NCBI GenBank assembly: GCA_020059045.1
Contig: JAGVCW010000021.1
Coordinates: 27,821 to 91,820 of the forward strand
Reading direction: 5' to 3'
DNA from: Minisyncoccota bacterium
Lineage (GTDB): Bacteria > Patescibacteriota > Minisyncoccia > Phycocordibacterales > Zambryskibacteraceae
DNA length: 64,000 bases
Of this stretch, positions 1-64,000 are shown piece by piece. The position numbers were made by a program, and so were the translations under genes. The notes under the pieces were generated by a model that was not told the DNA's origin, searched no databases, and saw only the letters and a list, made by a program, of their open reading frames with translations. How positions within the stretch are numbered: the stretch's first letter is position 1; every line of letters begins with the position of its first letter.

Positions 1-1
1 C

Positions 2-2101
2 ATTGATGCTGGTAAGACCACCACATCTGAGCGGGTTTTGTATTACACAGGTTCTCAGCACAAGATTGGAGAAGTGCACGAAGGAGACACTACTACAGAC
101 TGGATGGAACAAGAGCGTGAAAGAGGGATCACCATCACCGCAGCCGCTATTACATGCTTTTGGGCACCCACATATCTTTCTGCCGATGAACGCAAAAAGA
201 CAGAAAACAAATATCGTTTCAATGTCATAGACACACCCGGTCACATCGACTTCACAGTAGAGGTCAAGCGTTCGCTTCGAGTTCTCGATGGTGCGGTTGT
301 AGTGTTTGACGGAGTTGCAGGTGTAGAGCCTCAGTCAGAGACCAACTGGCGTTATGCAGAAGAAGCTCAAGTTCCTAGAATTTGCTTTATAAACAAGTTA
401 GACAGAACTGGTGCAAGTTTTGAGCGTTCATACAAATCGATTCTCGATAGACTTTCGAAGAAAGCAGTGCGAATGCAGATCCCACTTGGTGAAGAAGACG
501 CACACGAAGGTGTGATCGATCTTCTCAAGATGAAGATGTACAAGTTTGAAGGTGAGCTTGGCCGTGATGTAGTTGAACACGATATCCCAGCTGAACTCAA
601 GGCTGATGCGGATAAGTATCGTCATGAGCTTGTAGAGAGAATCGTAGAAAACGATGACGGCCTAATGAGCGCGTATCTAGAAGGTCGTGAAGTAGCACTC
701 GAAGATTTAAAGAAGACATTGCGTAAAGCTGTTATCGAAAACAAAATTTTTCCTGTTTTTACAGGCTCTGCTCTCAAGAACAAAGGTGTACAACTAGTGC
801 TTGACTCAGTTGTAGACTATCTTCCATCTCCACTCGATATCCCACCAATCAAAGGAGTGGATCCTCGCAATGGTGAAGAAGTAATACGCCATGCATCAGA
901 CACGGATCCCTTCGCGGCCCTTGCTTTCAAACTTCAAGCAGATCCATTTGTCGGTCAACTCACATTTTTCCGAGTATACTCGGGAACAATCGAGGCTGGA
1001 ACATATTTATATAATTCAACCACAGGTGAGAAGGAGCGCCTTGGCCGCATAGTGCGTCTCCAGGCAAATGATCGTGAAGAGGTGAAGAAAGTTTACGCTG
1101 GAGAGATTGCAGCCGCAGTAGGACTCAAAAATGCTAAAACATCTCACACTTTTTGCGATGAAGACCATCCTATAATCCTCGATCAGATTACATTTCCAGA
1201 ACCCGTTATCTCACTGCGTATTGAACCTAAGACCAAAGCTGATCAGGAGAAGATGGGACTTGCGCTCAAACGTCTTTCAGACGAGGACCCAACATTTAGA
1301 ATCAAGTCAGACCAAGAGACTGGTGAAACAGTGATCATGGGAATGGGAGAGCTACATCTTGAGATCATTGTTGACCGAATGAAGCGGGAGTTCAGCGTTG
1401 AAGCAAATGTTGGTAAGCCACAAGTGGCCTACAAGGAAACAATCATGGGTGAGGCAGAGGTTGAGAACAAGTACATCAAGCAGTCAGGAGGTAAGGGTCA
1501 GTATGGTCACGTTAGAATAACTATCAAGCCTCTTGAGAAAAGAGATCCAGAAGCGAAAGTTCCTAAGAATGTCAAAATTTCTGAAGGCTTTGAGTTTATA
1601 GACTCGATTAAAGGAGGTGTTATCCCACAAGAGTTCATCCCAGCTGTTGAGAAGGGAGTTAAGGAAGCGATGGAGCGTGGGGTTACTGCTGGATACAAAA
1701 TGACAGATATTTCATGTGAGCTAACGTTTGGAAGTTATCACGATGTTGACTCCTCAGAAATCGCTTACAAGATAGCAGCATCACAAGCTTTCCAGGAAGC
1801 TGCAAGAAAAGCAAAGCCAGTTATTCTTGAACCAATTATGAAAGTAGAAGTGGTGGTACCAGACAAGTTCATGGGTGACATCACAGGAAACCTATCGTCA
1901 CGTCGTGGCCAAGTGGAAGGTATGGAAGAGCGTGGAGAGCTAAAAGTCATTCGTGCCAAGGTTCCTCTGGCAGAAATGTTTGGCTATGTAACAAGTCTCC
2001 GATCAATGACCGAAGGTCGTGGATCTTCTACCATGGAATTCGATCACTACGAGGTGGTACCGGCTAACGTGGCGTTATCTATTATTGAATCTAGGAAATA
2101 A
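2..2101 (+). CDS. fusA: Translation elongation factor G; 5' end lies upstream of the window
   Basis: Frame is open from nt 2 ([17 protein letters not shown]..). GTPase motifs DTPGHIDF and NKLDR, then EF-G domains through to TAA at 2099. Confidence 0.95.
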
Positions 2102-2171
2102 AATAAGTTACTACTCGTAGTATTACCACTTCTCGCCCCGTACGAAATCCGCCGCTTATCTGTGGTAGTTA

Positions 2172-2200
2172 TTGACTTATGGAGTATTAGTCTGTATAAT
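2172..2200 (+). promoter_or_regulatory. Sigma70-type promoter
   Basis: TTGACT (2172-2177), 17-nt spacer, TATAAT (2195-2200). Confidence 0.6.
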
Positions 2201-2234
2201 TTACAAAGATTTAGAACCTCTAATGGGAGGCAAC

Positions 2235-2549
2235 ATGTTTTATTGGTGGGAGCGAACTTGGGAAGAAACAGATATAAGAATTTTCTTAGGAATGTTTGTC
2301 TTTCTCGGCTGGGTTTATTCCTTCTTCGCTTTTATTCACCGGGGGAGTGATATTCATAATGATTTTTATGGTTTGGTGCTTGTTTTTGGTTTTGCATTAT
2401 TCTGGGGCCTACTTTCTTTTTCAGCTTCTTGGAGTGTCTATCCGCGCAAGATGGCTCCGTTCCTCCTAGCTGCTCCATTTGTTGGGCTCATCATGGGTCT
2501 TGTTCCTTACCTGCTTACATACATAATTATACAAATTGCAGGGACGTAG
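2235..2549 (+). CDS. Small multi-pass membrane protein, function unknown
   Basis: ATG at 2235 follows GGGAGG and lies downstream of the 2172 promoter. The product is hydrophobic and a terminator follows. Confidence 0.55.
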   Translation: MFYWWERTWEETDIRIFLGMFVFLGWVYSFFAFIHRGSDIHNDFYGLVLVFGFALFWGLLSFSASWSVYPRKMAPFLLAAPFVGLIMGLVPYLLTYIIIQIAGT

Positions 2550-2579
2550 AAAATTTGCAGCAGTAACTTCAAGTACACT

Positions 2580-2602
2580 CCACGATGATATCGTGGTTTT
2601 TT
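2580..2602 (+). terminator. Intrinsic terminator
   Basis: CCACGAT..ATCGTGG stem followed by TTTTTT. Confidence 0.7.
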
Positions 2603-2669
2603 CATATAAAAAATTACTAAATAAAAATCTCCCGCTTCTCGAGTAGAGAATGGGAGATGCGGATTGAGG

Positions 2670-3170
2670 TTAATCTTTGATAGGAACTTCATCAGTGCTA
2701 CTCGCTCCGAAGATTCGTACGGGGTCTGCATTTTCCTGTCTTGAAAGATTTATCTCGTACTGATACAACAATGTGGGCAAAAGATATTTTTGAAGAAACT
2801 TTGCAAGGAGAGCAAGTTTCTCCTCTGGCGATTTGCCGAATGAATATATTGGCCCCCACAAATCTTCTTCGAAGAAAAGAGTTGCTTCGAAATATTCACT
2901 AGACACTATTGTCTCATGTGCCTTGCCACCTTTCTCATGACCTTCGTGTGTTTTACCATTGAGTTTAAGATGGTTTAGGATAATACCAGTAAGTGCAAAA
3001 AGATAGTCACTCCACTTAAGCTCGCTATGTTCAGTTCCAATCAAAAGCATTTCTCTACTTGCTTTTTCGAGCAGATGCTGCCTCTGCATTTCGCGTCTTT
3101 GCCATGCTGGCATTGTATTCGGCATTCGCCTCTCCTTTGGATGTAGGTACTTCTTGATCGAGCCTATCAC
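2670..3170 (-). CDS. Hypothetical protein
   Basis: 166-codon ORF. A terminator hairpin (TCTCCC/GGGAGA plus T-run on the minus strand, 2623-2657) follows it. I recognise no motif. Confidence 0.5.
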   Translation of the reverse strand: MIGSIKKYLHPKERRMPNTMPAWQRREMQRQHLLEKASREMLLIGTEHSELKWSDYLFALTGIILNHLKLNGKTHEGHEKGGKAHETIVSSEYFEATLFFEEDLWGPIYSFGKSPEEKLALLAKFLQKYLLPTLLYQYEINLSRQENADPVRIFGASSTDEVPIKD

Positions 3171-3254
3171 TCAAGTTTAAAAAAATCAATAAAAAGTTGA
3201 CAAGTATAGAACTTTATTTTACTCTTTCTCATAGAATGAATCCTTGGAGGAAGA

Positions 3255-3722
3255 GTGAAAGGAACGAGGGCAAGCCAGATAGAAGCCAAAGCAAGAAGCT
3301 TGGCAGGTTCAATACACCACCTTCTTGAGCGTGGCGAAGGACTAGTTGTAAATGTCCATATATCGAAACGTGTTAGTTCTCGAATTCAAGTAAGGGACGG
3401 CAGAATGAAATCTACTCGCCGTACGGAAGGACAGTTAGCCAATAGTGAGTGGAAACGTTTATTGAAACTTAGCCACAAGTTGTCTACTCAACTCTGGAAA
3501 GAGAAGGGAATAAATCCTATGTGTGACCTTGTAGCTATGCTTGCCAGAAACGGAAATAAACCTGTTCTGATTGGGAATATATGGACGAATTGGCCCGCTA
3601 GTCTTGGGTTTTGGTCTTTTCGAGATAGATTGAACGCTCTAATTCGTGACGAAGGAATGATGGTTCGTTTGCAGTACCTCAATCGTGACGACAGGCGAGT
3701 TAAATTTTTTAGGGTCAAGTAA
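3255..3722 (+). CDS. Hypothetical protein
   Basis: GTG start preceded by GGAGGA, with TTGACA about 55 nt upstream. No recognisable motif. Confidence 0.5.
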   Translation: MKGTRASQIEAKARSLAGSIHHLLERGEGLVVNVHISKRVSSRIQVRDGRMKSTRRTEGQLANSEWKRLLKLSHKLSTQLWKEKGINPMCDLVAMLARNGNKPVLIGNIWTNWPASLGFWSFRDRLNALIRDEGMMVRLQYLNRDDRRVKFFRVK

Positions 3723-3831
3723 CTGCACGGTATTTTATATGATGGCCGTGTTTTTTATACCTAGACTTTTCTTGATTTACCTGTAATCTCAAAAAAAGAA
3801 GCTCACTTACAATCTGCCACCAAGGTTCTTC

Positions 3832-4422
3832 ATGACTTATATTTCGGAGGGAGATCGTCGGTTCTGGCAAAGGAAGTACCCAGAGTTGACTGACCCGAAG
3901 AGATGGGATGATAAAGTCTGGAAAAGTGTAAAAATTGGAATGCACGCATCTCCAAATGCTTTGATAGCAGAAGTACGAGAAAAAGGTTTTGAAGTGGGAG
4001 AAGAAACTGTGCACATCTTACATAGTGTTACTTCAGAACCACGAACAGTTGAGCTCGTTCGTATGGAGAAGTGGAATATCACTCGCTGCATCACGCCAGG
4101 CATTGATGAGGATTGGTTGGCGAGACATCTCCCGATCTTTGGTCTAGAACCTGCAAACCCAGAAATTGCACTTGCACTACGCATGGACTACAGCGATCAG
4201 CCAGAAGGTGAAGAATTGGGAGTAGTTGTGGAAGATGCAAGAATTTGGCAGTTCGATCCTTCAGAGCTAGTCCATACAGGTGAGGCTCGTCCAGGTATAA
4301 TTTCACTAAAAAATCTGAAGGGAAGTAAGCAAGTGAGAATCTGGACGGGGGATTACACTTCTGCTCCATGGAATTTTGCCCCAGTGTATGATTGGGTCTT
4401 TGCTCGAGTAACTCCAAGATGA
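3832..4422 (+). CDS. Hypothetical protein
   Basis: 196-codon ORF ending in TGA. No recognisable motif; the start is uncertain. Confidence 0.45.
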   Translation: MTYISEGDRRFWQRKYPELTDPKRWDDKVWKSVKIGMHASPNALIAEVREKGFEVGEETVHILHSVTSEPRTVELVRMEKWNITRCITPGIDEDWLARHLPIFGLEPANPEIALALRMDYSDQPEGEELGVVVEDARIWQFDPSELVHTGEARPGIISLKNLKGSKQVRIWTGDYTSAPWNFAPVYDWVFARVTPR

Positions 4423-4506
4423 CCATATATTGTCTTGGTTTTTTGTTTTCGTAGTGATCTTTTCCTCAACATAGAGTATTCTGGAGCGAGAGGCTTTCAT
4501 CCCAAA

Positions 4507-4923
4507 ATGGAGGCAGATATGTCAAAGAAACTTCGTAAGCAAGTATTGGGCGAGGCTACAACAGTTGTGCGTCGCGTAACATCCGTGCCACAGCGTGAGC
4601 TAGCAGAGTCAATAGGGATTGATATAAGCAATTGCACAATTGAAAATGCAAAACCAGTTATTGCTAATCGGCTTAGAGACGAGGCTTGGGAACTTGTAGA
4701 AAGGAACAGAATAGTTCCAGGATTAAAGTGTCTTTGTGATGGCGTACCATGCATTGTACAAAAGATTGGTAGTACAGCCCGCGGGTGGGGTAACCCTGGT
4801 GCGATAGTTGTAGTTCGTAAGCTTACTGAGCGTCCATGGACCGGCCATGTACGTCCATCGAGACTTACTGAATTCGATTACTCTCACCCAGTTTCCGTCG
4901 AGCCTAGAACCGCTGCCCCATAA
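4507..4923 (+). CDS. Hypothetical protein
   Basis: I set the start to the internal ATG at 4507 (MEADMSKK..). A GCTGC/GCAGC hairpin plus T-run follows the stop. Confidence 0.45.
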   Translation: MEADMSKKLRKQVLGEATTVVRRVTSVPQRELAESIGIDISNCTIENAKPVIANRLRDEAWELVERNRIVPGLKCLCDGVPCIVQKIGSTARGWGNPGAIVVVRKLTERPWTGHVRPSRLTEFDYSHPVSVEPRTAAP

Positions 4924-5305
4924 TTTAGGAGCAGCTTTTTTCTTACCTGTTTTTGATTGAACAACTGCAATTCTCCAAGGATCTTTGGATAATTTTCGTT
5001 ATCCCGTTTTCATCCCCAGGATATTCACGATTTTTTAACCTTAAGTTTGACTATTCTACGCTCTCTGTTATGATGTTTCTCACGCTTTTCTCGATAGTAG
5101 TTTTTGGCTTTCCACGCTAGTTGCGGGACGAAACTTGGCCAAAATTTGCAATCAGTTGAGGCGATACTGTCCTTGCTTTGACAGGGAATTTTTTGTTTAT
5201 AAAAAGCATTATTAAAAGAAATTATTATTAGTAGCTCATTTGTATTAGTTGCTTCGGTCCGCTCGTTCTCGCGCAGCGAACCAAAGTAGTTATTACCACA
5301 TTATT

Positions 5306-6514
5306 ATGGCAGATTCACAAGCGTTTGATCGTTCCAAGCCTCACGTAAACGTGGGAACAATTGGTCATGTCGACCACGGCAAGACGACTCTCACAGCAAG
5401 TATTCTTCACATCCTTGATATGAACAAGGATAAGGGATATGGAGCTCGTGTAGAAGCTATAGACAAGATTGATAGTGCCCCAGAAGAGAAGGCCCGCGGT
5501 ATTACTATCGCTCTTCACCACTCAGAGTACTGGACCCCAAATCGTCACTACGCGCACATTGATGCTCCAGGTCACGCCGACTATATAAAGAACATGATTA
5601 CAGGTGCTGCCCAGATGGACGGCGCAGTACTCGTGGTTGCCGCAACTGACGGTGTTATGCCTCAGACTCGTGAGCACGTTCTACTTGCTCGCCAGGTTGG
5701 AGTGCCCAAGATCATAGTGTTTCTTAACAAGTGCGACATGGTTCCTGATAAAGAGCTTATAGATCTCGTGGAAGAAGAGGTTCGTGAACTTCTCACAAAG
5801 CAAGGTTTTGATGGTGCTAATACTCCGATTATCCGTGGTTCAGGTCTCAAGGCACTTGAAGCTAAAGCAGCGGATGACGAGTGGGCAATGAAAGTAATGG
5901 AACTTGTAAACACGCTCGATACTTTCATTCCAATGCCAGTTCGAGAAATCGACAAAGCATTCCTTATGCCAGTTGAAGACATCTTCTCTATTGAAGGTCG
6001 AGGCACGGTGGTAACAGGAAGAATTGAGAGAGGTCAAGTGAAGGTGAACGAAGAGATTGAGGTTATCGGTCTCAAGGACACTGCAAAGACTGTAGTCACA
6101 GGTATCGAAATGTTCAATAAGCAGCTCGATTCAGGTATGGCTGGAGACAATGCTGGTATTCTTCTCCGAGGATTGAAAAAGGAGGACATTACACGTGGTC
6201 AGGTTCTTGCAAAGCCAGGTTCAGTTACACCTCATACGGAGTTTGAATCAGAGGTCTACATCTTGAAGAAGGAAGAAGGCGGACGCCACACGCCATTCTT
6301 TACTGGTTACAAACCACAATTCTATGTTAGAACTACAGACGTTACAGGTGAAGTAACTTTGCCTGAGAAAGTAGAAATGGTTATGCCAGGAGACACAGTT
6401 ACATTCAAGGTCAAACTTGTAGCTCCAGTTGCGCTTGAAGCTCAACAGAGATTTGCTATCCGAGAGGGTGGTAAGACTGTTGGAGCAGGGGTGGTTACGA
6501 AGATAACGGCTTAA
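5306..6514 (+). CDS. tuf: Translation elongation factor Tu
   Basis: [42 protein letters not shown] set the start to ATG 5306 inside the longer TTG-initiated ORF. Confidence 0.97.
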
Positions 6515-6639
6515 CAAGTTGAGAAGTTTAATAAGTTGTATAAATTTAATAAGTTTGAATTCAAAACTTATTAAACTTATAAGCACTAGCCAAGTCAGGC
6601 AGATGCGGAACTTATGTAACTTAATAACTAGTTCATTAC
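6515..6639. repeat. Long AT-rich hairpin spacer between tuf and rpsJ
   Basis: Built from inverted TTAATAAGTT / AACTTATTAA words and centred on GAATTC near 6563. Confidence 0.5.
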
Positions 6640-7026
6640 ATGCCCAAAGCAAAAATAAAAAAAGAAGCTCCTAAGAAAAAGAAAAGTGACTCCAAGGTGA
6701 GTAAGGCTAAAGAAGAGACTGTCTCAAAGCTACGTATTCGAGTCCGAGCCTATGAGTACAAAATTCTTGATGTATCTGTAAAGCAGATCATAGACACAGC
6801 ACTAAGGTTTGACGCCCAAGTGCTTGGTCCTATACCGCTTCCAACAGAAATCAAGAAATATACTGTCAATCGTTCCTCATTTGTGTACAAAAATGCGCGA
6901 GAGCAGTTTGAAATGAGGATTCATAAGCGATTGATAGATATAGTAAACCCTACTCCGAAGTTGATTGAGTCACTTACCAACTTGTCCCTTCCATCAGGAG
7001 TGAACATAGATGTGAAATTGATGTGA
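6640..7026 (+). CDS. rpsJ: 30S ribosomal protein S10 with a Lys-rich N-terminal extension
   Basis: S10 core ([13 protein letters not shown]..) after about 25 extra K-rich residues. The stop is TGA. Confidence 0.93.
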
Positions 7027-7208
7027 TAGAGAAATAACGAACGAAGTGAGTATATTTCTCATCATCCCTCCCCACTTTCACTGTTGATATTAAAAGAATT
7101 ACTTAACACTGAATGGCCGATTTTAGCTAAAGTTATTTATTAATGTCGTTAGTGAAAGTGGGGAGGGATCACGATTGTTTCTAACTCGCTTCGCTCATAA
7201 GAAAAAAC
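7027..7208. repeat. Family-B nested hairpin element, copy B1 (rpsJ-rplC spacer)
   Basis: Outer arms are AACGAACGAAGTGAGT and AACTCGCTTCGCTCAT. The inner stem is a perfect 19 bp (ATCCCTCCCCACTTTCACT / AGTGAAAGTGGGGAGGGAT). Confidence 0.75.
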
Positions 7209-7817
7209 GTGAAATTTATCCTCGCAAAAAAGAATAGAATGTCAGAAGTCTTTACTGAGAGTGGTTTGGTAATTCCTGTTACTATTCTTTCTGCTACTCC
7301 TATGGTGGTAACTCAGATGAAAGATGAGTCGACCGACGGGTACAAAGCTGTACAAGTAGGATTTGGTACACGCAGAGAAAAGAGAATAAACAAGGCGGTA
7401 AAAGGGCATACCAAGGAGCTTGGCAATTTTCTAAAGCTAAAAGAATTTCGCCTCAAGGATGATACATTTGTCCGCGGTGACAAGATAGATGTTTCTGTCT
7501 TTACTGCAGGAGATGTGGTTGAAGTCTCAGCCATTTCTAAGGGTAAAGGTTTCCAAGGTGTCGTGAAGCGCCACGGATTTGCCGGTGGTCCACGAAGTCA
7601 TGGGCAGAAACACTCAGAGCGTGAGCCAGGATCTATCGGCGGAGGATTGCGTACACATGTTCCGAAAGGTATGCGCATGGCAGGGCGAATGGGTGGCGAT
7701 CGTATAACCGTAAGGAATCTTAAAGTTGTCGAGGTTAATCCTACAGAGAATATTATTTTAGTTTCTGGCGCGGTGCCGGGGAGAAGAGGAACGATTGTCG
7801 AAATCAGAGGTAAATAA
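7209..7817 (+). CDS. rplC: 50S ribosomal protein L3
   Basis: GTG start. KGKGFQGVVKRHGFAGGP region, and position within the S10 operon. Confidence 0.93.
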   Translation: MKFILAKKNRMSEVFTESGLVIPVTILSATPMVVTQMKDESTDGYKAVQVGFGTRREKRINKAVKGHTKELGNFLKLKEFRLKDDTFVRGDKIDVSVFTAGDVVEVSAISKGKGFQGVVKRHGFAGGPRSHGQKHSEREPGSIGGGLRTHVPKGMRMAGRMGGDRITVRNLKVVEVNPTENIILVSGAVPGRRGTIVEIRGK

Positions 7818-7888
7818 GTTGTAGATGTTCTAAATGTTATATATGTCTGACAATTACAACAACTAGAACAATTACAACAATTAGAACC
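7818..7888. repeat. Family-A hairpin element, copy A1 (rplC-rplD spacer)
   Basis: Imperfect arms GTTGTAGATGTTCTA.. and ..TAGAACAATTACAAC around the apex ATGTCTGACA. Confidence 0.7.
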
Positions 7889-8659
7889 ATGGACACAACA
7901 GTTTATAACCAAAAAGGTGATTCAGTAGGGAAGATTAAGATTCCTGAATCAGTTTTCGGCGTGAAGTGGAATTCTGACATGGTTCACCAAGTTGTGACGT
8001 CCATGACATCTAGTGCGCGCAGAAACACGGCTCATACAAAGACTCGTGGGGAAGTACGGGGAGGAGGCAAGAAGCCTTGGAAGCAGAAGGGTACAGGACA
8101 GGCTCGTCACGGCTCGACTCGTTCACCAATATGGGTAGGAGGAGGTGTGGCACACGGTCCAAGAAACGATAAGAATTATGATCGCAAGGTGAATCGCAAA
8201 ATGAAGACCAAGGCTCTGTTTGCTATACTTTCTAGAAAGCTAAGTGATGGAGAAATAATTTTTATAGATGCGATTACAATGGGAGAAGCGAAGACAAAGA
8301 ATGCAATCAATATTATTTCAAATTTGAGAAAAATTGAGGGTTTCGATAAGATCTTTAATAAAAAGAAAAACAGTGCTCTCATTACTCTTGGCGAGAAAGA
8401 CGATTCTATAACAAGAAGTTTTAAAAACATAGGGAACGTGAGTGTCGATGAAATTCGTAATATAAACCCAGTTACACTTTTAAATTACAAAGCTCTCATC
8501 ATTTTAAATCCAGAAGCGTCTCTTCGATTACTTGAATCAAGGCTTAAGCAGAAAGCTACAGGTGATGCAGAAGGAGTGATAAAGAAAAAGTTTACAGCTA
8601 AAAAGAAAGGAGCTACAACAAAGAAAAAAGTAGTAGCTGCAAAGCCAAAGTCTTTATAA
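7889..8659 (+). CDS. rplD: 50S ribosomal protein L4 with a Lys-rich C-terminal tail
   Basis: GGGKKPWKQKGTGQARHGS core. The 256 aa include about 50 extra basic C-terminal residues. Confidence 0.93.
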   Translation: MDTTVYNQKGDSVGKIKIPESVFGVKWNSDMVHQVVTSMTSSARRNTAHTKTRGEVRGGGKKPWKQKGTGQARHGSTRSPIWVGGGVAHGPRNDKNYDRKVNRKMKTKALFAILSRKLSDGEIIFIDAITMGEAKTKNAINIISNLRKIEGFDKIFNKKKNSALITLGEKDDSITRSFKNIGNVSVDEIRNINPVTLLNYKALIILNPEASLRLLESRLKQKATGDAEGVIKKKFTAKKKGATTKKKVVAAKPKSL

Positions 8660-8669
8660 CAACTCATTT

Positions 8670-9050
8670 ATGGCCCTATTTTCAAAAAAACCCAAAGAAA
8701 AAGTTAAGAAAGACTCTCCAAAGAGTGTTTCACCAGAAGGACCTGTCGCATCAATCGAAACGATGGGTGGTACATCTTTTGCCCATATTCTCTTGCAGCC
8801 ACGTATTACGGAGAAAGCATCTCTCAAGGCAGAGAGCAATAATGTTTATGTCTTTGAAGTAAGCCCTCGTGCGTCAAAAAGTGACATAAGGCAGGCAGTG
8901 AAAGAAATTTATAAAGTGTCTCCAGAAAAAGTTTCTGTCGCACGAATCCCAAGTAAAAGTATTGTGGTTCGTGGTAAGCAAGGTGTGCGATCAGGTGGCA
9001 AGAAAGCCTATGTGTACCTGAAGAAGGGAGAGAAGATAGAGGTAATTTAG
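8670..9050 (+). CDS. rplW: 50S ribosomal protein L23
   Basis: VYVFEVSPRASKSDIRQAVKEIY core, and operon position. Confidence 0.9.
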   Translation: MALFSKKPKEKVKKDSPKSVSPEGPVASIETMGGTSFAHILLQPRITEKASLKAESNNVYVFEVSPRASKSDIRQAVKEIYKVSPEKVSVARIPSKSIVVRGKQGVRSGGKKAYVYLKKGEKIEVI

Positions 9051-9225
9051 AAATTCAACGAACGAAGTGAGTATGAATTACTTAACCCCAACAAATTTTA
9101 TAGATACACAATTACCCAATTATTCTTGTGTATTTAATAACCACGAGTTATTATCCTTGGGCAATTTCTCAACGATAAAATTTGAGGGGGTCATGATTTT
9201 CTAATCGCTCTGCTCAAGAAAATCT
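9051..9225. repeat. Family-B nested hairpin element, copy B2 (rplW-rplB spacer)
   Basis: 5' arm is AACGAACGAAGTGAGTATGAATTACTTAACCCC. 3' arm is GGGGGTCATGATTTTCTAATCGCTCTGCTCAAGAAAATC, running into the ATG. Confidence 0.75.
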
Positions 9226-10065
9226 ATGAAACATTACAAACCAACAACCAAATCGCGAAGACAGATGACCGGTATAGACTACGGGAAAGTTTTGACCGCG
9301 AAAGATCCTTTGAAAAGTCTTACTCATGGAACTAAGCGTGATGTAGGCCGCAACCACCATGGTCGTGTTACAACACGTCACAAGGGAGGTGGGCACAAGC
9401 GTCTTTTCAGAGACATTGATTTTACATACAACAAATTTGATATTCCATTCAAAGTTTTAACAGTAGAATACGATCCAAACAGAACTGGTTTCATTGGCAT
9501 TGTAGTCTACAAGGATGGAGAAAAGAGATATGTCTTACTCCACAAAGGAGCGCGTGTTGGTGATACCTATATAGTTTCAGCTAAGGCTCCAGAGACAGTG
9601 GGCAACCGCCTGCCACTTGGCAAAATCACAGTGGGTACTTTCGTGTACAACGTAGAAGTTAAACCTCGTGGAGGTGCAAGGCTTGCAAGAAGCGCAGGTA
9701 ACTACATAGAAGTTGTTGCAAAGGATGCAGGCTACGTGGATCTTAAAATGCCATCTACAGAAGTAAGAAAAGTTTTAGAGACTTGCTGGGCGACAATCGG
9801 TGAAGTATCAAACGATGAGAACAGACTAGTAAATATCGGAAAAGCTGGAAGAAGTCGCTGGCTTGGTATAAGGCCTACTGTTCGTGGTTCTGCTATGAAC
9901 CCAGTAGATCATCCACACGGTGGAGGAGAGGGTCGTTCAGGACGCGGACGACGTCGAGCAGTGAGTGCATTTGGCAAACCAACAGGCAAGGGGCAGAAGT
10001 CTCGTACTCCAAAGAAATATTCAAACAAATTTATTGTTCGTCGCAGAAAAGTAGGAAAGAAGTAG
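9226..10065 (+). CDS. rplB: 50S ribosomal protein L2
   Basis: GRNHHGRVTTRHKGGGHKR and HPHGGGEGR signatures. Confidence 0.96.
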   Translation: MKHYKPTTKSRRQMTGIDYGKVLTAKDPLKSLTHGTKRDVGRNHHGRVTTRHKGGGHKRLFRDIDFTYNKFDIPFKVLTVEYDPNRTGFIGIVVYKDGEKRYVLLHKGARVGDTYIVSAKAPETVGNRLPLGKITVGTFVYNVEVKPRGGARLARSAGNYIEVVAKDAGYVDLKMPSTEVRKVLETCWATIGEVSNDENRLVNIGKAGRSRWLGIRPTVRGSAMNPVDHPHGGGEGRSGRGRRRAVSAFGKPTGKGQKSRTPKKYSNKFIVRRRKVGKK

Positions 10066-10103
10066 GATGATAAAGAGTAACCTACGACCGACAACACTAC
10101 TGA

Positions 10104-10121
10104 GTGGAAGCCGAGCTTCCA
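10104..10121. repeat. 18-nt GC hairpin GTGGAAGCCGAGCTTCCA, copy 1
   Basis: The identical 18-mer recurs at 19099-19116. Both copies lie just after the last r-protein gene before an operon interruption. Confidence 0.7.
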
Positions 10122-10154
10122 AAAATGTCTGTATTTCTTGCATAGCAGTGTAAA

Positions 10155-10182
10155 TAAAAAAGCCCCGCATGTTTATGGGGCT
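10155..10182 (-). terminator. Intrinsic terminator of the minus-strand MYG1-like gene
   Basis: AGCCCC/GGGGCT stem, with a T-run on the minus strand (A-run at 10155-10160). Confidence 0.65.
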
Positions 10183-10186
10183 ACGG

Positions 10187-11155
10187 TTATACTGTATCAA
10201 GCACAGCTTGTATCTCTGCGGCCAGTGCATTGGCTTCAGCCGCGTCTCTACTCTCATTTTCCTCAAGTTGAGCAGAGTCAACTGGTACTTCTCCAGGCAG
10301 AAGTGCAAGTTCAGCAAGTCGCAAAGCACCCTCTCTACTCTCGGCTACGATTAGGTATCGGTTTTGGTGGCAAAACACGGCATCTCCTACCCCGGTGATT
10401 TCCTGAAGTTCAAGACCTCTCATACCTGCCCACTCTCTTGGTAACAAGCGAGGCGAAGTTGTATCAGTAGCTCTGTGCCAGCGTTTCACTGTCTGTACGA
10501 GCCAGCCGACCCTTTTGGGGTACACGACGAGGACTATTTCTGGGAAGTTTCTACTTACGTAGTGATCCCAACGGCATGAGTCATCAAGGAGTAAAACCTG
10601 TGGGCTTAAGTGCTTCTCTACAGCTCTCTTGACCACCTCTTCTCCTCGAATCTCTTCTTTTGCGCGGAAGATTGCACCACTTATGTTTGCTCGTGCAAAC
10701 GCAAGAGCAATATCCCAGTCACTTGGCTTAAATGTAGCTACTGCACTTGAAATGCTGTATGGCCGGATTTCACCAGCTTTGTATCTTACCAGAGTATACC
10801 TGTTGTCTGCCGCATCTATGGGTATAACCATGTGCCTCTCAATTTCTTCAGCTATCCGAGTGTCTTGAGCAATTCGCAGTCCGAAATGTTTCCATACAAG
10901 ACCGAAGGCAGCGTATGGAACACCATTTGCTCGTCTACCAGCACCTCCTTGCATATGGTGATCGAAGTCTAGAGTTTCTGGGTTGTACACTCCTCCTACA
11001 TCAATACGTACATTGCTTTCAGCTATTACTCTTGGATCGCGGCTACGCACCACAAGAGCTTCCATGTATTCCGGAAGCAATTGTAAGGCCGCGATCGCGT
11101 ACACCTCGTCTGCATGGATGGGTCCGTCGTGGGTCACAATTTGCACAGACAACAC
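10187..11155 (-). CDS. MYG1/UPF0160-family metal-dependent hydrolase-like protein
   Basis: VTHDGPIHADEVYA, VVRSRDP and IDVGGVYNPETLDFDHH match the family layout I recall (HxGxFHxDE .. DVGG..(Y/F)DHH). Confidence 0.7.
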   Translation of the reverse strand: MLSVQIVTHDGPIHADEVYAIAALQLLPEYMEALVVRSRDPRVIAESNVRIDVGGVYNPETLDFDHHMQGGAGRRANGVPYAAFGLVWKHFGLRIAQDTRIAEEIERHMVIPIDAADNRYTLVRYKAGEIRPYSISSAVATFKPSDWDIALAFARANISGAIFRAKEEIRGEEVVKRAVEKHLSPQVLLLDDSCRWDHYVSRNFPEIVLVVYPKRVGWLVQTVKRWHRATDTTSPRLLPREWAGMRGLELQEITGVGDAVFCHQNRYLIVAESREGALRLAELALLPGEVPVDSAQLEENESRDAAEANALAAEIQAVLDTV

Positions 11156-11369
11156 CTCAAAATGGGAGTGAAATGCTTCTATAACAAAGGGCAGTACAAA
11201 ATACAGAGTACATATTTTTAGAAAATAGTCAAGATTTGCTAGATTTGCAATAAGTCTATGAGTTTATGGGTATTAGTTATTTTCTCACAATATAAGTGCT
11301 TATTTACTCCCAAAATATGGCCTAAGATAGCCCTTTTTGGGGATTTATGTAATTTAAATCAAAAAGTTC

Positions 11370-11397
11370 TTGACAAATAAATTGTATATGTTATACT
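11370..11397 (+). promoter_or_regulatory. Sigma70-type promoter
   Basis: TTGACA (11370-11375), 16-nt spacer, TATACT (11392-11397). Confidence 0.6.
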
Positions 11398-11479
11398 ATA
11401 GGTAGTAGTAAGTAGTACATTTCAGTTGCAGTTCCCCGTTCAAGGTAGTCCACTCAGCACACCTTATGGAGGTATTACC

Positions 11480-12199
11480 ATGGCTAGCAAGAAGAAGCAG
11501 CAGGTAGCAACGAGCCCGGTTCCCAGCATGCAGGCCGCGGTTGCCACGATGGCGGAAGAGGCTCCCGCCGAGAGCAGGCAGTTCTCTTCGAGCCAGCCGA
11601 AGTGGTCCCCGACTCAGTTCATTGAGACCCTGGGGAAGATCAAGGAAGAACTCCCGGCCGCCGTGTCGAACTTCAAGATCGTGAAGAAGATCGTGGGTCT
11701 CGAGATGGACGGCAAGGATGAGATGGCCTTTCGGCAGATGATTCAGCTCGCCGGGGCCGTTGCTACCAAAGCATCCCAGAAGGCGGACGCGGAAGACCCA
11801 TCAAAGGTGTATCTGGATGCCAGGAAGGTCCAGGCTGCGCTCACCGCATGTGAGCGTGCCAATTCCAATCTGGCACGCACCTTCGACAGGTACATCGGGA
11901 ACTGGCGGAAGCGGGCTGACACCATGATGTCGAACGCAAGGCGCAAGGACCCGGACGTGATCGAGCGCGAGAGTGACACAATCGCGGACAACATGGAGGC
12001 ACTGGATGAGGCACTTGAAGGAAAGAAGCCTCGTCAAGAGGTCCTCGAGATCTACAACAGGACCTTCACCCATCTTCGCGAGCTCTCAAAGGAAGCAACG
12101 GCGCTTGCTACTGAAGCTTCGAGGAGAGAGCAGATCGAAACGATCGGCTCACTCGGGGACGACATCCTCGACTCTCTCGCGGAACTCGACAGCATCTAA
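11480..12199 (+). CDS. GC-rich helical orphan protein (239 aa)
   Basis: ATG at 11480 follows GGAGG. It has its own promoter and terminator. Hand counts give 42/60 and 38/60 G+C in two lines, far above the flanks. Confidence 0.6.
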   Translation: MASKKKQQVATSPVPSMQAAVATMAEEAPAESRQFSSSQPKWSPTQFIETLGKIKEELPAAVSNFKIVKKIVGLEMDGKDEMAFRQMIQLAGAVATKASQKADAEDPSKVYLDARKVQAALTACERANSNLARTFDRYIGNWRKRADTMMSNARRKDPDVIERESDTIADNMEALDEALEGKKPRQEVLEIYNRTFTHLRELSKEATALATEASRREQIETIGSLGDDILDSLAELDSI

Positions 12200-12217
12200 G
12201 TGCTGCGAGCAGTAGTA

Positions 12218-12254
12218 CCCCACGAAAAACCCCCAAGGTATCGTGGGGTTTTTC
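12218..12254 (+). terminator. Intrinsic terminator
   Basis: CCCCACGA / TCGTGGGG 8-bp stem followed by TTTTTC. Confidence 0.7.
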
Positions 12255-12472
12255 TTTTATTGCAATTGCGGAGAATACCATGACAGCTAGGCTGCATGGG
12301 ATGAATCCGCAAATACATACTATATGTCGGCGGAGCCGACTCCTCTTGCAACAAAGTTTGCCCTGATGCCTCGTCCTGCTACTCGCCGAGGCTTTGCGAG
12401 GGAATAGCTTACTGCGATTATAGGACGAGGCCAATTTTATTAAGATAATAATCTTTCCTGTATAATTTATAT

Positions 12473-13441
12473 ATGGAATACAAAACTATTATTTTGCCTA
12501 CTAGGCCTCAGGTGGATACTGTTATTTCTATATTCGTATTAAAGCACTTTGGTGAAAGTTTCTTCCCTGGTATTAAGACTGCTAGCTATGAGTTCATGTC
12601 CAACTTACCAGCTGGTGCGAGCGAAGAGAGCTTGGCAGAGGAAGGAAGGCTCCCAATAGATATTGGTGGTGGACGATTTGATCATCACAACAAAGAGGAG
12701 AAAACCACTGTTCTAAATCTTTTGACTAGCTTTCTTGCTCAAGGGAATAATCCTGCTTTAATAAAACTCAAGAAGTTTGTAGAAAGAGATGATTTTTATG
12801 GTAAAGGAATAATATCCTCTGACCCCCTTGATCGTGCTTTCGGTTTGCCCGGGCTTATTGCTTGTCTTAATAAAAAGTATTCAAGTAACCCAGCGAAAGT
12901 GCTGGATATAATTCTTCCAGTTGTTGATGCGTACTACGAAGAAGAAGAGAAGAGGGCAATAGGAATGCCTCTTGAACTTAAGGAGAAAATAGCAAATGGT
13001 AAAGCTAGAGTATTTAATACAGAGCAGAGAGGCAGAAAACTTAAATGCATTTTCATAGAAAGCGATAACATAAGTCTACCGGGTTTTCTTCGATCTAAGA
13101 TTGGAGGGGAGCACGATGTGATTGCAATAAGGCTATCGTCTGGACACACAAATATTCTTACGAGTCTCAAAAATACAGTTGATTTGCGTTCACTCGCAGT
13201 GCTTATTCGCTTACAAGAAGCCGAGGCGCGAGGTGTGAAGCTAGATGGAGTGCCGGAAGATTTAGCAGTACCGGGTAAAATCGATGAAGTACTTAATTGG
13301 TACTACGATACAGCTACTAACTCTTTACTAAATGGTGGTCCTAATCCAAGTGAGACCGACCCAACGGGAATAGCATCTTTCGAATTTGAAAAAATAATGG
13401 AAATAGGGCTCTCTGAGAAACTCTGGTCTCCATCACGATAA
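12473..13441 (+). CDS. Divergent UPF0160/MYG1-like paralog that has lost the N-terminal metal motif
   Basis: Keeps IDIGGGRFDHH. Where the other copy has THDGPIHADE, this one has LPTRPQVDTV. Composition is AT-rich (20/60 G+C in line 12481). Confidence 0.45.
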   Translation: MEYKTIILPTRPQVDTVISIFVLKHFGESFFPGIKTASYEFMSNLPAGASEESLAEEGRLPIDIGGGRFDHHNKEEKTTVLNLLTSFLAQGNNPALIKLKKFVERDDFYGKGIISSDPLDRAFGLPGLIACLNKKYSSNPAKVLDIILPVVDAYYEEEEKRAIGMPLELKEKIANGKARVFNTEQRGRKLKCIFIESDNISLPGFLRSKIGGEHDVIAIRLSSGHTNILTSLKNTVDLRSLAVLIRLQEAEARGVKLDGVPEDLAVPGKIDEVLNWYYDTATNSLLNGGPNPSETDPTGIASFEFEKIMEIGLSEKLWSPSR

Positions 13442-13486
13442 GCCAAATACCCTTTATATTAGCCACGTAATGGTCTATAAAAATCC

Positions 13487-13515
13487 TTGACTTTTATAGA
13501 CCATTATGCTATTAT
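13487..13515 (+). promoter_or_regulatory. Sigma70-type promoter
   Basis: TTGACT (13487-13492), 17-nt spacer, TATTAT (13510-13515). Confidence 0.55.
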
Positions 13516-13564
13516 TATACAAGAACAGCAGTTTCACACACCGACCCTTTCACAAGGAGTTTGC

Positions 13565-14155
13565 ATGGTAAAAAGCAAGGAAGTCGTCGACCCCGCATTT
13601 GTCGGAGAAGTGGAAGCGGCGCTCGTGTACCTCACGGTGCCCGGCAATCTGAAGTATCTTATACCCGGGTGGGTAAAAGAGGCGGACTTCTCGAATACTC
13701 CAAAGTCCGAGCGCCAGATGGCCCCACGATCCGATAAGTTGTTCCAAGTTGCACAAGCGAGGATGGATGGGGTGCTCGGGGATCTTGCCGGCGCTGGTTT
13801 CCTCCCCTCTGAAGTGTTTTATCTGAATCGGGATGGTGGCGCGCGGCGGGTTCGTATCACATGCAAGCGCTTTGGCGCACCGCTGACACTCGATCAGGTG
13901 CAGTCTCTCATTCCCCTCACTACCGAGCGGATATGGGATGTGATGGCTCATCGGACGGCTGCTACCAGGAACATTCCATGGGAGCACATTTCGATCAATG
14001 CCGGACGCCCCGATCATGCTCCAGAAGGGGGATTCGAAGCGGTTCGCGTGGTCGAAGGTCGAGTCTCGGTAGTTTCCCTTCTCAACACGGACGAGCTGCG
14101 GAAGGCGTCTGAGTCCATCATCGGCCTCCTCGAATCGCTGCAGATAACACGCTAA
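13565..14155 (+). CDS. GC-rich orphan protein (196 aa)
   Basis: ATG at 13565 follows AAGGAG, downstream of the 13487 promoter, and a terminator follows. The 13550..14182 minus-strand ORF is its mirror. Confidence 0.55.
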   Translation: MVKSKEVVDPAFVGEVEAALVYLTVPGNLKYLIPGWVKEADFSNTPKSERQMAPRSDKLFQVAQARMDGVLGDLAGAGFLPSEVFYLNRDGGARRVRITCKRFGAPLTLDQVQSLIPLTTERIWDVMAHRTAATRNIPWEHISINAGRPDHAPEGGFEAVRVVEGRVSVVSLLNTDELRKASESIIGLLESLQITR

Positions 14156-14183
14156 TCCTCCTTGCGATAACAGGGGGGTCAAC

Positions 14184-14212
14184 GAGCCAGACAGAAATGT
14201 CTGGCTCTTTTC
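14184..14212 (+). terminator. Intrinsic terminator
   Basis: GAGCCAGAC / GTCTGGCTC stem followed by a T-run. Confidence 0.7.
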
Positions 14213-14219
14213 TATTTAA

Positions 14220-14246
14220 TTGACAACAAGTGTCTATTTCTATAAT
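14220..14246 (+). promoter_or_regulatory. Restart promoter for rpsS and the rest of the S10 operon
   Basis: TTGACA (14220-14225) and TATAAT (14241-14246) with a short 15-nt spacer. A GAAGCTC/GAGCTTT hairpin plus T-run follows in the leader. Confidence 0.5.
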
Positions 14247-14349
14247 ATCTTGAGAAGCTCATCCGAGCTTTTTGTATTCTAATTTTAGTTTTAGTAGCTG
14301 GGCAGGAGTAACCCTTCGACGAGCTCAGGGTAAAAATCTAAAGATTTTT

Positions 14350-14709
14350 GTGACACGATCATCAAAAAAAGGCCCCTATGTATATGAGCGCCTTCTGAAG
14401 AAAATTGAAGGCAAAAAGCCCGAGCAAGCTGGGGTTATTAAGACATGGGCAAGGGACAGCCAGATCGCTCCCGAGATGGTTGGCTACACATTTGGAGTAC
14501 ATAATGGTAAGGATCATATTGAAGTTTTTGTAACTGAAGACATGGTGGGTCATAGACTCGGCGAATTCTCACCTACACGTAAGTTCGTTAAACATGGCGG
14601 TAAGATGCAGAAAGAACTTGAGCAGAAGAAGAAAGAATCAGAAATAGCATCTGCTCAAGCGGCCAAAGCCTCTGTAAGTGCAGGAGCAAATACAGTACCG
14701 GCGAAGTAG
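14350..14709 (+). CDS. rpsS: 30S ribosomal protein S19 with a C-terminal tail
   Basis: I set the start to GTG 14350 (..[15 protein letters not shown]). [21 protein letters not shown] core. Confidence 0.9.
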
Positions 14710-14813
14710 CTTAAATGTTCTAAGTGTTGTATGTGTTATACATGTCATACAACTTCAACAATTCAAACAAATAAAACAACTAGAACATCTATAACAATTA
14801 AAACCGCGAATTT
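14710..14813. repeat. Family-A hairpin element, copy A2 (rpsS-rplV spacer)
   Basis: TGTTCTAAGTGTTGTATG.. and ..CAACTAGAACATCTATAACA arms around the apex CATGTCATACAAC. Confidence 0.65.
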
Positions 14814-15212
14814 ATGAGCGAAATAACTGCACAACTAAATGATTACAGACAGGCACCTCGTAAGGTGCGAGTTGTTGCAGGTCTTGTAAGAGGCAAGTCG
14901 GTCAAAGATGCTTTGGTGTCACTTGAATTTTTGCCTAAGCGTGCAGCAGATCCAATCTCAAAGCTTATAAGATCAGCGGTTGCAAACGCTCGATCTCAGA
15001 ACATTGAAACCGAGAATCTTATTCTAAAGGAACTACGTGTAGACGGAGGAAAAATATTATATCGAAGACGCAGCGCATCCCGCGGCCGAGCACCAGCTAT
15101 ACGAAAGAGGACAAGCCACATTCTCGTTGTCTTATCGGAAGACACCAAGAAGAAGTTGAAAAAGCAAAATGCAAAAAGTAAAAGTAATTCAGACGTAAGC
15201 GCTAAAAAATAA
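14814..15212 (+). CDS. rplV: 50S ribosomal protein L22 with a Lys-rich tail
   Basis: QAPRKVRVVAGLVRGKSVKDAL core, and operon position. Confidence 0.92.
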   Translation: MSEITAQLNDYRQAPRKVRVVAGLVRGKSVKDALVSLEFLPKRAADPISKLIRSAVANARSQNIETENLILKELRVDGGKILYRRRSASRGRAPAIRKRTSHILVVLSEDTKKKLKKQNAKSKSNSDVSAKK

Positions 15213-15248
15213 TTTTAAATTTTGATTTTTAAATTTTAATTTATATTC

Positions 15249-15929
15249 ATGAGTCATACAGTTCACCCATTTTCACACAGACTAGGTATCATAAGAGATT
15301 GGAGATCTCGATGGTTTGGTACAAAGAAGAATTACAAAGAATTTCTTCGCGGTGATCTTTTGATACGAGCATTTCTAGAAGGAAAGCTTCGTGGTATGTA
15401 CGTAAGTACTATTGAAATCGAGCGTAATGAAAAAGTTCTGCGCATTATAGTTGAGACTTCTCGACCCGGTATGATCATTGGTCGTAGTGGCGATGGAGCA
15501 GTCCGGCTCAAAGACCAGATCGTAGCCATGCTTCGCCGAGAGAAGGTGGGTCGTGCTAACGAAGAGGTTCGTCTCGATATTAAGGAGGTTAGATCTCCAG
15601 AATCAAATGCTCACATTGTTTCTCAGATGATAGGAGAGGGACTTGAGAAAAGACTTCCATACAGAAGAGTTGTGAAGCAAATGGTAGAAAAGGTTATGGC
15701 CAATCGTGATGTGAAAGGGGTAAAGGTAACTGTTGCAGGAAGACTCGGGGGCGCAAGTATTGCACGATCAGAGACAAGAAAGCTTGGTAGAATTCCTCTT
15801 CAGACATTTCGTGCTGATGTAGAGTTCGCACGGCACGAAGCTCGTCTCCCATATGGCAATCTGGGTATAAAAGTTTGGATTTACAAAGGTGACATTTTCT
15901 CCACCAAGGTTGGTGGAGAAAAGTCATAA
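15249..15929 (+). CDS. rpsC: 30S ribosomal protein S3
   Basis: HPFSHRLGIIRDWRSRWF, then KH and S3-C regions, with GIKVWIYKGDIF near the end. Confidence 0.95.
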   Translation: MSHTVHPFSHRLGIIRDWRSRWFGTKKNYKEFLRGDLLIRAFLEGKLRGMYVSTIEIERNEKVLRIIVETSRPGMIIGRSGDGAVRLKDQIVAMLRREKVGRANEEVRLDIKEVRSPESNAHIVSQMIGEGLEKRLPYRRVVKQMVEKVMANRDVKGVKVTVAGRLGGASIARSETRKLGRIPLQTFRADVEFARHEARLPYGNLGIKVWIYKGDIFSTKVGGEKS

Positions 15930-16396
15930 TTGTTCTACTTGTTATAGTTGTTCTATATGTCAGAGAGATTTCAAGGATATAGGTTTGAAAAATTGGAAGT
16001 TTGGCAGGTGGGAATGCGTATAGTAAGTAAGGTATATTCAATTACGAAAAGGTTTCCTAAAGACGAGACCTACGCCCTGTCTGACCAGTTAAAAAGAGCA
16101 GCCACTTCGATAGTTTTAAACTTGGCAGAAGGCTCAGGACAGCCAACAAAAAAGTTATTCTCTCTTTATATTGAACGTGCCAAGTCCTCAACACTTGAAT
16201 GTGTGGCTTGTACAAAAATTGCTGTTCAGGAAAAACTTGTAGAACCTGATGAGGTTAAATCTTTGGAAGAGCTACTTGCGGAAGAGTATTTTAAACTTAT
16301 TGCGCTAGCAAAATCTATGAGGTAAGATCTTCCTACTCTAGCTTGTAACCTATCTAACACCTATAACAACTAGAACATATATAACACTTACAACCA
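15930..16396. repeat. Family-A hairpin element, copy A3, with an ORF inserted at its apex
   Basis: Left arm TGTTCTACTTGTTATAG pairs with right arm CTATAACAACTAGAACA. The apex ATGTCAGAG supplies ATG 15957 of the enclosed ORF. Confidence 0.65.
15948..16325 (+). CDS. Four-helix-bundle protein of the 23S rRNA intervening-sequence protein family
   Basis: YRFEKLEVWQ..FPKDETYALSDQLKRAATSIVLNLAEGSG..AKSSTLE matches the family pattern I recall. The start is TTG 15948 or ATG 15957. Confidence 0.75.
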   Translation: MFYMSERFQGYRFEKLEVWQVGMRIVSKVYSITKRFPKDETYALSDQLKRAATSIVLNLAEGSGQPTKKLFSLYIERAKSSTLECVACTKIAVQEKLVEPDEVKSLEELLAEEYFKLIALAKSMR

Positions 16397-16813
16397 ATGC
16401 TTTTCCCAAAAAAAGTAAAATATCGAAAATGGCACACTATGCGCAAGAACCCCAAGAAGGTGGGTTCTGCTACTCGTGGTATAGAAGTTAACTTCGGATC
16501 CTATGGTCTGAAAGCTCTTGAGTATGGCCGTATTAAGTCGAACCAGATTGAGTCAGCAAGAAAGGTTATGTCTCGCTCACTCGGAAAGACTGGCAAGATT
16601 TGGATCAGGATTTTCCCAGACATGCCATACACAGCGAAACCTGCCGAAGTTAAGCTCGGTAAAGGAAAAGGTGATCTCCAAGGTTACGTCGCTCCAGTTC
16701 ACGCAGGCAGAGTACTTTTTGAAGTAGATGGAGTAACGGAGGCTGTGGCAAGAGAGTCGCTCCGTAAAGCAGGAACAAAGCTACCAGTGAAAACAAGGAT
16801 AGTGGCTAGGTAA
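16397..16813 (+). CDS. rplP: 50S ribosomal protein L16
   Basis: MLFPKKVKYRKWH.., then GKGKGDLQGYVAPVHAGRVLFEV. Confidence 0.95.
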   Translation: MLFPKKVKYRKWHTMRKNPKKVGSATRGIEVNFGSYGLKALEYGRIKSNQIESARKVMSRSLGKTGKIWIRIFPDMPYTAKPAEVKLGKGKGDLQGYVAPVHAGRVLFEVDGVTEAVARESLRKAGTKLPVKTRIVAR

Positions 16814-16903
16814 ATAGCGCTTGTTGTAAATGATGTATATGTTCTAAGTGTCTGACAAATACAACATCTACAACATTTAAAAACATTTACAACAAAATAT
16901 AGT
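16814..16903. repeat. Family-A hairpin element, copy A4 (rplP-rpmC spacer)
   Basis: TTGTTGTAAATGATGTATATGTTCTAAG arm, apex GTGTCTGACA, then AATACAACATCTACAACATTT arm. Confidence 0.7.
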
Positions 16904-17095
16904 ATGTCTAAGGAACTCAAAGAAAAAAACGAAAAGGAATTAAGTAAAATGCTTGCGGATAATCAAGAGAATTTACGCTCTTTTCGATTTGGTATCGCAG
17001 GTTCGAAGAATCGCAATGTGAAAGAGGGACGGGCAATTCGCAAAGACATTGCAAGGATCCAAACTGAGATGAGTGCTCGCAAGAAGGCTAAATAG
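16904..17095 (+). CDS. rpmC: 50S ribosomal protein L29
   Basis: 63-aa helical product (ELKEKNEKELSKML..LRSFRF) at the expected operon position. Confidence 0.88.
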   Translation: MSKELKEKNEKELSKMLADNQENLRSFRFGIAGSKNRNVKEGRAIRKDIARIQTEMSARKKAK

Positions 17096-17142
17096 ACAAG
17101 AGTCTGAAAATATGTAGTATAAACACACTAACTTATAGAGAG

Positions 17143-17382
17143 ATGAGTGCAATATCCACAAAAAATAAAGAATTTACAGGTACAGTAGTGTCAGACAAAA
17201 TGAAAGACACGATTGTTGTTAGTGTGGAGAGGTTTACGAAGCACCCTCGTTACGGCAAGTACATCCGAAGCCGTCGTAAGTTCAAGGTTCACGATGTAGG
17301 AAATACGAAAAAGATTGGAGAAAAAGTAGTATTCATTGCTTGTCGCCCAATTTCAAAAGATAAGAGATTCAGAGTTATTTAA
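17143..17382 (+). CDS. rpsQ: 30S ribosomal protein S17
   Basis: GTVVSDKMKDTIVVSVERFTKHPRYGKY core. Confidence 0.93.
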   Translation: MSAISTKNKEFTGTVVSDKMKDTIVVSVERFTKHPRYGKYIRSRRKFKVHDVGNTKKIGEKVVFIACRPISKDKRFRVI

Positions 17383-17558
17383 GGAGCTTGGCGACTATAA
17401 ATAACCTGACCCCCCATCATTTTTAACAATGAAACCTGAAACATTAAAAAAAGATATTGAAAAACATTTCTATTATAGTATCCGATGAAACATATTTTAA
17501 AAATGATGAGGGATGGTGATTTTCAAAAACTCACTATCGCTCGTTAAGAAAATCAACC
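17383..17558. repeat. Family-B nested hairpin element, copy B3 (rpsQ-rplN spacer)
   Basis: Inner stem is CCCCATCATTTTTAA / TTAAAAATGATGAGGG. The 3' end ACTCACTATCGCTCGTTAAGAAAATCAACC is identical to copy B6. Confidence 0.7.
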
Positions 17559-17930
17559 ATGATCCAACCCCGCTCAATAGTAAAAATAGCAGACAACTCA
17601 GGCGCCAAAATCGGTAGAGTTTTCAAGGTGCTTGGTGGGTCTAAGAAGAGATACGCACGTATTGGTGATGTGGTGGTATTGTCGGTTCAGGTAGCACAAC
17701 CTAGAAAGTCAGTGAAAAAGAAAGACATTTTGTACGCGGTGGTAGCACGTCAGAGAACACCATTTCGCAGACAAGATGGTTCCTACATTCGTTTCGATGA
17801 GAATGCAGTGATAATTGTTGATAAAGCAAAGCACGAGCCTATCGCAGGACGTGTTTTCGGACCGATCCCAAGAGAGCTTGGCGAGATGGGATTCCAGCAG
17901 GTAATATCATTAGCACAAGAGGTAGTTTAG
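17559..17930 (+). CDS. rplN: 50S ribosomal protein L14
   Basis: MIQPRSIVKIADNSGAK.. core. Confidence 0.96.
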   Translation: MIQPRSIVKIADNSGAKIGRVFKVLGGSKKRYARIGDVVVLSVQVAQPRKSVKKKDILYAVVARQRTPFRRQDGSYIRFDENAVIIVDKAKHEPIAGRVFGPIPRELGEMGFQQVISLAQEVV

Positions 17931-18149
17931 AAAATCAAGGAGTGAAACGACTATGATTTACTTAACCCCACCTAAATTTTGCATCGAAGACAGAAGCGCA
18001 GTGCGCGGCCGAGTAGGCCAAGCGGTCATGGGCGAAGCGCTGCGCCTCGAAAGGTTTGTGACTATTCGTCACTCGCACTTCTTGTGGTAATGTAAAAGCA
18101 AAATTTAGGCGGGGTCATGATTTTCCAATCGCTCCGCTCAAAAAAATCA
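17931..18149. repeat. Family-B nested hairpin element, copy B4 (rplN-rplX spacer), with a GC-rich insert
   Basis: Arms are ATGATTTACTTAACCCCACCTAAATTTT and AAAATTTAGGCGGGGTCATGATTTT. The loop holds a GC-rich segment (GCGCAG..CTGCGC). Confidence 0.75.
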
Positions 18150-18455
18150 ATGAAAATAAAAAGGGATGACAACGTAATAGTGATAGGAGGCAAGGACAGA
18201 GGCAAAACTGGTAAAGTTTTGCGTGCTTTTCCTCGTGAATCGAAAGTTGTCATCTCGGGCGTAAACTTGAAAAAACTTCATAAGCGTCCCACAAAATCCG
18301 GGCAGAAGGGACAAGTCGTTGAGCAAGCTGCACCCATACATGTATCAAATGTTATGATTGTGGATCCAAAATCTGGGAAGAGAACAAGAGTTCTACGCAA
18401 GATGGAAGGAGACAAGAAAGTCAGAGTAGCAAAAAGTAGCGGCACCACGCTGTAA
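18150..18455 (+). CDS. rplX: 50S ribosomal protein L24
   Basis: I set the start to ATG 18150 (MKIKRDDNVIVIGGKDRGKTGKV, the KOW motif). Confidence 0.92.
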   Translation: MKIKRDDNVIVIGGKDRGKTGKVLRAFPRESKVVISGVNLKKLHKRPTKSGQKGQVVEQAAPIHVSNVMIVDPKSGKRTRVLRKMEGDKKVRVAKSSGTTL

Positions 18456-18532
18456 AGTTATAAATGTTGTAATTGTTGTAGTGTCAGACATTTATAACAT
18501 CTACAACATTTAGAACAATTTCAACATACAAA
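18456..18532. repeat. Family-A hairpin element, copy A5 (rplX-rplE spacer)
   Basis: AAATGTTGTAATTGTTGTAG arm, apex GTGTCAGACA, then TTTATAACATCTACAACATTT arm. Confidence 0.7.
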
Positions 18533-19081
18533 ATGCAAAGCATAAAAGAAAAAACTCAAAAAACGTTTTCATCACTTAAGGCCACTCGTGGTTATAAAAA
18601 TCCCATGCAATCTCCACGTATTGTCAAAGTTGTTGTGAGTGTAGGAACGGGCTCATTTAAGGATGCGAAGAAAAAGGAACTTGCCCTGGATCGTCTTACG
18701 AAGATTACCGGCCAGCGCCCATCAGTACGCGGTGCAAAGCAGTCAATTGCCGCATTTAAAGTCCGACAGGGAGACCCGGTAGGACTTGCAGTCACACTTC
18801 GTGGCAAGAGAATGTACGATTTTCTAGATAAGTTAATCCATGTGGCCCTACCTCGTACCAAGGACTTCAGAGGAGTATCTTCTAAAGCTATTGATAAGAT
18901 GGGCAATTACACTCTAGGTATTAAGGAGCACACTATTTTCCCAGAGACAGCAGACGAGGAACTTAAAGACGTTTTTGGGCTAGCAATAACAATAGTTACG
19001 ACCGCAAGAACGAAGGAGGAGACCAAAGAATTTCTAGATTATCTAAGTTTCCCTTTCAAAAAAACAGAAGAGAAGAAGTAA
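18533..19081 (+). CDS. rplE: 50S ribosomal protein L5
   Basis: PRIVKVVVSVGTG.., then GNYTLGIKEHTIFPE. Confidence 0.95.
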   Translation: MQSIKEKTQKTFSSLKATRGYKNPMQSPRIVKVVVSVGTGSFKDAKKKELALDRLTKITGQRPSVRGAKQSIAAFKVRQGDPVGLAVTLRGKRMYDFLDKLIHVALPRTKDFRGVSSKAIDKMGNYTLGIKEHTIFPETADEELKDVFGLAITIVTTARTKEETKEFLDYLSFPFKKTEEKK

Positions 19082-19084
19082 ATC

Positions 19085-19120
19085 CGTGGAAGCGAAGCGT
19101 GGAAGCCGAGCTTCCACGGA
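19085..19120. repeat. GC hairpin with the shared 18-mer GTGGAAGCCGAGCTTCCA, copy 2
   Basis: CCGTGGAAGC..GCTTCCACGG stem. The 18-mer at 19099-19116 is identical to 10104-10121. Confidence 0.7.
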
Positions 19121-19184
19121 ACATACTGTGTTCAGAATCTTTAAATGCTTGTAAACTTCATATAAATTTGTTTCTATAATAGAT

Positions 19185-19391
19185 ATGACAGAAGAATCAC
19201 TAAACTTAAACGAGACAAAGGAGAAGAGCGCGTTTTCCATGGGCGATCATTCAGATTTTATTGCAAGAGAGCTTGACCAAGTGAATAGGGAGTTACTCGA
19301 TGTAAGTTTAGACATACCAGATGGGGAGGTATCAGGTTTGGAAGAAGTGTATGATGCGATGATAAGGGATCTAAAAATCGAAAATAAATAA
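19185..19391 (+). CDS. Small acidic hypothetical protein
   Basis: 68-codon ATG ORF. No motif. Confidence 0.35.
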   Translation: MTEESLNLNETKEKSAFSMGDHSDFIARELDQVNRELLDVSLDIPDGEVSGLEEVYDAMIRDLKIENK

Positions 19392-19410
19392 TTCAAGTTC
19401 TCACTTTCGT

Positions 19411-19752
19411 ATGAACAAATTTTTATCTTTAGTAACGCGTATTCTGGGTGAGCTAGAATTTTCGCAAGAAAACAAAGAAAAAGTTGCATATGATCTCAAT
19501 CGCCTAATTATGACAAAGGTTGTCATAGCACTTCTTGATGAGGCCCCAGAGAATGTTCAAACTGAAGTTGAAAAACTTTTAAGTGCTGGTGAAACACTTG
19601 AAGTTGCAAATATCCTCAAGTCTACATTTACGACTGAAAGATTCGAAGAAGTAAGCCTTCATATTACTCGAGATGTGGTTCACAAATACTTAAGCGAATT
19701 GTTTGCAAAAACTCACAAGGAAAACAAAGAGAAACTTGTCGCTTCACTCTAA
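19411..19752 (+). CDS. Hypothetical helical protein
   Basis: 113-codon ATG ORF that ends at the hairpin shared with the convergent RNA gene. Confidence 0.4.
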   Translation: MNKFLSLVTRILGELEFSQENKEKVAYDLNRLIMTKVVIALLDEAPENVQTEVEKLLSAGETLEVANILKSTFTTERFEEVSLHITRDVVHKYLSELFAKTHKENKEKLVASL

Positions 19753-19780
19753 TATTTGTGCTGGGCTCTAATAGCACAGT

Positions 19781-20281
19781 ACTTTTGTATAAAAACAAAC
19801 CCGCTCCTTGGTGAGGGCGGGCGATAGTGGGAAGAAAACTTCCAATGGTTTGGAAACTGCATGAAACCGGGTACTTCCTCCCTTTGTCTAGTCAATGGCG
19901 ATTGGGCGCCTATGACATCCTCTTGGCTGTAAACCTCGTAACTCACCATGAGTTACGGCAGGCTAACGCCAACTAAGCTGAGGACTTCGACTGGGCTGTC
20001 TCTGCACGTGGTCCCGAATGAGACGCCTAGTGAGCGAATGACCCGAACGCAGACTACCCGGTTTCACACTTTGTAATGAACTTATATCTTGCACTCTCTT
20101 TCGAGAGATGATTTCGTACCCTGGGGCGGCGAGCGGGCCGAAGCGCCGTCACGACCCCAGGGACTTCCTCGATATTTAACCTCTGATGCCGAGTACCGCA
20201 TCGGAGGCGATCCCCGTTAGGACGTAAGCGAATGCACCGGTTTAGGGCACATCACTGTATCCGAGCCCGCATGGGGGAGCT
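19781..20281 (-). ncRNA. Roughly 500-nt GC-rich structured RNA with RNase P RNA-like motifs; identity unresolved
   Basis: About 640 bp hold no ORF apart from one 66-aa shadow. Consensus promoter upstream; terminator CCCGC..GCGGG plus UUUGUUUUU at 19781-19811. GAAA-capped hairpin, 8-bp hairpin at 19928-19946, 12-bp long-range helix, and GAGGAAGUCC and ACCCGGUUUCA motifs. Confidence 0.6.
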
Positions 20282-20286
20282 TGTGA

Positions 20287-20314
20287 GCTTATGTATATTA
20301 TAGCATGTACACGT
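20287..20314 (-). promoter_or_regulatory. Consensus sigma70 promoter of the structured RNA
   Basis: The minus strand reads TTGACA (20314-20309), a 16-nt spacer, then TATAAT (20292-20287). Confidence 0.7.
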
Positions 20315-20592
20315 TATTTGTCAAGGAGTTTCTCATTATCTTTTCTGTGACACATGAAATATGGCTAAAACTAAGGCTTATTTGAATATCACTTTAAAGT
20401 AGAGGGAAATTTGTTGGCAAGTTCTTGAAATTATCCGCTTAACCCTTATTTTATTGACTTTATACGGCTCAATTGCTAAGCTGTTGCAAAGCTTTTGGAA
20501 GCTTTTTTCTTTACTTAATCGCTTCATTCGTCAATATTCTTCCTTTTGAGGGCTTTCGCTCATGCGAGGTCGCTAGAGGATAAACAATATTT

Positions 20593-20778
20593 GTGGCCAA
20601 GAAATCAGTTATAGCAAGATCAGTTAAAAAGCCTAAATTCTCGACTCGCATCGTGAGGCGTTGTTTCCGTTGTGGTCGAAAGCGTGGCTATATGCAAGAT
20701 TTTGATCTATGTAGAATATGTTTTCGCGAATTTGCAAATGAAGGCAAAATCCCGGGCGTTAAGAAATCAAGTTGGTAA
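20593..20778 (+). CDS. rpsN: 30S ribosomal protein S14, zinc-ribbon type Z
   Basis: 61 aa with a GTG start. [17 protein letters not shown] carries two CxxC pairs. Confidence 0.93.
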
Positions 20779-20881
20779 TAAAAGATTGTTCTAGATGTTG
20801 TAATTGATATACATGTTATAAATGTCTGACAAATACAACAACTAAAACATTTTGAAACAAATATAACATCTCAAACATTAC
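20779..20881. repeat. Family-A hairpin element, copy A6 (rpsN-rpsH spacer)
   Basis: TTGTTCTAGATGTTGTAATTG arm, apex ATGTCTGACA, then AATACAACAACTAAAACA arm. Confidence 0.7.
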
Positions 20882-21265
20882 ATGGATCCCATCGCTGACA
20901 TGATAATAAGAATCAAGAATGCAGGAGAATCCCGCAAGGATACAGTGGCTTTTCCATATTCAAATTTGAAAGCAAGCATCTGCAAAACTCTTCTAGATAG
21001 TGGATACATAAAATCTCTTGTTATAAAAGGGAAGATTGCCAAATCAATAGAAGTCGGACTTATTTACAACGGCAAGTTCCCAAAGATCCAAGGTGTGAAG
21101 AGACTTTCGAAGCCTTCTCGTCGTCTATACAAGGCCTCAAGTGATCTACGGCCGGTTAAGAGAGGGTATGGATCTCTCATCATGTCTACTCCGAAGGGAA
21201 TAATGGTAGGAGAGCATGCCCGTAAGTCTAAAGTCGGTGGTGAGGCATTATTTGAAATATGGTAA
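20882..21265 (+). CDS. rpsH: 30S ribosomal protein S8
   Basis: MDPIADMIIRIKNA.., ending ..GGEALFEIW. Confidence 0.95.
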   Translation: MDPIADMIIRIKNAGESRKDTVAFPYSNLKASICKTLLDSGYIKSLVIKGKIAKSIEVGLIYNGKFPKIQGVKRLSKPSRRLYKASSDLRPVKRGYGSLIMSTPKGIMVGEHARKSKVGGEALFEIW

Positions 21266-21353
21266 TGGCTTTGTCTAAATTTTACGAACGAAGTGAAATA
21301 AAATTTAGTAACAAAACATTAACTCACTATCGTTCGTTAAGAAAATCAACCAC
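21266..21353. repeat. Family-B element, short copy B5 (rpsH-rplF spacer)
   Basis: 88 nt that differ at 2 positions from 21888-21975. Arms are ACGAACGAAGTGA and TCACTATCGTTCGT. Confidence 0.85.
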
Positions 21354-21887
21354 ATGAGCAGAATCGGAAAAGGAAAAATAGATATCCCAGAGAAAACTGA
21401 AGTTATTCTTCTTGCAGACACTGTCGTGGTAAAGGGGCCATTAGGTGAATTGTCTCACAAAGTTCACTCAGATATAGGTATTGAGATTGCTTCCGGAAGC
21501 GTAACATTTGTTCCCAAAGTTAATACTCTTGAAGCAAATGCTCTCTGGGGCACGACGTCTTCTCACTTGTCCAATATGATAGATGGAGTGAACAAACCTT
21601 TTGAAAAGAAATTAGTTTTAGAAGGCATTGGATATAAGGTAGAGGTAAAGGGAGATAAGATTCATCTTGCACTAGGCTTTTCTCATCCTGTAGAAGTTTT
21701 AATACCAAAAGGCTTGAATGTAAAAGTTGAGAAAAATGCCGTAACGATATCTGGCATTAGCAAGGACGATGTCGGGAGTTTCACAGCACGTCTGCGTGAC
21801 TTGAAGAAGCCGGAACCTTACAAAGGCAAAGGATTCAAATATTTTGGCGAAGTGATCAAGATTAAGCAGGGTAAAAAGTCAGTATAA
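21354..21887 (+). CDS. rplF: 50S ribosomal protein L6
   Basis: MSRIGKGKIDIP.., then EPYKGKGFKY. Confidence 0.95.
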   Translation: MSRIGKGKIDIPEKTEVILLADTVVVKGPLGELSHKVHSDIGIEIASGSVTFVPKVNTLEANALWGTTSSHLSNMIDGVNKPFEKKLVLEGIGYKVEVKGDKIHLALGFSHPVEVLIPKGLNVKVEKNAVTISGISKDDVGSFTARLRDLKKPEPYKGKGFKYFGEVIKIKQGKKSV

Positions 21888-21975
21888 TGGCTTTGTCTAA
21901 ATTTTATGAACGAAGTGAAATAAAATTTAGTAACAAAACATTAACTCACTATCGCTCGTTAAGAAAATCAACCAC
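21888..21975. repeat. Family-B element, short copy B6 (rplF-rplR spacer)
   Basis: Near-identical to 21266-21353 (C/T at ..TTTTA[C/T]GAAC and T/C at ..ATCG[T/C]TCG). Confidence 0.85.
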
Positions 21976-22329
21976 ATGAAGACAACTAATCATAAAAGCT
22001 CAAAAAGAAATCGTAGACATACAAAAATCAGGACGAAAGTTTCTGGTACTTCTAGCCGCCCACGTCTTTCTGTATTTCGCTCCAATATGTATCTCTATGC
22101 TCAAGTCATAGATGATGAGAGTGGTAAAACACTTTTCTCCATTTCATCTAAAGGTATGAAGAAGGGAGGTGTCGGGTTTGAATCAGCTCGTGAACTGGGT
22201 AAGACGCTTGCCAAGTCTGTTATCGCAGGCAACATCAAGAAGGTTGTGTTTGATCGGGGTGGATATATGTATACTGGTAAGGTTCGTGCTCTTGCAGACG
22301 GAGCTCGCGAAGGAGGTCTAGAATTCTAA
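21976..22329 (+). CDS. rplR: 50S ribosomal protein L18
   Basis: RPRLSVFRSNMYLYAQVIDD.., then FDRGGYMYTGKVRALADGAREGGLEF. Confidence 0.95.
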   Translation: MKTTNHKSSKRNRRHTKIRTKVSGTSSRPRLSVFRSNMYLYAQVIDDESGKTLFSISSKGMKKGGVGFESARELGKTLAKSVIAGNIKKVVFDRGGYMYTGKVRALADGAREGGLEF

Positions 22330-22351
22330 TCAAATATTAATAATCAAATCA

Positions 22352-23005
22352 ATGCCGAACGAAGAAGAAAAAATTTCAACAACTGAACCAACGACACCAG
22401 CAGATGTAAATGTAGATGTTCCTATTGCTGCATCTGTCGCCACATCTCCCGACCCTCAAGCTGATGGTAAGAGAGGTTTTGTAAGGAGAGACCATGGTGA
22501 GAGGAAGAAAAATCCTCGCAAGGCACCAAGACGAGAGGCTAGAGTTAAACCAGAATTCGACAATAAAATGGTTTCAATTAGACGTGTAACTCGTGTGGTA
22601 GCTGGAGGACGCAGGTTTAGCTTCTCTGTGACTCTTGTTGCAGGTAATCGCAAAGGGACTGTTGGAGTGGGTCAAGGTAAAGCATCAGACACTCCTATTG
22701 CGATCGATAAGGCCATGAGAGATGCGAAGAAAAACATGATCCAAATTCACACCACGAAGGACATGTCGATACCTCACGAGGTTGCAGCTAAATATGGAAG
22801 TTCAAGAGTGCTCATCATGCCAGCTCCTGGCCGCGGGATGCTCGCAGGTAGCTCAATAAGAACAGTTCTGGAGCTTGCAGGTCTTACTGGAATAAATGCC
22901 AAGCTTCTTTCCGGGAGTAAAAACAGAGCAAACAATGCAAAAGCTGCTGTAGAAGCGCTTCGCAAACTAGCAAGAACACAAGTAAGAACAGCAGTGAAGA
23001 AATAA
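22352..23005 (+). CDS. rpsE: 30S ribosomal protein S5 with an N-terminal extension of about 55 aa
   Basis: VSIRRVTRVVAGGRRFSFSVTLVAGN.., then S5 C-terminal domain. Confidence 0.94.
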   Translation: MPNEEEKISTTEPTTPADVNVDVPIAASVATSPDPQADGKRGFVRRDHGERKKNPRKAPRREARVKPEFDNKMVSIRRVTRVVAGGRRFSFSVTLVAGNRKGTVGVGQGKASDTPIAIDKAMRDAKKNMIQIHTTKDMSIPHEVAAKYGSSRVLIMPAPGRGMLAGSSIRTVLELAGLTGINAKLLSGSKNRANNAKAAVEALRKLARTQVRTAVKK

Positions 23006-23032
23006 TTTACATCATCCAAACCATTTCCGCCC

Positions 23033-23476
23033 ATGCAAATGAATACCATAAAAAGAAGAATAAAGAACAAGAAATCACGTCAAGTGGCGCGTGGTGGCAC
23101 ACGTGGTAAAACTGCAGGGCGCGGAACCAAAGGGCAGAATGCCCGCTCAGGAAGAAAGAAACGTCCAGAAATAAGAGACATGATCAAGCGTATACCGAAG
23201 CTTCGTGGGCGTGGTGTTTCTTCACTTAAAAGTATTCAAAGAGATGCGATCGCAGTTAACCTTACAGTGCTTAACAAGTCTTTCAATTCAGGCGACACTG
23301 TGTCTAAAGAGACTCTTCTTGAGAAGGGAATTGTGAAGAAAGTATCAGGTAAATATCCAAATGTGAAGATCCTTTCAGGTGGAACTCTCGATAAGAAATT
23401 GGATTTTGTTTCTTGCCAGGTGTCAGCGGGGGCAAGGGCGAAGATTGAATCTTTGGGTGGAAGTATAAAAGTGTAA
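23033..23476 (+). CDS. rplO: 50S ribosomal protein L15
   Basis: GGTRGKTAGRGTKGQNARSG. It starts 27 nt after rpsE, so there is no room for an L30 gene. Confidence 0.93.
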   Translation: MQMNTIKRRIKNKKSRQVARGGTRGKTAGRGTKGQNARSGRKKRPEIRDMIKRIPKLRGRGVSSLKSIQRDAIAVNLTVLNKSFNSGDTVSKETLLEKGIVKKVSGKYPNVKILSGGTLDKKLDFVSCQVSAGARAKIESLGGSIKV

Positions 23477-23616
23477 TAGAATATAAGAACTTGTCCCGTT
23501 AGGTGTGATCGGGATATAAGATAATGATAAATTTGTATATGTCAGATAATCGAAATAATGTTTTATTTACTAACCTAACCAAGACAGGAGTCTAAGGACT
23601 CCTTACATCTAACGGG
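23477..23616. repeat. Structured rplO-secY spacer
   Basis: CCCGTTAGGTG (23495-23505) pairs with CATCTAACGGG (23606-23616), abutting the secY ATG. Internal GGAGTC/GACTCC hairpin and an ATATGTCAGATA apex-like motif. Confidence 0.55.
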
Positions 23617-24888
23617 ATGAACTCATTTTTTGATAAGGCACGTCTTGTTTTCACCGACAAAGTACTGCGCAAGCGTATATTCTTTGTGCTTGGCGCACTT
23701 ATTGTTTTTCGATTTCTTTCTACTATACCTGTCCCGGGTGTAGACGCAGATAAACTTGCAAGTTTCTTTTCTTCAAGTGAACTCCTTGGCCTCATAAACC
23801 TTTTTTCTGGAGGAGGATTTTCTAATCTTTCTATAATAATGCTTGGTGTTGGTCCTTACATTACGGCCTCGATCATAATGCAGCTTTTGACTATCATATT
23901 CCCAAAGTTAAAAGCAATGTATCAAGAAGAAGGTGATCTTGGAAGAAAGAAGTTTTCTCAGTACAGTCGTATGCTTTCTGTTCCTCTCGCTGTTATACAA
24001 GGTTTTGCCTTTCTGACACTTCTATCAAGGCAGGGCATCATGGCGCCTCTTAGCGGCTTTGAAATGGCTGTAAACATAGTTGTAATCACAGCAGGTTCAG
24101 TGCTTCTAATGTGGCTAGGTGAGCTTATGACAGAATTCGGAATCGGTAATGGTACGTCACTTATCATCTTTGCCGGTATAGTAAGCCAGCTTCCTCAGAT
24201 ACTTGGCCAGCTTGTGTTTACATTTGATGCGTCTCAGATTCCTCTATATTTATCATTTGTTGTAGCGGCCGTTATTATTATTTTTGCTGTTGTTATTATT
24301 ACAGAGGCAGAGCGTCCGATCCCAATAACATATGCGAAGCGTGTGAGAGGCGCGAGAGTTTATGGGGGGCTTTCTACGTACCTTCCAATCAGAGTTAACC
24401 AGGCTGGTGTTATACCTATAATATTTGCGTTATCTATCCTCCTATTTCCTCAACTAATATTTAGCTTCCTTGCAAATGTAGATAACAACATTATTAAAAC
24501 GGTTTCCACTTTCCTTCTTGGCCTTGTTGGCAACCCATGGTTCTATGCCGTTGCCTACTTTTTCCTAGTTTTTATTTTCACATATTTTTACACAGCTGTT
24601 ACGTTCGATCCTCATATGATTTCGACCAATCTACAGAAAAATGGAGCGTTTATCCCAGGAGTTAGACCAGGGGAGTCTACTGCAGACTATATTGCAAAGA
24701 TTTTGACACGTCTTACTCTTGTTGGCGCAATATTCCTCGGTCTCATTGCAGTCTTGCCTCTTATTATGAGAGGTGTTACGGGAATCCAATCTCTAGCTAT
24801 CGGTGGTACAGCACTTCTAATTGTGGTTTCTGTGGTTATTGATCTTATTAAAAAGATTGAGGCTCAGGTTTCGGTTAGGGAATATTAA
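23617..24888 (+). CDS. secY: Preprotein translocase subunit SecY
   Basis: 423-aa polytopic product with the SecY layout (..GGGFSNLSIIMLGVGPYITASIIMQLL..). Confidence 0.95.
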   Translation: MNSFFDKARLVFTDKVLRKRIFFVLGALIVFRFLSTIPVPGVDADKLASFFSSSELLGLINLFSGGGFSNLSIIMLGVGPYITASIIMQLLTIIFPKLKAMYQEEGDLGRKKFSQYSRMLSVPLAVIQGFAFLTLLSRQGIMAPLSGFEMAVNIVVITAGSVLLMWLGELMTEFGIGNGTSLIIFAGIVSQLPQILGQLVFTFDASQIPLYLSFVVAAVIIIFAVVIITEAERPIPITYAKRVRGARVYGGLSTYLPIRVNQAGVIPIIFALSILLFPQLIFSFLANVDNNIIKTVSTFLLGLVGNPWFYAVAYFFLVFIFTYFYTAVTFDPHMISTNLQKNGAFIPGVRPGESTADYIAKILTRLTLVGAIFLGLIAVLPLIMRGVTGIQSLAIGGTALLIVVSVVIDLIKKIEAQVSVREY

Positions 24889-25009
24889 AATTAGTAAAGA
24901 GTAATTGGTAGGCAGAAAATTATTGGTTATTGTTTTTTATCTACTGTCTACTTATTACTGATTACCAATAACTATTAAAAAACCATCCTTTAGGGATGGT
25001 GGTTTGTTG

Positions 25010-25486
25010 CTAGAGACCAGCAGCTACCCGCTCAGCTGGAACAAGGCAAATTGTACTATCGTTTTTGTTCTCACTAATTTCGTGGTATGACACAAACCAC
25101 TTTCTCCCATTCCAGTCTATCGTTTGGAATGGTCGGCACTGTTCTGCAATTTCTTCAGGAAGCTCGATATCAACGTCTGTTGCCCAAATGGGGGGAAGGT
25201 TTTTCCCCCGCCACCAAAAAGTTAATTGTGGAATAGAATATTTCTTAAAAACATCATTATCCATAATGCCATTTTCAAATACTTCCCCCGCACACATTTC
25301 TCTGTCTTCTCGTCGAAGTAAAGATAGTGGAACAGGTCCGTGCACCTCGTTTTCTGATTGAAGTCGGGAAAATGCTTGGAAAAACAATTTGCCGAGAGTA
25401 CTCTGAGGGTCAAGAGTAAGTGCGGCCGTCATTAGGGCCGGGTTTTCTTTTCCCATTTCACAAACTGCCGGCCAATTCATGTACAT
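25010..25486 (-). CDS. Hypothetical protein on the opposite strand between secY and adk
   Basis: 158-codon ATG ORF, less AT-rich than its neighbours. No motif. Confidence 0.5.
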   Translation of the reverse strand: MYMNWPAVCEMGKENPALMTAALTLDPQSTLGKLFFQAFSRLQSENEVHGPVPLSLLRREDREMCAGEVFENGIMDNDVFKKYSIPQLTFWWRGKNLPPIWATDVDIELPEEIAEQCRPFQTIDWNGRKWFVSYHEISENKNDSTICLVPAERVAAGL

Positions 25487-25660
25487 GAGTACTCCTTGTG
25501 GGTAAGGGAGGTATATTCCTCATATGTATTACCATTTAGGTGGCGCTTTAGTCAAACTGAATTTTTCTAAGTAAACCCATGGTATAGCATCACAAAACTA
25601 GCAATTTGTGTTATTATAATCAGACACTGCACCGTATTTCTAATGTCTTGTCGCCTGGTT

Positions 25661-25709
25661 TCATTCCTCATTCCTCATTCCTCATTCCTCATTCCTCATT
25701 CCTCATTAC
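25661..25709. repeat. Heptanucleotide tandem repeat (TCATTCC)x5 plus 2 degenerate units
   Basis: Five perfect units at 25661-25695, then TCATTAC and TTATTCA. The repeat ends 21 nt before the adk ATG. Confidence 0.9.
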
Positions 25710-25729
25710 TTATTCATAATTCTTCCTTC

Positions 25730-26320
25730 ATGTTCTCCTTTATTTTCATAGGTCGCTCTGGTTGTGGTAAAGGTACTCAAGCCGATTTGCTACAAGCCTA
25801 TATTAAATCCAAGGATGAAAGTCCAATTCTCTACATTGAGACTGGCGCTAATTTCAGAGAATTCATTAAAGGTGCAAATTATACAAACACTCTTTCAAAG
25901 CAAGTTTACGAAAGTGACCATGTCCAGCCCGCCTTTCTCGCAGCTTATATGTGGAGTTTCGAAATGGTAGCAAAGTATACGGGTAAGGAGCACCTGATTT
26001 TTGACGGGACTCCGCGGTCTCTTGAGGAAGCTCAGATTTTAGCTGGTGCACTAGACTTTTATTCAATTGCAAGTACTGTGGTGATTCATCTCGAAGTTTC
26101 ACGTGCTTGGTCGGAGCGTCATCTCTTGAGTCGCGGAAGGTCAGATGATGCTAATATCTCACGCATAGATAAGAGGCTTGATTGGTTTGATGCCAATGTG
26201 ATTCCAGCTATAAATTATTTTAAAAGTAACAGCAAGTATCACTTTGTAGAAGTAAATGGCGAGCAAACTATAGCTGAGGTCCAAAATGAAATTATTGAGA
26301 AACTTAAACCCGTTTTATAA
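25730..26320 (+). CDS. adk: Adenylate kinase
   Basis: FIFIGRSGCGKGTQA P-loop sits a few residues after ATG 25730. The longer ORF from 25643 only translates the tandem repeat. Confidence 0.85.
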   Translation: MFSFIFIGRSGCGKGTQADLLQAYIKSKDESPILYIETGANFREFIKGANYTNTLSKQVYESDHVQPAFLAAYMWSFEMVAKYTGKEHLIFDGTPRSLEEAQILAGALDFYSIASTVVIHLEVSRAWSERHLLSRGRSDDANISRIDKRLDWFDANVIPAINYFKSNSKYHFVEVNGEQTIAEVQNEIIEKLKPVL

Positions 26321-26341
26321 CATCATATTTTATTTACGGTA

Positions 26342-27109
26342 ATGATTACGTACAAAAGTGCTAAAGAAATACAAATTTTAATCGAAGGTGGTAAGAGGCA
26401 CAGTGCAATTCTAAGAAAGCTTCGAGAAATGATTGTTCCCACCCTTTCCGCAAGAGTTCTAAATGATTTTGCTTTGAGTGAAATAAATAAGTATGGAGAT
26501 ACACCTGCATTTCTCGGTTACACTCCAGATGGTGCCAAGCGCCCATATCCTGCAGCACTCTGTGTATCACTAAACGATGAGATTGTGCACGGTATTCCAA
26601 ATGAGAAAGAAAAAATCTTGAAAGAAGGCGACATTGTAAGTATAGACTTAGGTCTTGTACACCAAGGACTAATTACCGACGGAGCTTTCACTTGTGGAGT
26701 GGGTAAAATATCAAAAGAGGATCAAAATCTTATTAAGATGACAGAAAAAGCTCTGTGGTTTGGGATCGAAGAGGCCAAAGCTGGTAATACAACTGGTGAT
26801 ATCGGTTTTGCAATCGAATCGGTTGCGCGAAGTGCGGGGCTAAATATTACTGAAGGTCTTGCGGGTCATGGAGTAGGTTACCATGTCCACGAGGATCCAT
26901 ACGTTCCAAATTATGGAGAAAAAGGAATGGGAGACATACTGAAGACAGGAATGGTAATAGCCATAGAGCCCATGCTTACAAGCGGCAGTGGAGCTATTAT
27001 ACTTGCGAAAGACGGTTATACATACAAAACAAAAGATGGCAGGAATTGCGCACATTTTGAACACACGGTGGTTATTACAGAAGGCGACCCGATTGTTGTA
27101 ACTGCATAA
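26342..27109 (+). CDS. map: Type I methionine aminopeptidase
   Basis: Pita-bread metal-ligand context (..DIVSIDLG.., ..GHGVGYHVHEDP.., ..IAIEPM.., ..HFEHTVVIT). Confidence 0.93.
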   Translation: MITYKSAKEIQILIEGGKRHSAILRKLREMIVPTLSARVLNDFALSEINKYGDTPAFLGYTPDGAKRPYPAALCVSLNDEIVHGIPNEKEKILKEGDIVSIDLGLVHQGLITDGAFTCGVGKISKEDQNLIKMTEKALWFGIEEAKAGNTTGDIGFAIESVARSAGLNITEGLAGHGVGYHVHEDPYVPNYGEKGMGDILKTGMVIAIEPMLTSGSGAIILAKDGYTYKTKDGRNCAHFEHTVVITEGDPIVVTA

Positions 27110-27127
27110 TTGTGTAATATTAACTTT

Positions 27128-27526
27128 ATGACAGAAGGATTATCACTAGAACACTTTGAAGAATCTCGACGACAAATAGACCCGCGTCCAACTATAGTTA
27201 ATGCCGAATTTGGAGACGAGTCTTCAGAGCCTGATTTCGAATCTCCATATGTTCCAGTGACTCTCCCAGAGGAAGATCTAAAGGTGGATGCAGCAACAAA
27301 GGAAAAGGAAGAGACGAGTTTCGAGCGAGAAATTCGTGAGAGACAAATTTCACAGCATGCAAATTATGAAATAGAAAGAAGTGGTTTCCAGGCAAGACTC
27401 GATGTACTTAGAGAAAGAGCAGATAATTACAAGAAAGCTGGGATGAGCCCCCACGAACTCGAAGAATCGAATCGAGAATTGAAAGACACAGAACATTTTG
27501 CAAAGTATATTACGCAAATGATCTAA
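27128..27526 (+). CDS. Acidic hypothetical protein
   Basis: ORF directly after map. I set the start to ATG 27128. Glu/Asp-rich with no motif. Confidence 0.4.
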   Translation: MTEGLSLEHFEESRRQIDPRPTIVNAEFGDESSEPDFESPYVPVTLPEEDLKVDAATKEKEETSFEREIRERQISQHANYEIERSGFQARLDVLRERADNYKKAGMSPHELEESNRELKDTEHFAKYITQMI

Positions 27527-27845
27527 AGGAGTATGTAAGAAAGGTAGGAAAATTTTCTTATGATATTTATTCCTCAAAATCATTTGAAGATTTGGTGGTT
27601 ACAATAGAGCTGTGGGGCGGTTTGCCTACAAGTGAGGCTAAGGGTGGCTTCATGCCGCAAGAAGTTTTTAAACAAAACCTGGAAAAAATAATTTTCCCAA
27701 ATCCAGAGGATAGGGAAAATCTTTTGAATTCAATTTTTGAGGATGGAGAAATTAAACGAAAGATAAGGGTACTTCTTAATAAACCTAAATAGTTTTGCAT
27801 TTGTCTCACATATTCTGTATTATCTGTGTCTAATATTTTTTTGTC

Positions 27846-28457
27846 ATGAATACACCTCAAAAAGAAAGAACATTTGTTTTTGTTAAGCATGATGGAATAC
27901 AGCGCTCTCTTGTGGGAGAAATAATAAAGAGAATAGAGAGAACTGGGCTCAAAATTGTTGCTATGAAGATGTTTGTGCCAGATCGCAAACGTGCGGAGAT
28001 TCATTATGGCAAAAACGACACTTGGTGCGCGGAGAAAGGTCAAATCCAGGTAGAAAATCTAAAAAAGATGGGGATTGAGCCGACTAAGCCTGCAATAGAA
28101 TACGGACGTGACAAAGTAGAAGCAATAATAAATTACATAACAGTTGGACCTGTGATAGCCATGGTGATAGAAGGGAATCAGGCTGTAGGAATAGTGAAAA
28201 AGATTGTTGGGGGAACGGAACCCCTTACATCTGATGTTGGGACCATTCGAGGCGACCTTACACTAGACTCTTATGCTGCAGCAGATAGTGGTGGGGCGGT
28301 TACTAGGGCAGTTAGAAACCTAATGCATTGCACAGGCAAACCAGAGGAAGCAGAAGGGGAGATTAACCTGTGGTTTAAAGAAGATGAGATAATCAATTAT
28401 CGTCTTGTTCAGGAAGCGATTCTTTACGACGTAAATCTAGACGGCATCCTCGAATAA
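27846..28457 (+). CDS. ndk: Nucleoside diphosphate kinase, long form
   Basis: ERTFVFVKHDGIQRSLVGEIIKRIERTGLKIVAMK core. 203 aa, with internal insertions relative to the usual 140-150 aa. Confidence 0.85.
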   Translation: MNTPQKERTFVFVKHDGIQRSLVGEIIKRIERTGLKIVAMKMFVPDRKRAEIHYGKNDTWCAEKGQIQVENLKKMGIEPTKPAIEYGRDKVEAIINYITVGPVIAMVIEGNQAVGIVKKIVGGTEPLTSDVGTIRGDLTLDSYAAADSGGAVTRAVRNLMHCTGKPEEAEGEINLWFKEDEIINYRLVQEAILYDVNLDGILE

Positions 28458-28482
28458 ATGTTAAACACTCGGTGTTGTACAT
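28458..28482. repeat. 25-nt palindrome-like boundary repeat, left copy
   Basis: ATGTTAAACACTCGGTGTTGTACAT. Its reverse complement matches 29190-29214 at 23 of 25 positions. Confidence 0.8.
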
Positions 28483-28540
28483 TAACCAACGGTCTACAAA
28501 AAAGCCTTATTTCAAGGCTTTTTTGGTAAGTAAAAACTTC

Positions 28541-28570
28541 TTGACTTTTCTACTCAGTCTATGGTATAAT
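28541..28570 (+). promoter_or_regulatory. Sigma70-type promoter with an extended -10
   Basis: TTGACT (28541-28546), 18-nt spacer, TGG-TATAAT (28562-28570). Confidence 0.6.
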
Positions 28571-28666
28571 ATTGGTATATCTAGCTCCATTTAGGGTCTG
28601 GGTATGTATTAAAGGAATTGGCACTTAGGCCTCTTCCTCAACCGTTCTTTCCAGTTTGGAGGTCGT

Positions 28667-29110
28667 ATGGAACCCTATTCCAGGCTCCAGTATGTCGTAC
28701 TCGTTCTCTGCAGTGTTATTACTCTCGGGACGATCCTCTTCATGCTCAATCGGCAGTACAAGATAAGAAAGGCGGGTGCATTTCAGGAGATCTTTGGTTT
28801 CAATCCCATGCAAACGTGGGTCGAGACTCCTATGACAAGGCACGAGCGTCAAGATAAAGTCAATCTTGCTCTAGAGCACCTGGCTATGATGCTCTCAGTG
28901 CAGACCCATCTCGCAGGACGTGAGTTTGGGCATCCTCCGACCGCAAAAGGCGTAAAGAAAATGTTCTGGCAGGCGCACAAGATTGCCCGCTCATGGGGAT
29001 ACCAAGTGAGAGGCAGTTGGACTGAGTATCTTGATGTGAATCCTCTGCAATGGTTAGTTCTCGGTCAATCGATCCATGCAGCGACAGTGGCAGCAGCAAA
29101 GAAACCATAA
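28667..29110 (+). CDS. Orphan protein with an N-terminal TM helix
   Basis: 147-codon ORF with its own promoter and terminator. The segment is flanked by the 25-nt inverted repeats. Confidence 0.55.
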   Translation: MEPYSRLQYVVLVLCSVITLGTILFMLNRQYKIRKAGAFQEIFGFNPMQTWVETPMTRHERQDKVNLALEHLAMMLSVQTHLAGREFGHPPTAKGVKKMFWQAHKIARSWGYQVRGSWTEYLDVNPLQWLVLGQSIHAATVAAAKKP

Positions 29111-29128
29111 CCCCATCAGGAGGAGTAA

Positions 29129-29151
29129 ACCCCACCTGTTGGGGTTTTTTT
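29129..29151 (+). terminator. Intrinsic terminator
   Basis: ACCCCA / TGGGGT stem followed by a T7 run. Confidence 0.7.
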
Positions 29152-29189
29152 ATTTTAGAGACGTACAACTTAAGCGATAAGACCATTAA

Positions 29190-29214
29190 ATGTTAAACAC
29201 CGAGTGTTTAACAT
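29190..29214. repeat. 25-nt perfect palindrome boundary repeat, right copy
   Basis: ATGTTAAACACCGAGTGTTTAACAT, with 11-bp arms. Confidence 0.8.
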
Positions 29215-29317
29215 ACTACATAAGCTGCATGGTCGGTAAAGCTTTTCATAATGAGGTTTTTGTTTCCTACTGTGCTCTTCACACTTTCCTTATATTGTGT
29301 GAGTAATATAATGTATG

Positions 29318-29494
29318 AGGGTTATTTGGCATATTATCTAGATTAAAGTAATTTTAAAGGGAGTCCTATATTTCCTCACTTTAATGAAGCCTTCGGGCAT
29401 CTGACAAGTGAGGTTGCGGACACCCACCTGGCAAATAGCTAGGGCAATATGTCCAAGTAACCCACACAAAGAACCCCGTATACGGGATTTTTTG
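29318..29494 (+). ncRNA. Candidate small RNA of about 175 nt, unclassified
   Basis: TATAAT at 29306-29311. 8-bp stem CCTCACTT/AAGTGAGG (29374-29413) encloses a GCC-UUCG-GGC hairpin. Terminator CCCG-TATA-CGGG plus T-run lies at 29475-29494. Confidence 0.3.
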
Positions 29495-29542
29495 TTTACA
29501 TGACTAAATTTTAAAACAAACAGGTTATAATATTCGTAATAA

Positions 29543-29932
29543 ATGAAGCGACCACTTGTAACTACTGTAGTCATACTAGTTCTTGTTCTAGTTTTTCATC
29601 TTAGTGCACTTTCCAACTTTTGGTACTGGAAATATTGGTGGTTTGATATTTTAATGCATATTGCTGGTGGCTATGTCATTTTGCTTCTAATAATTATAGG
29701 TTGGGAAAGGTATCTGCGTGCCCACAGTGGTAGTTTAAAAAGAGCAATCATTACAGCCCTGTTTGGTGTACTTCTCGTTGCTGTAGGTTGGGAAGTTTTT
29801 GAGTACAAAGCTGGTGTAACATTTTTGGATGACAATTATTACGTGGACACAGCCCTCGATATTTTTATGGGAGTTCTAGGAGCAATTCTTGGAGCAAGGC
29901 AGATGTTTACTTACTTTAAAAAAAATGAATAA
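29543..29932 (+). CDS. Small polytopic membrane protein, paralog of 46175..46693
   Basis: It shares G(W/N)E(V/I)FE(Y/F) and a DTxLD..G..G motif pair with the 46175 gene. Confidence 0.55.
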   Translation: MKRPLVTTVVILVLVLVFHLSALSNFWYWKYWWFDILMHIAGGYVILLLIIIGWERYLRAHSGSLKRAIITALFGVLLVAVGWEVFEYKAGVTFLDDNYYVDTALDIFMGVLGAILGARQMFTYFKKNE

Positions 29933-31307
29933 AGATTTTTCTGTTACATTTTATGGAGGAGTAGGTACAGTCACTGGGTCCAACTTTCTTTTCGCGGGTC
30001 CAGAGTTTAGAGCACTTGTGGATTGTGGAATGTTTCAAGGTGATGCCGGTGTGGGTGGAAGGAATAGTGATCCGTTTCCATATGATCCTGCGTCAATTGA
30101 TTTTCTTTTTGTTACCCATGCACACATTGATCATATAGGGAGAATTCCTCATTTAGTCAAAGCAGGATTCAATGGCAAAATTTATTCCACACCTGAAACG
30201 AAAAGTATCGCGGAGCTTATGCTTCTTGACGCACTTCACATTGAGGAGATGTCTTCAAGAGAGAAAGGTATTCTTGCATTGTATGACGAAGTGGATGTCA
30301 GAAAAAGTTTTACACTTTGGCAGACACTTCCATATCGTATGGATCATGAAATCACAAATATTCTATCTGTAAATTTAAAAGATGCGGGGCATATACTCGG
30401 ATCTGCGATGTACCTTTTCACATATACGCAAGAAACTGGGGGCAAGCAGACAATTCTTTTTACCGGAGACTTGGGCAACTCGCCATCTGTGCTTCTTCCC
30501 GACACTGAGTATGTAGATGAGGCGGATTATGTTGTTATGGATAGTGTGTATGGCGATAGGAATCACGAAGATAGGTATACAAGTCTAAACAAATTTAAAA
30601 CTGCACTTCTCGAGGCTATATCAAGACAGGGCGCAGTTCTAATACCTGCTTTTTCACTTGAGCGTACACAAACAATTCTATATGAATTGAATAACCTAAT
30701 TGAAAACAAGGAGATTCCATCAATCCCAGTATTTTTAGACTCGCCGCTTGCCATCAAGCTTACGACAATATATGAAAGAATTTCTTCTTTATACAACAGT
30801 GATGTGCAAAAGGACATAAAAGGGGGAGACAAGATTTTCGAGTTTCCTCGACTGAAAGAAACGGCAAGGGTAGAGGAGTCAAAGAGAATCACAAATACTC
30901 CAAACCCGAAAGTTATTATTGCAGGCTCAGGTATGTCTACGGCAGGTAGGATTCTCCATCATGAAGAGCACTACCTTCCAGATCCGAAGACAACACTCAT
31001 TCTTATGGGATATCAAGCTCCAGGTACAATAGGGCGCAATCTAGAGGAGGGCATTAAAAAGATCAATTTTAAAGAGAAAGAAGTCATAGTTAGAGCCAAA
31101 GTTGTTAAAATTGATGGTTTTTCTGGCCATAAAGACTCAGACAATTTAGTAGATTTTGTTGCTCATTTTGACACACAGAAACTTAAAAAAGTCTTTATTT
31201 TACTGGGTGAACCGAAATCATCACTTTTTCTTGCACAGAGGCTTCACGACTATTTGGGGGTTAAAACTGTAATTCCAGAGGGGGGAAAGACCTATTCATT
31301 AGACTAA
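29925..31307 (+). CDS. Metallo-beta-lactamase / beta-CASP family nuclease (RNase J / CPSF-like)
   Basis: THAHIDHIGR (HxHxDH) and a beta-CASP-like length and layout. I set the start to ATG 29925. Confidence 0.65.
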   Translation: MNKDFSVTFYGGVGTVTGSNFLFAGPEFRALVDCGMFQGDAGVGGRNSDPFPYDPASIDFLFVTHAHIDHIGRIPHLVKAGFNGKIYSTPETKSIAELMLLDALHIEEMSSREKGILALYDEVDVRKSFTLWQTLPYRMDHEITNILSVNLKDAGHILGSAMYLFTYTQETGGKQTILFTGDLGNSPSVLLPDTEYVDEADYVVMDSVYGDRNHEDRYTSLNKFKTALLEAISRQGAVLIPAFSLERTQTILYELNNLIENKEIPSIPVFLDSPLAIKLTTIYERISSLYNSDVQKDIKGGDKIFEFPRLKETARVEESKRITNTPNPKVIIAGSGMSTAGRILHHEEHYLPDPKTTLILMGYQAPGTIGRNLEEGIKKINFKEKEVIVRAKVVKIDGFSGHKDSDNLVDFVAHFDTQKLKKVFILLGEPKSSLFLAQRLHDYLGVKTVIPEGGKTYSLD

Positions 31308-31360
31308 TGACAAATTTTTTGGTGTATACTTATAGCAATTAATTATAAAGTGAAATTCAT

Positions 31361-34300
31361 ATGAAAAAGATTGTCATAGCAGTTATTTTGCTCGCAGTGT
31401 TGCTGTTGTCTGGTCCGATTTCGGCTCAAACCCTAGAAGCACAAACCATAAACGACATGTATGCGGTAGTGTTGTCGCTTCAAAACTTGATTCGTCAGTT
31501 AGTTGCGCTTGTTTCTCAGGGAGGAAATCTTGCGCAAGTTACGAACATAGTCACAGTAACTGGGTCAGTCTCTCCTGTACCAGTAACTCTTGGTGACCAG
31601 GCCAATCTTACATGGGACTCAACTAATACAACATCCTGTCTGCTTGATATAGGTACAGCAAACATAACAGGCCAGGCAGTGTCTGGCACATACACTGTGA
31701 CACCAACAAAGTCGATGGATTATATAGTCAAATGTACTGGATCGACTGGCTCAAAATTCGTAAAAGTCCCAGTAGTCGTGGTGGCAGCCTCAACTCCTTC
31801 CACCCCGTCCACTCCAGCAACTCCTTCCACCCCGTCCACACCATCTACTCCATCTACTCCATCTACACCATCTACACCATCTACACCATCAACACCAGCA
31901 ATTCCAAGTGGTCCAATAGTTTTACCAGATTTACCACAAACCTTTTCCGTGTCGGTTCCAGCTCAAACTGGAACAGTCATCTCAGTTCCGGCCGGGAACG
32001 CTGCAGCTTTTCAAGCGGCACTCAACAGTGCAGTCCTGGGTGATGTGATCGAGCTCCAAGCAGGCTCCACCTACACCGGAACATTTACGTTTCCCAATAA
32101 AACTTCTGGCAGCGGCTGGATTACAGTACGCTCCAGTGCCCACAACAGTCTCCCTCAAGGAATTCGAGTAGACCCCGGGGATGTTTCTAAAATGGCTAAA
32201 ATTATCACTAATGCCGTTGGATCAGGGGGGGCAGCATCAGGTTCTGCTATAATTTTTGCTAATAGTGCTCATCATTATTATCTACTAGGCTTAGAAGTGA
32301 CTGCGGCCACTGCAGCCAAGATTGCCACAGGTCCTACTATCCAGATGGACTTTACTACTCCTCTTTCTAATCAGCCCACGAACATTACACTCGATCGCAT
32401 GTATGTTCACGGTCATTCTAATTTAGACATGACCAGATGTATTCTAGCCAACGGTGCCTACATCGCTGTTATCAATAGTTATGTTTCTGAATGTCACTCT
32501 GGAGCGGATGCTCAAGCCATCGAAGTATGGACTGGATCTGGACCATTTAAATTTGTAAATAACCACCTGGAAGCGTCCGGCGAAAATATCATGTTCGGGG
32601 GTGCAGATCCCAAAGTGCAAGGACTCATTCCGTCGGACGCCGAAATTCGTGGAAATTATATTTATACTCCCATTGCCTGGGGGCCCTCGACTCCGTGGAC
32701 TAGAAAAAACTTATTTGAGACTAAAAATGCGCAAAGAGTACTTCTCGAAGGTAATATTCTAGATGGATCTTGGGCAGATGGGCAAGTGGGGTATGCTATT
32801 GTGCTCAAATCTTCAGATCAAGGAGGTGTTGGCACCGGGTGTACTTGGTGTGCATCAAAAGATATTACCGTAAGGTACAACATTATTCGCAATGCAGCCG
32901 GTACAGTGGATATAAGTGGAAAGCAAAACGCTATCGGTACTGCTCCGGCCCTTACCGAACGAATCCTAATTGAACACAACATTTTTGAAAATATTAATGT
33001 TGCCCCATACACCGGGGCTGCCCGACTGCTTAGTTTTAGCCTCGATGTGCGTGATCTTATATATAGGAATAACACTGTTAATACCACGGGCTATCTTCAG
33101 GGTATGATATTAGTGGGTGGAACTCCATCGAACTCTCTGAGTTTCCCGGGTGTCACAAACTTTGAATACAAGGACAATATCACTCCTTTTGGAGAATTCG
33201 GTATATTTGCCACTAACCTAATCGGGGAAGCCCTTTTTGCTGGCTCGCCAAACATTGCTGGTATCTCTAATTATTCGGGTAACGTGACTTACAACAATAC
33301 GTCAGCAAATAAGTACAATGCAACTACTCATCCCACGACTAAACTTTATTCAAGTTACAGCGCAGCAGTGGCCAGTGGTAAAGGCGCAAATACAGCGGCT
33401 GTGCTTGCGGCTACTAAGAATGCGCAAAACGGCGGAGGCGCTGGGACCCAGCCACCTCCTCCACCTCCTCCACCCCCGCCTAACACAACTGTTCCTACCC
33501 CTCCTTCTCCCGTTGCCATTACAACCTATGTTACACCTCCGGCAAACGGAGAGTCGACGCCTCCTTCTGCGGTAAAAAATTTACGTACTTGGGGAGTGTG
33601 CGACAACATGATCGGAGTTACTTGGGATCACGCTACAGATAATTACGGAGTGGCGGGTTATATTATTTCTCGAGACGGACAACCCTATACTATGACGGTG
33701 AGAAGTAGACCTCTCGGCACAACCGGAGGTGTTCCCAACAATACTGCCACCACCATAAGAAATTGGGTCACTGACTCCGGCCGGCAACCCAACACCTCGC
33801 ATTCTTACTCCGTGCAAGCGTTCGATACCTCCAACAACAAAGGCCCCGTGGCTACTTTCTCTGCCAAGACATCAACGGGCGGTTGTTTTGACCCGACCCC
33901 CCCAGTGCCGATGAATCTTAGACTTACAGGTTCGACATTAAATAGCGCGGGGTTAACTTGGGATCCCGTTACAGATTCCCGTTATAACGTAGTTCAATAT
34001 AGAATATATCTGGATTTTCCGCTCTTTACGCCTTTTCCTTTTCCCGCAGCACCTACATTTATGAATCCTGCTACTCCTCCTTTTGTCTATGGGAATCTTC
34101 CCTCAGCTCCTAGTCACAATTTCTTTGTTTCCTCTCGTAGCAACCTTGGTAAAGAGGGTGACTGGACTATGCCTCTTATTATGACTCCCGGTCAAACCAC
34201 GCCTGCTCCTACCGTGATGCTATCCGCTTCACCAAGCTCTGTGATTCCAGGTGGACAAACAATTCTCACCTGGTCTTCTACTAATGCAACAAGCTGTACC

Positions 34301-35746
34301 GCAAGCGGCGGGTGGTCTGGTTCGCAAGCTTTAGTCGGGACTCTTACAATCACACCCATAACAAGTTCACCATACACACTTTCATGTAGTGGAGCAGGTG
34401 GATCATCAATTAAATCAGTAACGGTTACTGTTGGTGGAATCATACCTCCACCACCAAACCCATTGTTTAGTATAGGAGATAGAGCAGAAACCACAGCTAA
34501 CCTAAATGTTCGATCTGGCCCAAGTGTCGATGCAACAGTTTTTGGTATCCAATCTCTTGGATCACTTGGCACCATTATTGAAGGACCAAGTATAGGTTCA
34601 ATTTACACTTGGTGGAATATTAACTTCGATGCGGGTGTAGATGGATGGAGTGCAGAAAGTTTCCTAAAGAAATCTACCATCTCGACACCACCTCCAGCTA
34701 GTCAACCCGTTGTTACTCTTTCTGTTTCACCTTCCACAATCACTTCTGGTTCGCCAGCAACTCTCACCTGGTCTTCTACTAATGCAACAAGCTGTACTGC
34801 AAGCAGTGGGTGGTCTGGTTCTAAGTCCACGTCTGGTGTGCATGGTATTGCTCCTGCTACAAACACTACGTATACACTCTCATGTAGTGGGGGAGGTGGA
34901 TCGTCAAGTAAATCTGTAACAGTCACAGTAATATCTACTACTCCAACTCCAACACCTAGTGATCCTACGCCTACTGACCCAACCCCGACTCCAACTCCAA
35001 CTCCTACACCTAATCCCGTTCCTACCCCAGGAGATGGCCAGGTATGTGCTCAAGTTGCAACATGGGCTAAAAGTCCATCAGGACAAATTAGGCAGTTCCC
35101 AAGTGCATGTATTCCAAGTGGTTGGGTCGTAATAGCATCTCCACTTATAGAAATTCCTAAAATTCCTACGACTCCAATTCCACCTGTTGGAGAGGTTCCT
35201 ACTATCCCAACAACTGAATCTCCAAGAACAGTTATTACTAAACAGCTTTACTTTGGAGTATCTGATCCCCAAGTTACAGCTCTTCAGATTTTCTTGAGGT
35301 CAAAAGGACTGTATTCAGATGACATTACTGGATTCTTCGGTACAAAAACTCTTCAATCTGTGCGTCTATACCAGACATCAAAGGGGATAGATGCGACAGG
35401 TGCTGTGGGCCCACAAACAAGAGCATCAATATCGGCTGAGACGACAGGTATCACTACGCCATCTACACCAACGACGCAAGCCCCAAGCGCACCTACGACC
35501 GGTTCGCTACCAAGAACACTGTATCGAGGTATATCAGGTAGTGATGTTTCATCTCTACAGACCATACTTATGAACCTGGGATATTACAATGACGAGATTA
35601 CAGGATACTTCGGTGTGAAAACGGAAGCGGCAGTTCAGGCATTCCAGAGAGCAAATGGAATAGTATCTTCAGGTAGTCCTGGTACTACTGGGTATGGGCT
35701 CGCAGGGCAACTAACAAGAGCAAAACTTATTGAACTAAGCCAATAA
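31361..35746 (+). CDS. Giant secreted cell-surface protein (1461 aa)
   Basis: Signal peptide, (S/A)TP repeat, parallel beta-helix-like repeats, a P10 run, and repeated LTWSSTNATSCTASGGWSG beta-domains. Also an SH3b-like NVRSGPS..WWNINF segment and two C-terminal peptidoglycan-binding-like repeats. Confidence 0.85.
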   Translation: MKKIVIAVILLAVLLLSGPISAQTLEAQTINDMYAVVLSLQNLIRQLVALVSQGGNLAQVTNIVTVTGSVSPVPVTLGDQANLTWDSTNTTSCLLDIGTANITGQAVSGTYTVTPTKSMDYIVKCTGSTGSKFVKVPVVVVAASTPSTPSTPATPSTPSTPSTPSTPSTPSTPSTPSTPAIPSGPIVLPDLPQTFSVSVPAQTGTVISVPAGNAAAFQAALNSAVLGDVIELQAGSTYTGTFTFPNKTSGSGWITVRSSAHNSLPQGIRVDPGDVSKMAKIITNAVGSGGAASGSAIIFANSAHHYYLLGLEVTAATAAKIATGPTIQMDFTTPLSNQPTNITLDRMYVHGHSNLDMTRCILANGAYIAVINSYVSECHSGADAQAIEVWTGSGPFKFVNNHLEASGENIMFGGADPKVQGLIPSDAEIRGNYIYTPIAWGPSTPWTRKNLFETKNAQRVLLEGNILDGSWADGQVGYAIVLKSSDQGGVGTGCTWCASKDITVRYNIIRNAAGTVDISGKQNAIGTAPALTERILIEHNIFENINVAPYTGAARLLSFSLDVRDLIYRNNTVNTTGYLQGMILVGGTPSNSLSFPGVTNFEYKDNITPFGEFGIFATNLIGEALFAGSPNIAGISNYSGNVTYNNTSANKYNATTHPTTKLYSSYSAAVASGKGANTAAVLAATKNAQNGGGAGTQPPPPPPPPPPNTTVPTPPSPVAITTYVTPPANGESTPPSAVKNLRTWGVCDNMIGVTWDHATDNYGVAGYIISRDGQPYTMTVRSRPLGTTGGVPNNTATTIRNWVTDSGRQPNTSHSYSVQAFDTSNNKGPVATFSAKTSTGGCFDPTPPVPMNLRLTGSTLNSAGLTWDPVTDSRYNVVQYRIYLDFPLFTPFPFPAAPTFMNPATPPFVYGNLPSAPSHNFFVSSRSNLGKEGDWTMPLIMTPGQTTPAPTVMLSASPSSVIPGGQTILTWSSTNATSCTASGGWSGSQALVGTLTITPITSSPYTLSCSGAGGSSIKSVTVTVGGIIPPPPNPLFSIGDRAETTANLNVRSGPSVDATVFGIQSLGSLGTIIEGPSIGSIYTWWNINFDAGVDGWSAESFLKKSTISTPPPASQPVVTLSVSPSTITSGSPATLTWSSTNATSCTASSGWSGSKSTSGVHGIAPATNTTYTLSCSGGGGSSSKSVTVTVISTTPTPTPSDPTPTDPTPTPTPTPTPNPVPTPGDGQVCAQVATWAKSPSGQIRQFPSACIPSGWVVIASPLIEIPKIPTTPIPPVGEVPTIPTTESPRTVITKQLYFGVSDPQVTALQIFLRSKGLYSDDITGFFGTKTLQSVRLYQTSKGIDATGAVGPQTRASISAETTGITTPSTPTTQAPSAPTTGSLPRTLYRGISGSDVSSLQTILMNLGYYNDEITGYFGVKTEAAVQAFQRANGIVSSGSPGTTGYGLAGQLTRAKLIELSQ
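31789..31900 (+). repeat. In-frame 9-bp tandem repeat encoding (S/A)TP units
   Basis: TCTACACCA-type units encode STPSTPATPSTPSTPSTPSTP... Confidence 0.85.
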
Positions 35747-35809
35747 GAAAAGATAACAAAAAATCTTGTCTACTTAGACAAGATTTTTTGTTATAAAGAT
35801 TTTAGAGAC

Positions 35810-36154
35810 TTATTTCACCTGTTCAAATATTCTTTTGAAAGTTTCTGGGTTACTTCCTGCTAATGTCGAAAGTATTTTTCTATCTATCAAAATATTTTTC
35901 TTCTTCATATTACCCATAAATTTACTGTAAGTACCTCCAAGTTCGCGAAGTGCGGCATTAATACGTACATTCCATAGGCGACGGAAATCACCCTTTTTGT
36001 CTCTTCGGTGAGCAAAGGCATAGCTTCCAGCATGAACAATCGCCTCGTTTGCCGCTCTCTCCTTCTTACTACGAGAAAAGCGATAGCCCTTTACTTGTTT
36101 AAGGATATTACGGCGTGTCTTTAATGCATTTACTCCCTTCTTTACTCTTGTCAT
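35810..36154 (-). CDS. rplT: 50S ribosomal protein L20
   Basis: MTRVKKGVNALKTRRNILKQVKGYR.., then AHRRDKKGDFRRLWNVRINAA. Confidence 0.95.
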   Translation of the reverse strand: MTRVKKGVNALKTRRNILKQVKGYRFSRSKKERAANEAIVHAGSYAFAHRRDKKGDFRRLWNVRINAALRELGGTYSKFMGNMKKKNILIDRKILSTLAGSNPETFKRIFEQVK

Positions 36155-36193
36155 TTGATTGATTTCTACTCGCTACTTATTACTTTCTACTAT

Positions 36194-36385
36194 TTATATA
36201 TTAACTAAATACCTGCTTCTTTCTTTGTTTGCCATTACGATTGAACCCTGGCGTTTCTTGCCAAGCTGACTGCGGCGACTTTCCTTGGCGTTGAAGTGAT
36301 TCTGGCCAGCCTTACGTGCTAAAACTTTGCCGCCCTTTGTGAGCTTCAATCTTTTCGAGTACGACTTATTGGTTTTCATTGCCAT
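36194..36385 (-). CDS. rpmI: 50S ribosomal protein L35
   Basis: 63-aa basic product (KTNKSYSKRLKLTKGGKVLARKAGQNH) between infC and rplT. Confidence 0.9.
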   Translation of the reverse strand: MAMKTNKSYSKRLKLTKGGKVLARKAGQNHFNAKESRRSQLGKKRQGSIVMANKERSRYLVNI

Positions 36386-36427
36386 AGGAAGCTAATCTTA
36401 ACTATTTTTGGAATATTGTCCAGCACG

Positions 36428-36474
36428 TACCCCACACTTACTTGGCAGTGAAACTGCCAAGTAAGTGTGGGGTA
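36428..36474. promoter_or_regulatory. Perfect 21-bp hairpin in the infC-rpmI spacer
   Basis: TACCCCACACTTACTTGGCAG, loop tgaaa, CTGCCAAGTAAGTGTGGGGTA. No U-tract on either strand. Confidence 0.6.
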
Positions 36475-36644
36475 ACTTAACATAATAATTATTTATATAA
36501 ATCTTTGGCCCTTTTGCAGATTTAAATATTTAGTACAGTTCCTGGTCTTATTAGTACGAATGTGCGAATAGCATTGAATTACCTATACTGATAAATCTTC
36601 ATCTAAAATTCAAAAAATAAAGACCACTTGGTTGTTTGCAGGTG

Positions 36645-37184
36645 CTAATTGCTTGTATTCTGCTTTCCTCCTTCGTTTGATTTCTCAACGAGGAGGGTAA
36701 GACCTTTAGGACTTTTCTGGGGAGGTTCAGCAATTTTATACTCTTCAGAAATGAGCTTAAGGATTCGCTCAAGTCGAGTGTTTAGAAAATTTCTATCTAG
36801 GTACTTCGCACGCCCGGGTAGGAATAGATCTATCTTAACTCTGTGACCTTCTCGGAGCCACTCTGATATCTTCTTAGCTTTGAGAGCAAGGTCATGTTCT
36901 CCAGTACCGAGCTTCACTTGGGCGCTCTTCACTTCCACACTATGACTCTTTGCTTTGCTTGCTTTAGCTTTTTTGTTTTCTAGATATTGGAATTTTCCAA
37001 AATCCATTATCTTTGCTACTGGAGGGGTAGCATTGGGAGAGATTTCTATTAGATCAAGTCCGTACTCCTTGGCTTTTACAAGGGCAGATGATAGTTCCAA
37101 TACACCTATATTTTCACCTTCTGGGCCTATTACTCGTACTTCTTTCGCTTTTATTTGATGATTAATTCGTGTTTGTGTACTCAA
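36645..37184 (-). CDS. infC: Translation initiation factor IF-3
   Basis: INHQIKAKEVRVIGPEGENIGV.. Apparent TTG start. Operon order is infC-rpmI-rplT. Confidence 0.93.
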   Translation of the reverse strand: MSTQTRINHQIKAKEVRVIGPEGENIGVLELSSALVKAKEYGLDLIEISPNATPPVAKIMDFGKFQYLENKKAKASKAKSHSVEVKSAQVKLGTGEHDLALKAKKISEWLREGHRVKIDLFLPGRAKYLDRNFLNTRLERILKLISEEYKIAEPPQKSPKGLTLLVEKSNEGGKQNTSN

Positions 37185-37243
37185 CAGGGTGTATGTTTAA
37201 TGTCGGTTAATACTAAATGATTATTCAATGCAGCTATAATATA

Positions 37244-37828
37244 CTAATTATTCTTTAATTCAAATGATCTCATAATGATGTCGAAATCGCGAACAATTTG
37301 ATCATTTGGGCCGAGGTAAGTGACACTCGACATAATAATATTCCCCTTGTGTGAGAAGACAATGGAGTTTCCCTCATATAGCCCAGACCACCTGTAGGCA
37401 TAACCGTCACGACTGCCAACTTTTGCTGTGAGTAGTATCCCGTCAGGTGATAATTTAAAGTTTGAGTTGCCATTGCCGCGTATCCAGCTCTCTCCAGTTT
37501 CGTTCTCTAAGTTTTGGAACACGTCGATAGTGATAGCGGTGGGCCCCTCACGTGCAGTTGTACTAGCCGTGCCTTCTCGTAGAGTCCGATTTTCTTCCGA
37601 ATCTTCTGTTAATACTAGTACAGTGTGCATTCGTTCAGAATTTCCTAAGTCCTTCTCTTCCAGAAAATAATTTTCGGGGTAATCAAATGAAAATCCAAAC
37701 AAAGATGAGTTGTACGTTTTAGTATTTACGTCTCCCGTGTTAGTCCCAAGGTTCTTTATTTGAAGTGTCCAAACAATAAGTCCAAGCACGACAATTATTA
37801 TCCCAGTTATTATAATTTTTTTAGTCAT
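37244..37828 (-). CDS. Membrane-anchored or secreted hypothetical protein
   Basis: N-terminal TM helix (KKIIITGIIIVVLGLIVW). No motif. Confidence 0.55.
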   Translation of the reverse strand: MTKKIIITGIIIVVLGLIVWTLQIKNLGTNTGDVNTKTYNSSLFGFSFDYPENYFLEEKDLGNSERMHTVLVLTEDSEENRTLREGTASTTAREGPTAITIDVFQNLENETGESWIRGNGNSNFKLSPDGILLTAKVGSRDGYAYRWSGLYEGNSIVFSHKGNIIMSSVTYLGPNDQIVRDFDIIMRSFELKNN

Positions 37829-37940
37829 ATAGGTATTATAGCAAAGAGGTGTTTTCTATGAGAAATATGCCTTATTTTTCAAAAAAAAAGACAAGAAACG
37901 TTAACCCACAGAAGAGAATCGGTTGTAATATAATTTATAT

Positions 37941-38204
37941 ATGGACGAATCATTCAAAAAGTTGCCGCCTGAAGATTGGGTTTCAGAAAAAACTCTTGCT
38001 CGAGAACTAAGACTTACCCCGGAAGTCATCAATCATGAGATAGGGTGGCAGATAGAGAAGATTTTAGAGGAAAGTAATGGAGAGGGGATAGAGTGGATAA
38101 ATAACCAGGAACGCTATTGGTCACCTGAAGCTGCCGAAAAAGTGAAAGCAGGTATTATTGTCCGCGTGCAGGCAATAAGTGCAACAGTAAACAAAAAACA
38201 CTAA
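37941..38204 (+). CDS. Small hypothetical protein
   Basis: ATG lies 8 nt after a TATAAT at 37928-37933, so the mRNA may be leaderless. Confidence 0.4.
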   Translation: MDESFKKLPPEDWVSEKTLARELRLTPEVINHEIGWQIEKILEESNGEGIEWINNQERYWSPEAAEKVKAGIIVRVQAISATVNKKH

Positions 38205-38239
38205 GTAAAACTAGTAGGGTATAAGTTTTCTAGCTAAAT

Positions 38240-38653
38240 TTAAAGCATAGAAACTATTATAATCCCAGAGATCATGAGAGTAACGATAGAGTAGAGTGCG
38301 TTTATCATAAAGAGTTTCATTGATTTCATGTCCCAGAGAACTGAACCGATGTGTATTGGTACCTGGAAGCCAAGCCATGCCCATAATGCAAGACTTAGTG
38401 CTCCCGCAATAGATGTCACTTCTTGGATAGCGATAAAGTGAGCAAGTATATAAGTAGAAATAAGTGCGAATATAAACATAAAGATGTAAGACTTCGCTAC
38501 ACCTTTAGTCTTCGCACCCGCCATCATCTCGTCTGTAATGCCAGATTCTCTTTGCCAAATTTTGCCAAACAGCGGTCCATACCAGAGGCCACCCACAATC
38601 ATGGAAGCTATTCCTCCCATAAGTACTGCCCAATAATTTATTGCAATTTCCAT
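38240..38653 (-). CDS. DUF1761-like membrane protein
   Basis: INYWAVLMGGIASMIVGGLWYGPLFGKIW resembles the DUF1761 N-terminus as I recall it. Confidence 0.5.
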   Translation of the reverse strand: MEIAINYWAVLMGGIASMIVGGLWYGPLFGKIWQRESGITDEMMAGAKTKGVAKSYIFMFIFALISTYILAHFIAIQEVTSIAGALSLALWAWLGFQVPIHIGSVLWDMKSMKLFMINALYSIVTLMISGIIIVSML

Positions 38654-38764
38654 AATAAATATTATTACTTTTTAATGTGTGTATTCTACCACTCTAAATG
38701 TTTTGGGGTATAACAAAAAACCGACCACGACTGATAGAAGTGGGAGGCTTTTTGTAAGGAGTAA

Positions 38765-39019
38765 TTATTCTTCTTCTGTAAACGATCCATCAAGTAGATC
38801 CTGGACATTCTTCAAAGCATCTGCACATGTATCCCTTCCTGCTTCAGTTGTCATATCACTACATGCTGGCCCCACTTTGGCTCGAAGGTCTGCAAGCTCA
38901 GTATTGAAGTCAGATACACTATCTGGCTTATTCAACTCCATAATGTAGAGAGCACCTACAATCACTAGCGCAATTGCTAGAACGTAGATCCATATGGTTT
39001 TTGTATCTTGTTGTGCCAT
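38765..39019 (-). CDS. Small membrane-anchored protein
   Basis: One TM helix (IWIYVLAIALVIVGALYI) followed by a Cys-containing tail. Confidence 0.45.
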   Translation of the reverse strand: MAQQDTKTIWIYVLAIALVIVGALYIMELNKPDSVSDFNTELADLRAKVGPACSDMTTEAGRDTCADALKNVQDLLDGSFTEEE

Positions 39020-39239
39020 ATTTGTTAGTTAATGTTATTACGACCTCATGGTTATTACTACACTATGGTGGTGAAGGCTTCATGAAGAGAGTACTACAAA
39101 AATAACAATTCTTCTCATATACAAAACTGCGAGTTTTGTCCGTTAGATTGATAAAGGTGGCAATAAAAACAAGTTTGTTATAGACTCGCTATGCAAGGCC
39201 TCGATCTTGCATAGAGCTCTTTAACCACAGGAATGGGCC

Positions 39240-39992
39240 ATGACCTCGGACAAGGCCGGAAGTTCGCGAACACGCAATCAGCTGGACTACGCTTTGGGCA
39301 AGAAGAGAATAAGCCTTAGAGGGCTTAAACCGAAAGAATTTGATGATTTTCTGGAAGCGGAACTATCGAAGATCAATCTTCGGGAGCTTCAAGGGTTTGA
39401 GCCTCTTGAGGAGTTGATTTCTCGAAGGCCGGGTAGTGTAATTTATGGTTCTCATGTTAGGCAGGATCCTTCAGAGACAGTAAGTGTAGCACCGGCAACT
39501 AAGTTCGAAGTAGCTAGTTCCGTTCCTCCACCGTTCAACTTGAAAACCCATGTAGTATGGGTTTCACAAGGAGTACTTAGTCAACTGGTTACCTGGCGCA
39601 GGTTTGAATCTCAGGAGGAGACTACTGATTGGAAGGTGGCTGACAACTGGAAAGGAGGTAGATATATTCAGAAAATGGAAGAGGAGATCCTTGTGCTTCG
39701 TTGTCCTGCAGATCACAGTGGGGCAGATGAAAACATTTTTATTGTCTGGTACGTTGCGGAGAAAGTTCCGCATGAGGATGAGATGGTTGTTAAAGTAGTA
39801 AGAGTGAAACTAGTGCCAATATCAAAGTTCCGAAAACAGTTCGGGAAAAAGTACCCATCTGTTGCTATAGAACTCATCTCAAGGATTGCGATGTTGTCTA
39901 GTATTACACTTGATGCACTTAAGAACAACGTTACTGTTTTTCAAAGGAGTGTGGTTGATATTCAAAGACTTTCTGATGCGCTCCTTCCGTAA
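39240..39992 (+). CDS. Hypothetical protein
   Basis: 250-codon ATG ORF. A 9-bp hairpin CTATGCAAG/CTTGCATAG lies in the leader and a terminator-like hairpin follows the stop. Confidence 0.5.
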   Translation: MTSDKAGSSRTRNQLDYALGKKRISLRGLKPKEFDDFLEAELSKINLRELQGFEPLEELISRRPGSVIYGSHVRQDPSETVSVAPATKFEVASSVPPPFNLKTHVVWVSQGVLSQLVTWRRFESQEETTDWKVADNWKGGRYIQKMEEEILVLRCPADHSGADENIFIVWYVAEKVPHEDEMVVKVVRVKLVPISKFRKQFGKKYPSVAIELISRIAMLSSITLDALKNNVTVFQRSVVDIQRLSDALLP

Positions 39993-40180
39993 AGCATGAG
40001 CATCGCTTACCTTTAAAAGGTGAGCTTTTTATTTGTCATATCTAATTTACTCTATTATTTTATTAACAATCATAATTCCTGCCAATCGGAGGCAATTATA
40101 ATGAGATAAATTTTCGTATCAAGGAAAATTTTGATCTTGTGTAAATGAAAAATCACACCAAGTTTTGTGTGATTATATGA

Positions 40181-40435
40181 TCAGTGTGGTCGGAAGTGGG
40201 AAATGTATAGAACACTACGATCCTTGAGTGCTTGGAGCTCTTTTTTCGTAAGTTTTCTTACAGTACCAGCACCAATTGCTGGGGTATGGCGTTGACCCTT
40301 TGACCTTTCTTCGCAATAAATGCCACTCACATTTCTATGTCGACGCAGTTTTCCATCTGCTCGTAATAGAATCATCCGCCAGCATTTTCGACATTCTCCG
40401 GCGTATGTAGACTGTGGTTTCTTTTTCTTCCCCAC
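40181..40435 (-). CDS. Small basic Cys-containing protein
   Basis: 84 codons. A CRKC pair is followed by a lone distal Cys, so it could be a zinc-ribbon-like fold. Confidence 0.4.
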   Translation of the reverse strand: MGKKKKPQSTYAGECRKCWRMILLRADGKLRRHRNVSGIYCEERSKGQRHTPAIGAGTVRKLTKKELQALKDRSVLYISHFRPH

Positions 40436-40696
40436 GTGGGTCTCCTTGTACAGTAAATTTCTGTACGAAGCTTAGTACATAGAATAAAAAAACACAACTT
40501 CAGTAAGTAAAACATAAAAAACAAAAGCGCCCGAAGGCGGTTAGATTTATTTGTGGCGCCACAGAGTACTGCGGCATCCTACAAAAATATAGTCACTATG
40601 TTTCTTTTTTTGTGGACTTAGTAAGCCGAAATTGGAACCAGCTCCACATGTATGGGCTTTCGAGGCGTCTGAGGCGATTTTAGGGAAGCAATGGCC

Positions 40697-41131
40697 TTAT
40701 AACCGTATCTGATACATTAGCATATTGTCTTCATCTGTATATACATATGAAAAACCAGCTTTTTCTAGAAGTTTTTTAGATATTTCGTTTTCCTTTTCAA
40801 TTCCGGCTTCCACAACTTTTACTTGTTTTACTTCGGGAAGTTTTAGGCCTTCTGTTAAGAGCTCATAACCGAAACCCTTACCTCTCAATTCTGGTGCGAT
40901 AAAGAACGCGACGTATCCTATTTCAGGAGTGTCTATTTCAAAGTCTAGAAAACCAATTGGGTTCTCATCGTTTGAGACTATGAATAAATATCTCTTTTTA
41001 AAATCTATAAGATGTTTATAATCGTCCGTAGATCTATAGGTGGGTAAAAATCTCATCCCAATAGAATCATTTTCAAACCACTTCTTGATGAGTTCTCGGT
41101 CTTTTTCCTTAAATTTTCTGAAATTGATCAT
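40697..41131 (-). CDS. GNAT-family N-acetyltransferase
   Basis: GFLDFEI..VAFFIAPELRGKGFGYELL is the acetyl-CoA motif A context. Start is ATG 41131 or TTG 41155. Confidence 0.7.
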   Translation of the reverse strand: MINFRKFKEKDRELIKKWFENDSIGMRFLPTYRSTDDYKHLIDFKKRYLFIVSNDENPIGFLDFEIDTPEIGYVAFFIAPELRGKGFGYELLTEGLKLPEVKQVKVVEAGIEKENEISKKLLEKAGFSYVYTDEDNMLMYQIRL

Positions 41132-41243
41132 GTCTCTATCATAGAGCAAAAGCACCCTGAGGGTGTTTTTGCTATTTCGCTCCCAGGTGGTTTACCACGA
41201 GCGAGCCTTCGACCTGGCTCAGGCCAGGGCGAAGCGAGTCGAG

Positions 41244-41678
41244 TGGAGATGGGCGGAATCGAACCGCCGTGCAATAGAAGAGATGAAAGATTTCTACAAG
41301 AGGTAGTTTGTTTCAATCTGCCTGTTGGCAGATATTTAGACTCTGTAAGTATGGAACAAACAAAATCTTACAAAGTCGAGCTTCTACATTTCGGAAACAA
41401 GCAAAGCAATTTGTTTCCAGAGTCTCAAGTTATTACGCGAGCAACTTGTTATGAGACATCACAAGTGCTAACGTCGCTTAGGCCGACCCAGACACCGAAG
41501 TGTCGGGTTAAGAGGCGTAAACGAAAGCGAAATCCTTAGCTCCAAAATATGGAGAAACTAGAGACCCAGCTTTTGCGACAATGCTGTTTGCAATTATCGG
41601 TTGTGGCGGATTTAAGAGTCACCACAGCTCTCCCTTGCATCTATCAAATGAATTCTACTGTCTAGGCCGATCATCCCC
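41244..41678 (-). ncRNA. ssrA: tmRNA
   Basis: 5' GGGGAUGAUCGGCCUAGACAG and 3' GGCGGUUCGAUUCCGCCCAUCUCCA. The acceptor stem GGGGAUG/CAUCUCC has the G3:U identity pair. smpB lies 350 nt away. Confidence 0.85.
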
Positions 41679-41746
41679 TAAATCATCTTGACTACAAGAT
41701 GATCGGGCGAACAATTTGCGGAGCAAAATTGTTTTAGCCCCACAAA

Positions 41747-42019
41747 CTAATTGTTACGCCCTATTTTGTCTAAATATTTCTTTAGTATTTTCTTTTTTTC
41801 TCTTGCTGACCACAATGTCTTAAGAAAACGCTCCCTTTGGAATGCATCTGACTTGTCTAAGTATTTTTCTTGGTGAATAACAACAAGAGGTCTGCGCGAT
41901 CTAGTAGAAAGTACTTTTCCACTATTGTGCGCTTGAATTCTTTTTTGTATATTCTTCGTGCATCCAACATAGAGCCCACTGTCTTTGGTACTAAGCAATA
42001 TGTATACAAAATAGTGCAT
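41747..42019 (-). CDS. GIY-YIG nuclease-superfamily small protein
   Basis: YFVYILLSTKDSGLYVGCTKNIQKRIQAHN is the GIY..YVG..R..H pattern. Confidence 0.75.
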   Translation of the reverse strand: MHYFVYILLSTKDSGLYVGCTKNIQKRIQAHNSGKVLSTRSRRPLVVIHQEKYLDKSDAFQRERFLKTLWSAREKKKILKKYLDKIGRNN

Positions 42020-42023
42020 AAGC

Positions 42024-42467
42024 CTATTTATATTTCAAAGTTCTTCTCATCTCTCTCTCGGTCTCTCTTTTCTTTATACTCTGACGTTTGTCCCGTGTTT
42101 TCTTACCACGGGCTATGCCGATTGCTACCTTGATTTTTCTTCCTTTATTATACACCGAAAGTGGTACTACTGTCAAACCTCTTTGCCTCTCAGAATCCAT
42201 AATAGTTTTAATCTCAGCTTTGGTTAGCAGGAGCTTGCGGTTTCTTCTCGAATCATAACCTTTTGGGGTGTTCGCAGCCTGATAGGGAGGAATATCTGAG
42301 CCCACGAGGAATGCTTCATTACCTCGTGCGATTACGTGCGATCCGTCGAGTGACCCACGTTTCATGCGCAAAGCTTTAACTTCAAATCCAAGCAGCTCTA
42401 TACCCGCCTCGATTTTCTCGAGTATTTCGTAGTTAAACCCTACCTTTTTGTTCTCAACTAGTGACAT
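42024..42467 (-). CDS. smpB: SsrA-binding protein
   Basis: NKKVGFNYEILEKIEAGIELLGFEVKALR core. Confidence 0.93.
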   Translation of the reverse strand: MSLVENKKVGFNYEILEKIEAGIELLGFEVKALRMKRGSLDGSHVIARGNEAFLVGSDIPPYQAANTPKGYDSRRNRKLLLTKAEIKTIMDSERQRGLTVVPLSVYNKGRKIKVAIGIARGKKTRDKRQSIKKRETEREMRRTLKYK

Positions 42468-42609
42468 ATGTGAATAATATCAGATTTATTCTACTCTATT
42501 GGTCTAACACTCTAAGCTCCACACTTTGCGCTCTGTGTCATTTTAATTGACACTTCATCATAAATACAATATTGTTTGGGTAGAACTCACAACAGGAGAC
42601 GAGTATAAG

Positions 42610-42873
42610 ATGTTACGTCGTCAGTGTCATGCCGCACCAAAGAGAAGTATGGTGCCGCTCTGTCGGAAGGAAACAGTTGAGCAGACACAGATCCAAATTG
42701 GTGAGTTATGGGCAGAACCTCATGAAAAAGATTTGGTTGATTGTCCCGAGTGTGTAGCACTTATCGATAAGTATCTTCTGGGGCAAAAGGAGATACGTAT
42801 GAGAAAAGAAGTTAATACAAAGAATGATCGCAGGTCCAAGTACTTGCTCAACGATCTTTCAAACGTAGCGTGA
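42610..42873 (+). CDS. Small Cys-containing hypothetical protein
   Basis: ATG 42610 follows AGGAG. Two lone Cys residues and a distal CPEC pair. A terminator-like hairpin follows. Confidence 0.4.
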   Translation: MLRRQCHAAPKRSMVPLCRKETVEQTQIQIGELWAEPHEKDLVDCPECVALIDKYLLGQKEIRMRKEVNTKNDRRSKYLLNDLSNVA

Positions 42874-42960
42874 TCCCGGGGAATCGGGGTCATTTTTTAT
42901 TTATAATTTTCATAGCAAAATAAGTATATTTGTGTATAATTGCTCTCTAATATTAGCCAT

Positions 42961-44892
42961 ATGGCAACACAGAATCCTAAAAACAAAAAGCAGTTCAAGG
43001 TGGTAATGAAGAAGGACTGGAAGAGCCCGGGAAGCAGTTCTATGTGGAAGAACTTTCTGTCAGTCGTTCTCATTTTTTTAATTATTTCTACAATTTATTC
43101 AGCGTTAACTGAAGGCAGTCAAGAGGCACTTCAGATTCCCATTTCAGAATTAGCTCGCGATGTGAACCAAGAGCTTGTTCTAAAAGTAGTGGTTGAAGGT
43201 GATGAGGTGAAAGCAGAATACAAGTCAGGAGAGATAAAGGATACTAAGAAGGAAGAGGGTATCGCACTCACTGAGACACTCGTAAGATATGGTGTAACGC
43301 CAGAGAAGCTTCTGGGTCTCAATATTGAAATAGTAAAGGAGAGTGGTTTCATGTTTTGGCTTTTGAATCTTTTGCCGATAATTCTGCCAATTCTCTTCAT
43401 TGTTTTTTTCATTTGGTATTTATCTCGCCAGGTCAAGGGTGCTGGGATGCAAGCATTTACATTCGGCCAATCCAAGGCTCGTCTCATACCGCCAAACGAC
43501 AAGAAACAGAAAGTAACTTTCAAGGATGTTGCCGGGGTCAAGGAAGCAAAGCAAGAGCTCACCGAGATCGTAGATTTTCTTCGAAATCCTAAAAAGTTTT
43601 TAGACATTGGAGCACAGATTCCAAAAGGAGTACTGCTCATGGGTGCCCCAGGAACAGGTAAAACTTTGCTTGCTCGAGCTGTAGCGGGAGAAGCAAACGT
43701 GGCTTTCTTTTCTATATCTGGTTCTGAGTTCGTAGAAATGTTTGTAGGAGTTGGAGCTTCGCGTGTACGTGACCTTTTTCAGCTTGCCAAGCGTGCAGCA
43801 CCCGCGATTATTTTCGTTGATGAGATAGATGCTGTAGGACGAGTGCGAGGAGTGGGTGCGGGTGGTGGTAATGATGAAAGGGAACAGACTTTGAACCAGA
43901 TTCTAGTTGAGATGGACGGTTTCGAGCCAAATGAGAAAGTTATTGTGATGGCAGCGACCAATAGACCGGACGTTCTAGACCCTGCACTCCTGCGTCCTGG
44001 CCGATTCGACAGGCGCGTTGTTATAGATCTGCCAGACCGAGCAGAAAGAGAAGAGATTCTCCATATTCACTCACGGCAAAAACCTTTTGGTGAAGACGTA
44101 AAATTGAATGTAATAGCTGAGAGAACACCAGGATTTTCTGGTGCAGACCTCTATTCACTTATGAATGAGGGTGCGATACTTGCTGCACGTGAAGATAGAA
44201 CGAAGATTTCTCAGTTTGATCTGATTCGCTCTATTGAGAAGGTGATCCTTGGCCCGGAGCGAAAGAGCCATATCTTGTCTCTCAAAGAGAAAGAGATCAC
44301 CGCGTATCACGAAGCCGGTCATGCACTTGTCTCATCAGTTCTTGATTATGCCGACCCAGTGCACAAAATTTCAATAATTTCTCGTGGCAGAGCTGCTGGC
44401 TACACTCTCAACTTGCCAATAGAAGATCGCAAGCTTCAGTCTAAGAAAGAGTTTCTAGATGATATAGCTATGGCTCTCGGTGGCTATGTTGCTGAGCGTA
44501 CTGTCTTTGGTGATCTTACTACTGGTCCATCCAATGATCTCCAGGTTTCCACGGGCCTTGCACGTGATATGGTGACCAAGTATGGAATGTCTGAAAAGAT
44601 TGGCCCCATAGCTCTAGAGGAGCCAACAGGCAGGGTGCTCTTTGGTAAAGGTCTTGAAGATAGGGAATACTCCGAGAAGGTAGGTGCAGAGATTGACGGA
44701 GAAGTCTCAAAAATTATGAAGGAAGCCCTAGAGCGCGCAGAGAAGGTGATTGGTGAGTACAGAAAAGCACTCGATGCTATTGCCAAGCGACTGATAGAAG
44801 TAGAAACTATAGAGAGGGACGAGTTCGAGCTTATTTTAATCGCTCATGGCATTACTCCCAAGAAGAAAAAAGATATAGAACATCAAGTTTAA
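42961..44892 (+). CDS. ftsH: ATP-dependent zinc metalloprotease FtsH
   Basis: Walker A GAPGTGKT, the SRH region, and HEAGHAL zinc motif. I set the start to ATG 42961. Confidence 0.96.
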
Positions 44893-44898
44893 ATTTTT

Positions 44899-45756
44899 AT
44901 GAGATCATTTGAAGCGGAAAGCTTACATAATGCAGATATAGATAGGTTTTACCAGAAAGCTACAGAAAGGTTAGCAGCGGGAGGTTTTAAAGAAGAAGAA
45001 TTTATCGATCCGTATGGGGAGCAAACAGTGGGGGCAGACTTAATTGAAGTTAAGAAAAGAGAAGCGGTACATAATCGCACAAGAGACGAACAGACAGAAG
45101 AGCAGAAAAAAGTCGCAGATATATTTGAAGCAATTGTACTTGAGGTTGGAGAACTCAACGAATGGTGGGGCAGCAATGCCTTCATTTTGCAAACCTCTAA
45201 GTATGATGATTATGTTAATGGAGTTGATGCGGTAATTGAATTTAGAGTTGAAGATCCTAAATCTGCCTCGTACTTAGGTCTTGCAACTGACGTCACGTTT
45301 TCTGGAGATACAGGAGACAAATTTTTAAGAATTTTCAGCCAGATTGACAGTGGAAATCTTACAAAAGTTAAATATTTCCACTCTAAGCATATGGGCATAC
45401 ACGGGCCGCTAAGTGACTTGCCCAAGGTGATAATTGGTGCGCATAGAGAAACTGTTCTTGAGGTTGCAGAAAAATGGATTGCAGGGAAATACAATGCTCT
45501 AGCAAGACACAAACTCCAAATAATGATTCTTCTGCAAACAGTTGAGCAGCTAAGAGTATTTCGAAATTATGCAAAAAAAATAGGCAAAGAAGATCTTGTA
45601 CGGATTTATTCAGAACGAATTACTGTAGTGGAGAGAATTCTGGAAGAAAAGAAAGATATTTATAATCAAGTAAAAAGTGATTTAAATGATGATAATGTTC
45701 ATTACTCAATTATGGATTTCCTGAAAAGGAAACAAAGGGAGATAGACCAAATGTAA
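44899..45756 (+). CDS. Hypothetical protein
   Basis: 285-codon ORF starting 6 nt after ftsH. No motif. Confidence 0.55.
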   Translation: MRSFEAESLHNADIDRFYQKATERLAAGGFKEEEFIDPYGEQTVGADLIEVKKREAVHNRTRDEQTEEQKKVADIFEAIVLEVGELNEWWGSNAFILQTSKYDDYVNGVDAVIEFRVEDPKSASYLGLATDVTFSGDTGDKFLRIFSQIDSGNLTKVKYFHSKHMGIHGPLSDLPKVIIGAHRETVLEVAEKWIAGKYNALARHKLQIMILLQTVEQLRVFRNYAKKIGKEDLVRIYSERITVVERILEEKKDIYNQVKSDLNDDNVHYSIMDFLKRKQREIDQM

Positions 45757-45839
45757 TAATTTTGGCAGCTTGGGCTAGGTGCTTGTCATTCGCATCAATG
45801 TTGCTATTCTGTACTTAGAATCGAGCCCTCGAGGTGCAA

Positions 45840-46013
45840 ATGGACGTAACTCTCTTGCTCGAGTATTGGAAGCTTATGGAAAGAGAGAAAGAGCTTGCCG
45901 ATATGGGGCAAGCAGAGTCAAAAATAAATGTTCGTAAAGAGCAAATACAAAAAGCTCTTGTGTCTACTCATGAAGAGATTGTAGAGAAAATTGAAGAACT
46001 GCATGTATCCTAG
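45840..46013 (+). CDS. Small helical ORF (57 aa), below the ORF-track cutoff
   Basis: ATG follows GAGGTG. The product is MDVTLLLEYWKLMEREKELADMG... A terminator-like hairpin and T-run follow. Confidence 0.35.
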   Translation: MDVTLLLEYWKLMEREKELADMGQAESKINVRKEQIQKALVSTHEEIVEKIEELHVS

Positions 46014-46174
46014 CTACGTACTCGCACAACCCAAGGTGTGAGTTTTTGTTTCAATTTTTATACATCTTAACCCACCCCGCATAATTTATTACCCTATTCG
46101 TACGAATAAGACCAGTAGATTTTGTTTTATATATAGAAGGAATTAGCAAGGAATCATTGCTTTAATTTTCCGTT

Positions 46175-46693
46175 TTAGTGTTCACTACTTTCAAGTAATG
46201 AAGACTCTCTATCTTGAATTCTTATAAACGGAGTGAATATGACACCTGCTAGGAGTATACCGAGAGAGTTGCTTATAAGATCAAGCCAAGTGTCGTTTAT
46301 TGTTGTCGCCATTACGAGATTAGTATAGTTTTGAAGGAAAAATTCGAAAATCTCGTTTCCTACTCCGAGTGCAGTTACGACAAGTGCAGTAAATACTAAA
46401 AATTGGAATCTACTTACTTTTGCTCCTGAATCTTTTACAGCAAGAAAGCAAATGAGAAATGCGGCGAATCCTCCTGCAAAGCCATGCTGAATCCTGTTGG
46501 CTATTTCGCGATCCGGAGTTAGATACACGATTGCGAAAGCTACAACACAGAACAAAACTATAATTCCAAGTGATCGAGAAGTGTTGCCATCTCTCATGTT
46601 CATTTCGTTATCGTTTGCAAAAAACTTAGAGAAGAGATATCTAAGAGGGAAGTAGGCAATACAGTATGTAATTGTAGTTAAAATTGAAAACAT
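46175..46693 (-). CDS. Polytopic membrane protein, paralog of 29543..29932
   Basis: I set the start to ATG 46693, right after the ABC-gene stop. GNEIFEF and NDTWLDLISNSLG motifs. Confidence 0.55.
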   Translation of the reverse strand: MFSILTTITYCIAYFPLRYLFSKFFANDNEMNMRDGNTSRSLGIIVLFCVVAFAIVYLTPDREIANRIQHGFAGGFAAFLICFLAVKDSGAKVSRFQFLVFTALVVTALGVGNEIFEFFLQNYTNLVMATTINDTWLDLISNSLGILLAGVIFTPFIRIQDRESSLLESSEH

Positions 46694-46694
46694 A

Positions 46695-48443
46695 TTATTC
46701 TTCTCGTACCGCACTCTGCTGTCTCCACAAGGCCGAGTAGAGACCGTTTTTTGAAAGCAGCTCCACGTGACTACCAGCTTCGGACAAGCTGCCCTTTTCG
46801 AGAACATATATTGTATCAGCGTGTGCGATTGTTGACAGCCTATGAGCAACCATCACTATTACAAGATCAGGTTTGGTCTTTGCAATGTCTTGTATTGTTT
46901 TTGTAATCTCTTTTTCTGTAATCGAGTCTAGACTAGATGTCGCCTCGTCAAATATTATTAAGTCAGGATTTCGTAGTAGCGCTCGTGCAATGGCAAGTCT
47001 TTGGCGTTCCCCACCAGAGACCTTTATGCCACCTTCACCAATCTTTGTATCAAGTCCCTCTGTACTCCGCTCAATAATAGAAAGCACTGCCGCACCACGT
47101 AGAGCCTCCAAGCACTCTTCATCACGAGCTTTCGGATTTACGAAGAGCAAGTTTTCGCGAATGGTGCCTGCGAAGAGCTGAGTTTCTTGTGATACGTATC
47201 CTATGCGACGACGGAGAAGGTCGTAATCAATATTTTCTCCAGAAATATTATTAACTAACACTGTGCCTTCTGTGGGTTTATACAAGCCTACAAGTAGTTT
47301 AATCGTTGTAGATTTTCCAGATCCTGATGGTCCGACGAAAGCAGCTACTTCTCCCTTCTTAATTTTGAAAGTTAAATCTTTAACCGCAGGGCTATTGCCT
47401 GTTGCATGAGTGAACCCAACCCGCTCGAACCGAATACTATCGAGTGCCCCAAGCGTTGTTGGATTTTCTGGTTTTACCTCTGGCTTTTGTTTCAGTATGT
47501 CATCGAGCTTCTCCATACTTGCACGAGCTTCCTGGAAAATGTTTGCAACGGTTCCAAGCTCGCCAAGCGGTCCAAATACGAAGAAAAGATATATGTATAG
47601 ACTGAAGAATTCTCCAAACGTAATGAGCTTCTCATAAATGAGGTACATCATTATAAGAAGTAAGACTGACCGGATAGCGTTTATGAGTGTGCCCTGTACG
47701 AAGCTAAGAAGACGAATGACTTTGATCTTTCGTAGCTCAAGAGATAATATTTTTTTATTTACTATATTGAGTCGATCTGTTTCTTGGTTTTCAAGCCCTA
47801 GAGATTTTACAAGTTCTACATTGCGCAATGTTTCTGTTGTCGATCCTGAGAGAGCGGCCGTTTCTGTCACGATCTCTTTCTGCATTGCCTTTATGCGTCG
47901 CGTAAGGAAAAAGGTTACAGTTCCAACAGTAGGAATGATAAGAATATACATGAGCCCCACAAGCCAGTGAACATAGAAACCGTATCCTACTACGAAGATA
48001 ATAGAAACAAGTGGTAGAAAAATAATTCCGACAGCGGCACCTATGAGCTGTTCAGAATCCTTACGAGCCTTCTGAAGCTTTTGTAATAGCTCACCAGATC
48101 TTTCATCTTCGAATGCGGCATAGGGGAGAGAGAATGAATGCGCAACACTTTTTTCATACATTGTTGCACCCACTCGCTGAGTTACCGTGCTTAAGTAGTA
48201 GTCTTGAAAGTTTTTCGCGACTCTTGAGACAAAAGCTACACCGACGGATGCAAGAAGCAGGAGTATTATTCCCTGGAAGAATTCTTCCCGGGGTATCTCA
48301 AAGGCTCGAGACGCATAGTTGTCTACAATAAGTCTGAAAATCTGAGGGTCAAGAAGTGAGAAGACTTGGTTAATGGTTGCAAGAACAAGCGCGAAAGTAA
48401 GCATCACTTTCTGCTCCTTTAGGTATACAAGAAGTTGTCGCAT
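46695..48443 (-). CDS. ABC transporter, fused permease and ATPase (exporter type)
   Basis: Six-TM N-terminal domain, Walker A GPSGSGKST, signature VSGGERQR, Walker B LIIFDEATS. The start is ambiguous (48443-48476). Confidence 0.9.
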   Translation of the reverse strand: MRQLLVYLKEQKVMLTFALVLATINQVFSLLDPQIFRLIVDNYASRAFEIPREEFFQGIILLLLASVGVAFVSRVAKNFQDYYLSTVTQRVGATMYEKSVAHSFSLPYAAFEDERSGELLQKLQKARKDSEQLIGAAVGIIFLPLVSIIFVVGYGFYVHWLVGLMYILIIPTVGTVTFFLTRRIKAMQKEIVTETAALSGSTTETLRNVELVKSLGLENQETDRLNIVNKKILSLELRKIKVIRLLSFVQGTLINAIRSVLLLIMMYLIYEKLITFGEFFSLYIYLFFVFGPLGELGTVANIFQEARASMEKLDDILKQKPEVKPENPTTLGALDSIRFERVGFTHATGNSPAVKDLTFKIKKGEVAAFVGPSGSGKSTTIKLLVGLYKPTEGTVLVNNISGENIDYDLLRRRIGYVSQETQLFAGTIRENLLFVNPKARDEECLEALRGAAVLSIIERSTEGLDTKIGEGGIKVSGGERQRLAIARALLRNPDLIIFDEATSSLDSITEKEITKTIQDIAKTKPDLVIVMVAHRLSTIAHADTIYVLEKGSLSEAGSHVELLSKNGLYSALWRQQSAVREE

Positions 48444-48538
48444 GGCACCCATAATACAGCAATACCAAGTACCCACAAAATATTTATGATAACAAAACTA
48501 CTCCGTCACGCCGTGACGGAGTAGTTTTGTTATAGAGC

Positions 48539-48739
48539 CTACATTGATGGCCGAGAATCGCAATCTCTGCAATTCTTTTTGTGTGTGAAGATTTCGTAAA
48601 TAGCGGCAAGACCTACAAGGACGTATATGATTTTTACAATCATAGCCGGGATTCCCCAAGATCCTAGTCCATAGCTAAATGCTTCGAGAAGCCAGTTTAA
48701 GCCCCCAATAATAAGTAAAACGAAAGCAACTTTATGCAT
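48539..48739 (-). CDS. DUF378-like small membrane protein
   Basis: LLIIGGLNWLLEAF..IIYVLVGLAAIYEI pattern. Confidence 0.55.
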   Translation of the reverse strand: MHKVAFVLLIIGGLNWLLEAFSYGLGSWGIPAMIVKIIYVLVGLAAIYEIFTHKKNCRDCDSRPSM

Positions 48740-48802
48740 AATTTCTTTCTAATTAATAATTTGAAACTACGTTTAGTATATCAAGTTATGCAAGAATATT
48801 TG

Positions 48803-48876
48803 TCCACCCTCCACGATTTGAACGTGGGACCCTCGAGGTATAAGCTCGATGCTCTAACCAACTGAGCTAAGGGTGG
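48803..48876 (-). tRNA. tRNA-Ile with a genomically encoded UAU anticodon
   Basis: Hand-folded cloverleaf: CCACCCT ta GCTC agttggtta GAGC a TCGAG CTTATAC CTCGA gggtc CCACG ttcaaat CGTGG AGGGTGG a. No CCA is encoded. Confidence 0.8.
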
Positions 48877-49053
48877 TATAGCGCTCAAATACTATATCAA
48901 ATATGGAAATCCTTCAATTATTACAGTCGTGCGGTTAAGTGTCCCAGCTATCCACAACGTGAGTATTCACATTGTTATAACCTAAGGGTATACTTCTAAT
49001 CAAGTTGCGGTCCTGTCTTGAAACCTTATTTATTCTTAACTTCTCTTAATAAT

Positions 49054-52000
49054 ATGTTCTCTAAAAAATTGCCATTAGTAATTGGTTTTGTTTTTGCTTT
49101 TCTTTTTATTGGACTATCTGTAGATGCACAAACTACTTCTCTAAGTTTGACGAGAAACCTAAGTTTTGGTTCTAGCGGCACAGACGTCAGCTCTCTCCAA
49201 CAATTTTTAATATCACAAGGACATTTGTCTTCTGGGAACGCCACAGGTTACTTTGGCCCCTTGACTCAAGCTGCCGTGCAAAGCTTTCAGCGAGCGCAAG
49301 GGATCGTTACTACAGGAACTGTTCAGACAACTGGGTACGGTTTAGTGGGCATACGAACACGTGCAGCCTTGGCTACATTTACGGGAGCTCAAGGCACCTT
49401 TACGCAGAATGCTACTATTGGTACTACTTTTAATACCGCAGTTTCTACGACTCTACCCCCGACCGTGGATCTAAAAGTTAATGGTTCGGATGGGCCTGTC
49501 TTGTTGCCTCCGTCTATTTCGATACAAGCCCACCAACAAGCAAACTTATCCTGGTCCTCGACTAACGCTACCAGTTGTACTGCATCGGGGGGTTGGAGTG
49601 GTACCCAAAAAACTTCAGGCAGTCAGTCATTTAAACCAACAGTAAATACTCTATATATAATTACATGTACAGGATCGGGTGGAAGTGCTAGCGATGAAGT
49701 AACTGTAAATAAAATTGGGGCCCCAAGCTCAAGCATGTTTAATCTCGGGGAAGACGTTGAAACTATTTATAGTAGCGGAAATATTTTTAATTATCCCGCT
49801 CCTGACCCCAGGGGAGGTCAAAGTATGTTTGGCGGTGTAAAAGGTAGAGTTGTTGGGGGTCCAGCGGCAGGCACATGTTGTGGCCATATTTTTTGGCATG
49901 TGGATTATGTAAACGGAATGAAGGGGTGGACCGAAAAAGATAATCTTAAAAAAGCTATCATTAATTCTACCTATACTCTTTCAAATATGGGAGATGTGAT
50001 TGTAACGAAAACCAACTTCACCCAGGCTAAGATAGTTACTTTTACAATGACTGCGATTTCTGGTAAACCCGTAGTATCAGCCGTAATAAGCTCTTCCCTG
50101 CCATCTGGCGTAACAGTCAGTCCTGATCATTATAACTCTGGTAGTCATAACGCTTGTGGCGCAGACCCAAGTGCCGCAGACCCAACTTGTTCGCATAAAC
50201 CTGTTTTTTCCATAGCTAGTAACGCGGCTACCGGAGTCTTCCCAGTTACTCTGACTACTTATGGTCCCAGCGCTCCTACAGAAACCAGCACATTTAATCT
50301 GCATATTCTTCCCGCTGGAACGGCTGTTCCCACCGTATCTCTAAAAGCTAACAACACACCTGGCACACTTTCTATCACTAACGGTACCCAGATCTCTCTC
50401 ACTTGGGACTCAACCAATGTTACGAGTTGTGACCTTAGTGGAGACGGCTGGAGTGGCACAAAATATGCGGCCAAAATGCCAAGTCCAGGATTCTCTGCTA
50501 TACCGCTATCCAATAAAACCACCACATACATTATTATTTGTTCTGATGTTGCCGGCCAAAAGAGCGCGCCGAGCACGGTGGTGGTCACGACCACGGCCGG
50601 TTCTCAAACTAACAAATTTAACCAAAATGATAAGGTTGAAACCAATGCTGATGCTGTAAACGTTCGATCTACGCCGAATGGTAATCCTCCTATAGATTCT
50701 AAAAGCAAAGGAGCTAAGGGCGTGATTATGTGGGATGCTACGACAAGCGCAGGGGGTCATAATTGGTGGGAGATCAACTACGATACAGGAAAAGACGGCT
50801 GGACTGCGGAGCAGTATCTTAATCTTATATTGTCTACAGCTACTCCGCCTCCGCCACCAGGTACCCCAACAGTCGAACTTAAAGCTAATAACACTCTTGG
50901 CTCACTTTCTGTCACTAACGGTACCCAGATTTCTCTCACTTGGGTCTCCACGGATGCTACCGGTTGCGCCCTTAGTGCCAACAGCTGGAGCAGTACGAAC
51001 TTTTCGGCCCAGATGGGAAGTCCAGGATTCACTACTACTCCGTTGTCTAATACCACTACCACTTATACTATCACTTGCTATGATGCAAATGGCGTGAAAA
51101 GTGCACCAAGTACTGTAGTGGTGACAACAACTGGCTCAAGTAATACATTTAAAGACGGAGATACGGTGGAGGTGACAAACACGACCACTTCAGTCAATGT
51201 CCGCTCTTCTGCAAACGGAACAGTAATTGGCACTCAGCCACTTGGGGCTCTAGGATTAATTAAAGGTACAAGTATTAACTCTGGAGGATACGACTGGTGG
51301 AATGTGGATTACGTTCACGCCCCTGACGGCTGGACCGCAGAGCAGTTTCTTCAAAAGAATGCCGGAGGAATCCCAAGTTCCAGCAGAGTGAGTCTTCAAG
51401 CCACTCCAAATTCAGTGGCAGTCAATACCCCTGTTCTCCTTATCTGGGCACTTAGCAACTGGCCCACCAGCAGTCCCACTACTACATGTAATGCGACCGG
51501 TGGCACGGCGGGATGGCCCGGTACAAAATACGGTTTTATGACCGGCGGACAAGCTGTAGTTACTCCTACAACTGCTGGTACTCACACTTTCAACATTGAC
51601 TGTAGCGGTTATAAAGACTCGGTGACTGTGACGGTGACTACTGCGGGTTCAACCAACAAACCTCCAGTCGCGAATGCTGGCCAAGACAAAACAATCACTC
51701 TACCCACGAGCTCCGTTTCTGTGGTGAGCCCTCCAGTCGACGCAACCGATCCTGATGGTTCAAGCGACATAAATACCCATACCTGGTCTTTCGTCTCTGG
51801 TCCTGCTGGTGTTACTCCAGGCATCGCCGCTCCCGGCAACAAGAACAGTACTTTTTCTGGTCTTACTGTTGCAGGTACCTACACTTTCCGCTTCACCGTG
51901 GAAGATAAAGGGGGACTCAGGGCAACCGATGACATGAATGTAGTTGTTTTAACAAGTGGCACGCAGTCATCGGGTCCAGTTGTCGATCTAAAAGCAAATG

Positions 52001-53538
52001 GTTCAAACGGACCAGTAACTCTTTCAAAGGGTGATTCGGTTCAGTTTTCTTGGACGGGATCCAACTTAGTAAATTCTTGTTCCATTAAGGACGAAAATAA
52101 TAGCACTATATCTGGGGGGACAGGACTCAATCCTTTGGGGGGTACTCTCACTCTAGTAAATCTTACTTCTACACACACCTATACAATTACTTGTTTTACA
52201 AGTAACAACAGTACTGCAACTGATAGCGTGACGGTAATTATTTCTGGAGTATTCACAACCCCAGTTGTAGATCTCAAAGCAAATGGCTCAGACAATCCTA
52301 TAACGCTTACTGCGAACCAAGATCTTACTTTGAGTTGGACAATACAAGGAGTGTTACCAACTTGCTCATTGCGTGGTTGGGGAGTGTCCGGCTCTAATTC
52401 ATCTGGCTATGTTGAACTCTCTTCTAAAGTATTAATCGGTTCAGCATTCACTATTACCCCAACTACTGCAGGCTATCCGACTGCTGCTGGCAATATGTAC
52501 GAGATCAACTGTACAGTTTCTGGAGCAGTCACAAAGTACGATCGAGTAATAGTGACGGCAGCAGCGGTAACACCTCCAGGAGGAGGGACTACTGCATCTC
52601 CAGTAGTAACTTTATCTGCTAGTTCTGGCTCTGTAGCCGATGGTCAATCTGTTGCTCTGACTCTCACTTCTCAAAACGCTACTTACTGCACAGGAAATGT
52701 TTTTTCTGACAACAGAACTTCTGGCACGGCATATGTTGTTCCTCCCTTTGGCGGAAATACTAGCGTGGGCTACTCTGTAATATGTTACAACGGTCTTGGC
52801 GGCCCATCTAAAACTGCCTCCGTAAACGTCACCAAGTCAACGTCTGGAGGCTCACCCTCTAGCGGGGCACCGACACTTGATTTCAAAGCTGATAACTCTA
52901 AGGGGCCACTTTCTGTAGGAACTTCCGGGTCTGTATATCTCAGCTGGTCAACAACAAATGTATCTAGCTGTACGTTGAGTAATGCTGGAATATCGTACGT
53001 TTCACTTCCTAGTGGTTTCTGGAATGCAACTCCAAGTAGCTACACTTCGAAAGTCATATACACTATGAGCTGTACTGGGACAAACGGCGCTTCTATATCA
53101 GAATCAATCACCGTATATCCTGTCTACACTACAGTAAGCGTCAACAGTAGCTATCCTCTACCAAAAACTACTTATACGCTACACAATTCCCAAGACCTTA
53201 ACTTGGCTTGGAGTGCCCCAAATCTTCCAGCAGATGCACACTGTGATCTCACTTCACCTGTTAGTCTTACAAACCCCGCAGGTCAGAAGACCGGATCATG
53301 GAAGTTTACATCTACATCAACAAACTATCCTCCAAACAATGTGAGCAGCTGGTATTCACCTGGAATTGTCTACACTGTTACATGTAGTAATTCTGGCGGC
53401 ATCGTAGGCATGGCCACGGCCAATATTCTTCTTGACCCAAATACTACGAGTCTCAATAGCTCTAGTTCAAACCAACTAGCTGCTATATTTTCAGCCATAC
53501 AAAACATTTTGGCTGAGCTTAGTCTATCTGCTCGGTAG
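49054..53538 (+). CDS. Giant secreted cell-surface protein (about 1494 aa)
   Basis: Signal/TM segment, an N-terminal peptidoglycan-binding-like repeat, and many LSWSSTNATSCTASGGWSG-type beta-domains. Also SH3b-like NVRSTPNG..WWEINYD segments and a PKD-like PPVANAGQDKTITLP domain. Confidence 0.85.
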   Translation: MFSKKLPLVIGFVFAFLFIGLSVDAQTTSLSLTRNLSFGSSGTDVSSLQQFLISQGHLSSGNATGYFGPLTQAAVQSFQRAQGIVTTGTVQTTGYGLVGIRTRAALATFTGAQGTFTQNATIGTTFNTAVSTTLPPTVDLKVNGSDGPVLLPPSISIQAHQQANLSWSSTNATSCTASGGWSGTQKTSGSQSFKPTVNTLYIITCTGSGGSASDEVTVNKIGAPSSSMFNLGEDVETIYSSGNIFNYPAPDPRGGQSMFGGVKGRVVGGPAAGTCCGHIFWHVDYVNGMKGWTEKDNLKKAIINSTYTLSNMGDVIVTKTNFTQAKIVTFTMTAISGKPVVSAVISSSLPSGVTVSPDHYNSGSHNACGADPSAADPTCSHKPVFSIASNAATGVFPVTLTTYGPSAPTETSTFNLHILPAGTAVPTVSLKANNTPGTLSITNGTQISLTWDSTNVTSCDLSGDGWSGTKYAAKMPSPGFSAIPLSNKTTTYIIICSDVAGQKSAPSTVVVTTTAGSQTNKFNQNDKVETNADAVNVRSTPNGNPPIDSKSKGAKGVIMWDATTSAGGHNWWEINYDTGKDGWTAEQYLNLILSTATPPPPPGTPTVELKANNTLGSLSVTNGTQISLTWVSTDATGCALSANSWSSTNFSAQMGSPGFTTTPLSNTTTTYTITCYDANGVKSAPSTVVVTTTGSSNTFKDGDTVEVTNTTTSVNVRSSANGTVIGTQPLGALGLIKGTSINSGGYDWWNVDYVHAPDGWTAEQFLQKNAGGIPSSSRVSLQATPNSVAVNTPVLLIWALSNWPTSSPTTTCNATGGTAGWPGTKYGFMTGGQAVVTPTTAGTHTFNIDCSGYKDSVTVTVTTAGSTNKPPVANAGQDKTITLPTSSVSVVSPPVDATDPDGSSDINTHTWSFVSGPAGVTPGIAAPGNKNSTFSGLTVAGTYTFRFTVEDKGGLRATDDMNVVVLTSGTQSSGPVVDLKANGSNGPVTLSKGDSVQFSWTGSNLVNSCSIKDENNSTISGGTGLNPLGGTLTLVNLTSTHTYTITCFTSNNSTATDSVTVIISGVFTTPVVDLKANGSDNPITLTANQDLTLSWTIQGVLPTCSLRGWGVSGSNSSGYVELSSKVLIGSAFTITPTTAGYPTAAGNMYEINCTVSGAVTKYDRVIVTAAAVTPPGGGTTASPVVTLSASSGSVADGQSVALTLTSQNATYCTGNVFSDNRTSGTAYVVPPFGGNTSVGYSVICYNGLGGPSKTASVNVTKSTSGGSPSSGAPTLDFKADNSKGPLSVGTSGSVYLSWSTTNVSSCTLSNAGISYVSLPSGFWNATPSSYTSKVIYTMSCTGTNGASISESITVYPVYTTVSVNSSYPLPKTTYTLHNSQDLNLAWSAPNLPADAHCDLTSPVSLTNPAGQKTGSWKFTSTSTNYPPNNVSSWYSPGIVYTVTCSNSGGIVGMATANILLDPNTTSLNSSSSNQLAAIFSAIQNILAELSLSAR

Positions 53539-53622
53539 GCAAAGGTGTTTCCTGTTTTTTTAAAATAAAAACCATTCCCGAATTAAATAGGGAATGGTTT
53601 TCATTTCGCTTAATATAATTAA

Positions 53623-55782
53623 CTATTCAAAATGGAATTGTTTGCGCTTCTCATCTATTTGATTTTTCAAAATGGGATATTTTTTAAGCTCTGGGTCTTC
53701 TTCAATAAGTTTTCCTGCTTCAAGTCGAGCAGCTTCAACCATCTTCAGATTTTTTATTGCTTCCATTCCTATATCAGAGAGCCCCCACTGCTTGCGACCG
53801 TAGAGCTCGCCTGCACCTCTCTGCACAAGGTCGAACTCGGCAAGCTCAAAGCCACTTTTTGCAGTGCGAAGTGCTTTGAGACGATCCATACTCTTACCAC
53901 TCTTTGTCTCAGAAAATATATAGCAGTAAGGTTGGTGTGAGCTTCGCATTACTCGCCCGCGAAGCTGGTGAAGCTGAGCAAGACCAAATCTTTCTGCCCC
54001 TTCAATTATGATTATTGTGGCATTTGGAACATTTACTCCAACTTCAACAACAGAAGTTGAAACCAAAATATTTATTTTTCCATCCTTAAAGTCGTTCATG
54101 ACTTCATCCTTCTCCCCAGGTTTCATTTTGCCGTGCATGACCCCAACTTGAAATTCGGTAAAAACATCTTTTTTAAGACGCTTTGCTTCTTCTGTAACAG
54201 ATTTTGCAATCAAAGCCATTTCCCGAGTAGGGTCTGGTTCATCAATACGAGGGCAAATCACGTATGCTTGGCGACCAGACCTTAGCTCTTTACGTATTTT
54301 TTCGTACACTTGGCCTCGAGTATTTGGCAATACAATTTCTGTAATAGGCCATTTACGACCAGGAGGTAGCTCATCAAGTAGTGAAAGATCGAGGTCCCCA
54401 TAGACAGTTAGGGCCAGTGTGCGGGGTATGGGGGTCGCAGTCATGCTCAAAAGGTGGGGGATGACTCCACCTCTCTCTCTAAATTTCTGCCTCTGTGTGG
54501 TTCCAAATTTGTGTTGTTCGTCGATAATTGAAAAAGCAAGATGTTTAAATTTAACGCTTTTCTGGATAAGAGTGTGAGTGCCAATAAGTATTGGTATCTC
54601 GCCACTTGCGACCCACTTGAGGAGCTGGGAACGAGAGATGTTTGTCGCACCAAGCGGATTTATTTTGGACGGAAACTTCCTTGCACCACTTCCGGTGATG
54701 AGGCCCACCTGAACTCCAGTATATGCAAAGTATTTAACAAATGACTCAAAGTGTTGCTCAGCCAAGATTTCTGTTGGAACCATGTATGCAACCTGAAGGT
54801 TCCCAAAGTCCTGATTCTTCGGCTTTGTGGAGATTACAGCGAATGATGCGGTGGCGGCGACAGCAGTTTTCCCACTTCCCACATCTCCTTCGAGAAGCCG
54901 AGCCATAGGCACACCCTTCTTGAAGTCATCTAGAATATGGTTTACAGATTTTTTTTGGGCTTCTGTAAGAGGGAAGGGAAATCTGCTGATAAAGTCCGTT
55001 AGTTCACTAAATTTTTTAGAGATCTCAAATGAATCATGTTGTTGCCAAAGTTTGCGACTCTTGTGTTTCTCAAGTTGAATGAAGAATACTTCTTCAAATG
55101 CAAACCGTTTACGTGCTGAGAGTGCATCGTCTTTGTTCTTCGGAGTGTGGATCCATATGAGAGCAGTTTTAAGTGTAGGAAGATTGTATTTTTTTAAAAT
55201 ACTTTCAGGTATGGGGTCCACCAGCTCATCAAGCAATCCTGATTTGAAAACTTTTTGGATTGCATGGAATATCCAGTTGGATGTTACACCACGGGTTTCA
55301 GGGTAGACAGGGTATAGGTAGTGGTCCTCGTTACCTTCACCAAATAGTGAAGTTGCCCCAGTGTGAAGTGGAAGCTTCGCAATATTTTCTATCTTCGGGT
55401 TAGAAAGATAGAGCTCTCCTTTTCTCTCCGAAACTTTTCCTTCGGCACGGACAAAGCTGCCATCCTGAAGCATTTTTGCCAAGTATGGCTGATTGAACCA
55501 AACAACCTTTATACTTCCAGTCTCATCTTCAAGCATACCTTCAGCCATAGGGATTTTCTTCTTCCATGCTTTCTTCATTTTGAGCCCAGAAATTTTCCCA
55601 AATATTACTGCCGCTTCTCCTCGAGCCAAGCTTTCTATAGATTTAATTTCTGAGGTGTCTCCATACCGGCTGGGGAAGTAGTGGAGAATGTCCTCGACAG
55701 TTAGTATGTCAATCTTCTTAAGAGCCTTTTGTTGAGGAGGAAGAATGCGTAGGTGATCCGTAAGTATAGAATCATTTTTCAT
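53623..55782 (-). CDS. recG: ATP-dependent DNA helicase RecG
   Basis: GDVGSGKT, DEQHKFG, SMTATPIPRTL, and QLHQLRGRV. Confidence 0.93.
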   Translation of the reverse strand: MKNDSILTDHLRILPPQQKALKKIDILTVEDILHYFPSRYGDTSEIKSIESLARGEAAVIFGKISGLKMKKAWKKKIPMAEGMLEDETGSIKVVWFNQPYLAKMLQDGSFVRAEGKVSERKGELYLSNPKIENIAKLPLHTGATSLFGEGNEDHYLYPVYPETRGVTSNWIFHAIQKVFKSGLLDELVDPIPESILKKYNLPTLKTALIWIHTPKNKDDALSARKRFAFEEVFFIQLEKHKSRKLWQQHDSFEISKKFSELTDFISRFPFPLTEAQKKSVNHILDDFKKGVPMARLLEGDVGSGKTAVAATASFAVISTKPKNQDFGNLQVAYMVPTEILAEQHFESFVKYFAYTGVQVGLITGSGARKFPSKINPLGATNISRSQLLKWVASGEIPILIGTHTLIQKSVKFKHLAFSIIDEQHKFGTTQRQKFRERGGVIPHLLSMTATPIPRTLALTVYGDLDLSLLDELPPGRKWPITEIVLPNTRGQVYEKIRKELRSGRQAYVICPRIDEPDPTREMALIAKSVTEEAKRLKKDVFTEFQVGVMHGKMKPGEKDEVMNDFKDGKINILVSTSVVEVGVNVPNATIIIIEGAERFGLAQLHQLRGRVMRSSHQPYCYIFSETKSGKSMDRLKALRTAKSGFELAEFDLVQRGAGELYGRKQWGLSDIGMEAIKNLKMVEAARLEAGKLIEEDPELKKYPILKNQIDEKRKQFHFE

Positions 55783-55909
55783 ATAGTCTCCAAATCATAG
55801 CCGATTTGGTCTTTATGACAAATGTTAGTTCCTGTGCTCACACTAACTAAAGCACCAAGTCGTACGACTTGGTGCTTTAGTTAGTGTTTAATACCCCTAC
55901 AGCTTACTA

Positions 55910-56164
55910 CTATGTAAGATGCTTTGAAACAAGCTTTGTCATCTCAAACATGTTCACAGTTTCCTTGCCTCCGAAGACTTTCTTCAAGTTTTCGTCTGCG
56001 TTGATGTTGCGCTTGTTAGTAGGGTCCTGGAGATTCTTCCCTTTAATGTAAACCCAGAGCTTCTTAACAACTTCTGATCTAGGCATAGGTCCATTGCCCA
56101 CAACAGCCGCTAGTTCATCACTAACGTTCAAAGGCTTCATAAATGCTGAATTTGCTTTTGGCAT
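55910..56164 (-). CDS. SWIB/MDM2-domain protein
   Basis: LNVSDELAAVVGNGPMPRSEVVKKLWVYIKGKNLQDPTNKRNI..LKKVFG is the SWIB pattern. Confidence 0.75.
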   Translation of the reverse strand: MPKANSAFMKPLNVSDELAAVVGNGPMPRSEVVKKLWVYIKGKNLQDPTNKRNINADENLKKVFGGKETVNMFEMTKLVSKHLT

Positions 56165-56284
56165 GTATTTTTTATTTATATTTAACCCTACTATCCTACC
56201 ATATTTGCTGTTTTAGGGAAGGGGATGATTGGGGGTTGAAAAAACCTCCACAAAAGATGCGGAGGCTAAAGGGTTCAAATAGAG

Positions 56285-57073
56285 TCAAAAACTTAAGAAC
56301 TCAGGTTTCTGTCTAAATGCAGCTGACAAACCGACGGATTTACCGCGGTAGTCGTCGCTATAGCTGGTGATAGCGAGACCTCGATGATCAAAGTCGCCAA
56401 CAGCGACACGGGCACCGAATGAGTCGACATTGATGCAACGAACGTAGATCCCTTCAAACAAGCGCTCATCGGTGGCAAGAAAGTGACCGATTATGGTGTA
56501 AACCATGATCTGAGCAGTCGGGAGTTCCTCGTTTTTTGAAAGGAGTGCCAACTGGCCTTCCAAGGTTTCCCAGACTGAGTTGGGAATTGGTTCCTTGCGG
56601 ACCAACTGCCATGTGGGTATACCTTTGTCTGCCGCGAACGGCAGCTTTTTATACCAGTTCATGCTGTAAAGCAGGGTTTGGTCGGGCAGGTTCTTATCAA
56701 CGCCATGGATGTCGAGAATAGACAGTGGGAAAACTGCAACGAGAATGTGCGTATCCTTACAGGATTCGAGCACACTCTTTTTGAACGGAATTTCGCCGAG
56801 ATCGGAAAGCTGTTGCTTCGTGGCTTTAACCCCGAAGTACTTGATCGCCTCCTCGATACCGAAGAAGTTCCTTCCCATGATCACTCGTGCAAGTATCTGT
56901 GATTCGGAAGGTTCATAACCACCGCTGATCATGAATCGTGCAACTTTTCCCACGAATTCAGGGTCCGTATTGAGGCGGTCGGCGACTTCGTCAGCGTTGT
57001 TCCTGAAAGCCCTCCATAAGCGTTGATTGGCGGCATTGATGTCACCATGGGGGACTTGAGTCCATACTTTCAT
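56285..57073 (-). CDS. Orphan protein (262 aa)
   Basis: I set the start to ATG 57073 after AAAGGTG. TTGCTT-17-TATAAT on the minus strand near 57250-57290. The leader contains a 12-bp inverted repeat. Confidence 0.5.
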   Translation of the reverse strand: MKVWTQVPHGDINAANQRLWRAFRNNADEVADRLNTDPEFVGKVARFMISGGYEPSESQILARVIMGRNFFGIEEAIKYFGVKATKQQLSDLGEIPFKKSVLESCKDTHILVAVFPLSILDIHGVDKNLPDQTLLYSMNWYKKLPFAADKGIPTWQLVRKEPIPNSVWETLEGQLALLSKNEELPTAQIMVYTIIGHFLATDERLFEGIYVRCINVDSFGARVAVGDFDHRGLAITSYSDDYRGKSVGLSAAFRQKPEFLSF

Positions 57074-57439
57074 GTTTTTCACCTTTTCTGTTAGCCTTTT
57101 TGAAGTTATCTTGAAGGCGACTAGAAAGTGGGAATACGATCCCGGTTTACGTCTTGCCTCGGATGAGACAAGCTTTTTAAGTCCTAATATTTTAAGGCCC
57201 AGAAAGCTTGTCTCACTTGAGTTTTGTATGAAGAGCAGTTGTTTATGTTCTTTTTGTATTATACTATATATGAGCTTAAAAAGCAAGGGCTATTTCCGGC
57301 CTATAAATATGCCGTTTTTTGGTTGTAATATGTCTTGACATGTATGTTATAATATGCTATGTTGCAAGTGGATTCAGCGGTATGTCCTTGGGCAATTTCG
57401 CTTCAGGGGTGAGTCGCTGACCAAAACAAGGAGCTAGGC

Positions 57440-58015
57440 ATGTCATTTGGAAAAGATTACCGTCTCGTTGGTGAAGCTACAGTGACCGGAGAGAAGTTTG
57501 GTGCTGGAACAACCTTCTGGTCATCTCTTGTACATACCGACATTATCGGTCGGATCAGGCTGATGGTTGAACACTACGCCATTGTTGGGAAGTACATTGG
57601 TCAGCCACTGGTCTATGATCGGGAAGAGCTCATTGCATGGCTCACTGATCGATCTAGCAACTGTCTCAAGTGTTACCCGTATTACGTGGATGATGAGAAA
57701 ATGTTAATAACGGACCAACCCCGTTTCATTTCCGAGTTTTTTTCCAAAATGAAGGAAATCGGGCTCGGGTGGATGGAGTTCCGGCTGTATTACGGTAGGC
57801 TAATCGACAAGTATTTTCAAAGAAATACCAAGTCCCTCGAATCCGATTGGGATGAGAAGGAAATCTTTCGCTCAGAACCGCGTCCTGGGGCACTCTTCGA
57901 TGATTGCATAACTCCCCAACGCTTCGTTGATGTTCTGGATGAGATCGTAGCGAACCGGCGACGGATACACGAGCTTCCTGTTGCACGGGCTGTGCCCACG
58001 TATAGCTATAAGTAA
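57440..58015 (+). CDS. Orphan protein (191 aa)
   Basis: ATG follows AAGGAG, with TTGACA at 57335 upstream. A strong terminator follows. Confidence 0.5.
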   Translation: MSFGKDYRLVGEATVTGEKFGAGTTFWSSLVHTDIIGRIRLMVEHYAIVGKYIGQPLVYDREELIAWLTDRSSNCLKCYPYYVDDEKMLITDQPRFISEFFSKMKEIGLGWMEFRLYYGRLIDKYFQRNTKSLESDWDEKEIFRSEPRPGALFDDCITPQRFVDVLDEIVANRRRIHELPVARAVPTYSYK

Positions 58016-58053
58016 AATCGTACTCGGCGAAATCGAGTAGAGAAATCATATCG

Positions 58054-58083
58054 GTCGGTAGGCCAAAAACCTACCGACTTTTT
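58054..58083 (+). terminator. Intrinsic terminator
   Basis: GTCGGTAGG / CCTACCGAC stem followed by TTTTT. Confidence 0.75.
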
Positions 58084-58099
58084 CATGTAAATTTATTTT

Positions 58100-58560
58100 G
58101 AGAGAGAGTGGGAATTTCTCCCTCGACTCAAAATTGTTTCATTTTACTTAAAATAGATTGAAAAGGGATTCGGTCACAGATAATTTTCTGTTGAAAAAGT
58201 TCACCCCACAAGTTTTTGCATACTTGCAAAACTTGCAGGCCCACCTCAGCTCGACAGCTTCCGGTCTTGCGAAAGCTTCAACTATTCGCTTTCTCACCCC
58301 GCCTCGCGCCGTCGCGCTCCGGCTTTCGAATCCCACCTCTCACGCGCCGACGTCCGACTCGAACAGCACATTTGGCTGTTCTTTCCGGTCGTTGCGGAGA
58401 CGATGCCCGGAACTTTGAACCAAAAATACGGCTCAAATTCGAGGATCTTGATAAAAGTATACAGAAACTAAGAGCTATCTACAAAGTCCACCCTGAATGG
58501 TTTGAAGTACCAAAACCCAAATCAACCAAAGGTAAGAACGAGGTAGACTATTCGATTTAG
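58100..58560 (+). repeat. Composite tRNA-Ser-debris plus coding-fragment module, copy 1
   Basis: Contains GAGAGAGTGGGAATT (antisense tRNA-Ser 3' remnant), a 36-nt block at 58167-58202, and TTCGAATCCCAC (58325-58336). A conserved 53-codon segment at 58396-58554 ends in TAG at 58558. Confidence 0.8.
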
Positions 58561-58570
58561 CACTGGTTAT

Positions 58571-59497
58571 TTAGTAACTTTGTGCAAGAGTATTATCAAA
58601 TACATGCTCGTATCTTTCGGGCGAACCAAATCCATGCTCATCAAAATCATCAAGTAAATCTTTTAGCGGAAATGACCTGGCGCCATCTTTTCTCCTGACT
58701 ATGCAGCGACCACCTTGTTTAGTACCAAAAGGATGCCTTTGAGGACTGACCACATCTTCTTGGATATAAGGCTTAGAAAAGACCTCTTTATTAAAGTAAG
58801 CAATGACTTTCTTGTGAACCGTATCTAAATAATTCTTTCCTGAATCATCCCCGTTGAAATATTCCCCATGCACCAATCGATTTCTTAACCCATTTTCATC
58901 TGCAAATATTTCTGTTGCTAAATCCTCACCTAAAATCTTTGTATATAAATTTATTGACTTTTTGAATACAGATTTATTCCTTTTCCGAGCCATTGCTTCC
59001 ATTGCAGAAAACATCAAAAGAAGTTTTGCAGAATAACCTGAAGCGTTTACAGCGTCATTCCAGTAATGATAGAAGGGTTCTGGAATTTCCTCATGTTTTA
59101 GGAGTTCTACTAGACCGTCTCGTTCTTTCTCCATAAACATCAACCCTCCTGATTTCACATCTTGACTGTACTCAAAAAACGCAATGTCTCTACTGAGATC
59201 ATGAACTATAAAAGGTTCTCTTGTGAATTCTATGTACGACTGACAAATTAATGATATGCGTGGAATGAGTTTGTTCAACCTTGCTCTAAAAACATTTATT
59301 GCGTCTATAAAGTTTTCAGCTTCAATTTCACAGGTTGCAATCCAAGCATCTGAATCTTTCCAGCCATCTCTAAAATTAAAGTCACAATGGGAAAATTCCA
59401 AACCTTCAATTTCAAACGAAGCAGGTTTTTCTTTCACCTCCATTACTGCGCAATGAGCAAGTGTGAGAATTTTATGTTCTATTCTGTATTTTTTCAT
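58571..59497 (-). CDS. Orphan protein with a HEPN-like RNxxxH motif (putative RNase or Abi-type)
   Basis: GLRNRLVHGEY sits in a helical C-terminal half, after a beta-rich N-terminal half. The start codon abuts the guaA stop (TAAATG). Confidence 0.4.
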   Translation of the reverse strand: MKKYRIEHKILTLAHCAVMEVKEKPASFEIEGLEFSHCDFNFRDGWKDSDAWIATCEIEAENFIDAINVFRARLNKLIPRISLICQSYIEFTREPFIVHDLSRDIAFFEYSQDVKSGGLMFMEKERDGLVELLKHEEIPEPFYHYWNDAVNASGYSAKLLLMFSAMEAMARKRNKSVFKKSINLYTKILGEDLATEIFADENGLRNRLVHGEYFNGDDSGKNYLDTVHKKVIAYFNKEVFSKPYIQEDVVSPQRHPFGTKQGGRCIVRRKDGARSFPLKDLLDDFDEHGFGSPERYEHVFDNTLAQSY

Positions 59498-61030
59498 TTA
59501 TTCGTACTCAATTGTAGCTGGAGGCTTTTGAGTAATATCGTAAAGAACGCGATTTACCCCTCGCACCTTGCCGATAATCGCGCTGGATATTTTTTCCAGC
59601 AGCTCATTTGGGATTTTGTGCCAGTCAGCACTCATACCATCTATCGAATCAACTGCGCGAAGCGCGATCACGTATTCATACGTACGACCATCGCCCATAA
59701 CACCTACCACTTTAACTGGCAGTAGTGCGGCAAAGGCCTGCCAGATCTTTTCGTACTCTCCTGCTTTGCGTAGCTCCTCAATAAATACCGAATCAGCTTC
59801 GCGGAGGATTTGAAGCCGCTCTTCGGTGATTTCTCCGACAATACGTACTGCAAGTCCTGGACCTGGGAATGGATGCCTCCAGAGAAGTTCTCTTGGAAGT
59901 CCTAGAGTTAAACCTACGCGACGCACTTCATCTTTGTACAAATCCTTTATGGGCTCAAGTATTTTGAAGCCCATCTTTTCGGGAAGCGTGAGGTTGTGAT
60001 GGCTCTTGATTTTCGCTACCGTTTTAGATGTTGAAGCAGACTCAATACGGTCGGGATAAATAGTACCTTGAGCTAAATATGCGATTGTATGTTTTTTGAG
60101 TTCATTTTTAATTGCTTTCTCAAACACTTCAATAAAGCTGTGGCCGATGATTTTACGTTTCTGCTCTGGGTCGGAAATGCCCTTTAAGCGTTTTAAGAAG
60201 AGAGGGCTTGCATCTATGACATGTAGTTGTCTGAAGCCATTTTTGCGTAGGTATGAAGCTACTTGTTCAACCTCCCCCTTACGAAGAAGCCCTGTATCGA
60301 CAAAGACTGCATGTAGGCGATTGCCAATGGTCCTATGGATAAGTGTAGCTGCTACCAGTGAATCGACGCCGCCTGAAATACCCACAACTACGTGCCTGTC
60401 TCCAACCTCATTTTTAACCTCCGCGACGATATTTTCTGTCACTGAGTTAATCCTCCAGTTCTTTTTGGCTTTACATATTGAGAATAGGAAGTTCTTAAGT
60501 AATTTTTCTCCATGCTGAGTATGGGTGACCTCTGGATGGAACTGGATGCCGTAGAAGTTGTTTTGTAAATCAGCAAAAGCAGCATATTTGCAGCCAATAG
60601 TAGATGCTGTCTGTTTAAACCCCTTAGGCAAAGCTGATACTTGGTCACCATGCGAGAACCACACAACTTCTTTTGAGGAGAGCGTCTGGAAAATTCCGCT
60701 CTTGTTTTTGATTGCAAGATTTTCTTTGCCGAACTCTCGATGTTTCCCTTTGGCAACCTTGCCACCAAGCATTTGCGCCATGACTTGATGCCCGTAGCAG
60801 ATGCCAAGAACTGGAATACCGATTTTGAATATTGGTTTGTCGGGTCTAGGACTACCTTTTTCTAGGACTGATGCAGGGCCACCTGAAAGGATGATACCAA
60901 CAGGATTATGTTTCTGTATTTCAGAAGCAGGAGTATCAAAAGGCAAAATCTCGGCTTTTACACCGAGATCCCGCACGCGTCTTGCAATGAGATGGGCAAA
61001 CTGGCTTCCGAAATTGAGGATTATGACCAT
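59498..61030 (-). CDS. guaA: GMP synthase (glutamine-hydrolysing)
   Basis: GATase region (GICYGHQ), the ATP-PPase SGGVDS loop, and C-terminal ..PPATIEYE. I set the start to ATG 61030. Confidence 0.95.
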   Translation of the reverse strand: MVIILNFGSQFAHLIARRVRDLGVKAEILPFDTPASEIQKHNPVGIILSGGPASVLEKGSPRPDKPIFKIGIPVLGICYGHQVMAQMLGGKVAKGKHREFGKENLAIKNKSGIFQTLSSKEVVWFSHGDQVSALPKGFKQTASTIGCKYAAFADLQNNFYGIQFHPEVTHTQHGEKLLKNFLFSICKAKKNWRINSVTENIVAEVKNEVGDRHVVVGISGGVDSLVAATLIHRTIGNRLHAVFVDTGLLRKGEVEQVASYLRKNGFRQLHVIDASPLFLKRLKGISDPEQKRKIIGHSFIEVFEKAIKNELKKHTIAYLAQGTIYPDRIESASTSKTVAKIKSHHNLTLPEKMGFKILEPIKDLYKDEVRRVGLTLGLPRELLWRHPFPGPGLAVRIVGEITEERLQILREADSVFIEELRKAGEYEKIWQAFAALLPVKVVGVMGDGRTYEYVIALRAVDSIDGMSADWHKIPNELLEKISSAIIGKVRGVNRVLYDITQKPPATIEYE

Positions 61031-61079
61031 AGTAAATAATATCACTAATTATTGGCCAAACGAACCTTATTTTACCTTG

Positions 61080-61106
61080 GTTCAAAGTTGCCAATCTGGC
61101 GGAGAG
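61080..61106. repeat. 27-bp att-like core, copy 1 (tRNA-Ser 3' end plus 17 nt of downstream flank)
   Basis: GTTCAAAGTTGCCAATCTGGCGGAGAG is identical to 62654-62680. Confidence 0.9.
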
Positions 61107-61186
61107 AGTGGGATTCGAACCCACGGTTCCGGTAAAGGAACGACGGTTTAGTAAACCGTTGATTTAAACCACTCATCCATCTCTCC
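61097..61186 (-). tRNA. Class II tRNA (Ser-type long variable arm); anticodon loop UUACUAA reads ACU
   Basis: GGAGAGA tg GAT gagtggtttaa ATC a ACGGT TTACTAA ACCGT, variable arm cGTTCCtttaccGGAACc, GTGGG ttcgaat CCCAC TCTCTCC g CCA. Confidence 0.8.
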
Positions 61187-61258
61187 ATATATTTACTTCG
61201 CTCAAATGGAGGCGCATACGCGCATCGGTGGACTCGTGGTCAGCTTTAAGGCCGGCTT

Positions 61259-61302
61259 GGATAGAAGCAGTTCTATCCTTCGCCCATCTCATCCGTCTCT
61301 CC
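61259..61302 (-). pseudogene. Decayed tRNA-Ser(GCU)-like 5' half
   Basis: GGAGAGACGGATGAGATGGGCGAAGG mirrors the acceptor and D-arm of the neighbouring tRNA. TAGAA-CTGC-TTCTA looks like a GCU anticodon arm with a shortened loop. There is no T-arm. Confidence 0.5.
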
Positions 61303-61358
61303 ATTGTTCAGGTAAGAAGTATACCTTGTGAATGAAAAGTGTTAAATATAGTTTATAT

Positions 61359-61634
61359 CTAGTCGGAAAAGAGAATACTTCTTAATTTATTGTATTCCTC
61401 TTCATTAAGTTTGTACTCTTGAACAACAAAGTGGGCAAAGGCATCTCCTGCCCAATTATCTATGCCTGGGCGGATTTCTCCTTTTTGAAAAGCTTCTACA
61501 AACTGAGGGAAGTTCTCAGAAGGTGACGTGGGGTAACTCTCAAGTAACCTGCGAGCAATTTTCTCTCTAATTTCAGCTAAAAATGCTCTGCTCTCTACAT
61601 CGGGACGTTCTTTTTTAGGTTGTTCTGGAGTCAT
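61359..61634 (-). CDS. Small hypothetical protein
   Basis: 91-codon ATG ORF. No motif. Confidence 0.45.
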   Translation of the reverse strand: MTPEQPKKERPDVESRAFLAEIREKIARRLLESYPTSPSENFPQFVEAFQKGEIRPGIDNWAGDAFAHFVVQEYKLNEEEYNKLRSILFSD

Positions 61635-61712
61635 GATGAAAATTATATATGAATTGGTCGTAATTTGTAATTAATCTTCAAGACTTTTGAACTTAAATTA
61701 AAGTTTAGAACC

Positions 61713-62261
61713 TTATTCTAAAGTATATTCCCATCCCGGCTTCCAAGATTTTGTTTTTCGCCAATCTTCAGCAAGTGCCTGCTTCCAAGTCTTTCCTTTA
61801 AGCAAAACATCGAGTGAAAGCTGTGGGGCTTTATGGCCAACAATCGCAATATTTTTCCCATCATAATTTTGCTTTAGAAATTCGAGAAAATCAGCAATGC
61901 GAGCTTTTACGTCTTCATAACTTTCACCTTCGGGAAAGGATTTTTCGATACACTCTTCCTCCTGCATTGGCTCAACAATATCTGAAGAAGCGCCGTTCAA
62001 TTTTCCGTAGTTACATTCACGCAATCTCGCGTCGGGGATGATTTGGTATATGTCTTCCCATGCAAGCTTTGCAGAATCATAAGCACGTTTTAGGTCAGAG
62101 CAGAAAACCACATCAAATTTCTGATCTTTGGTTTGGTCTTTGAGTGCGATTGATTGCTGTACGCCAAGTTCTGAAAGTTCAACATCCTTCCAGCCGGAAG
62201 AAATATGCTGCTCGTTGTCAGTTGTGGTGCCGTGTACGAAATAAGTAATTTTGATTGCCAT
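61713..62261 (-). CDS. Histidine-phosphatase (PGAM-like) family protein
   Basis: ITYFVHGTTTDNE.. N-terminus and a later ..VGHKAP.. context. I set the start to ATG 62261. Confidence 0.6.
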   Translation of the reverse strand: MAIKITYFVHGTTTDNEQHISSGWKDVELSELGVQQSIALKDQTKDQKFDVVFCSDLKRAYDSAKLAWEDIYQIIPDARLRECNYGKLNGASSDIVEPMQEEECIEKSFPEGESYEDVKARIADFLEFLKQNYDGKNIAIVGHKAPQLSLDVLLKGKTWKQALAEDWRKTKSWKPGWEYTLE

Positions 62262-62265
62262 AAGA

Positions 62266-62622
62266 TTAGGATAATTTACTTCCAAGTATTACCGAGTCGC
62301 TTTTAGGCTCAATGAGTACCCATCCATCACCTGCACTATTTTTAAAACCAAGAGTGAGAACTTCTGACCTAAATGGACCAACTTGCTTGGGTGGAAAATT
62401 AACAACACAACACACAAGCGAATTCAGAAGCTCTTCCTTGGTATGTGCTCCTACTGCCTGAACGCTCGATTGTTTTATTCCAATTTCAGTACCGAAATCG
62501 ATCTTGAGCTTATATGCAGGCTTTCGGGCTTCTGGAAAATCGGAAACCTCGACAATTTTACCAACTCGAATATCGACTTTTTCAAAATCGTCAAATGTTA
62601 TGGTTTTAGGTTTGTTGTCCAT
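62266..62622 (-). CDS. CsaA/Trbp111-like tRNA-binding-domain protein
   Basis: FEKVDIRVGKIVEVSDFPEARKPAYKLKIDFG..VCCVVNFPPKQVGPFRSEVLTLG is the OB-fold tRNA-binding pattern. Confidence 0.8.
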   Translation of the reverse strand: MDNKPKTITFDDFEKVDIRVGKIVEVSDFPEARKPAYKLKIDFGTEIGIKQSSVQAVGAHTKEELLNSLVCCVVNFPPKQVGPFRSEVLTLGFKNSAGDGWVLIEPKSDSVILGSKLS

Positions 62623-62653
62623 AATTTGTTCAAAATGGCCTTACTTTGCTTAA

Positions 62654-63073
62654 GTTCAAAGTTGCCAATCTGGCGGAGAGGGAAGAATGATTCGGTCACG
62701 AATCTTTTTCTGTTGAAAAAGTTCTCGACCTGGATTTCGAATCTGTTTCGAGTCTTACAGACTCTGTACACCTTTCGTATCGTGCTCGTAAACTGCGCGC
62801 GATGTACTCAAGGTTTTCGAATCTCCCACGTCCCGCTGTGGTGGGACTCCTCTCTCGCAAAATCACATCCCTTAAGAAGGGATAGATTTTGGCGGGGATG
62901 ATGCTCGGAACTTTGAACCTAAAACACGGCTCACGTTCGAGAATCTTGATAAAAGTATACAGAAACTAAGGGCTATCTACAAAGTCCACCCTGAATGGTT
63001 TGAAGTTCCTAAGCCGAAATCAGATAAAGGCAGGAATGAGGTTGATTACACTGAGCTTAACCAACCTTCATGA
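62654..63073 (+). repeat. Composite tRNA-Ser-debris plus coding-fragment module, copy 2
   Basis: Starts with the 27-bp att-like core. Then a 36-nt block (62689-62724), TTCGAATC-T-CCCAC (62816-62829), and the conserved coding segment at 62894-63052, open from 62876 to TGA 63071 with no ATG/GTG/TTG. Confidence 0.8.
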
Positions 63074-63990
63074 GCAGAATCGGCTGCTTTCGTATTGTCG
63101 AAAATAGAGTCAATGCGACGGATTATCGGAGCGTCGAGTGCAGAACCAACGTGCAAGAGAAATTCTTTTGTCGTTTCTAATATTAACTGTGCAATTGGCA
63201 GTATTTGTTGAGGTCTTGGGCGCCCCCATTCAAATTTTGGACTGAATCCTTGATCGCTGTATTCAAGATGATGGTCTAAAATGTCCGTCCAGTTACCATG
63301 AATGCTACGAGAACTACCGCCGTAAAGAGCAAGATACGTAGACTCAAGTCCTACGTCCCTAGTTCTCTCATAGAAGTTTTTATTTCCCCATTCTTTCGGT
63401 TGGTTTGGTAATACATCATCAATTTTTATTCCTGACTTCCTCGCGACTTTTTCAATAGATGAGAGCATTCGGTGCTCAATGTGTAAACTTATTCCTTTTC
63501 TATTTTCAATGTTTTTTGAAATTAAATCTCGTAATTTTCTCTCATTGCGTAATGCGTATTTTACGTATGAGTCGAACAGTTCTGTTGAATCATTTTTAAT
63601 TAAAAACTTTATGTTTACTACGTTTTCAAATAGAAGACGCGAAATAATAAAAACGACTTCTTGCCGTTTTTGACAAATTTGATCTAAATGAGCAGATAAG
63701 AGTTTGGAAAGACGTACAAAGTTGCCACCAATGATAGCTTGATCTCGAGTCCACTTCTTTGAGTCCGGGGGCAATACACCAGCAGCGAGCGCTACTATTG
63801 AAGCTGTTTCTTTCATCAGCTCTACTGACAGATGCATAAAATCGTCTTCGTTCTTTAGAGAATCAAGCTGTTCAGGAGTTATTTCGATGTGATTGATGGT
63901 CTCGAGTATCTCACCAATATCCGCTAATTCAGTTTCTTTACTTTCATTCATGAATGTCGTGCTTACCGTCGTTATAAAGTTTACGACCAT
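63046..63990 (-). CDS. Orphan helical protein, possibly Abi-like
   Basis: 314-codon ORF whose 3' end overlaps module copy 2 convergently by 28 nt. NRKGISLH fits Rx5H and GGSSRSIHGNW is also present. I cannot place the family. Confidence 0.45.
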   Translation of the reverse strand: MVVNFITTVSTTFMNESKETELADIGEILETINHIEITPEQLDSLKNEDDFMHLSVELMKETASIVALAAGVLPPDSKKWTRDQAIIGGNFVRLSKLLSAHLDQICQKRQEVVFIISRLLFENVVNIKFLIKNDSTELFDSYVKYALRNERKLRDLISKNIENRKGISLHIEHRMLSSIEKVARKSGIKIDDVLPNQPKEWGNKNFYERTRDVGLESTYLALYGGSSRSIHGNWTDILDHHLEYSDQGFSPKFEWGRPRPQQILPIAQLILETTKEFLLHVGSALDAPIIRRIDSIFDNTKAADSAHEGWLSSV

Positions 63991-64000
63991 ACATGACTGG

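Follow-up and report, generated by a model that had tools for sequence, protein, structure and literature searches.

What occupies the long spacers of the S10-spc operon in this uncultured Patescibacteria bacterium, and what might it do to the genes on either side? In the window (the whole stretch of DNA analyzed, 64 kb including the operon), the six spacers rpsJ-rplC, rplW-rplB, rpsQ-rplN, rplN-rplX, rpsH-rplF, and rplF-rplR are 88 to 219 nt long and lie where an earlier note had placed them. The flanking genes encode the expected ribosomal proteins, as judged by Pfam and by the sources' own gene names, with the L3 start a GTG at 7209 and the L24 start an ATG at 18150. These spacers are unusually long, as had been claimed: in relatives, five of them (all but rpsJ-rplC) measure only 1 to 31 nt. 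Related hairpin-forming elements have colonized this otherwise compact essential operon. We call them family B, which is a previously undescribed folded repeat; a comparison with Rfam gave no family matching the element.

A full copy consists, in order, of the upstream stop codon, X5, the 5' arm, X'a, P2, X'b, the 3' arm, X3, and the start codon. X5 pairs with the U-rich X'a to form P0, which clamps the stop-codon region, at times together with the final codons of the preceding gene, and has the 5' arm as its loop. X'b pairs with X3, an A-rich pre-start module, and with the start codon to form P3 (about -9 to -15 kcal/mol), which carries the 3' arm in its loop. Between them is P2, a variable hairpin with arms of 16 to 35 nt and up to 19 perfect bp. 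For full copies, the minimum-energy prediction is P0+P2+P3, and the loops of the two clamps are mutually complementary. The features of the six copies are as follows.

7027 to 7208 (+), B1, whole element in the rpsJ-rplC spacer (covariance model R1, 49.7 bits; R2, 52.2 bits; fold z = -8.6)
7028 to 7060 (+), B1 P0, starting 2 nt past the rpsJ stop codon (TGA, 7024 to 7026): X5 (7028 to 7036) with X'a (7053 to 7060), 8-bp perfect inverted repeat GAGAAATA/TATTTCTC, with P0 covariation; loop at 7036 to 7050 is the 5' arm AACGAACGAAGTGAG
7064 to 7169 (+), B1 P2, variable central hairpin with a perfect 19-bp stem
7169 to 7212 (+), B1 P3 in the minimum-energy fold: TCACGATTGTTTC (7169 to 7181) with GAAAAAACGTGA (7201 to 7212, including the GTG start at 7209); 3' arm CTCGCTTCGCTCA in the loop, 7185 to 7197
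9051 to 9225 (+), B2, whole element in the rplW-rplB spacer, by sequence and both covariance models
9046 to 9085 (+), B2 P0: TTTAGAAATTCA (including the rplW stop TAG, 9048 to 9050) with TGAATTACTTAA, by inverted repeat, covariation, and fold; loop at 9057 to 9071 is the 5' arm
9085 to 9191 (+), B2 P2, variable central hairpin in the minimum-energy fold, 35-nt arms, 74% complementary
9191 to 9229 (+), B2 P3 in the minimum-energy fold: TCATGATTTTC with GAAAATCTATGA (including ATG 9226); 3' arm TCGCTCTGCTCA in the loop, 9205 to 9216
17383 to 17558 (+), B3, whole element in the rpsQ-rplN spacer, the same spacer as the copy in relative L009, by both covariance models
17374 to 17405 (+), B3 P0: GTTATTTA (last two rpsQ codons and TA of the stop codon) with TAAATAAC, by covariation; loop is the variant 5' arm AAGGAGCTTGGCGAC
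17411 to 17512 (+), B3 P2, AT-rich variable central hairpin, 16-nt arms, 94% complementary
17513 to 17560 (+), B3 P3: ATGGTGATTTTC with GAAAATCAACCAT (AT of the ATG start at 17559), by covariation; 3' arm CTCACTATCGCTCGTT in the loop, 17530 to 17545
17931 to 18149 (+), B4, whole element in the rplN-rplX spacer with a GC-rich insert in P2, by both covariance models
17925 to 17966 (+), B4 P0: GTTTAGAAAATCA (including the rplN stop TAG) with TGATTTACTTAAC, 13 nt, 85%, by covariation; loop is the variant 5' arm AAGGAGTGAAACGAC
17927 to 17937 (+), B4 TTAGAAAATCA, a possible alternative pairing partner of TGATTTTC
17965 to 18115 (+), B4 P2, variable central hairpin holding the GC-rich insert, 18-nt arms, 94% complementary
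18115 to 18153 (+), B4 P3: TCATGATTTTC with AAAAATCAATGA (including ATG 18150), by minimum-energy fold and covariation; 3' arm TCGCTCCGCTCA in the loop, 18129 to 18140
21266 to 21353 (+), B5, minimal element in the rpsH-rplF spacer, lacking P2 and the P3 5' strand, by both covariance models
21275 to 21308 (+), B5 P0: CTAAATTTTA with TAAAATTTAG, 10 bp perfect; loop is the 5' arm ACGAACGAAGTGA
21323 to 21353 (+), B5 3' end: 3' arm CTCACTATCGTTCGTT (21323 to 21338) and pre-start module AAGAAAATCAACCAC (21339 to 21353), then ATG
21888 to 21975 (+), B6, minimal element in the rplF-rplR spacer
21897 to 21930 (+), B6 P0: CTAAATTTTAT with ATAAAATTTAG, 11 bp perfect; loop is the 5' arm
21945 to 21975 (+), B6 3' end: 3' arm CTCACTATCGCTCGTT and pre-start module AAGAAAATCAACCAC, then ATG

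From stop codon to start codon, B5 and B6 are 98% identical. With up to two mismatches allowed, ACGAACGAAGTGA has five matches compared with 1.3 expected, four of the five inside the spacers, and TCGYTCGTTAAGAAAATCA has three matches compared with 0.03 expected. Two covariance models, one of the 3' module and one of the 5' module, recover all six copies in the 64-kb window and find no further copy in its remaining ~49 kb. The earlier note had described related ends and a shared pre-start module. The module is present in all six elements and the 5' arm is shared, although B3 and B4 carry it as the variants AAGGAGCTTGGCGAC and AAGGAGTGAAACGAC. The GC-rich insert of B4 and the perfect 19-bp stem of B1 (7064 to 7082 with 7151 to 7169) were confirmed. 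The proposed anatomy of an outer plus an inner stem does not extend to all copies, since B5 and B6 lack both the inner stem and the TGATTTTC segment. The arms that were to form the outer stem are complementary, but this stem is missing from the predicted minimum-energy fold in most copies.

The pairing was tested on copies from the window and from relatives, a small sample of 11 to 13 copies, some of them related. In an ungapped MAFFT alignment of 11 copies, 91.9% of P0 cells are paired, compared with 65.1 +/- 3.5 in shuffles (none of 500 reaches the observed value), with double changes in 8 of 9 pairs and a covariation score of 0.699 versus 0.226. Slid registers of P0 give 36 to 56% pairing, and a separate permutation test gave 0/20000. 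For P3, 91.1% of cells are paired versus 86.4 +/- 1.2 (0/500 shuffles), with double changes in three pairs. Pairing with the start codon is kept as CAC-GUG in B1, UCAU-AUGA in B2 and B4, GUGAU-AUCAC in the L012 copy, AUGGU-ACCAU in B3, and GUGGU-ACCAU in most other main-type copies. In contrast, the 13- to 16-nt 5' and 3' arms pair at 72%, which is identical to shuffled controls, and therefore the outer stem shows no covariation. Thus, the stem covariation anticipated by the earlier note exists, but in two local hairpins that it did not describe, P0 and P3, and not in the stem that it proposed.

The 5' strand of P0 is native flank, encoding protein C-termini conserved in relatives, and the inner strand matches the local flank at each site. 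Within the same rpsQ-rplN spacer, P0 is GUUAUUUA/UAAAUAAC in B3 and GUGGUACA/UGUAACAC in L009, a difference of three compensatory double changes. Similarly, L006 and L008, which are from the same metagenome-assembled genome but different contigs, are ~90% identical except in X'a, which in each fits its own stop-codon region. We infer that selection acts on the RNA. However, there are about as many G-U as A-C exceptions (13 and 14 cells), so nothing in them singles out sense RNA over DNA as the target of selection, and covariation could be mimicked by template-switch "palindrome correction."

Exact-pattern scans found family B in at least seven other Paceibacteria/Parcubacteria genomes or contigs, between dnaN and the downstream open reading frame, in secE-nusG, rpsH-rplF, rpsQ-rplN, and ftsA-ftsZ, 5' of obg, and in a pilus operon. 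The extra copies expected by the earlier note are thus present in other genomes and other operons, a broader distribution than it supposed. All six window copies are in sense orientation and abut the start codon. Seven of eight distinct outside loci are also in sense orientation, with the module ending 0 to 2 nt from the start codon; the L012 copy is reversed relative to its neighboring genes. We take family B to comprise lineage-restricted (Paceibacteria/Parcubacteria) non-coding elements of about 90 to 300 nt.

Because the ends of the element pair with the stop-codon region and with the start codon, translation of the next gene is probably affected. Most genes in the window lack a Shine-Dalgarno (SD) sequence or GGAGG, which fits reports that the anti-SD motif is missing from about half of Parcubacteria (PMC9297842). 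The genes downstream of the elements do lack GGAGG, as the earlier note stated, but they share this with most genes of this genome and it is not element specific; since nearly all genes here lack SD sequences, the idea that AAGAAAATCA replaces the SD is weakened. In an established model, RNA structure that occludes a downstream start couples its translation to that of the upstream gene, and such coupling ordinarily requires short spacing (PMC12548453).

The model that we prefer, while giving it somewhat less than an even chance, is that family B spreads by copy and paste, like a MITE, and works as an intercistronic RNA element: it would occlude the start codon of the next gene and make its use dependent on translation of the gene before. 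Elements would have been copied into the usually tiny gaps between co-transcribed genes and would act at the mRNA level. P3 would keep free ribosomes from initiating on the downstream gene, which is to be expected in an organism without SD sequences. The folded element would draw the stop and start codons together, with loop-loop pairing the likely link between its two ends, and downstream translation would then depend on ribosomes coming from the upstream gene, so that coupling may be preserved or enforced across a long spacer. When a ribosome footprint at the upstream stop was simulated thermodynamically, the start region was not consistently opened, and therefore a simple relay is unsupported by nested-structure energetics. 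B5 and B6 lack P3 yet precede essential genes, an observation that counts against the start-clamp reading. The lack of covariation between the arms, the reversed L012 copy, and the dispensability of the element in relatives also weigh against this model.

The element could instead be a purely selfish, MITE-like or foldback DNA palindrome with no regulatory role, spread by transposition, gene conversion, or horizontal transfer. Its persistence in operon spacers would be due only to the slight harm that a compact, A-tailed hairpin causes, and its hairpins would be by-products of terminal inverted repeats or of template-switch homogenization of quasi-palindromes. Turnover among relatives is consistent with this. 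Even close relatives differ through gain, loss, or replacement of copies: L007 carries one, and L024 (80% L6 identity to L007) has a 14-nt spacer instead. The closest relative, L001, has an identical L14 protein and 84% mean column identity (562-column alignment; ~87% within rplN by eye), but a different hairpin family sits in the same two spacers. More distant relatives have nearly no spacer, and hence the element is dispensable. Also compatible with selfish spread are the near-identical copies within genomes (B5 and B6; L006 and L008), the arms that resemble conserved inverted repeats without covariation, the structurally mirrored ends (minus-strand covariance-model matches), the reversed L012 copy, and the absence of wobble asymmetry. 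The MITE-like spread that the earlier note suggested is supported by presence, absence, and replacement between relatives, but neither a target-site duplication nor a transposase or autonomous partner turned up. Selfish spread alone nevertheless seems rather unlikely. Inner strands of P0 and P3 are fitted to native coding, stop-codon, and start-codon flanks, which no transposition signal needs, and sense copies abutting start codons predominate. Moreover, the 3' module is 81 to 94% identical between genomes (about 96 to 100% over its last 45 nt, by eye), far better conserved than adjacent rplF and rplN DNA (merely 65 to 72%), even in the apparently orthologous B3 and L009 copies.

An intercistronic RNA-processing or stability element is, in our estimation, unlikely. 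On this reading, the polycistronic mRNA would undergo RNase III-type cleavage at P2, or at the arm-arm stem in the case of B5 and B6. P0 would stay behind on the upstream message as a protective 3' hairpin, and the downstream leader would be remodeled, perhaps in the manner of the sites that RNase III cuts between the early genes of phage T7 or of rRNA intervening-sequence hairpins. P2 is long and free to vary in sequence, as for a shape-recognized substrate, and a 23S-rRNA-intervening-sequence protein gene lies within the second hairpin family of the operon, in the window as well as in L008. Stems of this kind are where rRNA intervening sequences are excised, and RNase III also acts on Correia elements, which resemble family B in size and habit. 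However, B5 and B6 have no P2, and processing leaves the start codon inside P3 and the conserved complementary loops unexplained. Conservation is higher in the 3' arm than in the 5' arm, a hint, which also counts against the preferred model, that the 3' arm has some other sequence-specific partner. A third alternative is a common operator, in which a trans-acting protein or RNA (e.g., a variant 16S rRNA tail in these bacteria poor in anti-SD motifs) would bind the P3 loop and tail CUCACUAUCGUUCGUUAAGAAAAUCAACC and co-regulate growth genes (ribosomal proteins, nusG, obg, ftsZ), with the 5' arm as an internal competitor. The P3 loop and tail are extremely conserved between genomes, conserved loops on covarying stems typify recognition hairpins, and all the downstream genes are growth related. 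Even so, we regard an operator as very improbable: no candidate factor is known, complementarity to the window's two non-coding RNAs is not above chance, B1, B2, and B4 carry a 3' arm that differs from that of the other copies, and close relatives lack the element.

Family B can be compared with several known systems. Like the Correia repeat-enclosed elements of Neisseria and the ERIC/IRU palindromic repeats (about 100 to 160 nt), it is small and non-coding, with inverted-repeat ends and a variable middle, is co-transcribed with its neighbors, forms hairpins in mRNA, and varies in presence between relatives. It differs from them in showing no TA target duplication, IHF site, or promoter, in its low copy number per genome, in lying after a stop codon and running up to the next start codon, in the pairing of its inner segments with the native stop- and start-codon flanks, and in being known only from Patescibacteria. 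REP/BIME and IS200/IS605-derived palindromic elements are likewise extragenic palindromes within operons; family B lacks a GTAG-type head, no RAYT or TnpA was seen for it, and its end hairpins are mirrored on opposite strands instead of being the same hairpin on one strand. Family A, the second hairpin family of this operon (rRNA intervening-sequence hairpins with 23S_rRNA_IVP genes), also inserts hairpins into highly expressed transcripts of these bacteria, in the same type of spacer, and in one close relative it stands in place of family B. It has neither the conserved arms nor the two clamps P0 and P3, while family B lacks the IVP gene and the 9-nt periodicity. Structure-mediated translational coupling shares with family B a downstream start buried in a hairpin, with upstream translation expectedly required (PMC12548453). 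The known cases are single evolved sites between overlapping or closely spaced genes, while family B is a repeated, portable module that bridges 90 to 220 nt, with a second hairpin at the upstream stop and complementary loops.

The S10-spc ribosomal-protein operon lies on the + strand of the window, preceded by fusA and tuf. No other L6 among 5.8 billion proteins exceeds 69% identity to that of the window, and the named matches come from MAGs of Zambryskibacteria, Parcubacteria, and Patescibacteria. Six long spacers of this operon are as the earlier note described them, and each holds a folded repeat of what we call family B. These copies are 88 to 219 nt long (n = 6) and are clustered within 15 kb:

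B1, + strand, rpsJ-rplC spacer
B2, + strand, rplW-rplB spacer
B3, + strand, rpsQ-rplN spacer
B4, + strand, rplN-rplX spacer
B5, + strand, rpsH-rplF spacer
B6, + strand, rplF-rplR spacer

Five of the six spacers are only 1 to 31 nt long in relatives with 61 to 69% L6 identity, and the native protein C termini are kept upstream of the elements. Based on these short spacers and intact C termini, we conclude that family-B elements are insertions that start directly after native stop codons. The shared motifs to which the earlier note had drawn attention occur above chance in the window, with 5 occurrences of ACGAACGAAGTGA (≤2 mismatches) versus 1.3 expected and 3 of TCGYTCGTTAAGAAAATCA versus 0.03 expected, and the perfect 19-bp stem in B1 is present. 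B5 and B6 share 98% identity over a stretch bounded precisely by the stop and start codons.

A full copy has the order stop codon, X5, 5' arm, X'a, CCCC, P2, GGGG, X'b, 3' arm, X3, start codon. X5 is A-rich (e.g., AGAAAAUUA), X'a is U-rich, X'b ends in UGAUUUUC, and X3 is AAGAAAAUCAACC. The 5' arm has the consensus AAcGAaCG.aAGuGAg, and the 3' arm is CUCACUAUCGUUCGUU, which in B1, B2, and B4 reads UCGCUYYGCUCA. B5 and B6 are minimal copies that have neither P2 nor X'b. The conserved arms (13 to 16 nt, 72 to 80% complementary) are subterminal, and the outer flanks X5 and X3 are not inverted copies of each other. Four helices can be drawn from this order: P0 (X5 with X'a, looping out the 5' arm), P2 (a variable central hairpin), P3 (X'b with X3 and the start codon, looping out the 3' arm), and P1, in which the 5' arm pairs with the 3' arm and which the earlier note had taken as the outer stem.

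Across 11 copies in an ungapped MAFFT alignment, 91.9% of P0 cells are paired, compared with 65.1 ± 3.5% after shuffling (0/500 shuffles reach the observed value) and 36 to 56% in slid registers. Both partners have changed in 8 of the 9 pairs, the covariation score is 0.699 versus 0.226, and a separate permutation test gave 0/20,000. P3 is 91.1% paired versus 86.4 ± 1.2% in shuffles (0/500), with double changes in 3 pairs. This helix has a predicted energy of about -9 to -15 kcal/mol. In 12 of 13 copies it takes in the start codon or the preceding 2 to 5 nt; the outer 5 bp of P3 covary with the start context (20/20,000 permutations), as follows:

B1, UCACG/CGUGA (GTG start)
B2 and B4, UCAU/AUGA
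B3, AUGGU/ACCAU
Most other main-type copies, GUGGU
L012 (a locus of another genome), GUGAU/AUCAC

P1 pairing (72.0%) is well above that in slid registers (33 to 43%) and the same as in shuffles (71.8%; 263/500), which indicates that the arms are conserved and complementary without compensatory evolution. The minimum-energy folds of full copies with their flanks consist of P0, P2, and P3 rather than the outer stem, with the exception of B5. Covariation, by which the earlier note had proposed to judge the stems, is thus found in P0 and P3 and not in the outer stem itself.

The two covarying helices are matched to the site in which each copy lies. Native flank often supplies the 5' strand of P0. 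In B3 this strand consists of the last two rpsQ codons and the TA of the stop codon (GUUAUUUA), with UAAAUAAC as its partner; in L009, a copy in the corresponding spacer of a bacterium whose L14 is 77% identical, GUGGUACA is paired with UGUAACAC, and the two P0 helices differ by three compensatory double changes. The copies L006 and L008, from different contigs of one MAG, share ~90% identity from the 5' arm through to the ATG; the exception is X'a, which in each copy fits the stop-codon region just upstream of that copy. The native start codon is tracked by P3 in the same way. We read this site matching as selection on the folded transcript, since a transposition signal need not match flanking genes. 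Template-switch correction of quasi-palindromes could mimic the P0/P3 pattern. G-U and A-C exceptions are about equally frequent (13 versus 14 cells), so they give no sign that selection acts on the sense RNA in particular.

Two exact-pattern scans, of JGI metagenomes and of GTDB species genomes, gave 8 distinct true family-B loci outside the window. Chance matches to the patterns were recognizable because they lie inside coding DNA of unrelated bacteria. The true loci are as follows:

Gap between dnaN and an 84-aa ORF, contig of one Paceibacterota MAG
secE-nusG gap, a different contig of the same Paceibacterota MAG
rpsH-rplF gap
rpsQ-rplN gap, the same spacer as B3
Upstream of obg, Minisyncoccia MAG
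ftsA-ftsZ gap, Taylorbacteria MAG
Within a pilus operon, MAG labelled Saccharibacteria
Immediately 3' of the pilC stop codon, reverse orientation, an atypical copy

Apart from the reversed copy after pilC, all (7/8) are in sense orientation with the end of the module 0 to 2 nt from the start codon, and sense copies terminate as ...GGTGATTTTC-AAAAA-CTCACTATCGTTCGTT-AAGAAAATCAACC-ATG. All known copies are recovered by covariance models built on the 3' module (R1) and on the 5' module (R2), which have no further match in the other 49 kb of the window or in the relatives' loci. The earlier note had named a lack of additional copies as refuting evidence; the exact-pattern scans found copies in other operons and genomes. 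Rfam 15 (4,227 families) has no match at gathering score in the whole window or in loci L012, L015, and L007, and none at E ≤ 1 in window positions 6600 to 22400 or in L008, L009, L010, and L021. IMG/VR viral contigs gave only chance matches within coding DNA, and literature searches found no published description of family B. Two other routes to further copies gave nothing: mis-called N-terminal extensions (MVIFKNSLSFVKKINH) numbered zero in the protein database, and the long L6 proteins P0091 and P0092 are gene-calling artefacts whose adjoining spacers are only 22 to 25 nt. We conclude that family B is a family of structured intercistronic repeats in Patescibacteria that is new and absent from Rfam.

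Comparisons between relatives indicate turnover. Locus L007 has an element in its rpsH-rplF spacer, and L024, with 80% L6 identity to L007, has a 14-nt spacer there. The closest relative of the window, L001, is a 521-nt contig that encodes an identical L14 protein (mean column identity of 84% in a 562-column alignment; by eye, ~87% within rplN). Its counterparts of the B3 and B4 spacers (1 to 97 and 470 to 521) are both occupied by a different, third hairpin repeat (GCCTTAGGCTCTAGGCGTTAGC...), which is built on TAGGC and has a 9-nt period. Orthologous spacers in relatives are thus empty or occupied by another family. Judged by their sequences, B5/B6 and L006/L008 are recent intragenomic copies. 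Taken together, presence and absence, replacement between relatives, and intragenomic copies indicate that the elements are dispensable, replaceable, and copy-and-paste in behaviour. Neither a transposase nor an autonomous partner sharing the ends was seen in the window or the examined loci, and the element ends have no consistent direct repeat that would be a target-site duplication, their flanks being A/T-rich stop- and start-codon contexts. The 3' module is 81 to 94% identical between genomes (~96 to 100% by eye over the last 45 nt), compared with 65 to 72% for adjacent rplF/rplN DNA; from these sequence identities, the module is either under strong constraint or recently spread.

The operon also holds a second hairpin family (family A), which occupies further spacers in units with a period of ~9 nt (GTTNTANAT ... 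NTANAACAA). It and other features of the window are as follows:

7818-7888, family A
14710-14813, family A
15927-15975 with 16342-16390, family A
16814-16903, family A
18456-18532, family A
20779-20881, family A
10066-14271, 4.2-kb island of higher GC that splits the operon between rplB and rpsS
19082-20592, 1.5-kb insertion between rplE and rpsN
~19795-20295, minus strand, GC-rich structured RNA of ~490 nt (z = -4.9), antisense in the operon between rplE and rpsN
25647-25736, tandem 7-nt repeat (TCATTCC)n
31790-31906, 9-nt periodic repeat within a 1,461-aa ORF
41241-41678, minus strand, tmRNA gene (Rfam, 101.5 bits)

One family-A copy has 49-nt arms, 76% complementary, around a 23S_rRNA_IVP (four-helix-bundle) gene at 15948 to 16325, and since it encloses this gene, the empty copies look like gene-less versions of an element like the rRNA intervening sequence (IVS). 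The same arrangement is seen at 2621 to 3077 of L008, a Paceibacterota MAG contig, where a 23S_rRNA_IVP gene between nusG and rplK is flanked by periodic, inverted arms (GATAAGGTAATAAGTTTAATAAGGTAAA / TTTAACTTATTAAACTTATCACCCTATC, 89% complementary). The 4.2-kb island has a minus-strand gene for a MYG1-family exonuclease and three ORFs that match nothing in Pfam, and it has its own sigma-70-like promoters and terminators, with GGAGG upstream of at least one ORF (ATG at 11480). The 1.5-kb insertion contains two small ORFs, of 68 and 113 aa and neither with a significant Pfam match, besides the antisense RNA, which has a perfect TTGACA-16-TATAAT promoter (20324 to 20297), an intrinsic-terminator-like end (GCCCGCCCUCACCAAGGAGCGGGUUUGUUUUU), and GAGGAAGUCC and ACCCGGUUU, reminiscent of RNase P RNA; it matches no Rfam family even at E ≤ 10. 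A hairpin, GGAAGCCGAGCTTCC, at 10106 to 10120 (after rplB) and 19101 to 19115 (after rplE) lies at the 5' borders of both large insertions. In otherwise tightly spaced relatives, the rpsJ-rplC spacer is long (135 to 138 nt) and structured (L003, 2969 to 3106; L004, 582 to 719; L024, 660 to 794). No relationship links the L003 sequence to that of L024, and the former terminates in GTTAAGAAAAATG, reminiscent of the family-B pre-start module.

Patescibacteria (CPR) have tiny genomes and reduced ribosomes, and many lineages do without Shine-Dalgarno (SD) pairing. An SD is missing from most genes in the window. In several, a TATAAT-like box lies 4 to 8 nt before the ATG (e.g., 12473, 19185, 29543 and 37828 on the minus strand), a placement that points to leaderless mRNAs. 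In agreement, the anti-SD motif is reported to be absent in about half of Parcubacteria (PMC9297842). Because SD absence is genome-wide, the missing GGAGG is not a property of the element, and the idea that a shared pre-start context replaces it at the six downstream genes is weakened.

Ribosomal-protein operons are classically translationally coupled, and coupling requires close spacing or an occluding structure opened by upstream ribosomes (PMC12548453). Without an SD, initiation would depend on an unstructured start region, and P3 is predicted to bury the start codon of essential genes in a helix. P0 holds the stop codon and P3 the start codon, the loops are complementary, and the middle would fold on itself; tentatively, the likeliest reading of this geometry is a module by which coupling would be maintained or enforced over a long insertion. 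In its most specific form, family B would be a portable translational-coupling relay, a mobile RNA module that passes a stop-to-start signal between its two clamps: a terminating ribosome would melt P0, and the freed 5' arm would invade the P3 loop and expose the next start codon. We consider this relay rather unlikely. The coupling reading is weakened because B5 and B6 have no P3 and because arm-arm pairing has no covariation support, and when the nested structure was folded with a ribosome footprint at the upstream stop codon, the start region (P3) was not consistently opened. One variant idea is that the conserved P3 loop and tail (candidate segment CUCACUAUCGUUCGUUAAGAAAAUCAACC) could be a pairing site for a noncanonical rRNA tail. 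Complementarity of the arms to the window tmRNA and to the ~490-nt noncoding RNA is not above that of shuffles.

A purely selfish palindrome is a tentative possibility; the copy-and-paste behaviour is consistent with it, and the clamps that match the flanking genes at each site speak against it. That the elements serve as RNase III processing and stability sites is doubtful, and it is made more plausible by family A, which in the window and in L008 encloses a gene for a 23S-rRNA-IVS protein. An operator for a factor that reads the conserved P3 loop seems improbable. Family B offers a concrete, testable handle on how CPR balance translation within operons: it is repeated and conserved in sequence, it fills exactly the gap from stop to start codon in essential genes that rank among the most highly expressed, and its inner segments pair with both of these codon regions. 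If the relay is true, genes could remain stoichiometrically coupled across long insertions in bacteria without an SD mechanism, and a mobile element that brings its own means to keep the operon working would explain how essential operons tolerate colonisation. Should family B be no more than a selfish palindrome that is tolerated, it would remain a new repeat family, useful for CPR annotation and for avoiding mis-called gene starts.

Several known element classes can be set aside. Promoter (sigma-70) and intrinsic-terminator matches at B elements are at chance level only. CTCACTAT partly resembles phage T7-type promoters, but as a promoter the 5' arm would direct transcription of the antisense strand, and we set this reading aside. 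For integron attC sites (RYYYAAC ... GTTRRRY), by eye ATTCAAC occurs only at the B2 5' end, GTTAAGA has a terminal purine, and there is no cassette array. An rRNA-IVS-like hairpin with an IVP gene describes family A and not family B. Palindromes derived from IS200/IS605 have subterminal hairpins in the same orientation and no inverted ends, whereas R1 and R2 each match the opposite end only on the opposite strand, so that P0 and P3 are mirror images; IS200/IS605 ends are thus a poor match. A 38- to 50-codon ORF (M..DIKQ...GGDF.KLTIVR*) lies within P2 of L007, L009, and L010 and ends at the TAA of CGTTAAG, but it is absent from the other copies and has no Pfam match or homologue in the protein database.

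The interpretation in the earlier note, a MITE-like or RNA-processing element or a common translational operator, is thus partly supported: the related hairpin insertions and the further copies stand, and the outer stem as drawn and the lack of GGAGG as an element trait are not supported. With MITEs, family B shares small size, a non-coding nature (its sole recurrent small ORF having no homologues), multiple dispersed copies, and presence/absence between relatives. With translational-coupling or start-occluding hairpins, it shares a start codon paired in a conserved helix. Family B is akin to MITE, Correia, and ERIC elements and is set apart from them by stop- and start-codon clamps adapted to the flanks.

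Follow-up and report, generated by a model that had tools for sequence, protein, structure and literature searches.

IVSs of the 23S rRNA come in two forms, ORF-bearing ones, as in Coxiella and Leptospira, where the ORF encodes the S23p/IVP protein, and ORF-less hairpins, as in Salmonella and many others. MITE-like repeats, among them the Correia elements of Neisseria and the enterobacterial ERIC/IRU and REP/BIME/REPIN sequences, form RNA hairpins that can be substrates of RNase III or RNase E or can stabilize the mRNA. STRR arrays occur as helix extensions within RNase P RNA, and Avd of DGRs binds nucleic acid, reportedly without sequence specificity. IVP ORFs are known in rRNA insertions of CPR bacteria (PMC11270868), and IVP genes have been found wedged between cas genes (PMC3936711), as are loci L100, L102 and L106 in the present set. 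Here we describe six elements (family A) in the S10/spc operon of a Zambryskibacteria-like genome (Parcubacteria, CPR) that, judging from their sequence, are very probably the arms of an IVP cassette.

Family A resembles the 23S rRNA IVSs in that a PF05635 ORF lies in the loop between complementary termini forming a stem, in that forms with the ORF (about 430-470 nt) occur side by side with short forms lacking it (about 70-150 nt), and in being sporadic, lineage-specific and presumably transcribed within the host RNA. The two differ in their site, which is helix 25/45 of the 23S rRNA for the IVSs and the space between mRNA cistrons for family A, and in their stem, a unique 28-bp sequence in the IVSs whereas the family-A arms consist of tandem degenerate 9-nt words. 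Unlike the IVSs, moreover, several copies of family A are clustered within a single operon.

Pfam searches confirmed the identity of all six junctions (L3|L4, S19|L22, S3|L16, L16|L29, L24|L5 and S14|S8), whose spacers measure 71, 104, 467, 90, 77 and 103 nt, respectively, exactly as claimed in the initial annotation, which had given 71-104 nt for five of them and 467 nt for the ORF-bearing copy. Its count of 13 structured junctions in the operon held as well, 12 of 17 normally short junctions spanning at least 55 nt, to which rpsJ-rplC and tuf-rpsJ are added. Within the window, that is, the whole 64-kb stretch of DNA over which this genome was sampled and for which the confinement to the operon holds, family A was found at 7.8-20.9 kb alone; profile searches yielded no significant match beyond the operon region, the 48 kb outside the operon hold no copies, and the intergenic DNA there is ordinary.

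The key to the family is the copy between rpsC and rplP, which the initial annotation had not linked to a known protein. The left arm of this copy (15930..15956, plus strand; TTGTTCTAC TTGTTATAG TTGTTCTAT) starts directly after the rpsC stop codon and reaches up to the ATG of a gene for a 122-aa four-helix-bundle protein, IVP (15957..16325, plus strand; PF05635, Pfam E 5.5e-27; TIGR02436, E 2.4e-22). The right arm (16326..16396, plus strand; ...TATAACAAC TAGAACATA TATAACACT TACAACCA) extends to the ATG of rplP, and the predicted arm-to-arm duplex has an energy of -21.2 kcal/mol (z -6.1). The ORF is intact and displays the R..S...N..E motif; its product matches PDB 2GSC (E 3e-12) and, weakly, the Avd profile NF033474 (E 2e-4; 21 bits against an Avd cut-off of 80). 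We know of no catalytic activity of IVP. Its homologues number 150, one record (P0001) being 100% identical.

The inverted TGTTNTA/TANAACA words and the RTGTCWGACA apex (at most one mismatch) pointed out in the initial annotation are present in all six spacers, and a feature that it did not mention, a strict 9-nt period, gives the arms the layout (TGTTNTA+NN)n on the left and (NN+TANAACA)n on the right. This period is found in all five ORF-less copies (z = 5-10 relative to shuffles), and the right arm has more units than the left in every copy. The description of the spacers as imperfect inverted repeats is borne out, and they are related to one another. The apex motif alone is not enriched over the 64-kb window (21 matches, 13.9 expected). 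It is conserved as stated, but it corresponds to the region of the IVP start codon, ATGTCAGAGA, a point that had been missed: four ORF-less copies agree with the latter at 8 of 10 positions and the rpsS-rplV copy at 7 of 10, and a start codon (ATG or GTG) is kept at the apex in all five. The resulting mini-ORFs comprise 7-10 codons and end 19-39 nt upstream of the next start.

All ORF-less copies lie on the plus strand. The rplC-rplD copy (7818..7888) has three left words, the apex ATGTCTGACA and four right words, with a mini-ORF, MSDNYNN, starting at 7843 (plus strand), a fold of -18 kcal/mol and a period z of 8.6. In the rpsS-rplV spacer (14710..14813), three left words and six to seven right words surround a degenerate apex, ATGTCATACA; the hairpin is weak, and the period z is 10.2. 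The rplP-rpmC copy (16814..16903; apex GTGTCTGACA, mini-ORF MSDKYNIYNI) and the rplX-rplE copy (18456..18532; apex GTGTCAGACA, mini-ORF MSDIYNIYNI) both show the 9-nt period, the latter forming the strongest hairpin of the family (-21.7 kcal/mol). Finally, the rpsN-rpsH copy (20779..20881) carries four left words, the apex ATGTCTGACA, five to six degenerate right words and the mini-ORF MSDKYNN, again with period 9.

IVP homologues with 48-75% identity were found in six further CPR genomic contexts: L083; between LemA and peptidase M48 genes (L084-93); between DsbA-like and TrxB-like genes (L094); between sigma70 and DnaB in Gracilibacteria (L095-97; 48% identity); between tRNA genes (L108); and L110. 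In five of the six, TGTT-type words precede the gene and the complementary AACA-type words (mostly TANAACA) follow it, L110 being devoid of arms and L094 having a single recognizable upstream word. The 9-nt period is seen wherever the number of words suffices, and the arms abut the stop and start codons of the neighbours where these are protein-coding. Arms pair in three of the six cassettes tested, those of L083 and L094 failing to do so. An nhmmer profile built solely from six non-window IVP right flanks and run on the window yielded 13 matches with E<0.01 (best 2e-8), all of them in the six family-A spacers, the next-best match (E 0.1) falling within recG. By copy, the profile matched rplC-rplD at E 2.7e-8 (left arm 9e-5, minus strand), rpsS-rplV at 1.4e-5 to 5e-3, the left and right arms of the ORF-bearing cassette at 3.7e-5 and 6e-7, rplP-rpmC at 5.4e-6 and 9.7e-5, rplX-rplE at 2e-8, and rpsN-rpsH at 1.2e-6 and 7e-3. 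A regex search of 97 loci for left-right word pairs likewise retrieved only IVP ORFs and the spacers of the window, and the full motif had one match in a metagenome-wide scan, which was unrelated and coding. The family-A spacers are thus homologous to the arms of IVP cassettes.

At the same junctions, relatives with 78-86% L16 identity have spacers of 1-30 nt, and hence the copies are lineage-specific insertions. A survey of the window and 80 relatives (81 genomes) revealed that long junctions are absent from 37 genomes and almost absent from the nearest relatives (L001-L023). Other Paceibacteria hold hairpins of like design and unlike words at these junctions, and the same architecture with other words recurs in L068 (16 of 17 junctions), L038 (14 of 17), L026 and L067. 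The claim that no operon built in this way had been described therefore needs qualification, the arrangement being unusual but not unique.

None of the six spacers contains a terminator-like site, in agreement with the view that they are not classical terminators; promoter-like matches within them amount to two weak ones (9/12), both in rplP-rpmC, and neither type of site is enriched across the region. As they bring in neither a promoter nor a terminator, the copies are presumably co-transcribed with the operon. Co-transcription of the adjoining genes, assumed earlier, accords with co-oriented cistrons lacking predicted terminators, but the operon is not one uninterrupted unit, being split at rplB|rpsS and rplE|rpsN by insertions with promoters and terminators of their own. 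Compared with dinucleotide-shuffled controls, three ORF-less copies fold clearly better than chance (rplC-rplD, z -3.7/-4.0; rplP-rpmC, -2.5/-2.6; rplX-rplE, -4.2/-4.4) and two weakly so (rpsS-rplV, -0.9/-1.5; rpsN-rpsH, -1.7/-2.3). An alignment of the five ORF-less copies revealed essentially no covariation, and a sense-strand G-U signature was absent after composition control; nothing thus shows selection on the RNA fold.

Family A is, in our view, probably an IVS-like selfish cassette in which an IVP gene stands between left TGTTNTA and right TANAACA arrays of 9-nt period, present once with its ORF, at rpsC-rplP, and five times without it, in neighbouring junctions. Since the 467-nt copy carries the IVP ORF, the short copies would be ORF-less versions of a known selfish cassette rather than a bespoke operon device. 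Each of them has both arms as well as the start codon of IVP and two further codons, and they may be either internal-deletion derivatives or a bare hairpin form of the element; right-arm similarity does not establish their descent from the resident ORF-bearing copy. Each copy replaces the short stop-to-start spacer of the relatives, its left arm running from the upstream stop and its right arm to the downstream start. As six or more of the seven positions pair between any given word and any of the complementary ones, the arms are predicted to pair in a register-tolerant manner in the mRNA and to form an imperfect stem of ~18-27 bp. Such a stem would draw the stop and the next start together while leaving a 10-20 nt A/C-rich leader free, which may explain how insertions are tolerated in an SD-less operon that presumably depends on translational coupling. 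We lean slightly towards the copies being essentially selfish or neutral. More tentatively, the stems may be RNase III substrates, so that the polycistronic mRNA would be cut between cistrons, a reading that gains support by analogy from the rRNA IVSs with this ORF family, which have inverted-repeat borders and were shown to be excised by RNase III (PMC4990558).

The conservation of the words exceeds what a mere stem needs, pointing to a sequence-specific reader that the cassette explanation does not name. A distinctly less probable alternative is that the arrays are primarily binding sites of such a protein, most simply IVP as a homopentameric, Avd-like molecule, and that the hairpin is secondary. 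The ORF-less copies would then be cis sites for IVP acting in trans, in the processing or translational control of r-protein mRNA or in mobilization. In favour of this idea, words and period are kept at 48-100% IVP identity, where a stem alone would permit compensatory drift. In addition, all 10 IVP genes examined from cyanobacterial plasmids (~34% identity) lie between tandem arrays of different 7-8-nt words (GGGAACA, GGGAAAA, GGAGATA, GGCAGAA and others), suggesting that word and protein lineage change together, and in two of these the arrays are direct rather than inverted (8/10), that is, they exist without a hairpin. The relative Avd, a distant homologue, is likewise a pentameric four-helix bundle acting on nucleic acid, and the protein in PDB 2GSC is a pentamer (PMC4990558). 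On the other hand, Avd reportedly binds nucleic acid irrespective of sequence, the arms are complementary, not identical, so that one of the two would escape a protein binding single strands, 9-bp spacing fails to align sites on a single face of duplex DNA, and the IVP gene of L110 has no arrays. The window contains no reverse transcriptase, template repeat or variable repeat; the IVP homologue with word arms at L108 adjoins a reverse-transcriptase gene.

It is unlikely that the copies are adaptive devices of the operon, the right-arm array serving the next cistron as an SD-independent site of initiation or standby and the left arm masking it until the ribosome finishing upstream melts the stem and thereby enforces translational coupling, or, alternatively, the hairpin guarding the 3′ end of the upstream mRNA. 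Their placement fits such a role: the left arm begins at the stop codon, the arrays end 0-18 nt short of SD-less starts, the extra unpaired right-arm units always precede the start, and the mini-ORFs of all ORF-less copies could serve as a relay. Other starts of this genome are preceded by direct-only arrays, (TCATTCC)x6-9 at adk and (AATTTTA)x4 at rpsC, and five unrelated genomes have 8-16 of 17 junctions filled with hairpins. Similar tandem words of 7-9 nt, the cyanobacterial STRR and the TAACTGA repeats of Beggiatoaceae, Cyanobacteria and Bacteroidetes, are intergenic, often lie directly upstream of starts lacking an RBS and occur inside r-protein operons, with TAACTGA arrays at equivalent SD-less sites in those of Beggiatoaceae (PMC4679880). 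These repeats differ from family A in their words and period (7 versus 9) and are mostly direct, whereas family A is inverted around an ORF or apex; no associated protein has been reported for them. The 10 cyanobacterial IVP genes above lie between such arrays. In the clade of this genome, an SD-like motif is found ahead of only 6-8% of internal r-protein cistrons, irrespective of spacer length. Against an adaptive role, 37 of 81 genomes as well as the nearest relatives manage SD-less starts (almost) without long junctions, which argues that these are dispensable. The words are wholly different between families, leaving no common ribosome-binding sequence, covariation and strand signature are absent, and the same arms also flank IVP at sites where coupling plays no part, beside tRNA genes and at the end of an operon.

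Far less probable still is the possibility that family A consists of ordinary MITE/REP-type repeats moved by a conventional transposase (DDE or IS200/IS605-like RAYT) located elsewhere, with IVP as a passenger. Like Correia, ERIC/IRU and REP/BIME/REPIN sequences, the copies are short, multicopy, inverted-repeat insertions in the intergenic parts of operons. REP/BIME and Correia elements are co-transcribed and processed, the latter being cut by RNase III. In contrast to these repeats, which are genome-wide and have a transposase or RAYT partner, family A is confined to one operon in the 64 kb seen and its associated ORF encodes a four-helix-bundle protein; the window holds no gene for a transposase, reverse transcriptase or RNase III, nor does a transposase lie beside any examined IVP cassette. 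The ends are tandem degenerate words instead of unique inverted repeats, no target-site duplication is recognizable, and the arms accompany IVP in five of six other CPR contexts. An origin by chance from AT-rich low-complexity spacers, or by local replication slippage without common descent, can be dismissed despite the repetitive A/T-rich sequence and two copies that fold no better than many shuffles, as it is contradicted by a foreign-genome profile matching all six spacers and nothing else, by the periodicity (z 5-10), by the common apex and by the rarity of the full motif as a chance string in the metagenome-wide scan.

Understood as an IVS-like cassette, family A connects a protein without an assigned function with a recurrent type of repeat DNA.

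The six ribosomal-protein junctions rplC-rplD, rpsS-rplV, rpsC-rplP, rplP-rpmC, rplX-rplE and rpsN-rpsH, which the initial annotation had singled out for TGTTGT/ACAACA hairpins, were found to carry such elements (family A) in spacers of 71, 104, 467, 90, 77 and 103 nt, respectively, all located between ribosomal-protein genes. Phased on the apex, every copy is composed of a left arm of two to four TGTTNTA+NN units, the apex RTGTCWGACA, and a right arm of four to seven NN+TANAACA units that is always longer than the left one, with TGTTCTANN and NNTAGAACA as representative word units. The rpsC-rplP copy bears an ORF. The remaining five (71-104 nt) are non-coding inverted word arrays, and the strict 9-nt period exceeded that of shuffled sequences by 5-10 sd in all of them. 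Hairpin stability relative to dinucleotide shuffles was clear in three ORF-less copies (z -2.5 to -4.4) and weak in two (z -0.9 to -2.3), and the arm-arm duplex of the ORF-bearing copy reached -21.2 kcal/mol (z -6.1). The predicted stems span ~18-27 bp with 2x2 internal loops (18 pairs in the consensus, 23-27 in single-copy folds). In an alignment of the five ORF-less copies the pairs were almost all invariant, so that covariation speaks neither for nor against the fold. An apparently greater stability of antisense over sense folds (94 vs 43 spacers, p 1e-6) was discarded as an RNA-versus-DNA signal; it is purely compositional, since shuffled sequences carry the same 2.4 kcal/mol bias (excess 0.34, p 0.52). 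That these are not classical terminators, as first proposed, held: no terminator-like site was detected in any family-A spacer, the stems being A/U-rich and devoid of a T-run. A promoter/terminator scan revealed no enrichment, the sole matches in family-A spacers being two weak (9/12) promoter-like sequences, both in rplP-rpmC. Rfam at gathering thresholds returned only tmRNA and two tRNAs for the whole window and, when relaxed to E<=1 over positions 6400-24000, nothing in family A, ribosomal-protein autoregulatory leaders included.

The ORF of the rpsC-rplP copy (window 15957-16325, + strand) encodes a 23S rRNA intervening-sequence protein (IVP; Pfam PF05635, E 5.5e-27; TIGR02436, E 2.4e-22) whose relatives include the four-helix bundle XCC0516 (PDB 2GSC), a pentamer, and, with weak similarity, DGR Avd; PADLOC and PHROGs yielded no match. 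A protein search returned 150 homologues, mostly from Parcubacteria, and the genomic context of seven of them was fetched, corresponding to six contexts. Five of these displayed TGTT-type words upstream and AACA-type complements (mostly TANAACA) downstream of the IVP gene, with a period of 9 nt wherever the words sufficed: locus L083; L084-93, with LemA and peptidase M48 neighbours; L094, with DsbA-like and TrxB-like neighbours and just one recognisable upstream word; L095-97, from Gracilibacteria (48% identity), with sigma70 and DnaB neighbours; and L108, which has a tRNA gene on either side and an RT gene in the vicinity. Arms were absent from the sixth (L110, 42% identity). Beside protein-coding neighbours, the arrays of the five contexts begin 0-3 nt past the upstream stop codon, with 0-18 nt between their ends and the downstream start, and in all contexts examined except L108 the cassette is co-oriented with, and directly 3' of the stop of, a protein-coding gene. 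In L095 (4814-4992), family-A-like left words also occur alone, as an array (TTGTTCTAA)x4.6 that immediately follows the dnaB stop. When an nhmmer profile built exclusively from six foreign (non-window) IVP right flanks was run against the 64-kb window, all 13 hits with E<0.01 (best 2e-8) fell in the six family-A spacers, the + strand supplying the right-arm matches and the - strand those to left arms; the next hit (54015-54057, E 0.1) lies inside recG and was taken as chance. Likewise, in a regular-expression scan of 97 loci, pairs of left and right words were confined to IVP ORFs and the window's family-A spacers. Because the foreign-flank profile retrieves all six spacers, we regard family A, at the sequence level, as very probably homologous to the arms that enclose IVP genes, the window having one cassette with its ORF and five without. 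The apex corresponds to the start codon region of IVP, reading ATGTCAGAGA in the ORF-bearing copy and ATGTCTGACA or GTGTCAGACA in the ORF-less ones, all five of which keep ATG or GTG at the start position. All ORF-less copies further contain a mini-ORF of 7-10 codons, MSD[K/N/I]YN..., which enters the right arm, stops 19-39 nt before the next start, and may be a relic or a translational relay.

The + strand of the window carries fusA, tuf, the S10/spc cluster through secY, adk and map, and was compared with 80 ribosomal-protein loci from species-representative genomes of Zambryskibacteria, Paceibacteria and other Parcubacteria MAGs (67-86% L16 identity), relationships that mark the source as a CPR bacterium. 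Because the same six junctions measure 1-30 nt in the closest relatives (L001-L023, 78-86% L16 identity), and neither the IVP ORF nor family-A arms occur in any of the 80 loci, the family-A copies are, on comparative grounds, insertions and not ancestral structure. The operon is otherwise discontinuous, with a four-gene insertion endowed with its own promoters and terminators between rplB and rpsS (10.1-14.3 kb) and ~1.5 kb separating rplE from rpsN; as both gaps reach hundreds to thousands of nucleotides in nearly all 80 relatives, they represent conserved insertion hot spots. The rplB|rpsS insert (10100-14270) comprises a MYG1-family exonuclease gene, located on the - strand, a pair of ORFs with unusually high G+C (58% and 55%) and a fourth ORF; five unknown, non-ribosomal ORFs (2172-4923) separate fusA from tuf. 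SD-like motifs are rare (6-8%) before internal ribosomal-protein cistrons of the clade, behind short and long spacers alike. Beyond 6.5-23.6 kb, the window's intergenic regions consist of ordinary promoters and terminators. No rRNA was found in the window; ARAGORN called tRNA-Ile (TAT) and tRNA-Ser (ACT) on the - strand (48802-48876 and 61097-61186), both with unusual anticodons and both also scored as tRNAs by Rfam, although the tRNA-Ser (ACT) call may be a mis-call.

Family-A copies were absent from the 48 kb of the window outside the operon, as were transposase, RT and RNase III genes from the entire window and Y1 transposases from the window ORFs scanned; nor did a transposase adjoin the other IVP cassettes examined. 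The copies share no flanking direct repeat of the kind a target-site duplication would leave, and relatives with an empty site are too distant to define boundaries. Right-arm similarity did not show from which cassette the ORF-less copies descend, nor whether they lost the ORF or a bare hairpin acquired it. A metagenome-wide scan for left word, apex and right word matched once, within a coding sequence that is unrelated, the exact ORF-less form being found nowhere else. A viral-contig scan for three left words produced more than 120 hits with no IVP ORF in any of 120 loci. This pattern is insufficiently specific; of the hits, ~45 were looked at, and most of these were tripeptide repeats in coding sequence, exact tandem 9-mers or iteron-like arrays.

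Among the known elements closest to family A are the intervening sequences (IVSs) of rRNA. Those associated with this ORF family have inverted-repeat borders and are excised by RNase III, IVSs in the form of ORF-less hairpins are common (PMC4990558), and insertions containing IVP ORFs have been described in CPR 16S and 23S genes (PMC11270868). The window copy has the PF05635/S23p ORF of the ORF-bearing type, and family A the complementary borders that, in predicted folds, form an enclosing stem; however, IVSs normally reside in a 23S or 16S rRNA helix, whereas all six family-A copies lie between ribosomal-protein genes. Neither an intercistronic setting nor tandem degenerate-word arms have been described for IVSs in the literature searched. 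STRR/TAACTGA heptamer arrays consist of one 7-nt word in direct tandem copies, usually placed just ahead of a start codon; the family-A right arms are tandem and abut SD-less starts, with a 9-nt period, degenerate words and an inverted partner. As in MITEs, the five ORF-less copies are short, multicopy and non-coding with inverted ends, yet the autonomous partner of a MITE encodes a transposase, while the ORF-bearing partner in family A codes for IVP, for which no transposase fold is known. REP/REPIN-RAYT systems combine genome-wide copies with a REP-flanked RAYT (IS200/IS605-like) gene, whereas within the 64-kb window the copies keep to one operon and the ORFs scanned include no Y1 transposase, and family-A stems have neither the G+C-rich stem nor the U-tract of an intrinsic terminator. 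A TIGR-Tas or CRISPR-like array was rejected, the period being 9 and not ~36, with no spacers and no Nop-domain or cas gene nearby.

Tandem words also border IVP genes outside the CPR. In tblastn searches against plasmids, IVP genes were almost exclusively cyanobacterial (28-54% identity over the matched stretch), and high-scoring period-7/8 tandem arrays lay on both sides of the gene at 10 of 10 plasmid loci inspected, in inverted orientation at eight, as exemplified by (GGGAACA)x4...IVP ORF...(TGTTCCC)x6 in Nostoc, and direct at two; the Anabaena sp. 90 locus carries a 14-nt unit repeated 20 times. No paper tying IVP genes to tandem word arrays was found in open-access literature text. Several of these plasmid genes are wedged between cas6 and cas4 or cmr2 and cmr3 (L100, L102, L106), inside long heptamer arrays. 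The occurrence of IVP between cas genes was earlier interpreted as a functional association (PMC3936711), which may instead be hitchhiking. Arrays adjoining cas genes could pass for degenerate CRISPR-like repeats.

Long junctions were scored in 81 genomes (the window and its 80 relatives): 37 had none, 19 had at least three, and five had at least 8 of 17 (L068, 16; L038, 14; the window, 12; L026, 9; L067, 8). The long-junction spacers of such genomes open with a tandem array on the left, continue into a loop and close with an array of the reverse-complement words that ends at the start codon; the words used are unrelated to family A (e.g. AGCGTTT/CTAACCG, ACGCTAC, AGCTAGTA, AAATTTTAA, GTTGAATAAGTT/AACTTATTAAAC and ACGAATGA/ATTCGTA). 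As a class, 141 such spacers had a median fold z of -3.2, with 75% below -2; 61 of them were significantly periodic, predominantly with period 7 (n=32) or 9 (n=16). The window's tuf|rpsJ spacer (6515-6639) holds a third word-hairpin family (GTTGAGAAGTTTAATAAGTT... / ...AACTTATTAAACTTATAAG, period 9), the words of which recur in L038, at four junctions, and in L024, at one; genomes can thus have a word family in common without having it at the same junctions. Similar features were noted in groES-groEL spacers, as a tandem-word hairpin in L094 (4934-5025) and a short tandem word array in L088 (489-546).

Other repeats and structures accompany these in the window. Family B occurs in long forms (7027-7208, 9051-9225, 17383-17558 and 17931-18149) and in two 88-nt short forms that are 98% identical (21266-21353 and 21888-21975); the termini AACGAACGAAGTGAGTAT... 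and ...ACTCGCT(A)TCGCTCGTTAAGAAAATCAACC are common to all and pair with each other, the spacers lack periodicity, and an extra variable nested hairpin is present in the long forms and absent from both short ones. Relatives of family B occupy the rpsQ|rplN junction, among others, of L024 and L026. A direct array, (TCATTCC)x6-9, without inverted partner reaches the SD-less adk start (25661-25730; true start 25731) and is preceded by TGTTATTATAAT, which resembles an extended -10 promoter; this true heptamer array is similar to the TAACTGA-type arrays of Beggiatoaceae. (AATTTTA)x4 abuts the rpsC start (15211-15248). In a - strand operon, the 259-nt spacer (36386-36644) between infC and a short ORF upstream of rplT (36194-36385, presumed to be rpmI) contains a near-perfect ~22-bp palindrome, CCCCACACTTACTTGGCAGT...ACTGCCAAGTAAGTGTGGGG, which is not word-periodic and may represent either a regulatory structure of the L20 type or a further hairpin insertion. 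Finally, antisense to the operon in the rplE-rpsN gap, a ~520-nt element (19775-20292, - strand; G+C 51% vs ~41%) has a perfect TTGACA-16-TGnTATAAT promoter (20324-20297), a terminator-like 3' hairpin and a fold of -197.5 kcal/mol (z -4.8). Rfam gave no match to it, also when relaxed to E<=1, and the loci of the 80 relatives contain nothing similar; the element is probably a gene for a structured RNA that has yet to be described.

The unusual operon hairpins of the initial annotation are thus real, but they are probably not a new operon architecture designed for regulation. Family A is likely to represent an IVS-type selfish cassette together with miniature derivatives, having colonised intercistronic spacers, and we lean slightly towards its copies being essentially selfish or neutral. 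The copies would be co-transcribed with the operon. Because every word complements every opposite-arm word at at least 6 of 7 positions, the arms would tolerate changes in copy number and still pair, in more than one register. The imperfect stem would set the stop codon beside the next start, the last 10-20 nt staying unpaired, a geometry that would keep termination and reinitiation coupled and would account for the persistence of palindromic insertions at these junctions. Given that rRNA IVSs of this ORF family are RNase III-excised and that ORF-less IVS hairpins are common, the stems are plausible RNase III sites, and we tentatively propose by analogy that they segment the polycistronic mRNA. 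What chiefly competes with a purely structural reading, or complements it, is a sequence-specific reader of the words, possibly IVP itself, as suggested by word conservation in excess of what a stem needs and by words that change along with the IVP lineage; we consider such a reader rather unlikely.

Knowledge of IVP (also S23p or "four helix bundle protein") goes back to the early 1990s, its structure has been solved and thousands of homologues exist; to our knowledge, no function has been assigned to it. The IVSs of bacteria and the heptamer arrays of cyanobacteria are long-standing puzzles as well. The present locus ties IVP physically to a specific, conserved, periodic nucleic-acid motif. 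A broader and still more doubtful proposal is that IVP and its flanking tandem-word arrays form a distinct, widespread class of mobile "operon-hitchhikers", the protein recognising, and perhaps generating or mobilising, its own arrays; this would unite rRNA IVSs, cyanobacterial STRR-type arrays, cas-operon IVP genes and CPR ribosomal-protein and groESL hairpins, and would make the ORF-less hairpins miniature, trans-dependent derivatives of the IVP element. IVP genes that occur in cas and other operons may be hitchhikers and not partners in function. With its natural ORF-bearing and ORF-less series in one operon, the locus is suited to the study of RNase III processing and polycistronic expression. 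For MAG annotation, assumptions about ribosomal-protein-operon synteny and spacers break down in these lineages. In CPR lineages, most junctions of the most conserved operon of bacteria can take structured insertions, which is relevant to the tolerance of long spacers in SD-less, coupling-dependent translation.

Follow-up and report, generated by a model that had tools for sequence, protein, structure and literature searches.

A MYG1-family gene and a predicted DHH-fold phosphoesterase gene in a probable clade-wide split between rplB and rpsS in Patescibacteria

Four real genes, designated ORF1 to ORF4, lie between rplB and rpsS in the 64-kb stretch of DNA analyzed here (the window), whose host is a Patescibacteria (candidate-phyla) bacterium. 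The rplB gene (ribosomal protein L2; 9226–10065, plus strand; Pfam Ribosomal_L2_N and L2_C) is the last gene in the upstream half of a split S10 operon, and rpsS (S19; 14350–14709, plus strand; Pfam Ribosomal_S19) opens the downstream half. The ORFs and the Pfam matches on both flanks agree with the original prediction that four genes separate the two. The GTG at 14350 as the rpsS start is consistent with the relatives, to which identity is 80–87% from 14350 onward. On either side of the gap, gene order is that of the canonical S10-spc operon (rpsJ-rplCDWB-rpsS-rplV-rpsC-rplP...), whereas the rplB–rpsS adjacency is interrupted by 4–9 kb clade-wide, the gap of the relatives additionally contains rplJ-rplL, and rpsS has a conserved promoter and leader hairpin of its own. 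Two other insertions were seen in the same operon, a 23S_rRNA_IVP gene at 15948–16325 and a 1.5-kb segment between rplE and rpsN.

ORF1 (10187–11146/11155, minus strand) encodes 319 amino acids from a GTG at 11146, the form found in the public annotation, while the longest ORF starts at 11155. It matched the full length of the Pfam model PF03690 (MYG1_exonuc; E 1.2e-50, 173 bits, cut-off 22 bits) as well as solved MYG1 exonuclease chains in the PDB (E 2e-24). The motifs THDGPIHADE, DVGG, and FDHH were all intact, and a 292-aa form from the same contig, which is a cluster representative, carries the JGI name "uncharacterized UPF0160 family protein". The GC3 of ORF1 was host-like (0.40). By its sequence, ORF1 is a bona fide full-length MYG1/UPF0160 member, as had been proposed. 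Members of this family (human MYG1, yeast YER156C) are DHH-superfamily 3'-5' RNA exonucleases in eukaryotes; to our knowledge, bacterial MYG1 is uncharacterized.

ORF3 (12473–13441, plus strand, 322 aa) had been described as a second, divergent UPF0160 relative keeping the D..GG..FDHH block. The Pfam search that placed ORF1 in the UPF0160 family returned nothing for ORF3, which had no match in Pfam or NCBIfam, including the DHH, DHHA1, and MYG1 models, and was not detected by HMM search of the PDB MYG1 sequences. BLASTP aligned it to ORF1 over only 12/41 identities around DIGGGRFDHH. The relationship was recovered by profile–profile comparison: hhalign matched ORF3 to the MYG1 profile with a probability of 97.3% (E 2e-11), pairing HxxPxHxD with PTRPQVD and DVGG..FDHH with DIGGGRFDHH. 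The predicted structure (AF2, pLDDT 93.7) has a DHH/DHHA1 fold, with GdpP, DhhP, PggH, and TM1595 among its structural neighbors. On these profile and model data, we consider ORF3 a remote MYG1 homologue and DHH/DHHA1-fold phosphoesterase, which shares the N-terminal domain, the D-x-G-G...F-D-H-H block, and the two-domain architecture of MYG1.

Differences from the known families were also apparent. Both histidines of the MYG1 N-terminal motif are missing from ORF3, which has P-T-R-P-Q-x-D-T in place of H-x-G-x-x-H-x-D-E; P9 is invariant in the ORF3 family and Q13 is present in at least 90% of members. Identity to NrnA/NrnB, pAp phosphatase, GdpP/DhhP/PggH, family II pyrophosphatase, and RecJ is only 8–16%. 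Unlike DHH/DHHA1 phosphoesterases, for which it lacks any Pfam DHH or DHHA1 match, ORF3 has a single Asp as motif I rather than DxD with His, an N-G-G without His in place of the DHHA1 GGGH motif, and a long helical inter-domain insert (residues 141–174).

The original prediction held that ORF3 may be catalytically dead, which finds no support in conservation across 65 homologues (47–68% identity), where D15, D63, D70-H71-H72, D107, D117, D120, E157, and E158 are invariant. In MYG1, catalysis depends on the DHH motif, and a DHH-to-ALL mutant is inactive (PMC6582341). Given this invariance of the DHH triad and of several acidic residues, ORF3 is probably an active metal-dependent phosphoesterase, while the change from His to Pro/Gln, being fixed across the family, looks like a family trait rather than decay. 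With the histidines of the MYG1 motif and of GGGH missing, its metal stoichiometry or chemistry may differ from that of MYG1; alternatively, ORF3 may have a non-catalytic binding role. The family is large (378 homologues; 728 representatives at 50% identity), uncharacterized, apparently confined to Patescibacteria, and near single-copy across many species. The GC3 of ORF3 itself was host-like.

Approximately 37% of the ORF3 family carry a 2H (LigT-like) phosphoesterase fused to the N- or C-terminus. Among 228 full-length members, extensions counted by length were N-terminal (≥120 aa) in 72, C-terminal in 12, and at both ends in one. All eight extensions inspected were of the 2H type (LigT/ThpR, PF02834/PF13563; tRNA-ligase CPD, PF08302), seven of them with two clean H-x-T/S-x motifs ~90 aa apart, and C-terminal extensions scored above the Pfam cut-offs of PF13563 and PF02834. 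The window ORF3 lacks this domain, and no 2H gene was found in the 64 kb, so the link to 2H enzymes is through the fusions of relatives only. None of seven MYG1 ORFs examined carried a 2H fusion. Phosphoesterases of the 2H (LigT) type open 2',3'-cyclic phosphates, and the recurrent fusion is a stronger functional clue than those available to the earlier reading.

ORF2 (11480–12199, plus strand; helical, 239 aa) and ORF4 (13565–14155, plus strand; alpha/beta, 196 aa) are G+C-rich (58% and 57%, against 42% for the window) and are the only such regions reported in the 64 kb. Both had been called orphans, yet both have positional homologues. For ORF2, a search of 5.8 billion proteins found only itself, while phmmer detected a homologue in L013 in its first round (8772–9362, E 2.8e-7) and, upon iteration, others in L004, L012, L008, and L009, each directly 5' of an ORF3 homologue. 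Its ATG at 11480 is preceded by a Shine–Dalgarno sequence (GGAGG) at 8 nt. ORF4 has homologues at 86% and 57% identity and belongs to a family with 16 members in the ORF3-family loci examined. By sequence comparison, ORF2 represents a fast-evolving family immediately upstream of ORF3 homologues, and ORF4 one that is always just 3' of the ORF3 homologue in the ribosomal-protein clade.

A G+C-rich segment with its own promoter and terminator in an A+T-rich genome is a classic signature of a structured non-coding RNA, in which case the two reading frames would be accidents of composition; ORF4 also has a 210-aa antisense ORF, and a candidate G+C-rich transcript that is truly ORF-free lies at 19790–20290 in the same operon. 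We regard this explanation as extremely improbable. GC3 was 0.75 for ORF2 and 0.61 for ORF4, reaching 0.95 in homologues whose neighbors are at ~0.33, and both families showed strong 3-nt periodicity (GC3 0.6–0.95 vs. GC2 0.30–0.45). Differences between ORF4 and its homologue in L007 fell 18/13/63 on codon positions 1/2/3, with 54 synonymous and 27 non-synonymous codon changes, and protein homology at 13–56% identity persisted where DNA could not be aligned. L007 does not preserve the antisense ORF, and no Rfam match was found. ORF2 and ORF4 are real, rapidly diverging accessory proteins.

The proposal that three of the four genes have a promoter or terminator of their own was supported by scanning and by conservation in relatives. 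The number of consensus promoter sites in the region was not above chance, but particular sites recur at the orthologous positions of relatives. Just after rplB lies the hairpin GTGGAAGCCGAGCTTCCA (10104–10121, plus strand), with an identical 18-nt copy after rplE (19099–19116; blastn against the window), which would be an mRNA 3'-end or processing hairpin. A terminator-like hairpin for ORF1 (GCCCC..GGGGC then a U-run; 10155–10181, minus strand) was read from the sequence, as its loop is longer than the limit of the terminator scan. ORF2 has a promoter-like site at 11370–11397 (plus strand; TTGACA, 16-nt spacer, TG-TATACT, 11/12 matches) and a terminator, CCCCACGA..TCGTGGGG followed by a U-run, at 12217–12262 (plus strand; hairpin proper 12231–12248), which is 84–92% identical over 35–46 nt to hairpins of ORF2 homologues in four relatives (L004, L013, L008, and L009). 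The following ~210-nt spacer (12263–12472, plus strand) is specific to this genome, with no match in relatives or in Rfam; it forms two strong hairpins with a fold z-score of −4.1 (0/200 shuffles as stable). A TATAAT stands 6 nt before the ORF3 ATG, with no Shine–Dalgarno sequence, which suggests that the ORF3 mRNA may be leaderless. A palindrome with 31-nt arms (13455–13519, plus strand) holds in its loop the −35 element TCCTTGAC of the ORF4 promoter (13487–13515). Its arms differ from those in L007 and stay complementary, the −35 and −10 elements are kept in L007, L008, and L010, and it probably serves as the terminator of ORF3 or as an operator and overlaps the ORF4 promoter. ORF4 is followed by a terminator with a 10-bp stem and U-run (14184–14207, plus strand; conserved in L007 and L008). 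The predicted restart of rpsS from its own promoter at 14220 was supported by conservation: the promoter (TTGACA, 17-nt spacer, TAATAT) and leader hairpin GAGAAGCUC..GAGCUUUUUG (14220–14274, plus strand) are kept in nine relatives (L002, L003, L004, L010, L011, L012, L015, L016, and L022).

Synteny bore directly on the claim of an island peculiar to this genome. In 11 of 11 close relatives examined (L001–L004, L011–L013, L015, L016, L022, and the P0004 contig), an ORF3 homologue (54–68% identity) occupies the rplB–rpsS gap or directly adjoins rpsS, and an ORF4 homologue is directly 3' of the ORF3 homologue at every locus of 57–68% identity long enough to show it. The expected linkage of ORF3-type genes to ribosomal protein genes is thereby substantiated, and the split, with ORF3 and ORF4, is not this genome's own. 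A recent foreign acquisition, by horizontal transfer or a mobile element landing by chance between rplB and rpsS, would fit the G+C content of ORF2 and ORF4 (15 points above the genome), the promoter and terminator of each gene, the cargo of this junction that differs across lineages (a 435-aa unknown ORF in L032, a Cas1-like gene in L001), and a MYG1 gene at this position that is unique to this genome among the relatives compared. It is nevertheless very unlikely, and for ORF2–ORF4 the synteny largely refutes it: their homologues are found at this position even in relatives with an L2 identity of just ~75% (74–76%). Further, a search of 5.8 billion proteins found the G+C-rich families in this clade only; ORF1 and ORF3 have host-like GC3; no flanking repeats, integrase, transposase, or mobility genes were found around the 4.3-kb stretch in the window; and what sets this genome apart is limited to its MYG1 gene and a gap that has lost rplJ-rplL-u185-MscS. 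As relatives carry the same split with ORF3 and ORF4, the stretch does not appear to be a recent insertion, and it is somewhat probable that it is this genome's version of a split found throughout a clade of Patescibacteria (Minisyncoccia/Paceibacteria-type), in which ORF3 is the conserved core. Beyond the close clade, ORF3-family genes most often stand beside FtsH (16 loci) or a superfamily paralogue, more degenerate, that lies upstream and has lost the DHH (15 loci), rather than beside ribosomal protein genes, so the ribosomal context may be a historical accident.

Among 74 other species, six have a MYG1 gene near an ORF3-family gene, with varying relative orientation, and every MYG1 match in the ±10 kb loci was within 2.4 kb of the ORF3 homologue, which agrees with the expectation that the two are linked elsewhere. 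In these six (L032, L044, L050, L060, L061, and L077), full-length MYG1 ORFs are 40–2300 nt from ORF3 homologues that are not mutual closest relatives, and in L032 the pair is directly 5' of tuf and the S10 operon. This recurrence supports a functional link between MYG1 and the ORF3 family. The original prediction raised the possibility of an active MYG1 and a dead paralogue acting as toxin and antidote, or enzyme and regulator, aimed at the ribosome. The proximity of the paralogues here and in six other species, the loss of two N-terminal histidines from ORF3, and the 15 loci with a DHH-less copy upstream (adjacent superfamily paralogues are common) are all compatible with such a pair; DHH enzymes are usually dimers, which makes a heteromer of enzyme and pseudo-enzyme conceivable. 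PMC4081065 gives an example of a DHH enzyme dimer. We consider the pairing quite unlikely, however, because the catalytic-type residues of ORF3 are invariant and MYG1 is adjacent in only ~8% of ORF3-family loci (raw locus count), leaving more than 90% without it and making ORF3 the conserved partner rather than an accessory. The window pair is also divergent, with ORF2 in between and separate promoters. ORF1, ORF3, and ORF4 had no PADLOC or PHROGs match, ORF2 had only two marginal, sub-threshold PADLOC matches (E 0.003–0.008), and proteins of 320 aa each with housekeeping neighbors are unlike a toxin–antitoxin pair.

ORF3, with 2H domains in relatives and MYG1 as a partner, could instead be a second-messenger or anti-defense phosphodiesterase rather than a processor of bulk RNA. 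The four structural neighbors named above are phosphodiesterases of di- or cyclic nucleotides, enzymes that cleave 2'-5' and cyclic oligonucleotides are known in the 2H family, and candidate substrates would be cyclic di-/oligonucleotides, 2'-5' oligoadenylates, pApA, and pGpG. We hold this to be unlikely, though less so than the other alternatives: no cyclase, CBASS, CRISPR type III, or other defense gene recurs beside the ORF3 family, PADLOC and PHROGs gave no match, the recurrent neighbors are FtsH, ribosomal protein genes, and YraN, and the near single-copy occurrence of the family fits housekeeping.

On balance, the sequence evidence moderately favors a module with a housekeeping function in the processing of short RNA or RNA ends. 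Its conserved core would run from an ORF2-like helical protein through the ORF3 phosphoesterase and an ORF4-like small protein to the restart promoter, leader hairpin, and rpsS. The model does not account for what ORF2 and ORF4 do or for their unusual GC3. ORF3 is predicted to act as a metal-dependent phosphoesterase on RNA 3' ends, short RNA, or nucleotide products. Because the 2H domain shares a polypeptide with the ORF3 domain in a third of relatives, end-healing may be followed by trimming or dephosphorylation. ORF1 is a MYG1-family enzyme that has come to sit next to ORF3 in this genome, and as the juxtaposition recurs in other species, our analysis suggests a shared RNA pathway for these paralogues. 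The surroundings, ribosomal protein genes and promoters of constitutive type, point to housekeeping work linked to translation, for example maturation of rRNA/tRNA ends or turnover of RNA.

The rplB gene, which ends at 10065 on the plus strand, was separated from rpsS (GTG start at 14350, same strand) by four genes, present as the original prediction had described them according to ORF and Pfam analysis. ORF1 (10187-11146/11155) is encoded on the minus strand, followed on the plus strand by ORF2 (11480-12199, 239 aa), ORF3 (12473-13441, 322 aa) and ORF4 (13565-14155, 196 aa). ORF2 and ORF4 had G+C contents of 58% and 57% compared to 42% for the window, with no other such regions in the 64 kb. 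We compared this gap with the loci of relatives carrying ORF3 homologues of 54-68% identity (L001-L004, L011-L013, L015, L016, L022 and the contig of the ORF3-family protein P0004). In all of them, the ORF3 homologue lay between rplB and rpsS or, on short contigs, had one such flank visible. The usual gene order was rplB, (YbjQ), rplJ, rplL, u185, an MscS-like gene, (an ORF2 homologue), the ORF3 homologue, an ORF4 homologue and rpsS. Specific to this genome were the MYG1 gene, the loss of rplJ-rplL-u185-MscS from both the gap and the whole 64 kb, and a 210-nt structured spacer before ORF3. Neither flanking repeats nor an integrase, transposase or other mobility gene was found at the window locus, which, together with the synteny of ORF2-ORF4 in relatives, argues against a mobile genetic island. 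The idea of a genome-specific island was therefore abandoned: ORF2-ORF4 hold the same position in relatives, where they are linked to each other and to r-protein genes rather than scattered, and MYG1 lies near ORF3-type genes in some other genomes. The splitting of the operon is a clade trait and not a singular event. ORF3 homologues of ~50% identity or less were mostly located elsewhere, most commonly upstream of ftsH (16 loci). Other cargo was also observed in the rplB-rpsS gap, namely a Cas1-like gene in L001 (5485-6186) and a 435-aa unknown ORF in L032 (17609-18916), so that insertions may have occurred here repeatedly in the group. The rplB-rpsS adjacency is unreliable in this clade, which matters to phylogenomic methods that assume a contiguous r-protein block.

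ORF1 matched PF03690 (MYG1_exonuc/UPF0160) across model positions 1-318 of 318 (E 1.2e-50; 173.3 bits, cut-off 22.1), and solved "MYG1 exonuclease" chains in the PDB were matched at E 1.8e-24. The motifs THDGPIHADE, IDVGG and FDHH were all intact in its translation (pattern H-x-G-x-x-H-x-D-E, D-x-G-G, D-H-H), and six other MYG1 ORFs carried the same motifs. The proposed identity of ORF1 as a MYG1/UPF0160 protein with intact motifs was thus confirmed, with 3'-5' RNA exonuclease activity established for human MYG1 only (PMC6582341). The public annotation is a 319-aa form starting at the GTG at 11146, and a 292-aa form on the same contig carries the JGI name "uncharacterized UPF0160 family protein". 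G+C at codon position 3 (GC3) was host-like in ORF1 (0.40), and no close relatives of the protein were found among 185,579 species-representative GTDB genomes. The family is a known one that has received little biochemical study, and ORF1 is a typical member.

The second gene assigned to UPF0160 by the original prediction behaved differently, and with HMMER the assignment stood for ORF1 and failed for ORF3. ORF3 had no Pfam match at E up to 0.1 and no NCBIfam match, and PF03690 matched 0 of 65 diverse ORF3-family members. Neither the ORF3-family HMM, which did not find the MYG1 chains, nor phmmer of ORF3 itself returned anything above noise from the PDB. BLASTP between ORF3 and ORF1 recovered just 12/41 identities around DIGGGRFDHH. 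Profile-profile comparison with hhalign matched the diverse ORF3-family alignment (A2) to a seven-sequence MYG1 profile over 149 columns (probability 97.3%, E 2e-11), and another family alignment (A1) gave 94.9% against the same profile. In this alignment, the MYG1 pattern H-x-x-P-x-H-x-D falls opposite P-T-R-P-Q-V-D in ORF3, and DVGG...FDHH falls opposite DIGGGRFDHH; this match and these motifs make ORF3 a genuine but remote MYG1 relative. Homologues of ORF3 numbered 378 at E up to 1e-3 in a 90%-identity collection, with 728 representatives at 50% identity, and all named ones were from Patescibacteria (annotated as Minisyncoccota, Parcubacteria, Paceibacterota or Patescibacteria), which assigns the window to a member of the Patescibacteria (CPR). 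By these sequence comparisons, ORF3 represents a separate family without an existing model.

ORF3 has the two-domain DHH + DHHA1 fold of the phosphoesterase superfamily. Across 65 homologues of 47-68% identity, D15, D63, D70-H71-H72, D107, D117, D120, E157, E158 and N287-G288-G289 were invariant; D70, H71 and H72 form the motif III Asp-His-His, the triad that serves as catalytic motif in MYG1 (PMC6582341). At the N-terminus, the His/His/Asp/Glu motif is replaced by LPTRPQVDT with the Asp alone retained, and the replacement is itself fixed, with P9 and D15 invariant and Q13 present in at least 90% of the 65 homologues. ORF3 shares fold and motif III with the DHH superfamily, but motif I (DxD with His) is reduced to a single Asp, D15, and the His of the DHHA1 GGGH is absent from the invariant N287-G288-G289. 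The fixed residues, together with the fixed replacement of the two N-terminal His, are the pattern of a functional, re-tuned predicted site and not of decay. The original suggestion that ORF3 may be catalytically dead therefore does not agree with the invariant triad and acidic residues or with the fixation of the His replacement. ORF3 also fails the MYG1 Pfam test, and it is most fittingly described as a new, uncharacterised variant at the level of a family. We found nothing specific in the literature on the ORF3 family, on 2H+DHH fusions or on r-protein operon splits in Patescibacteria. Separately, ChrB_C (PF09828) matched 10/65 distant ORF3-family members, mostly below threshold (best E 3.5e-7); in P0267, the one member for which coordinates were checked, the match fell on the N-terminal DHH-like domain (residues 10-140). 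A distant kinship between ChrB_C and this domain is possible, which we regard as a lead only.

Many ORF3-family proteins are longer than the core. Extensions of at least 120 aa were N-terminal in 72, C-terminal in 12 and at both ends in one of the 228 full-length members sampled. All eight inspected extensions were of the 2H type, and seven had two clean H-x-T/S-x motifs ~90 residues apart, with the motifs being less clear-cut in the eighth (protein P0126). The C-terminal extensions exceeded Pfam thresholds for PF13563 and PF02834, and precomputed matches on ORF3-family proteins included PF08302 (tRNA_lig_CPD). Fusion in both orders is strong evidence that the ORF3 domain is functionally coupled to phosphoesterase chemistry on 2',3'-cyclic phosphates or 2'-5' linkages. 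The window ORF3 is the unfused 322-aa core with no 2H domain, and tblastn of three 2H domains found nothing below E 0.39 in the 64-kb window. ORF4 was considered as a detached 2H domain and rejected, given that it is found alongside fused 2H-ORF3 forms and that just ~14 residues separate its two H-x-T/S motifs.

To describe the linkage between MYG1 and ORF3, 74 loci from species-representative genomes were used, each covering ±10 kb. A full-length MYG1-family ORF was located 40-2300 nt from the ORF3 homologue in six of the 74 (L032, L044, L050, L060, L061, L077), in tandem, divergent and convergent orientations. The ORF3 homologues of these loci had 38-52% mutual identity and were not each other's nearest relatives, and their MYG1 proteins had 24-47% identity. 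Such divergence argues that the linkage is not one inherited accident. Every MYG1 match in these loci fell less than 2.4 kb from the ORF3 homologue, for which random placement within loci gives (4.8/20)^6 ~ 2e-4 by our arithmetic, and ~0.4 adjacencies would be expected in 74 genomes compared to the six observed, assuming one MYG1 gene per ~1 Mb genome. In L032, a 2H-fused ORF3 homologue and MYG1 lie directly upstream of tuf and the S10 operon. The linkage supports a functional link between MYG1 and ORF3 and does not specifically indicate a toxin/antidote relation. A toxin-antitoxin or defence module made by the two proteins, as the toxin/antidote pairing first proposed would have it, disagrees with the absence of MYG1 from more than 90% of loci with ORF3-type genes. 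In the window, ORF1 and ORF3 are divergent, with ORF2 in between and separate promoters, and do not form a compact co-transcribed pair. PADLOC and PHROGs returned no family for ORF1, ORF3 or ORF4 and no match for the ORF3-family relative P0007; ORF2 had marginal, sub-threshold matches only (PADLOC E 0.003-0.008). In addition, there is a third and more degenerate paralogue (320-396 aa; hhalign 99.8% to the ORF3 family), which sits upstream of the ORF3 homologue on the same strand in 15 loci, each from its own species (L017, L018, L027, L028, L031, L033-L036, L038, L042, L048, L071, L074, L078), and in which the DHH triad is replaced. It may form an enzyme/pseudo-enzyme pair with the ORF3 homologue, and, alongside the MYG1 pairs, its occurrence makes neighbouring superfamily paralogues a recurring theme.

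ORF2 and ORF4, neither of which had a Pfam or NCBIfam match, had been described as orphans, and positional homologues beside the ORF3 homologue were found for both. In each locus of the 57-68% identity group that reached far enough, the next gene downstream of the ORF3 homologue was an ORF4 homologue, and the ORF4 family comprised 16 members, with tandem copies in two loci. Searching 5.8 billion proteins with ORF2 returned only itself. Against relatives' loci, ORF2 matched L013 (8772-9362) at E 2.8e-7, and iteration brought in L004, L012, L008 and L009, with each homologue immediately upstream of an ORF3 homologue. Between ORF4 and its 86%-identical homologue in L007, 18, 13 and 63 sites differed at codon positions 1, 2 and 3 (54 synonymous and 27 non-synonymous codon changes). 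An antisense ORF at 13550-14182 (210 aa) was rejected as the real gene, as L007 does not keep it. Both ORF2 and ORF4 are genuine genes, and their codon composition is anomalous: in the window, their GC3 was 0.75 and 0.61 compared to 0.32 for ORF3 and 0.33-0.41 for r-protein genes. The contrast was repeated in L008, where both G+C-rich genes reached 0.95 next to an ORF3 homologue at 0.33, and in L002, L003, L004, L012 and L013, where they had 0.64-0.90 (ORF3 homologue 0.35-0.49 in L002, L003 and L004). G+C at codon position 2 was ordinary in these genes (0.30-0.45). The proteins diverge fast (13-56% identity among ORF4 homologues, ~20% for ORF2), and their promoters and terminator hairpins are still recognisable across relatives, with up to 91% identity over 46 nt. 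A foreign origin is unlikely because the genes lack homologues outside the clade and are conserved in position. Two conceivable causes of the anomaly are a recombination hotspot with GC-biased gene conversion and selection acting on the mRNA. That genes with GC3 of 0.33 and 0.95 are kept side by side poses an unusual compositional puzzle, which could inform on recombination or synonymous-site selection in these genomes. An AF2 model of ORF4 from three sequences had a pLDDT of 51, too poor for a fold search. The ORF4-family alignment (A3) showed an apparent circular permutation of a "YxTxP...IPxWV" segment, which is N-terminal in the window type (13565-14155) and C-terminal in the types of L012 (2384-2977), L003 (9626-10204), L016 and L004.

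A consensus scan located plus-strand promoter-like sites at 11370 (11/12 matches), 13487 and 14220 and plus-strand terminator-like hairpins at 12231-12248 and 14184-14207, and a minus-strand hairpin followed by a U-run was read from the sequence at 10155-10181. The count of such consensus sites was not in excess of shuffled expectation. Despite this unremarkable number, individual sites were kept at orthologous positions in relatives, in line with the separate promoters and terminators and the rpsS restart promoter originally noted. Nine relatives retain the rpsS promoter, with TTGACA and TATACT separated by a 17-nt spacer, as well as a leader hairpin (AAGCUC..GAGCUUUU). Directly 3' of this promoter, a short hairpin with a U-run at 14251-14274 is kept in L002, L003, L004, L010, L011, L012, L015, L016 and L022 and is a candidate attenuator or autoregulatory leader of the downstream half of the split operon. 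The ORF4 promoter has its -35 element enclosed by a palindrome at 13455-13519. Compared with L007 (1-60), the arms of this palindrome have a different sequence yet stay complementary through compensatory changes, and it could either terminate ORF3 or act as an operator that overlaps the promoter of ORF4. The 210-nt spacer between the ORF2 terminator and ORF3 (12263-12472) contains two strong hairpins (fold z -4.1) and had no blastn match in relatives and no Rfam match. TATAAT lies 6 nt ahead of the ORF3 ATG with no Shine-Dalgarno sequence there, so that the ORF3 mRNA may be leaderless. One 18-nt hairpin, GTGGAAGCCGAGCTTCCA, occurs in identical form just 3' of rplB (10104-10121) and just 3' of rplE (19099-19116), marking two sites of operon interruption; no U-tract follows either copy, and it may be a 3'-end or processing hairpin. 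An Rfam scan of the region at E up to 1 gave chance-level matches only.

Additional features were observed across the window. Between rplE and rpsN, a ~500-nt G+C-rich (~55%) segment on the minus strand (19790-20330) has no ORF longer than 66 aa, a perfect promoter (TTGACA, 17-nt spacer, TATAAT; 20326-20296), a terminator-like hairpin near 19795-19830 and an RNA fold z-score of −5.6. Rfam gave no match to it at E up to 0.05, and blastn gave none in relatives; it contains GAGGAAGUCC, which resembles RNase P RNA, although RNase P models do not match. We regard this segment as a candidate for a novel structured RNA that runs antisense to the r-protein operon. Two small plus-strand ORFs (68 and 113 aa; 19185-19752) likewise lie between rplE and rpsN, and unannotated small ORFs occur at this junction in L001 (15509-16328) and L003 (13929-14437). 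A further break in the same operon, between rpsC and rplP (15948-16325), holds a gene for a four-helix-bundle protein of 125 aa, which belongs to the 23S_rRNA_IVP family (PF05635, E 5e-27) and has a weak bAvd-like match. On the minus strand, ARAGORN predicted tRNA-Ile with anticodon TAT (48802-48876) and tRNA-Ser with anticodon ACT (61097-61186), the latter, with A at position 34, being unusual for bacteria. Also on the minus strand, a tmRNA gene (Rfam, 101 bits) adjoins a small GIY-YIG protein gene (41241-41678 and 41768-42010), whose product has 51% identity to that of the GIY-YIG gene directly upstream of rpsS in L001.

The r-protein operon of this clade is split by a conserved cassette around a MYG1-related DHH/DHHA1 protein, often fused to 2H and sometimes adjacent to MYG1. 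The evidence as a whole moderately favours ORF3 being an active RNA/nucleotide phosphoesterase with a housekeeping role in RNA-end processing or turnover; any specific substrate is far less certain. ORF3 would hydrolyse RNA 3' ends or short RNA/nucleotide products, after or together with the opening of 2',3'-cyclic phosphates, and MYG1 would contribute to this pathway by trimming as a 3'-5' exonuclease. With independent constitutive-type promoters inside the r-protein cluster, expression would be tied to the capacity for translation. A wider and rather improbable reading is a Patescibacteria-specific pathway of RNA 3'-end maturation or turnover, in which the ORF3 type, MYG1 and the degenerate third paralogue, coupled to the opening of cyclic phosphates by 2H, would replace exoribonucleases that are possibly missing from these reduced genomes. 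In the same reading, ORF2 and ORF4 would be hypervariable cassettes swapped between conserved promoter/terminator arms. Their GC3, which is as extreme as 0.95 beside 0.33, would be kept up either by a recombination hotspot with GC-biased gene conversion or because selection favours mRNAs able to withstand the nucleases encoded next to them. Nothing points to a new kind of system, and the fusion, the linkage and the GC3 contrast are the notable parts.

Patescibacteria have tiny genomes, and their RNA metabolism is poorly understood. The ORF3 family is widespread and unannotated, comprises hundreds of clusters at 50% identity and offers a concrete candidate for a missing activity that processes RNA ends or degrades nanoRNA. 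Its members are recurrently fused to 2H, recurrently linked to MYG1 and, in one clade, placed in the main r-protein operon. The family also offers a bacterial handle on MYG1, whose function is known just from eukaryotes.
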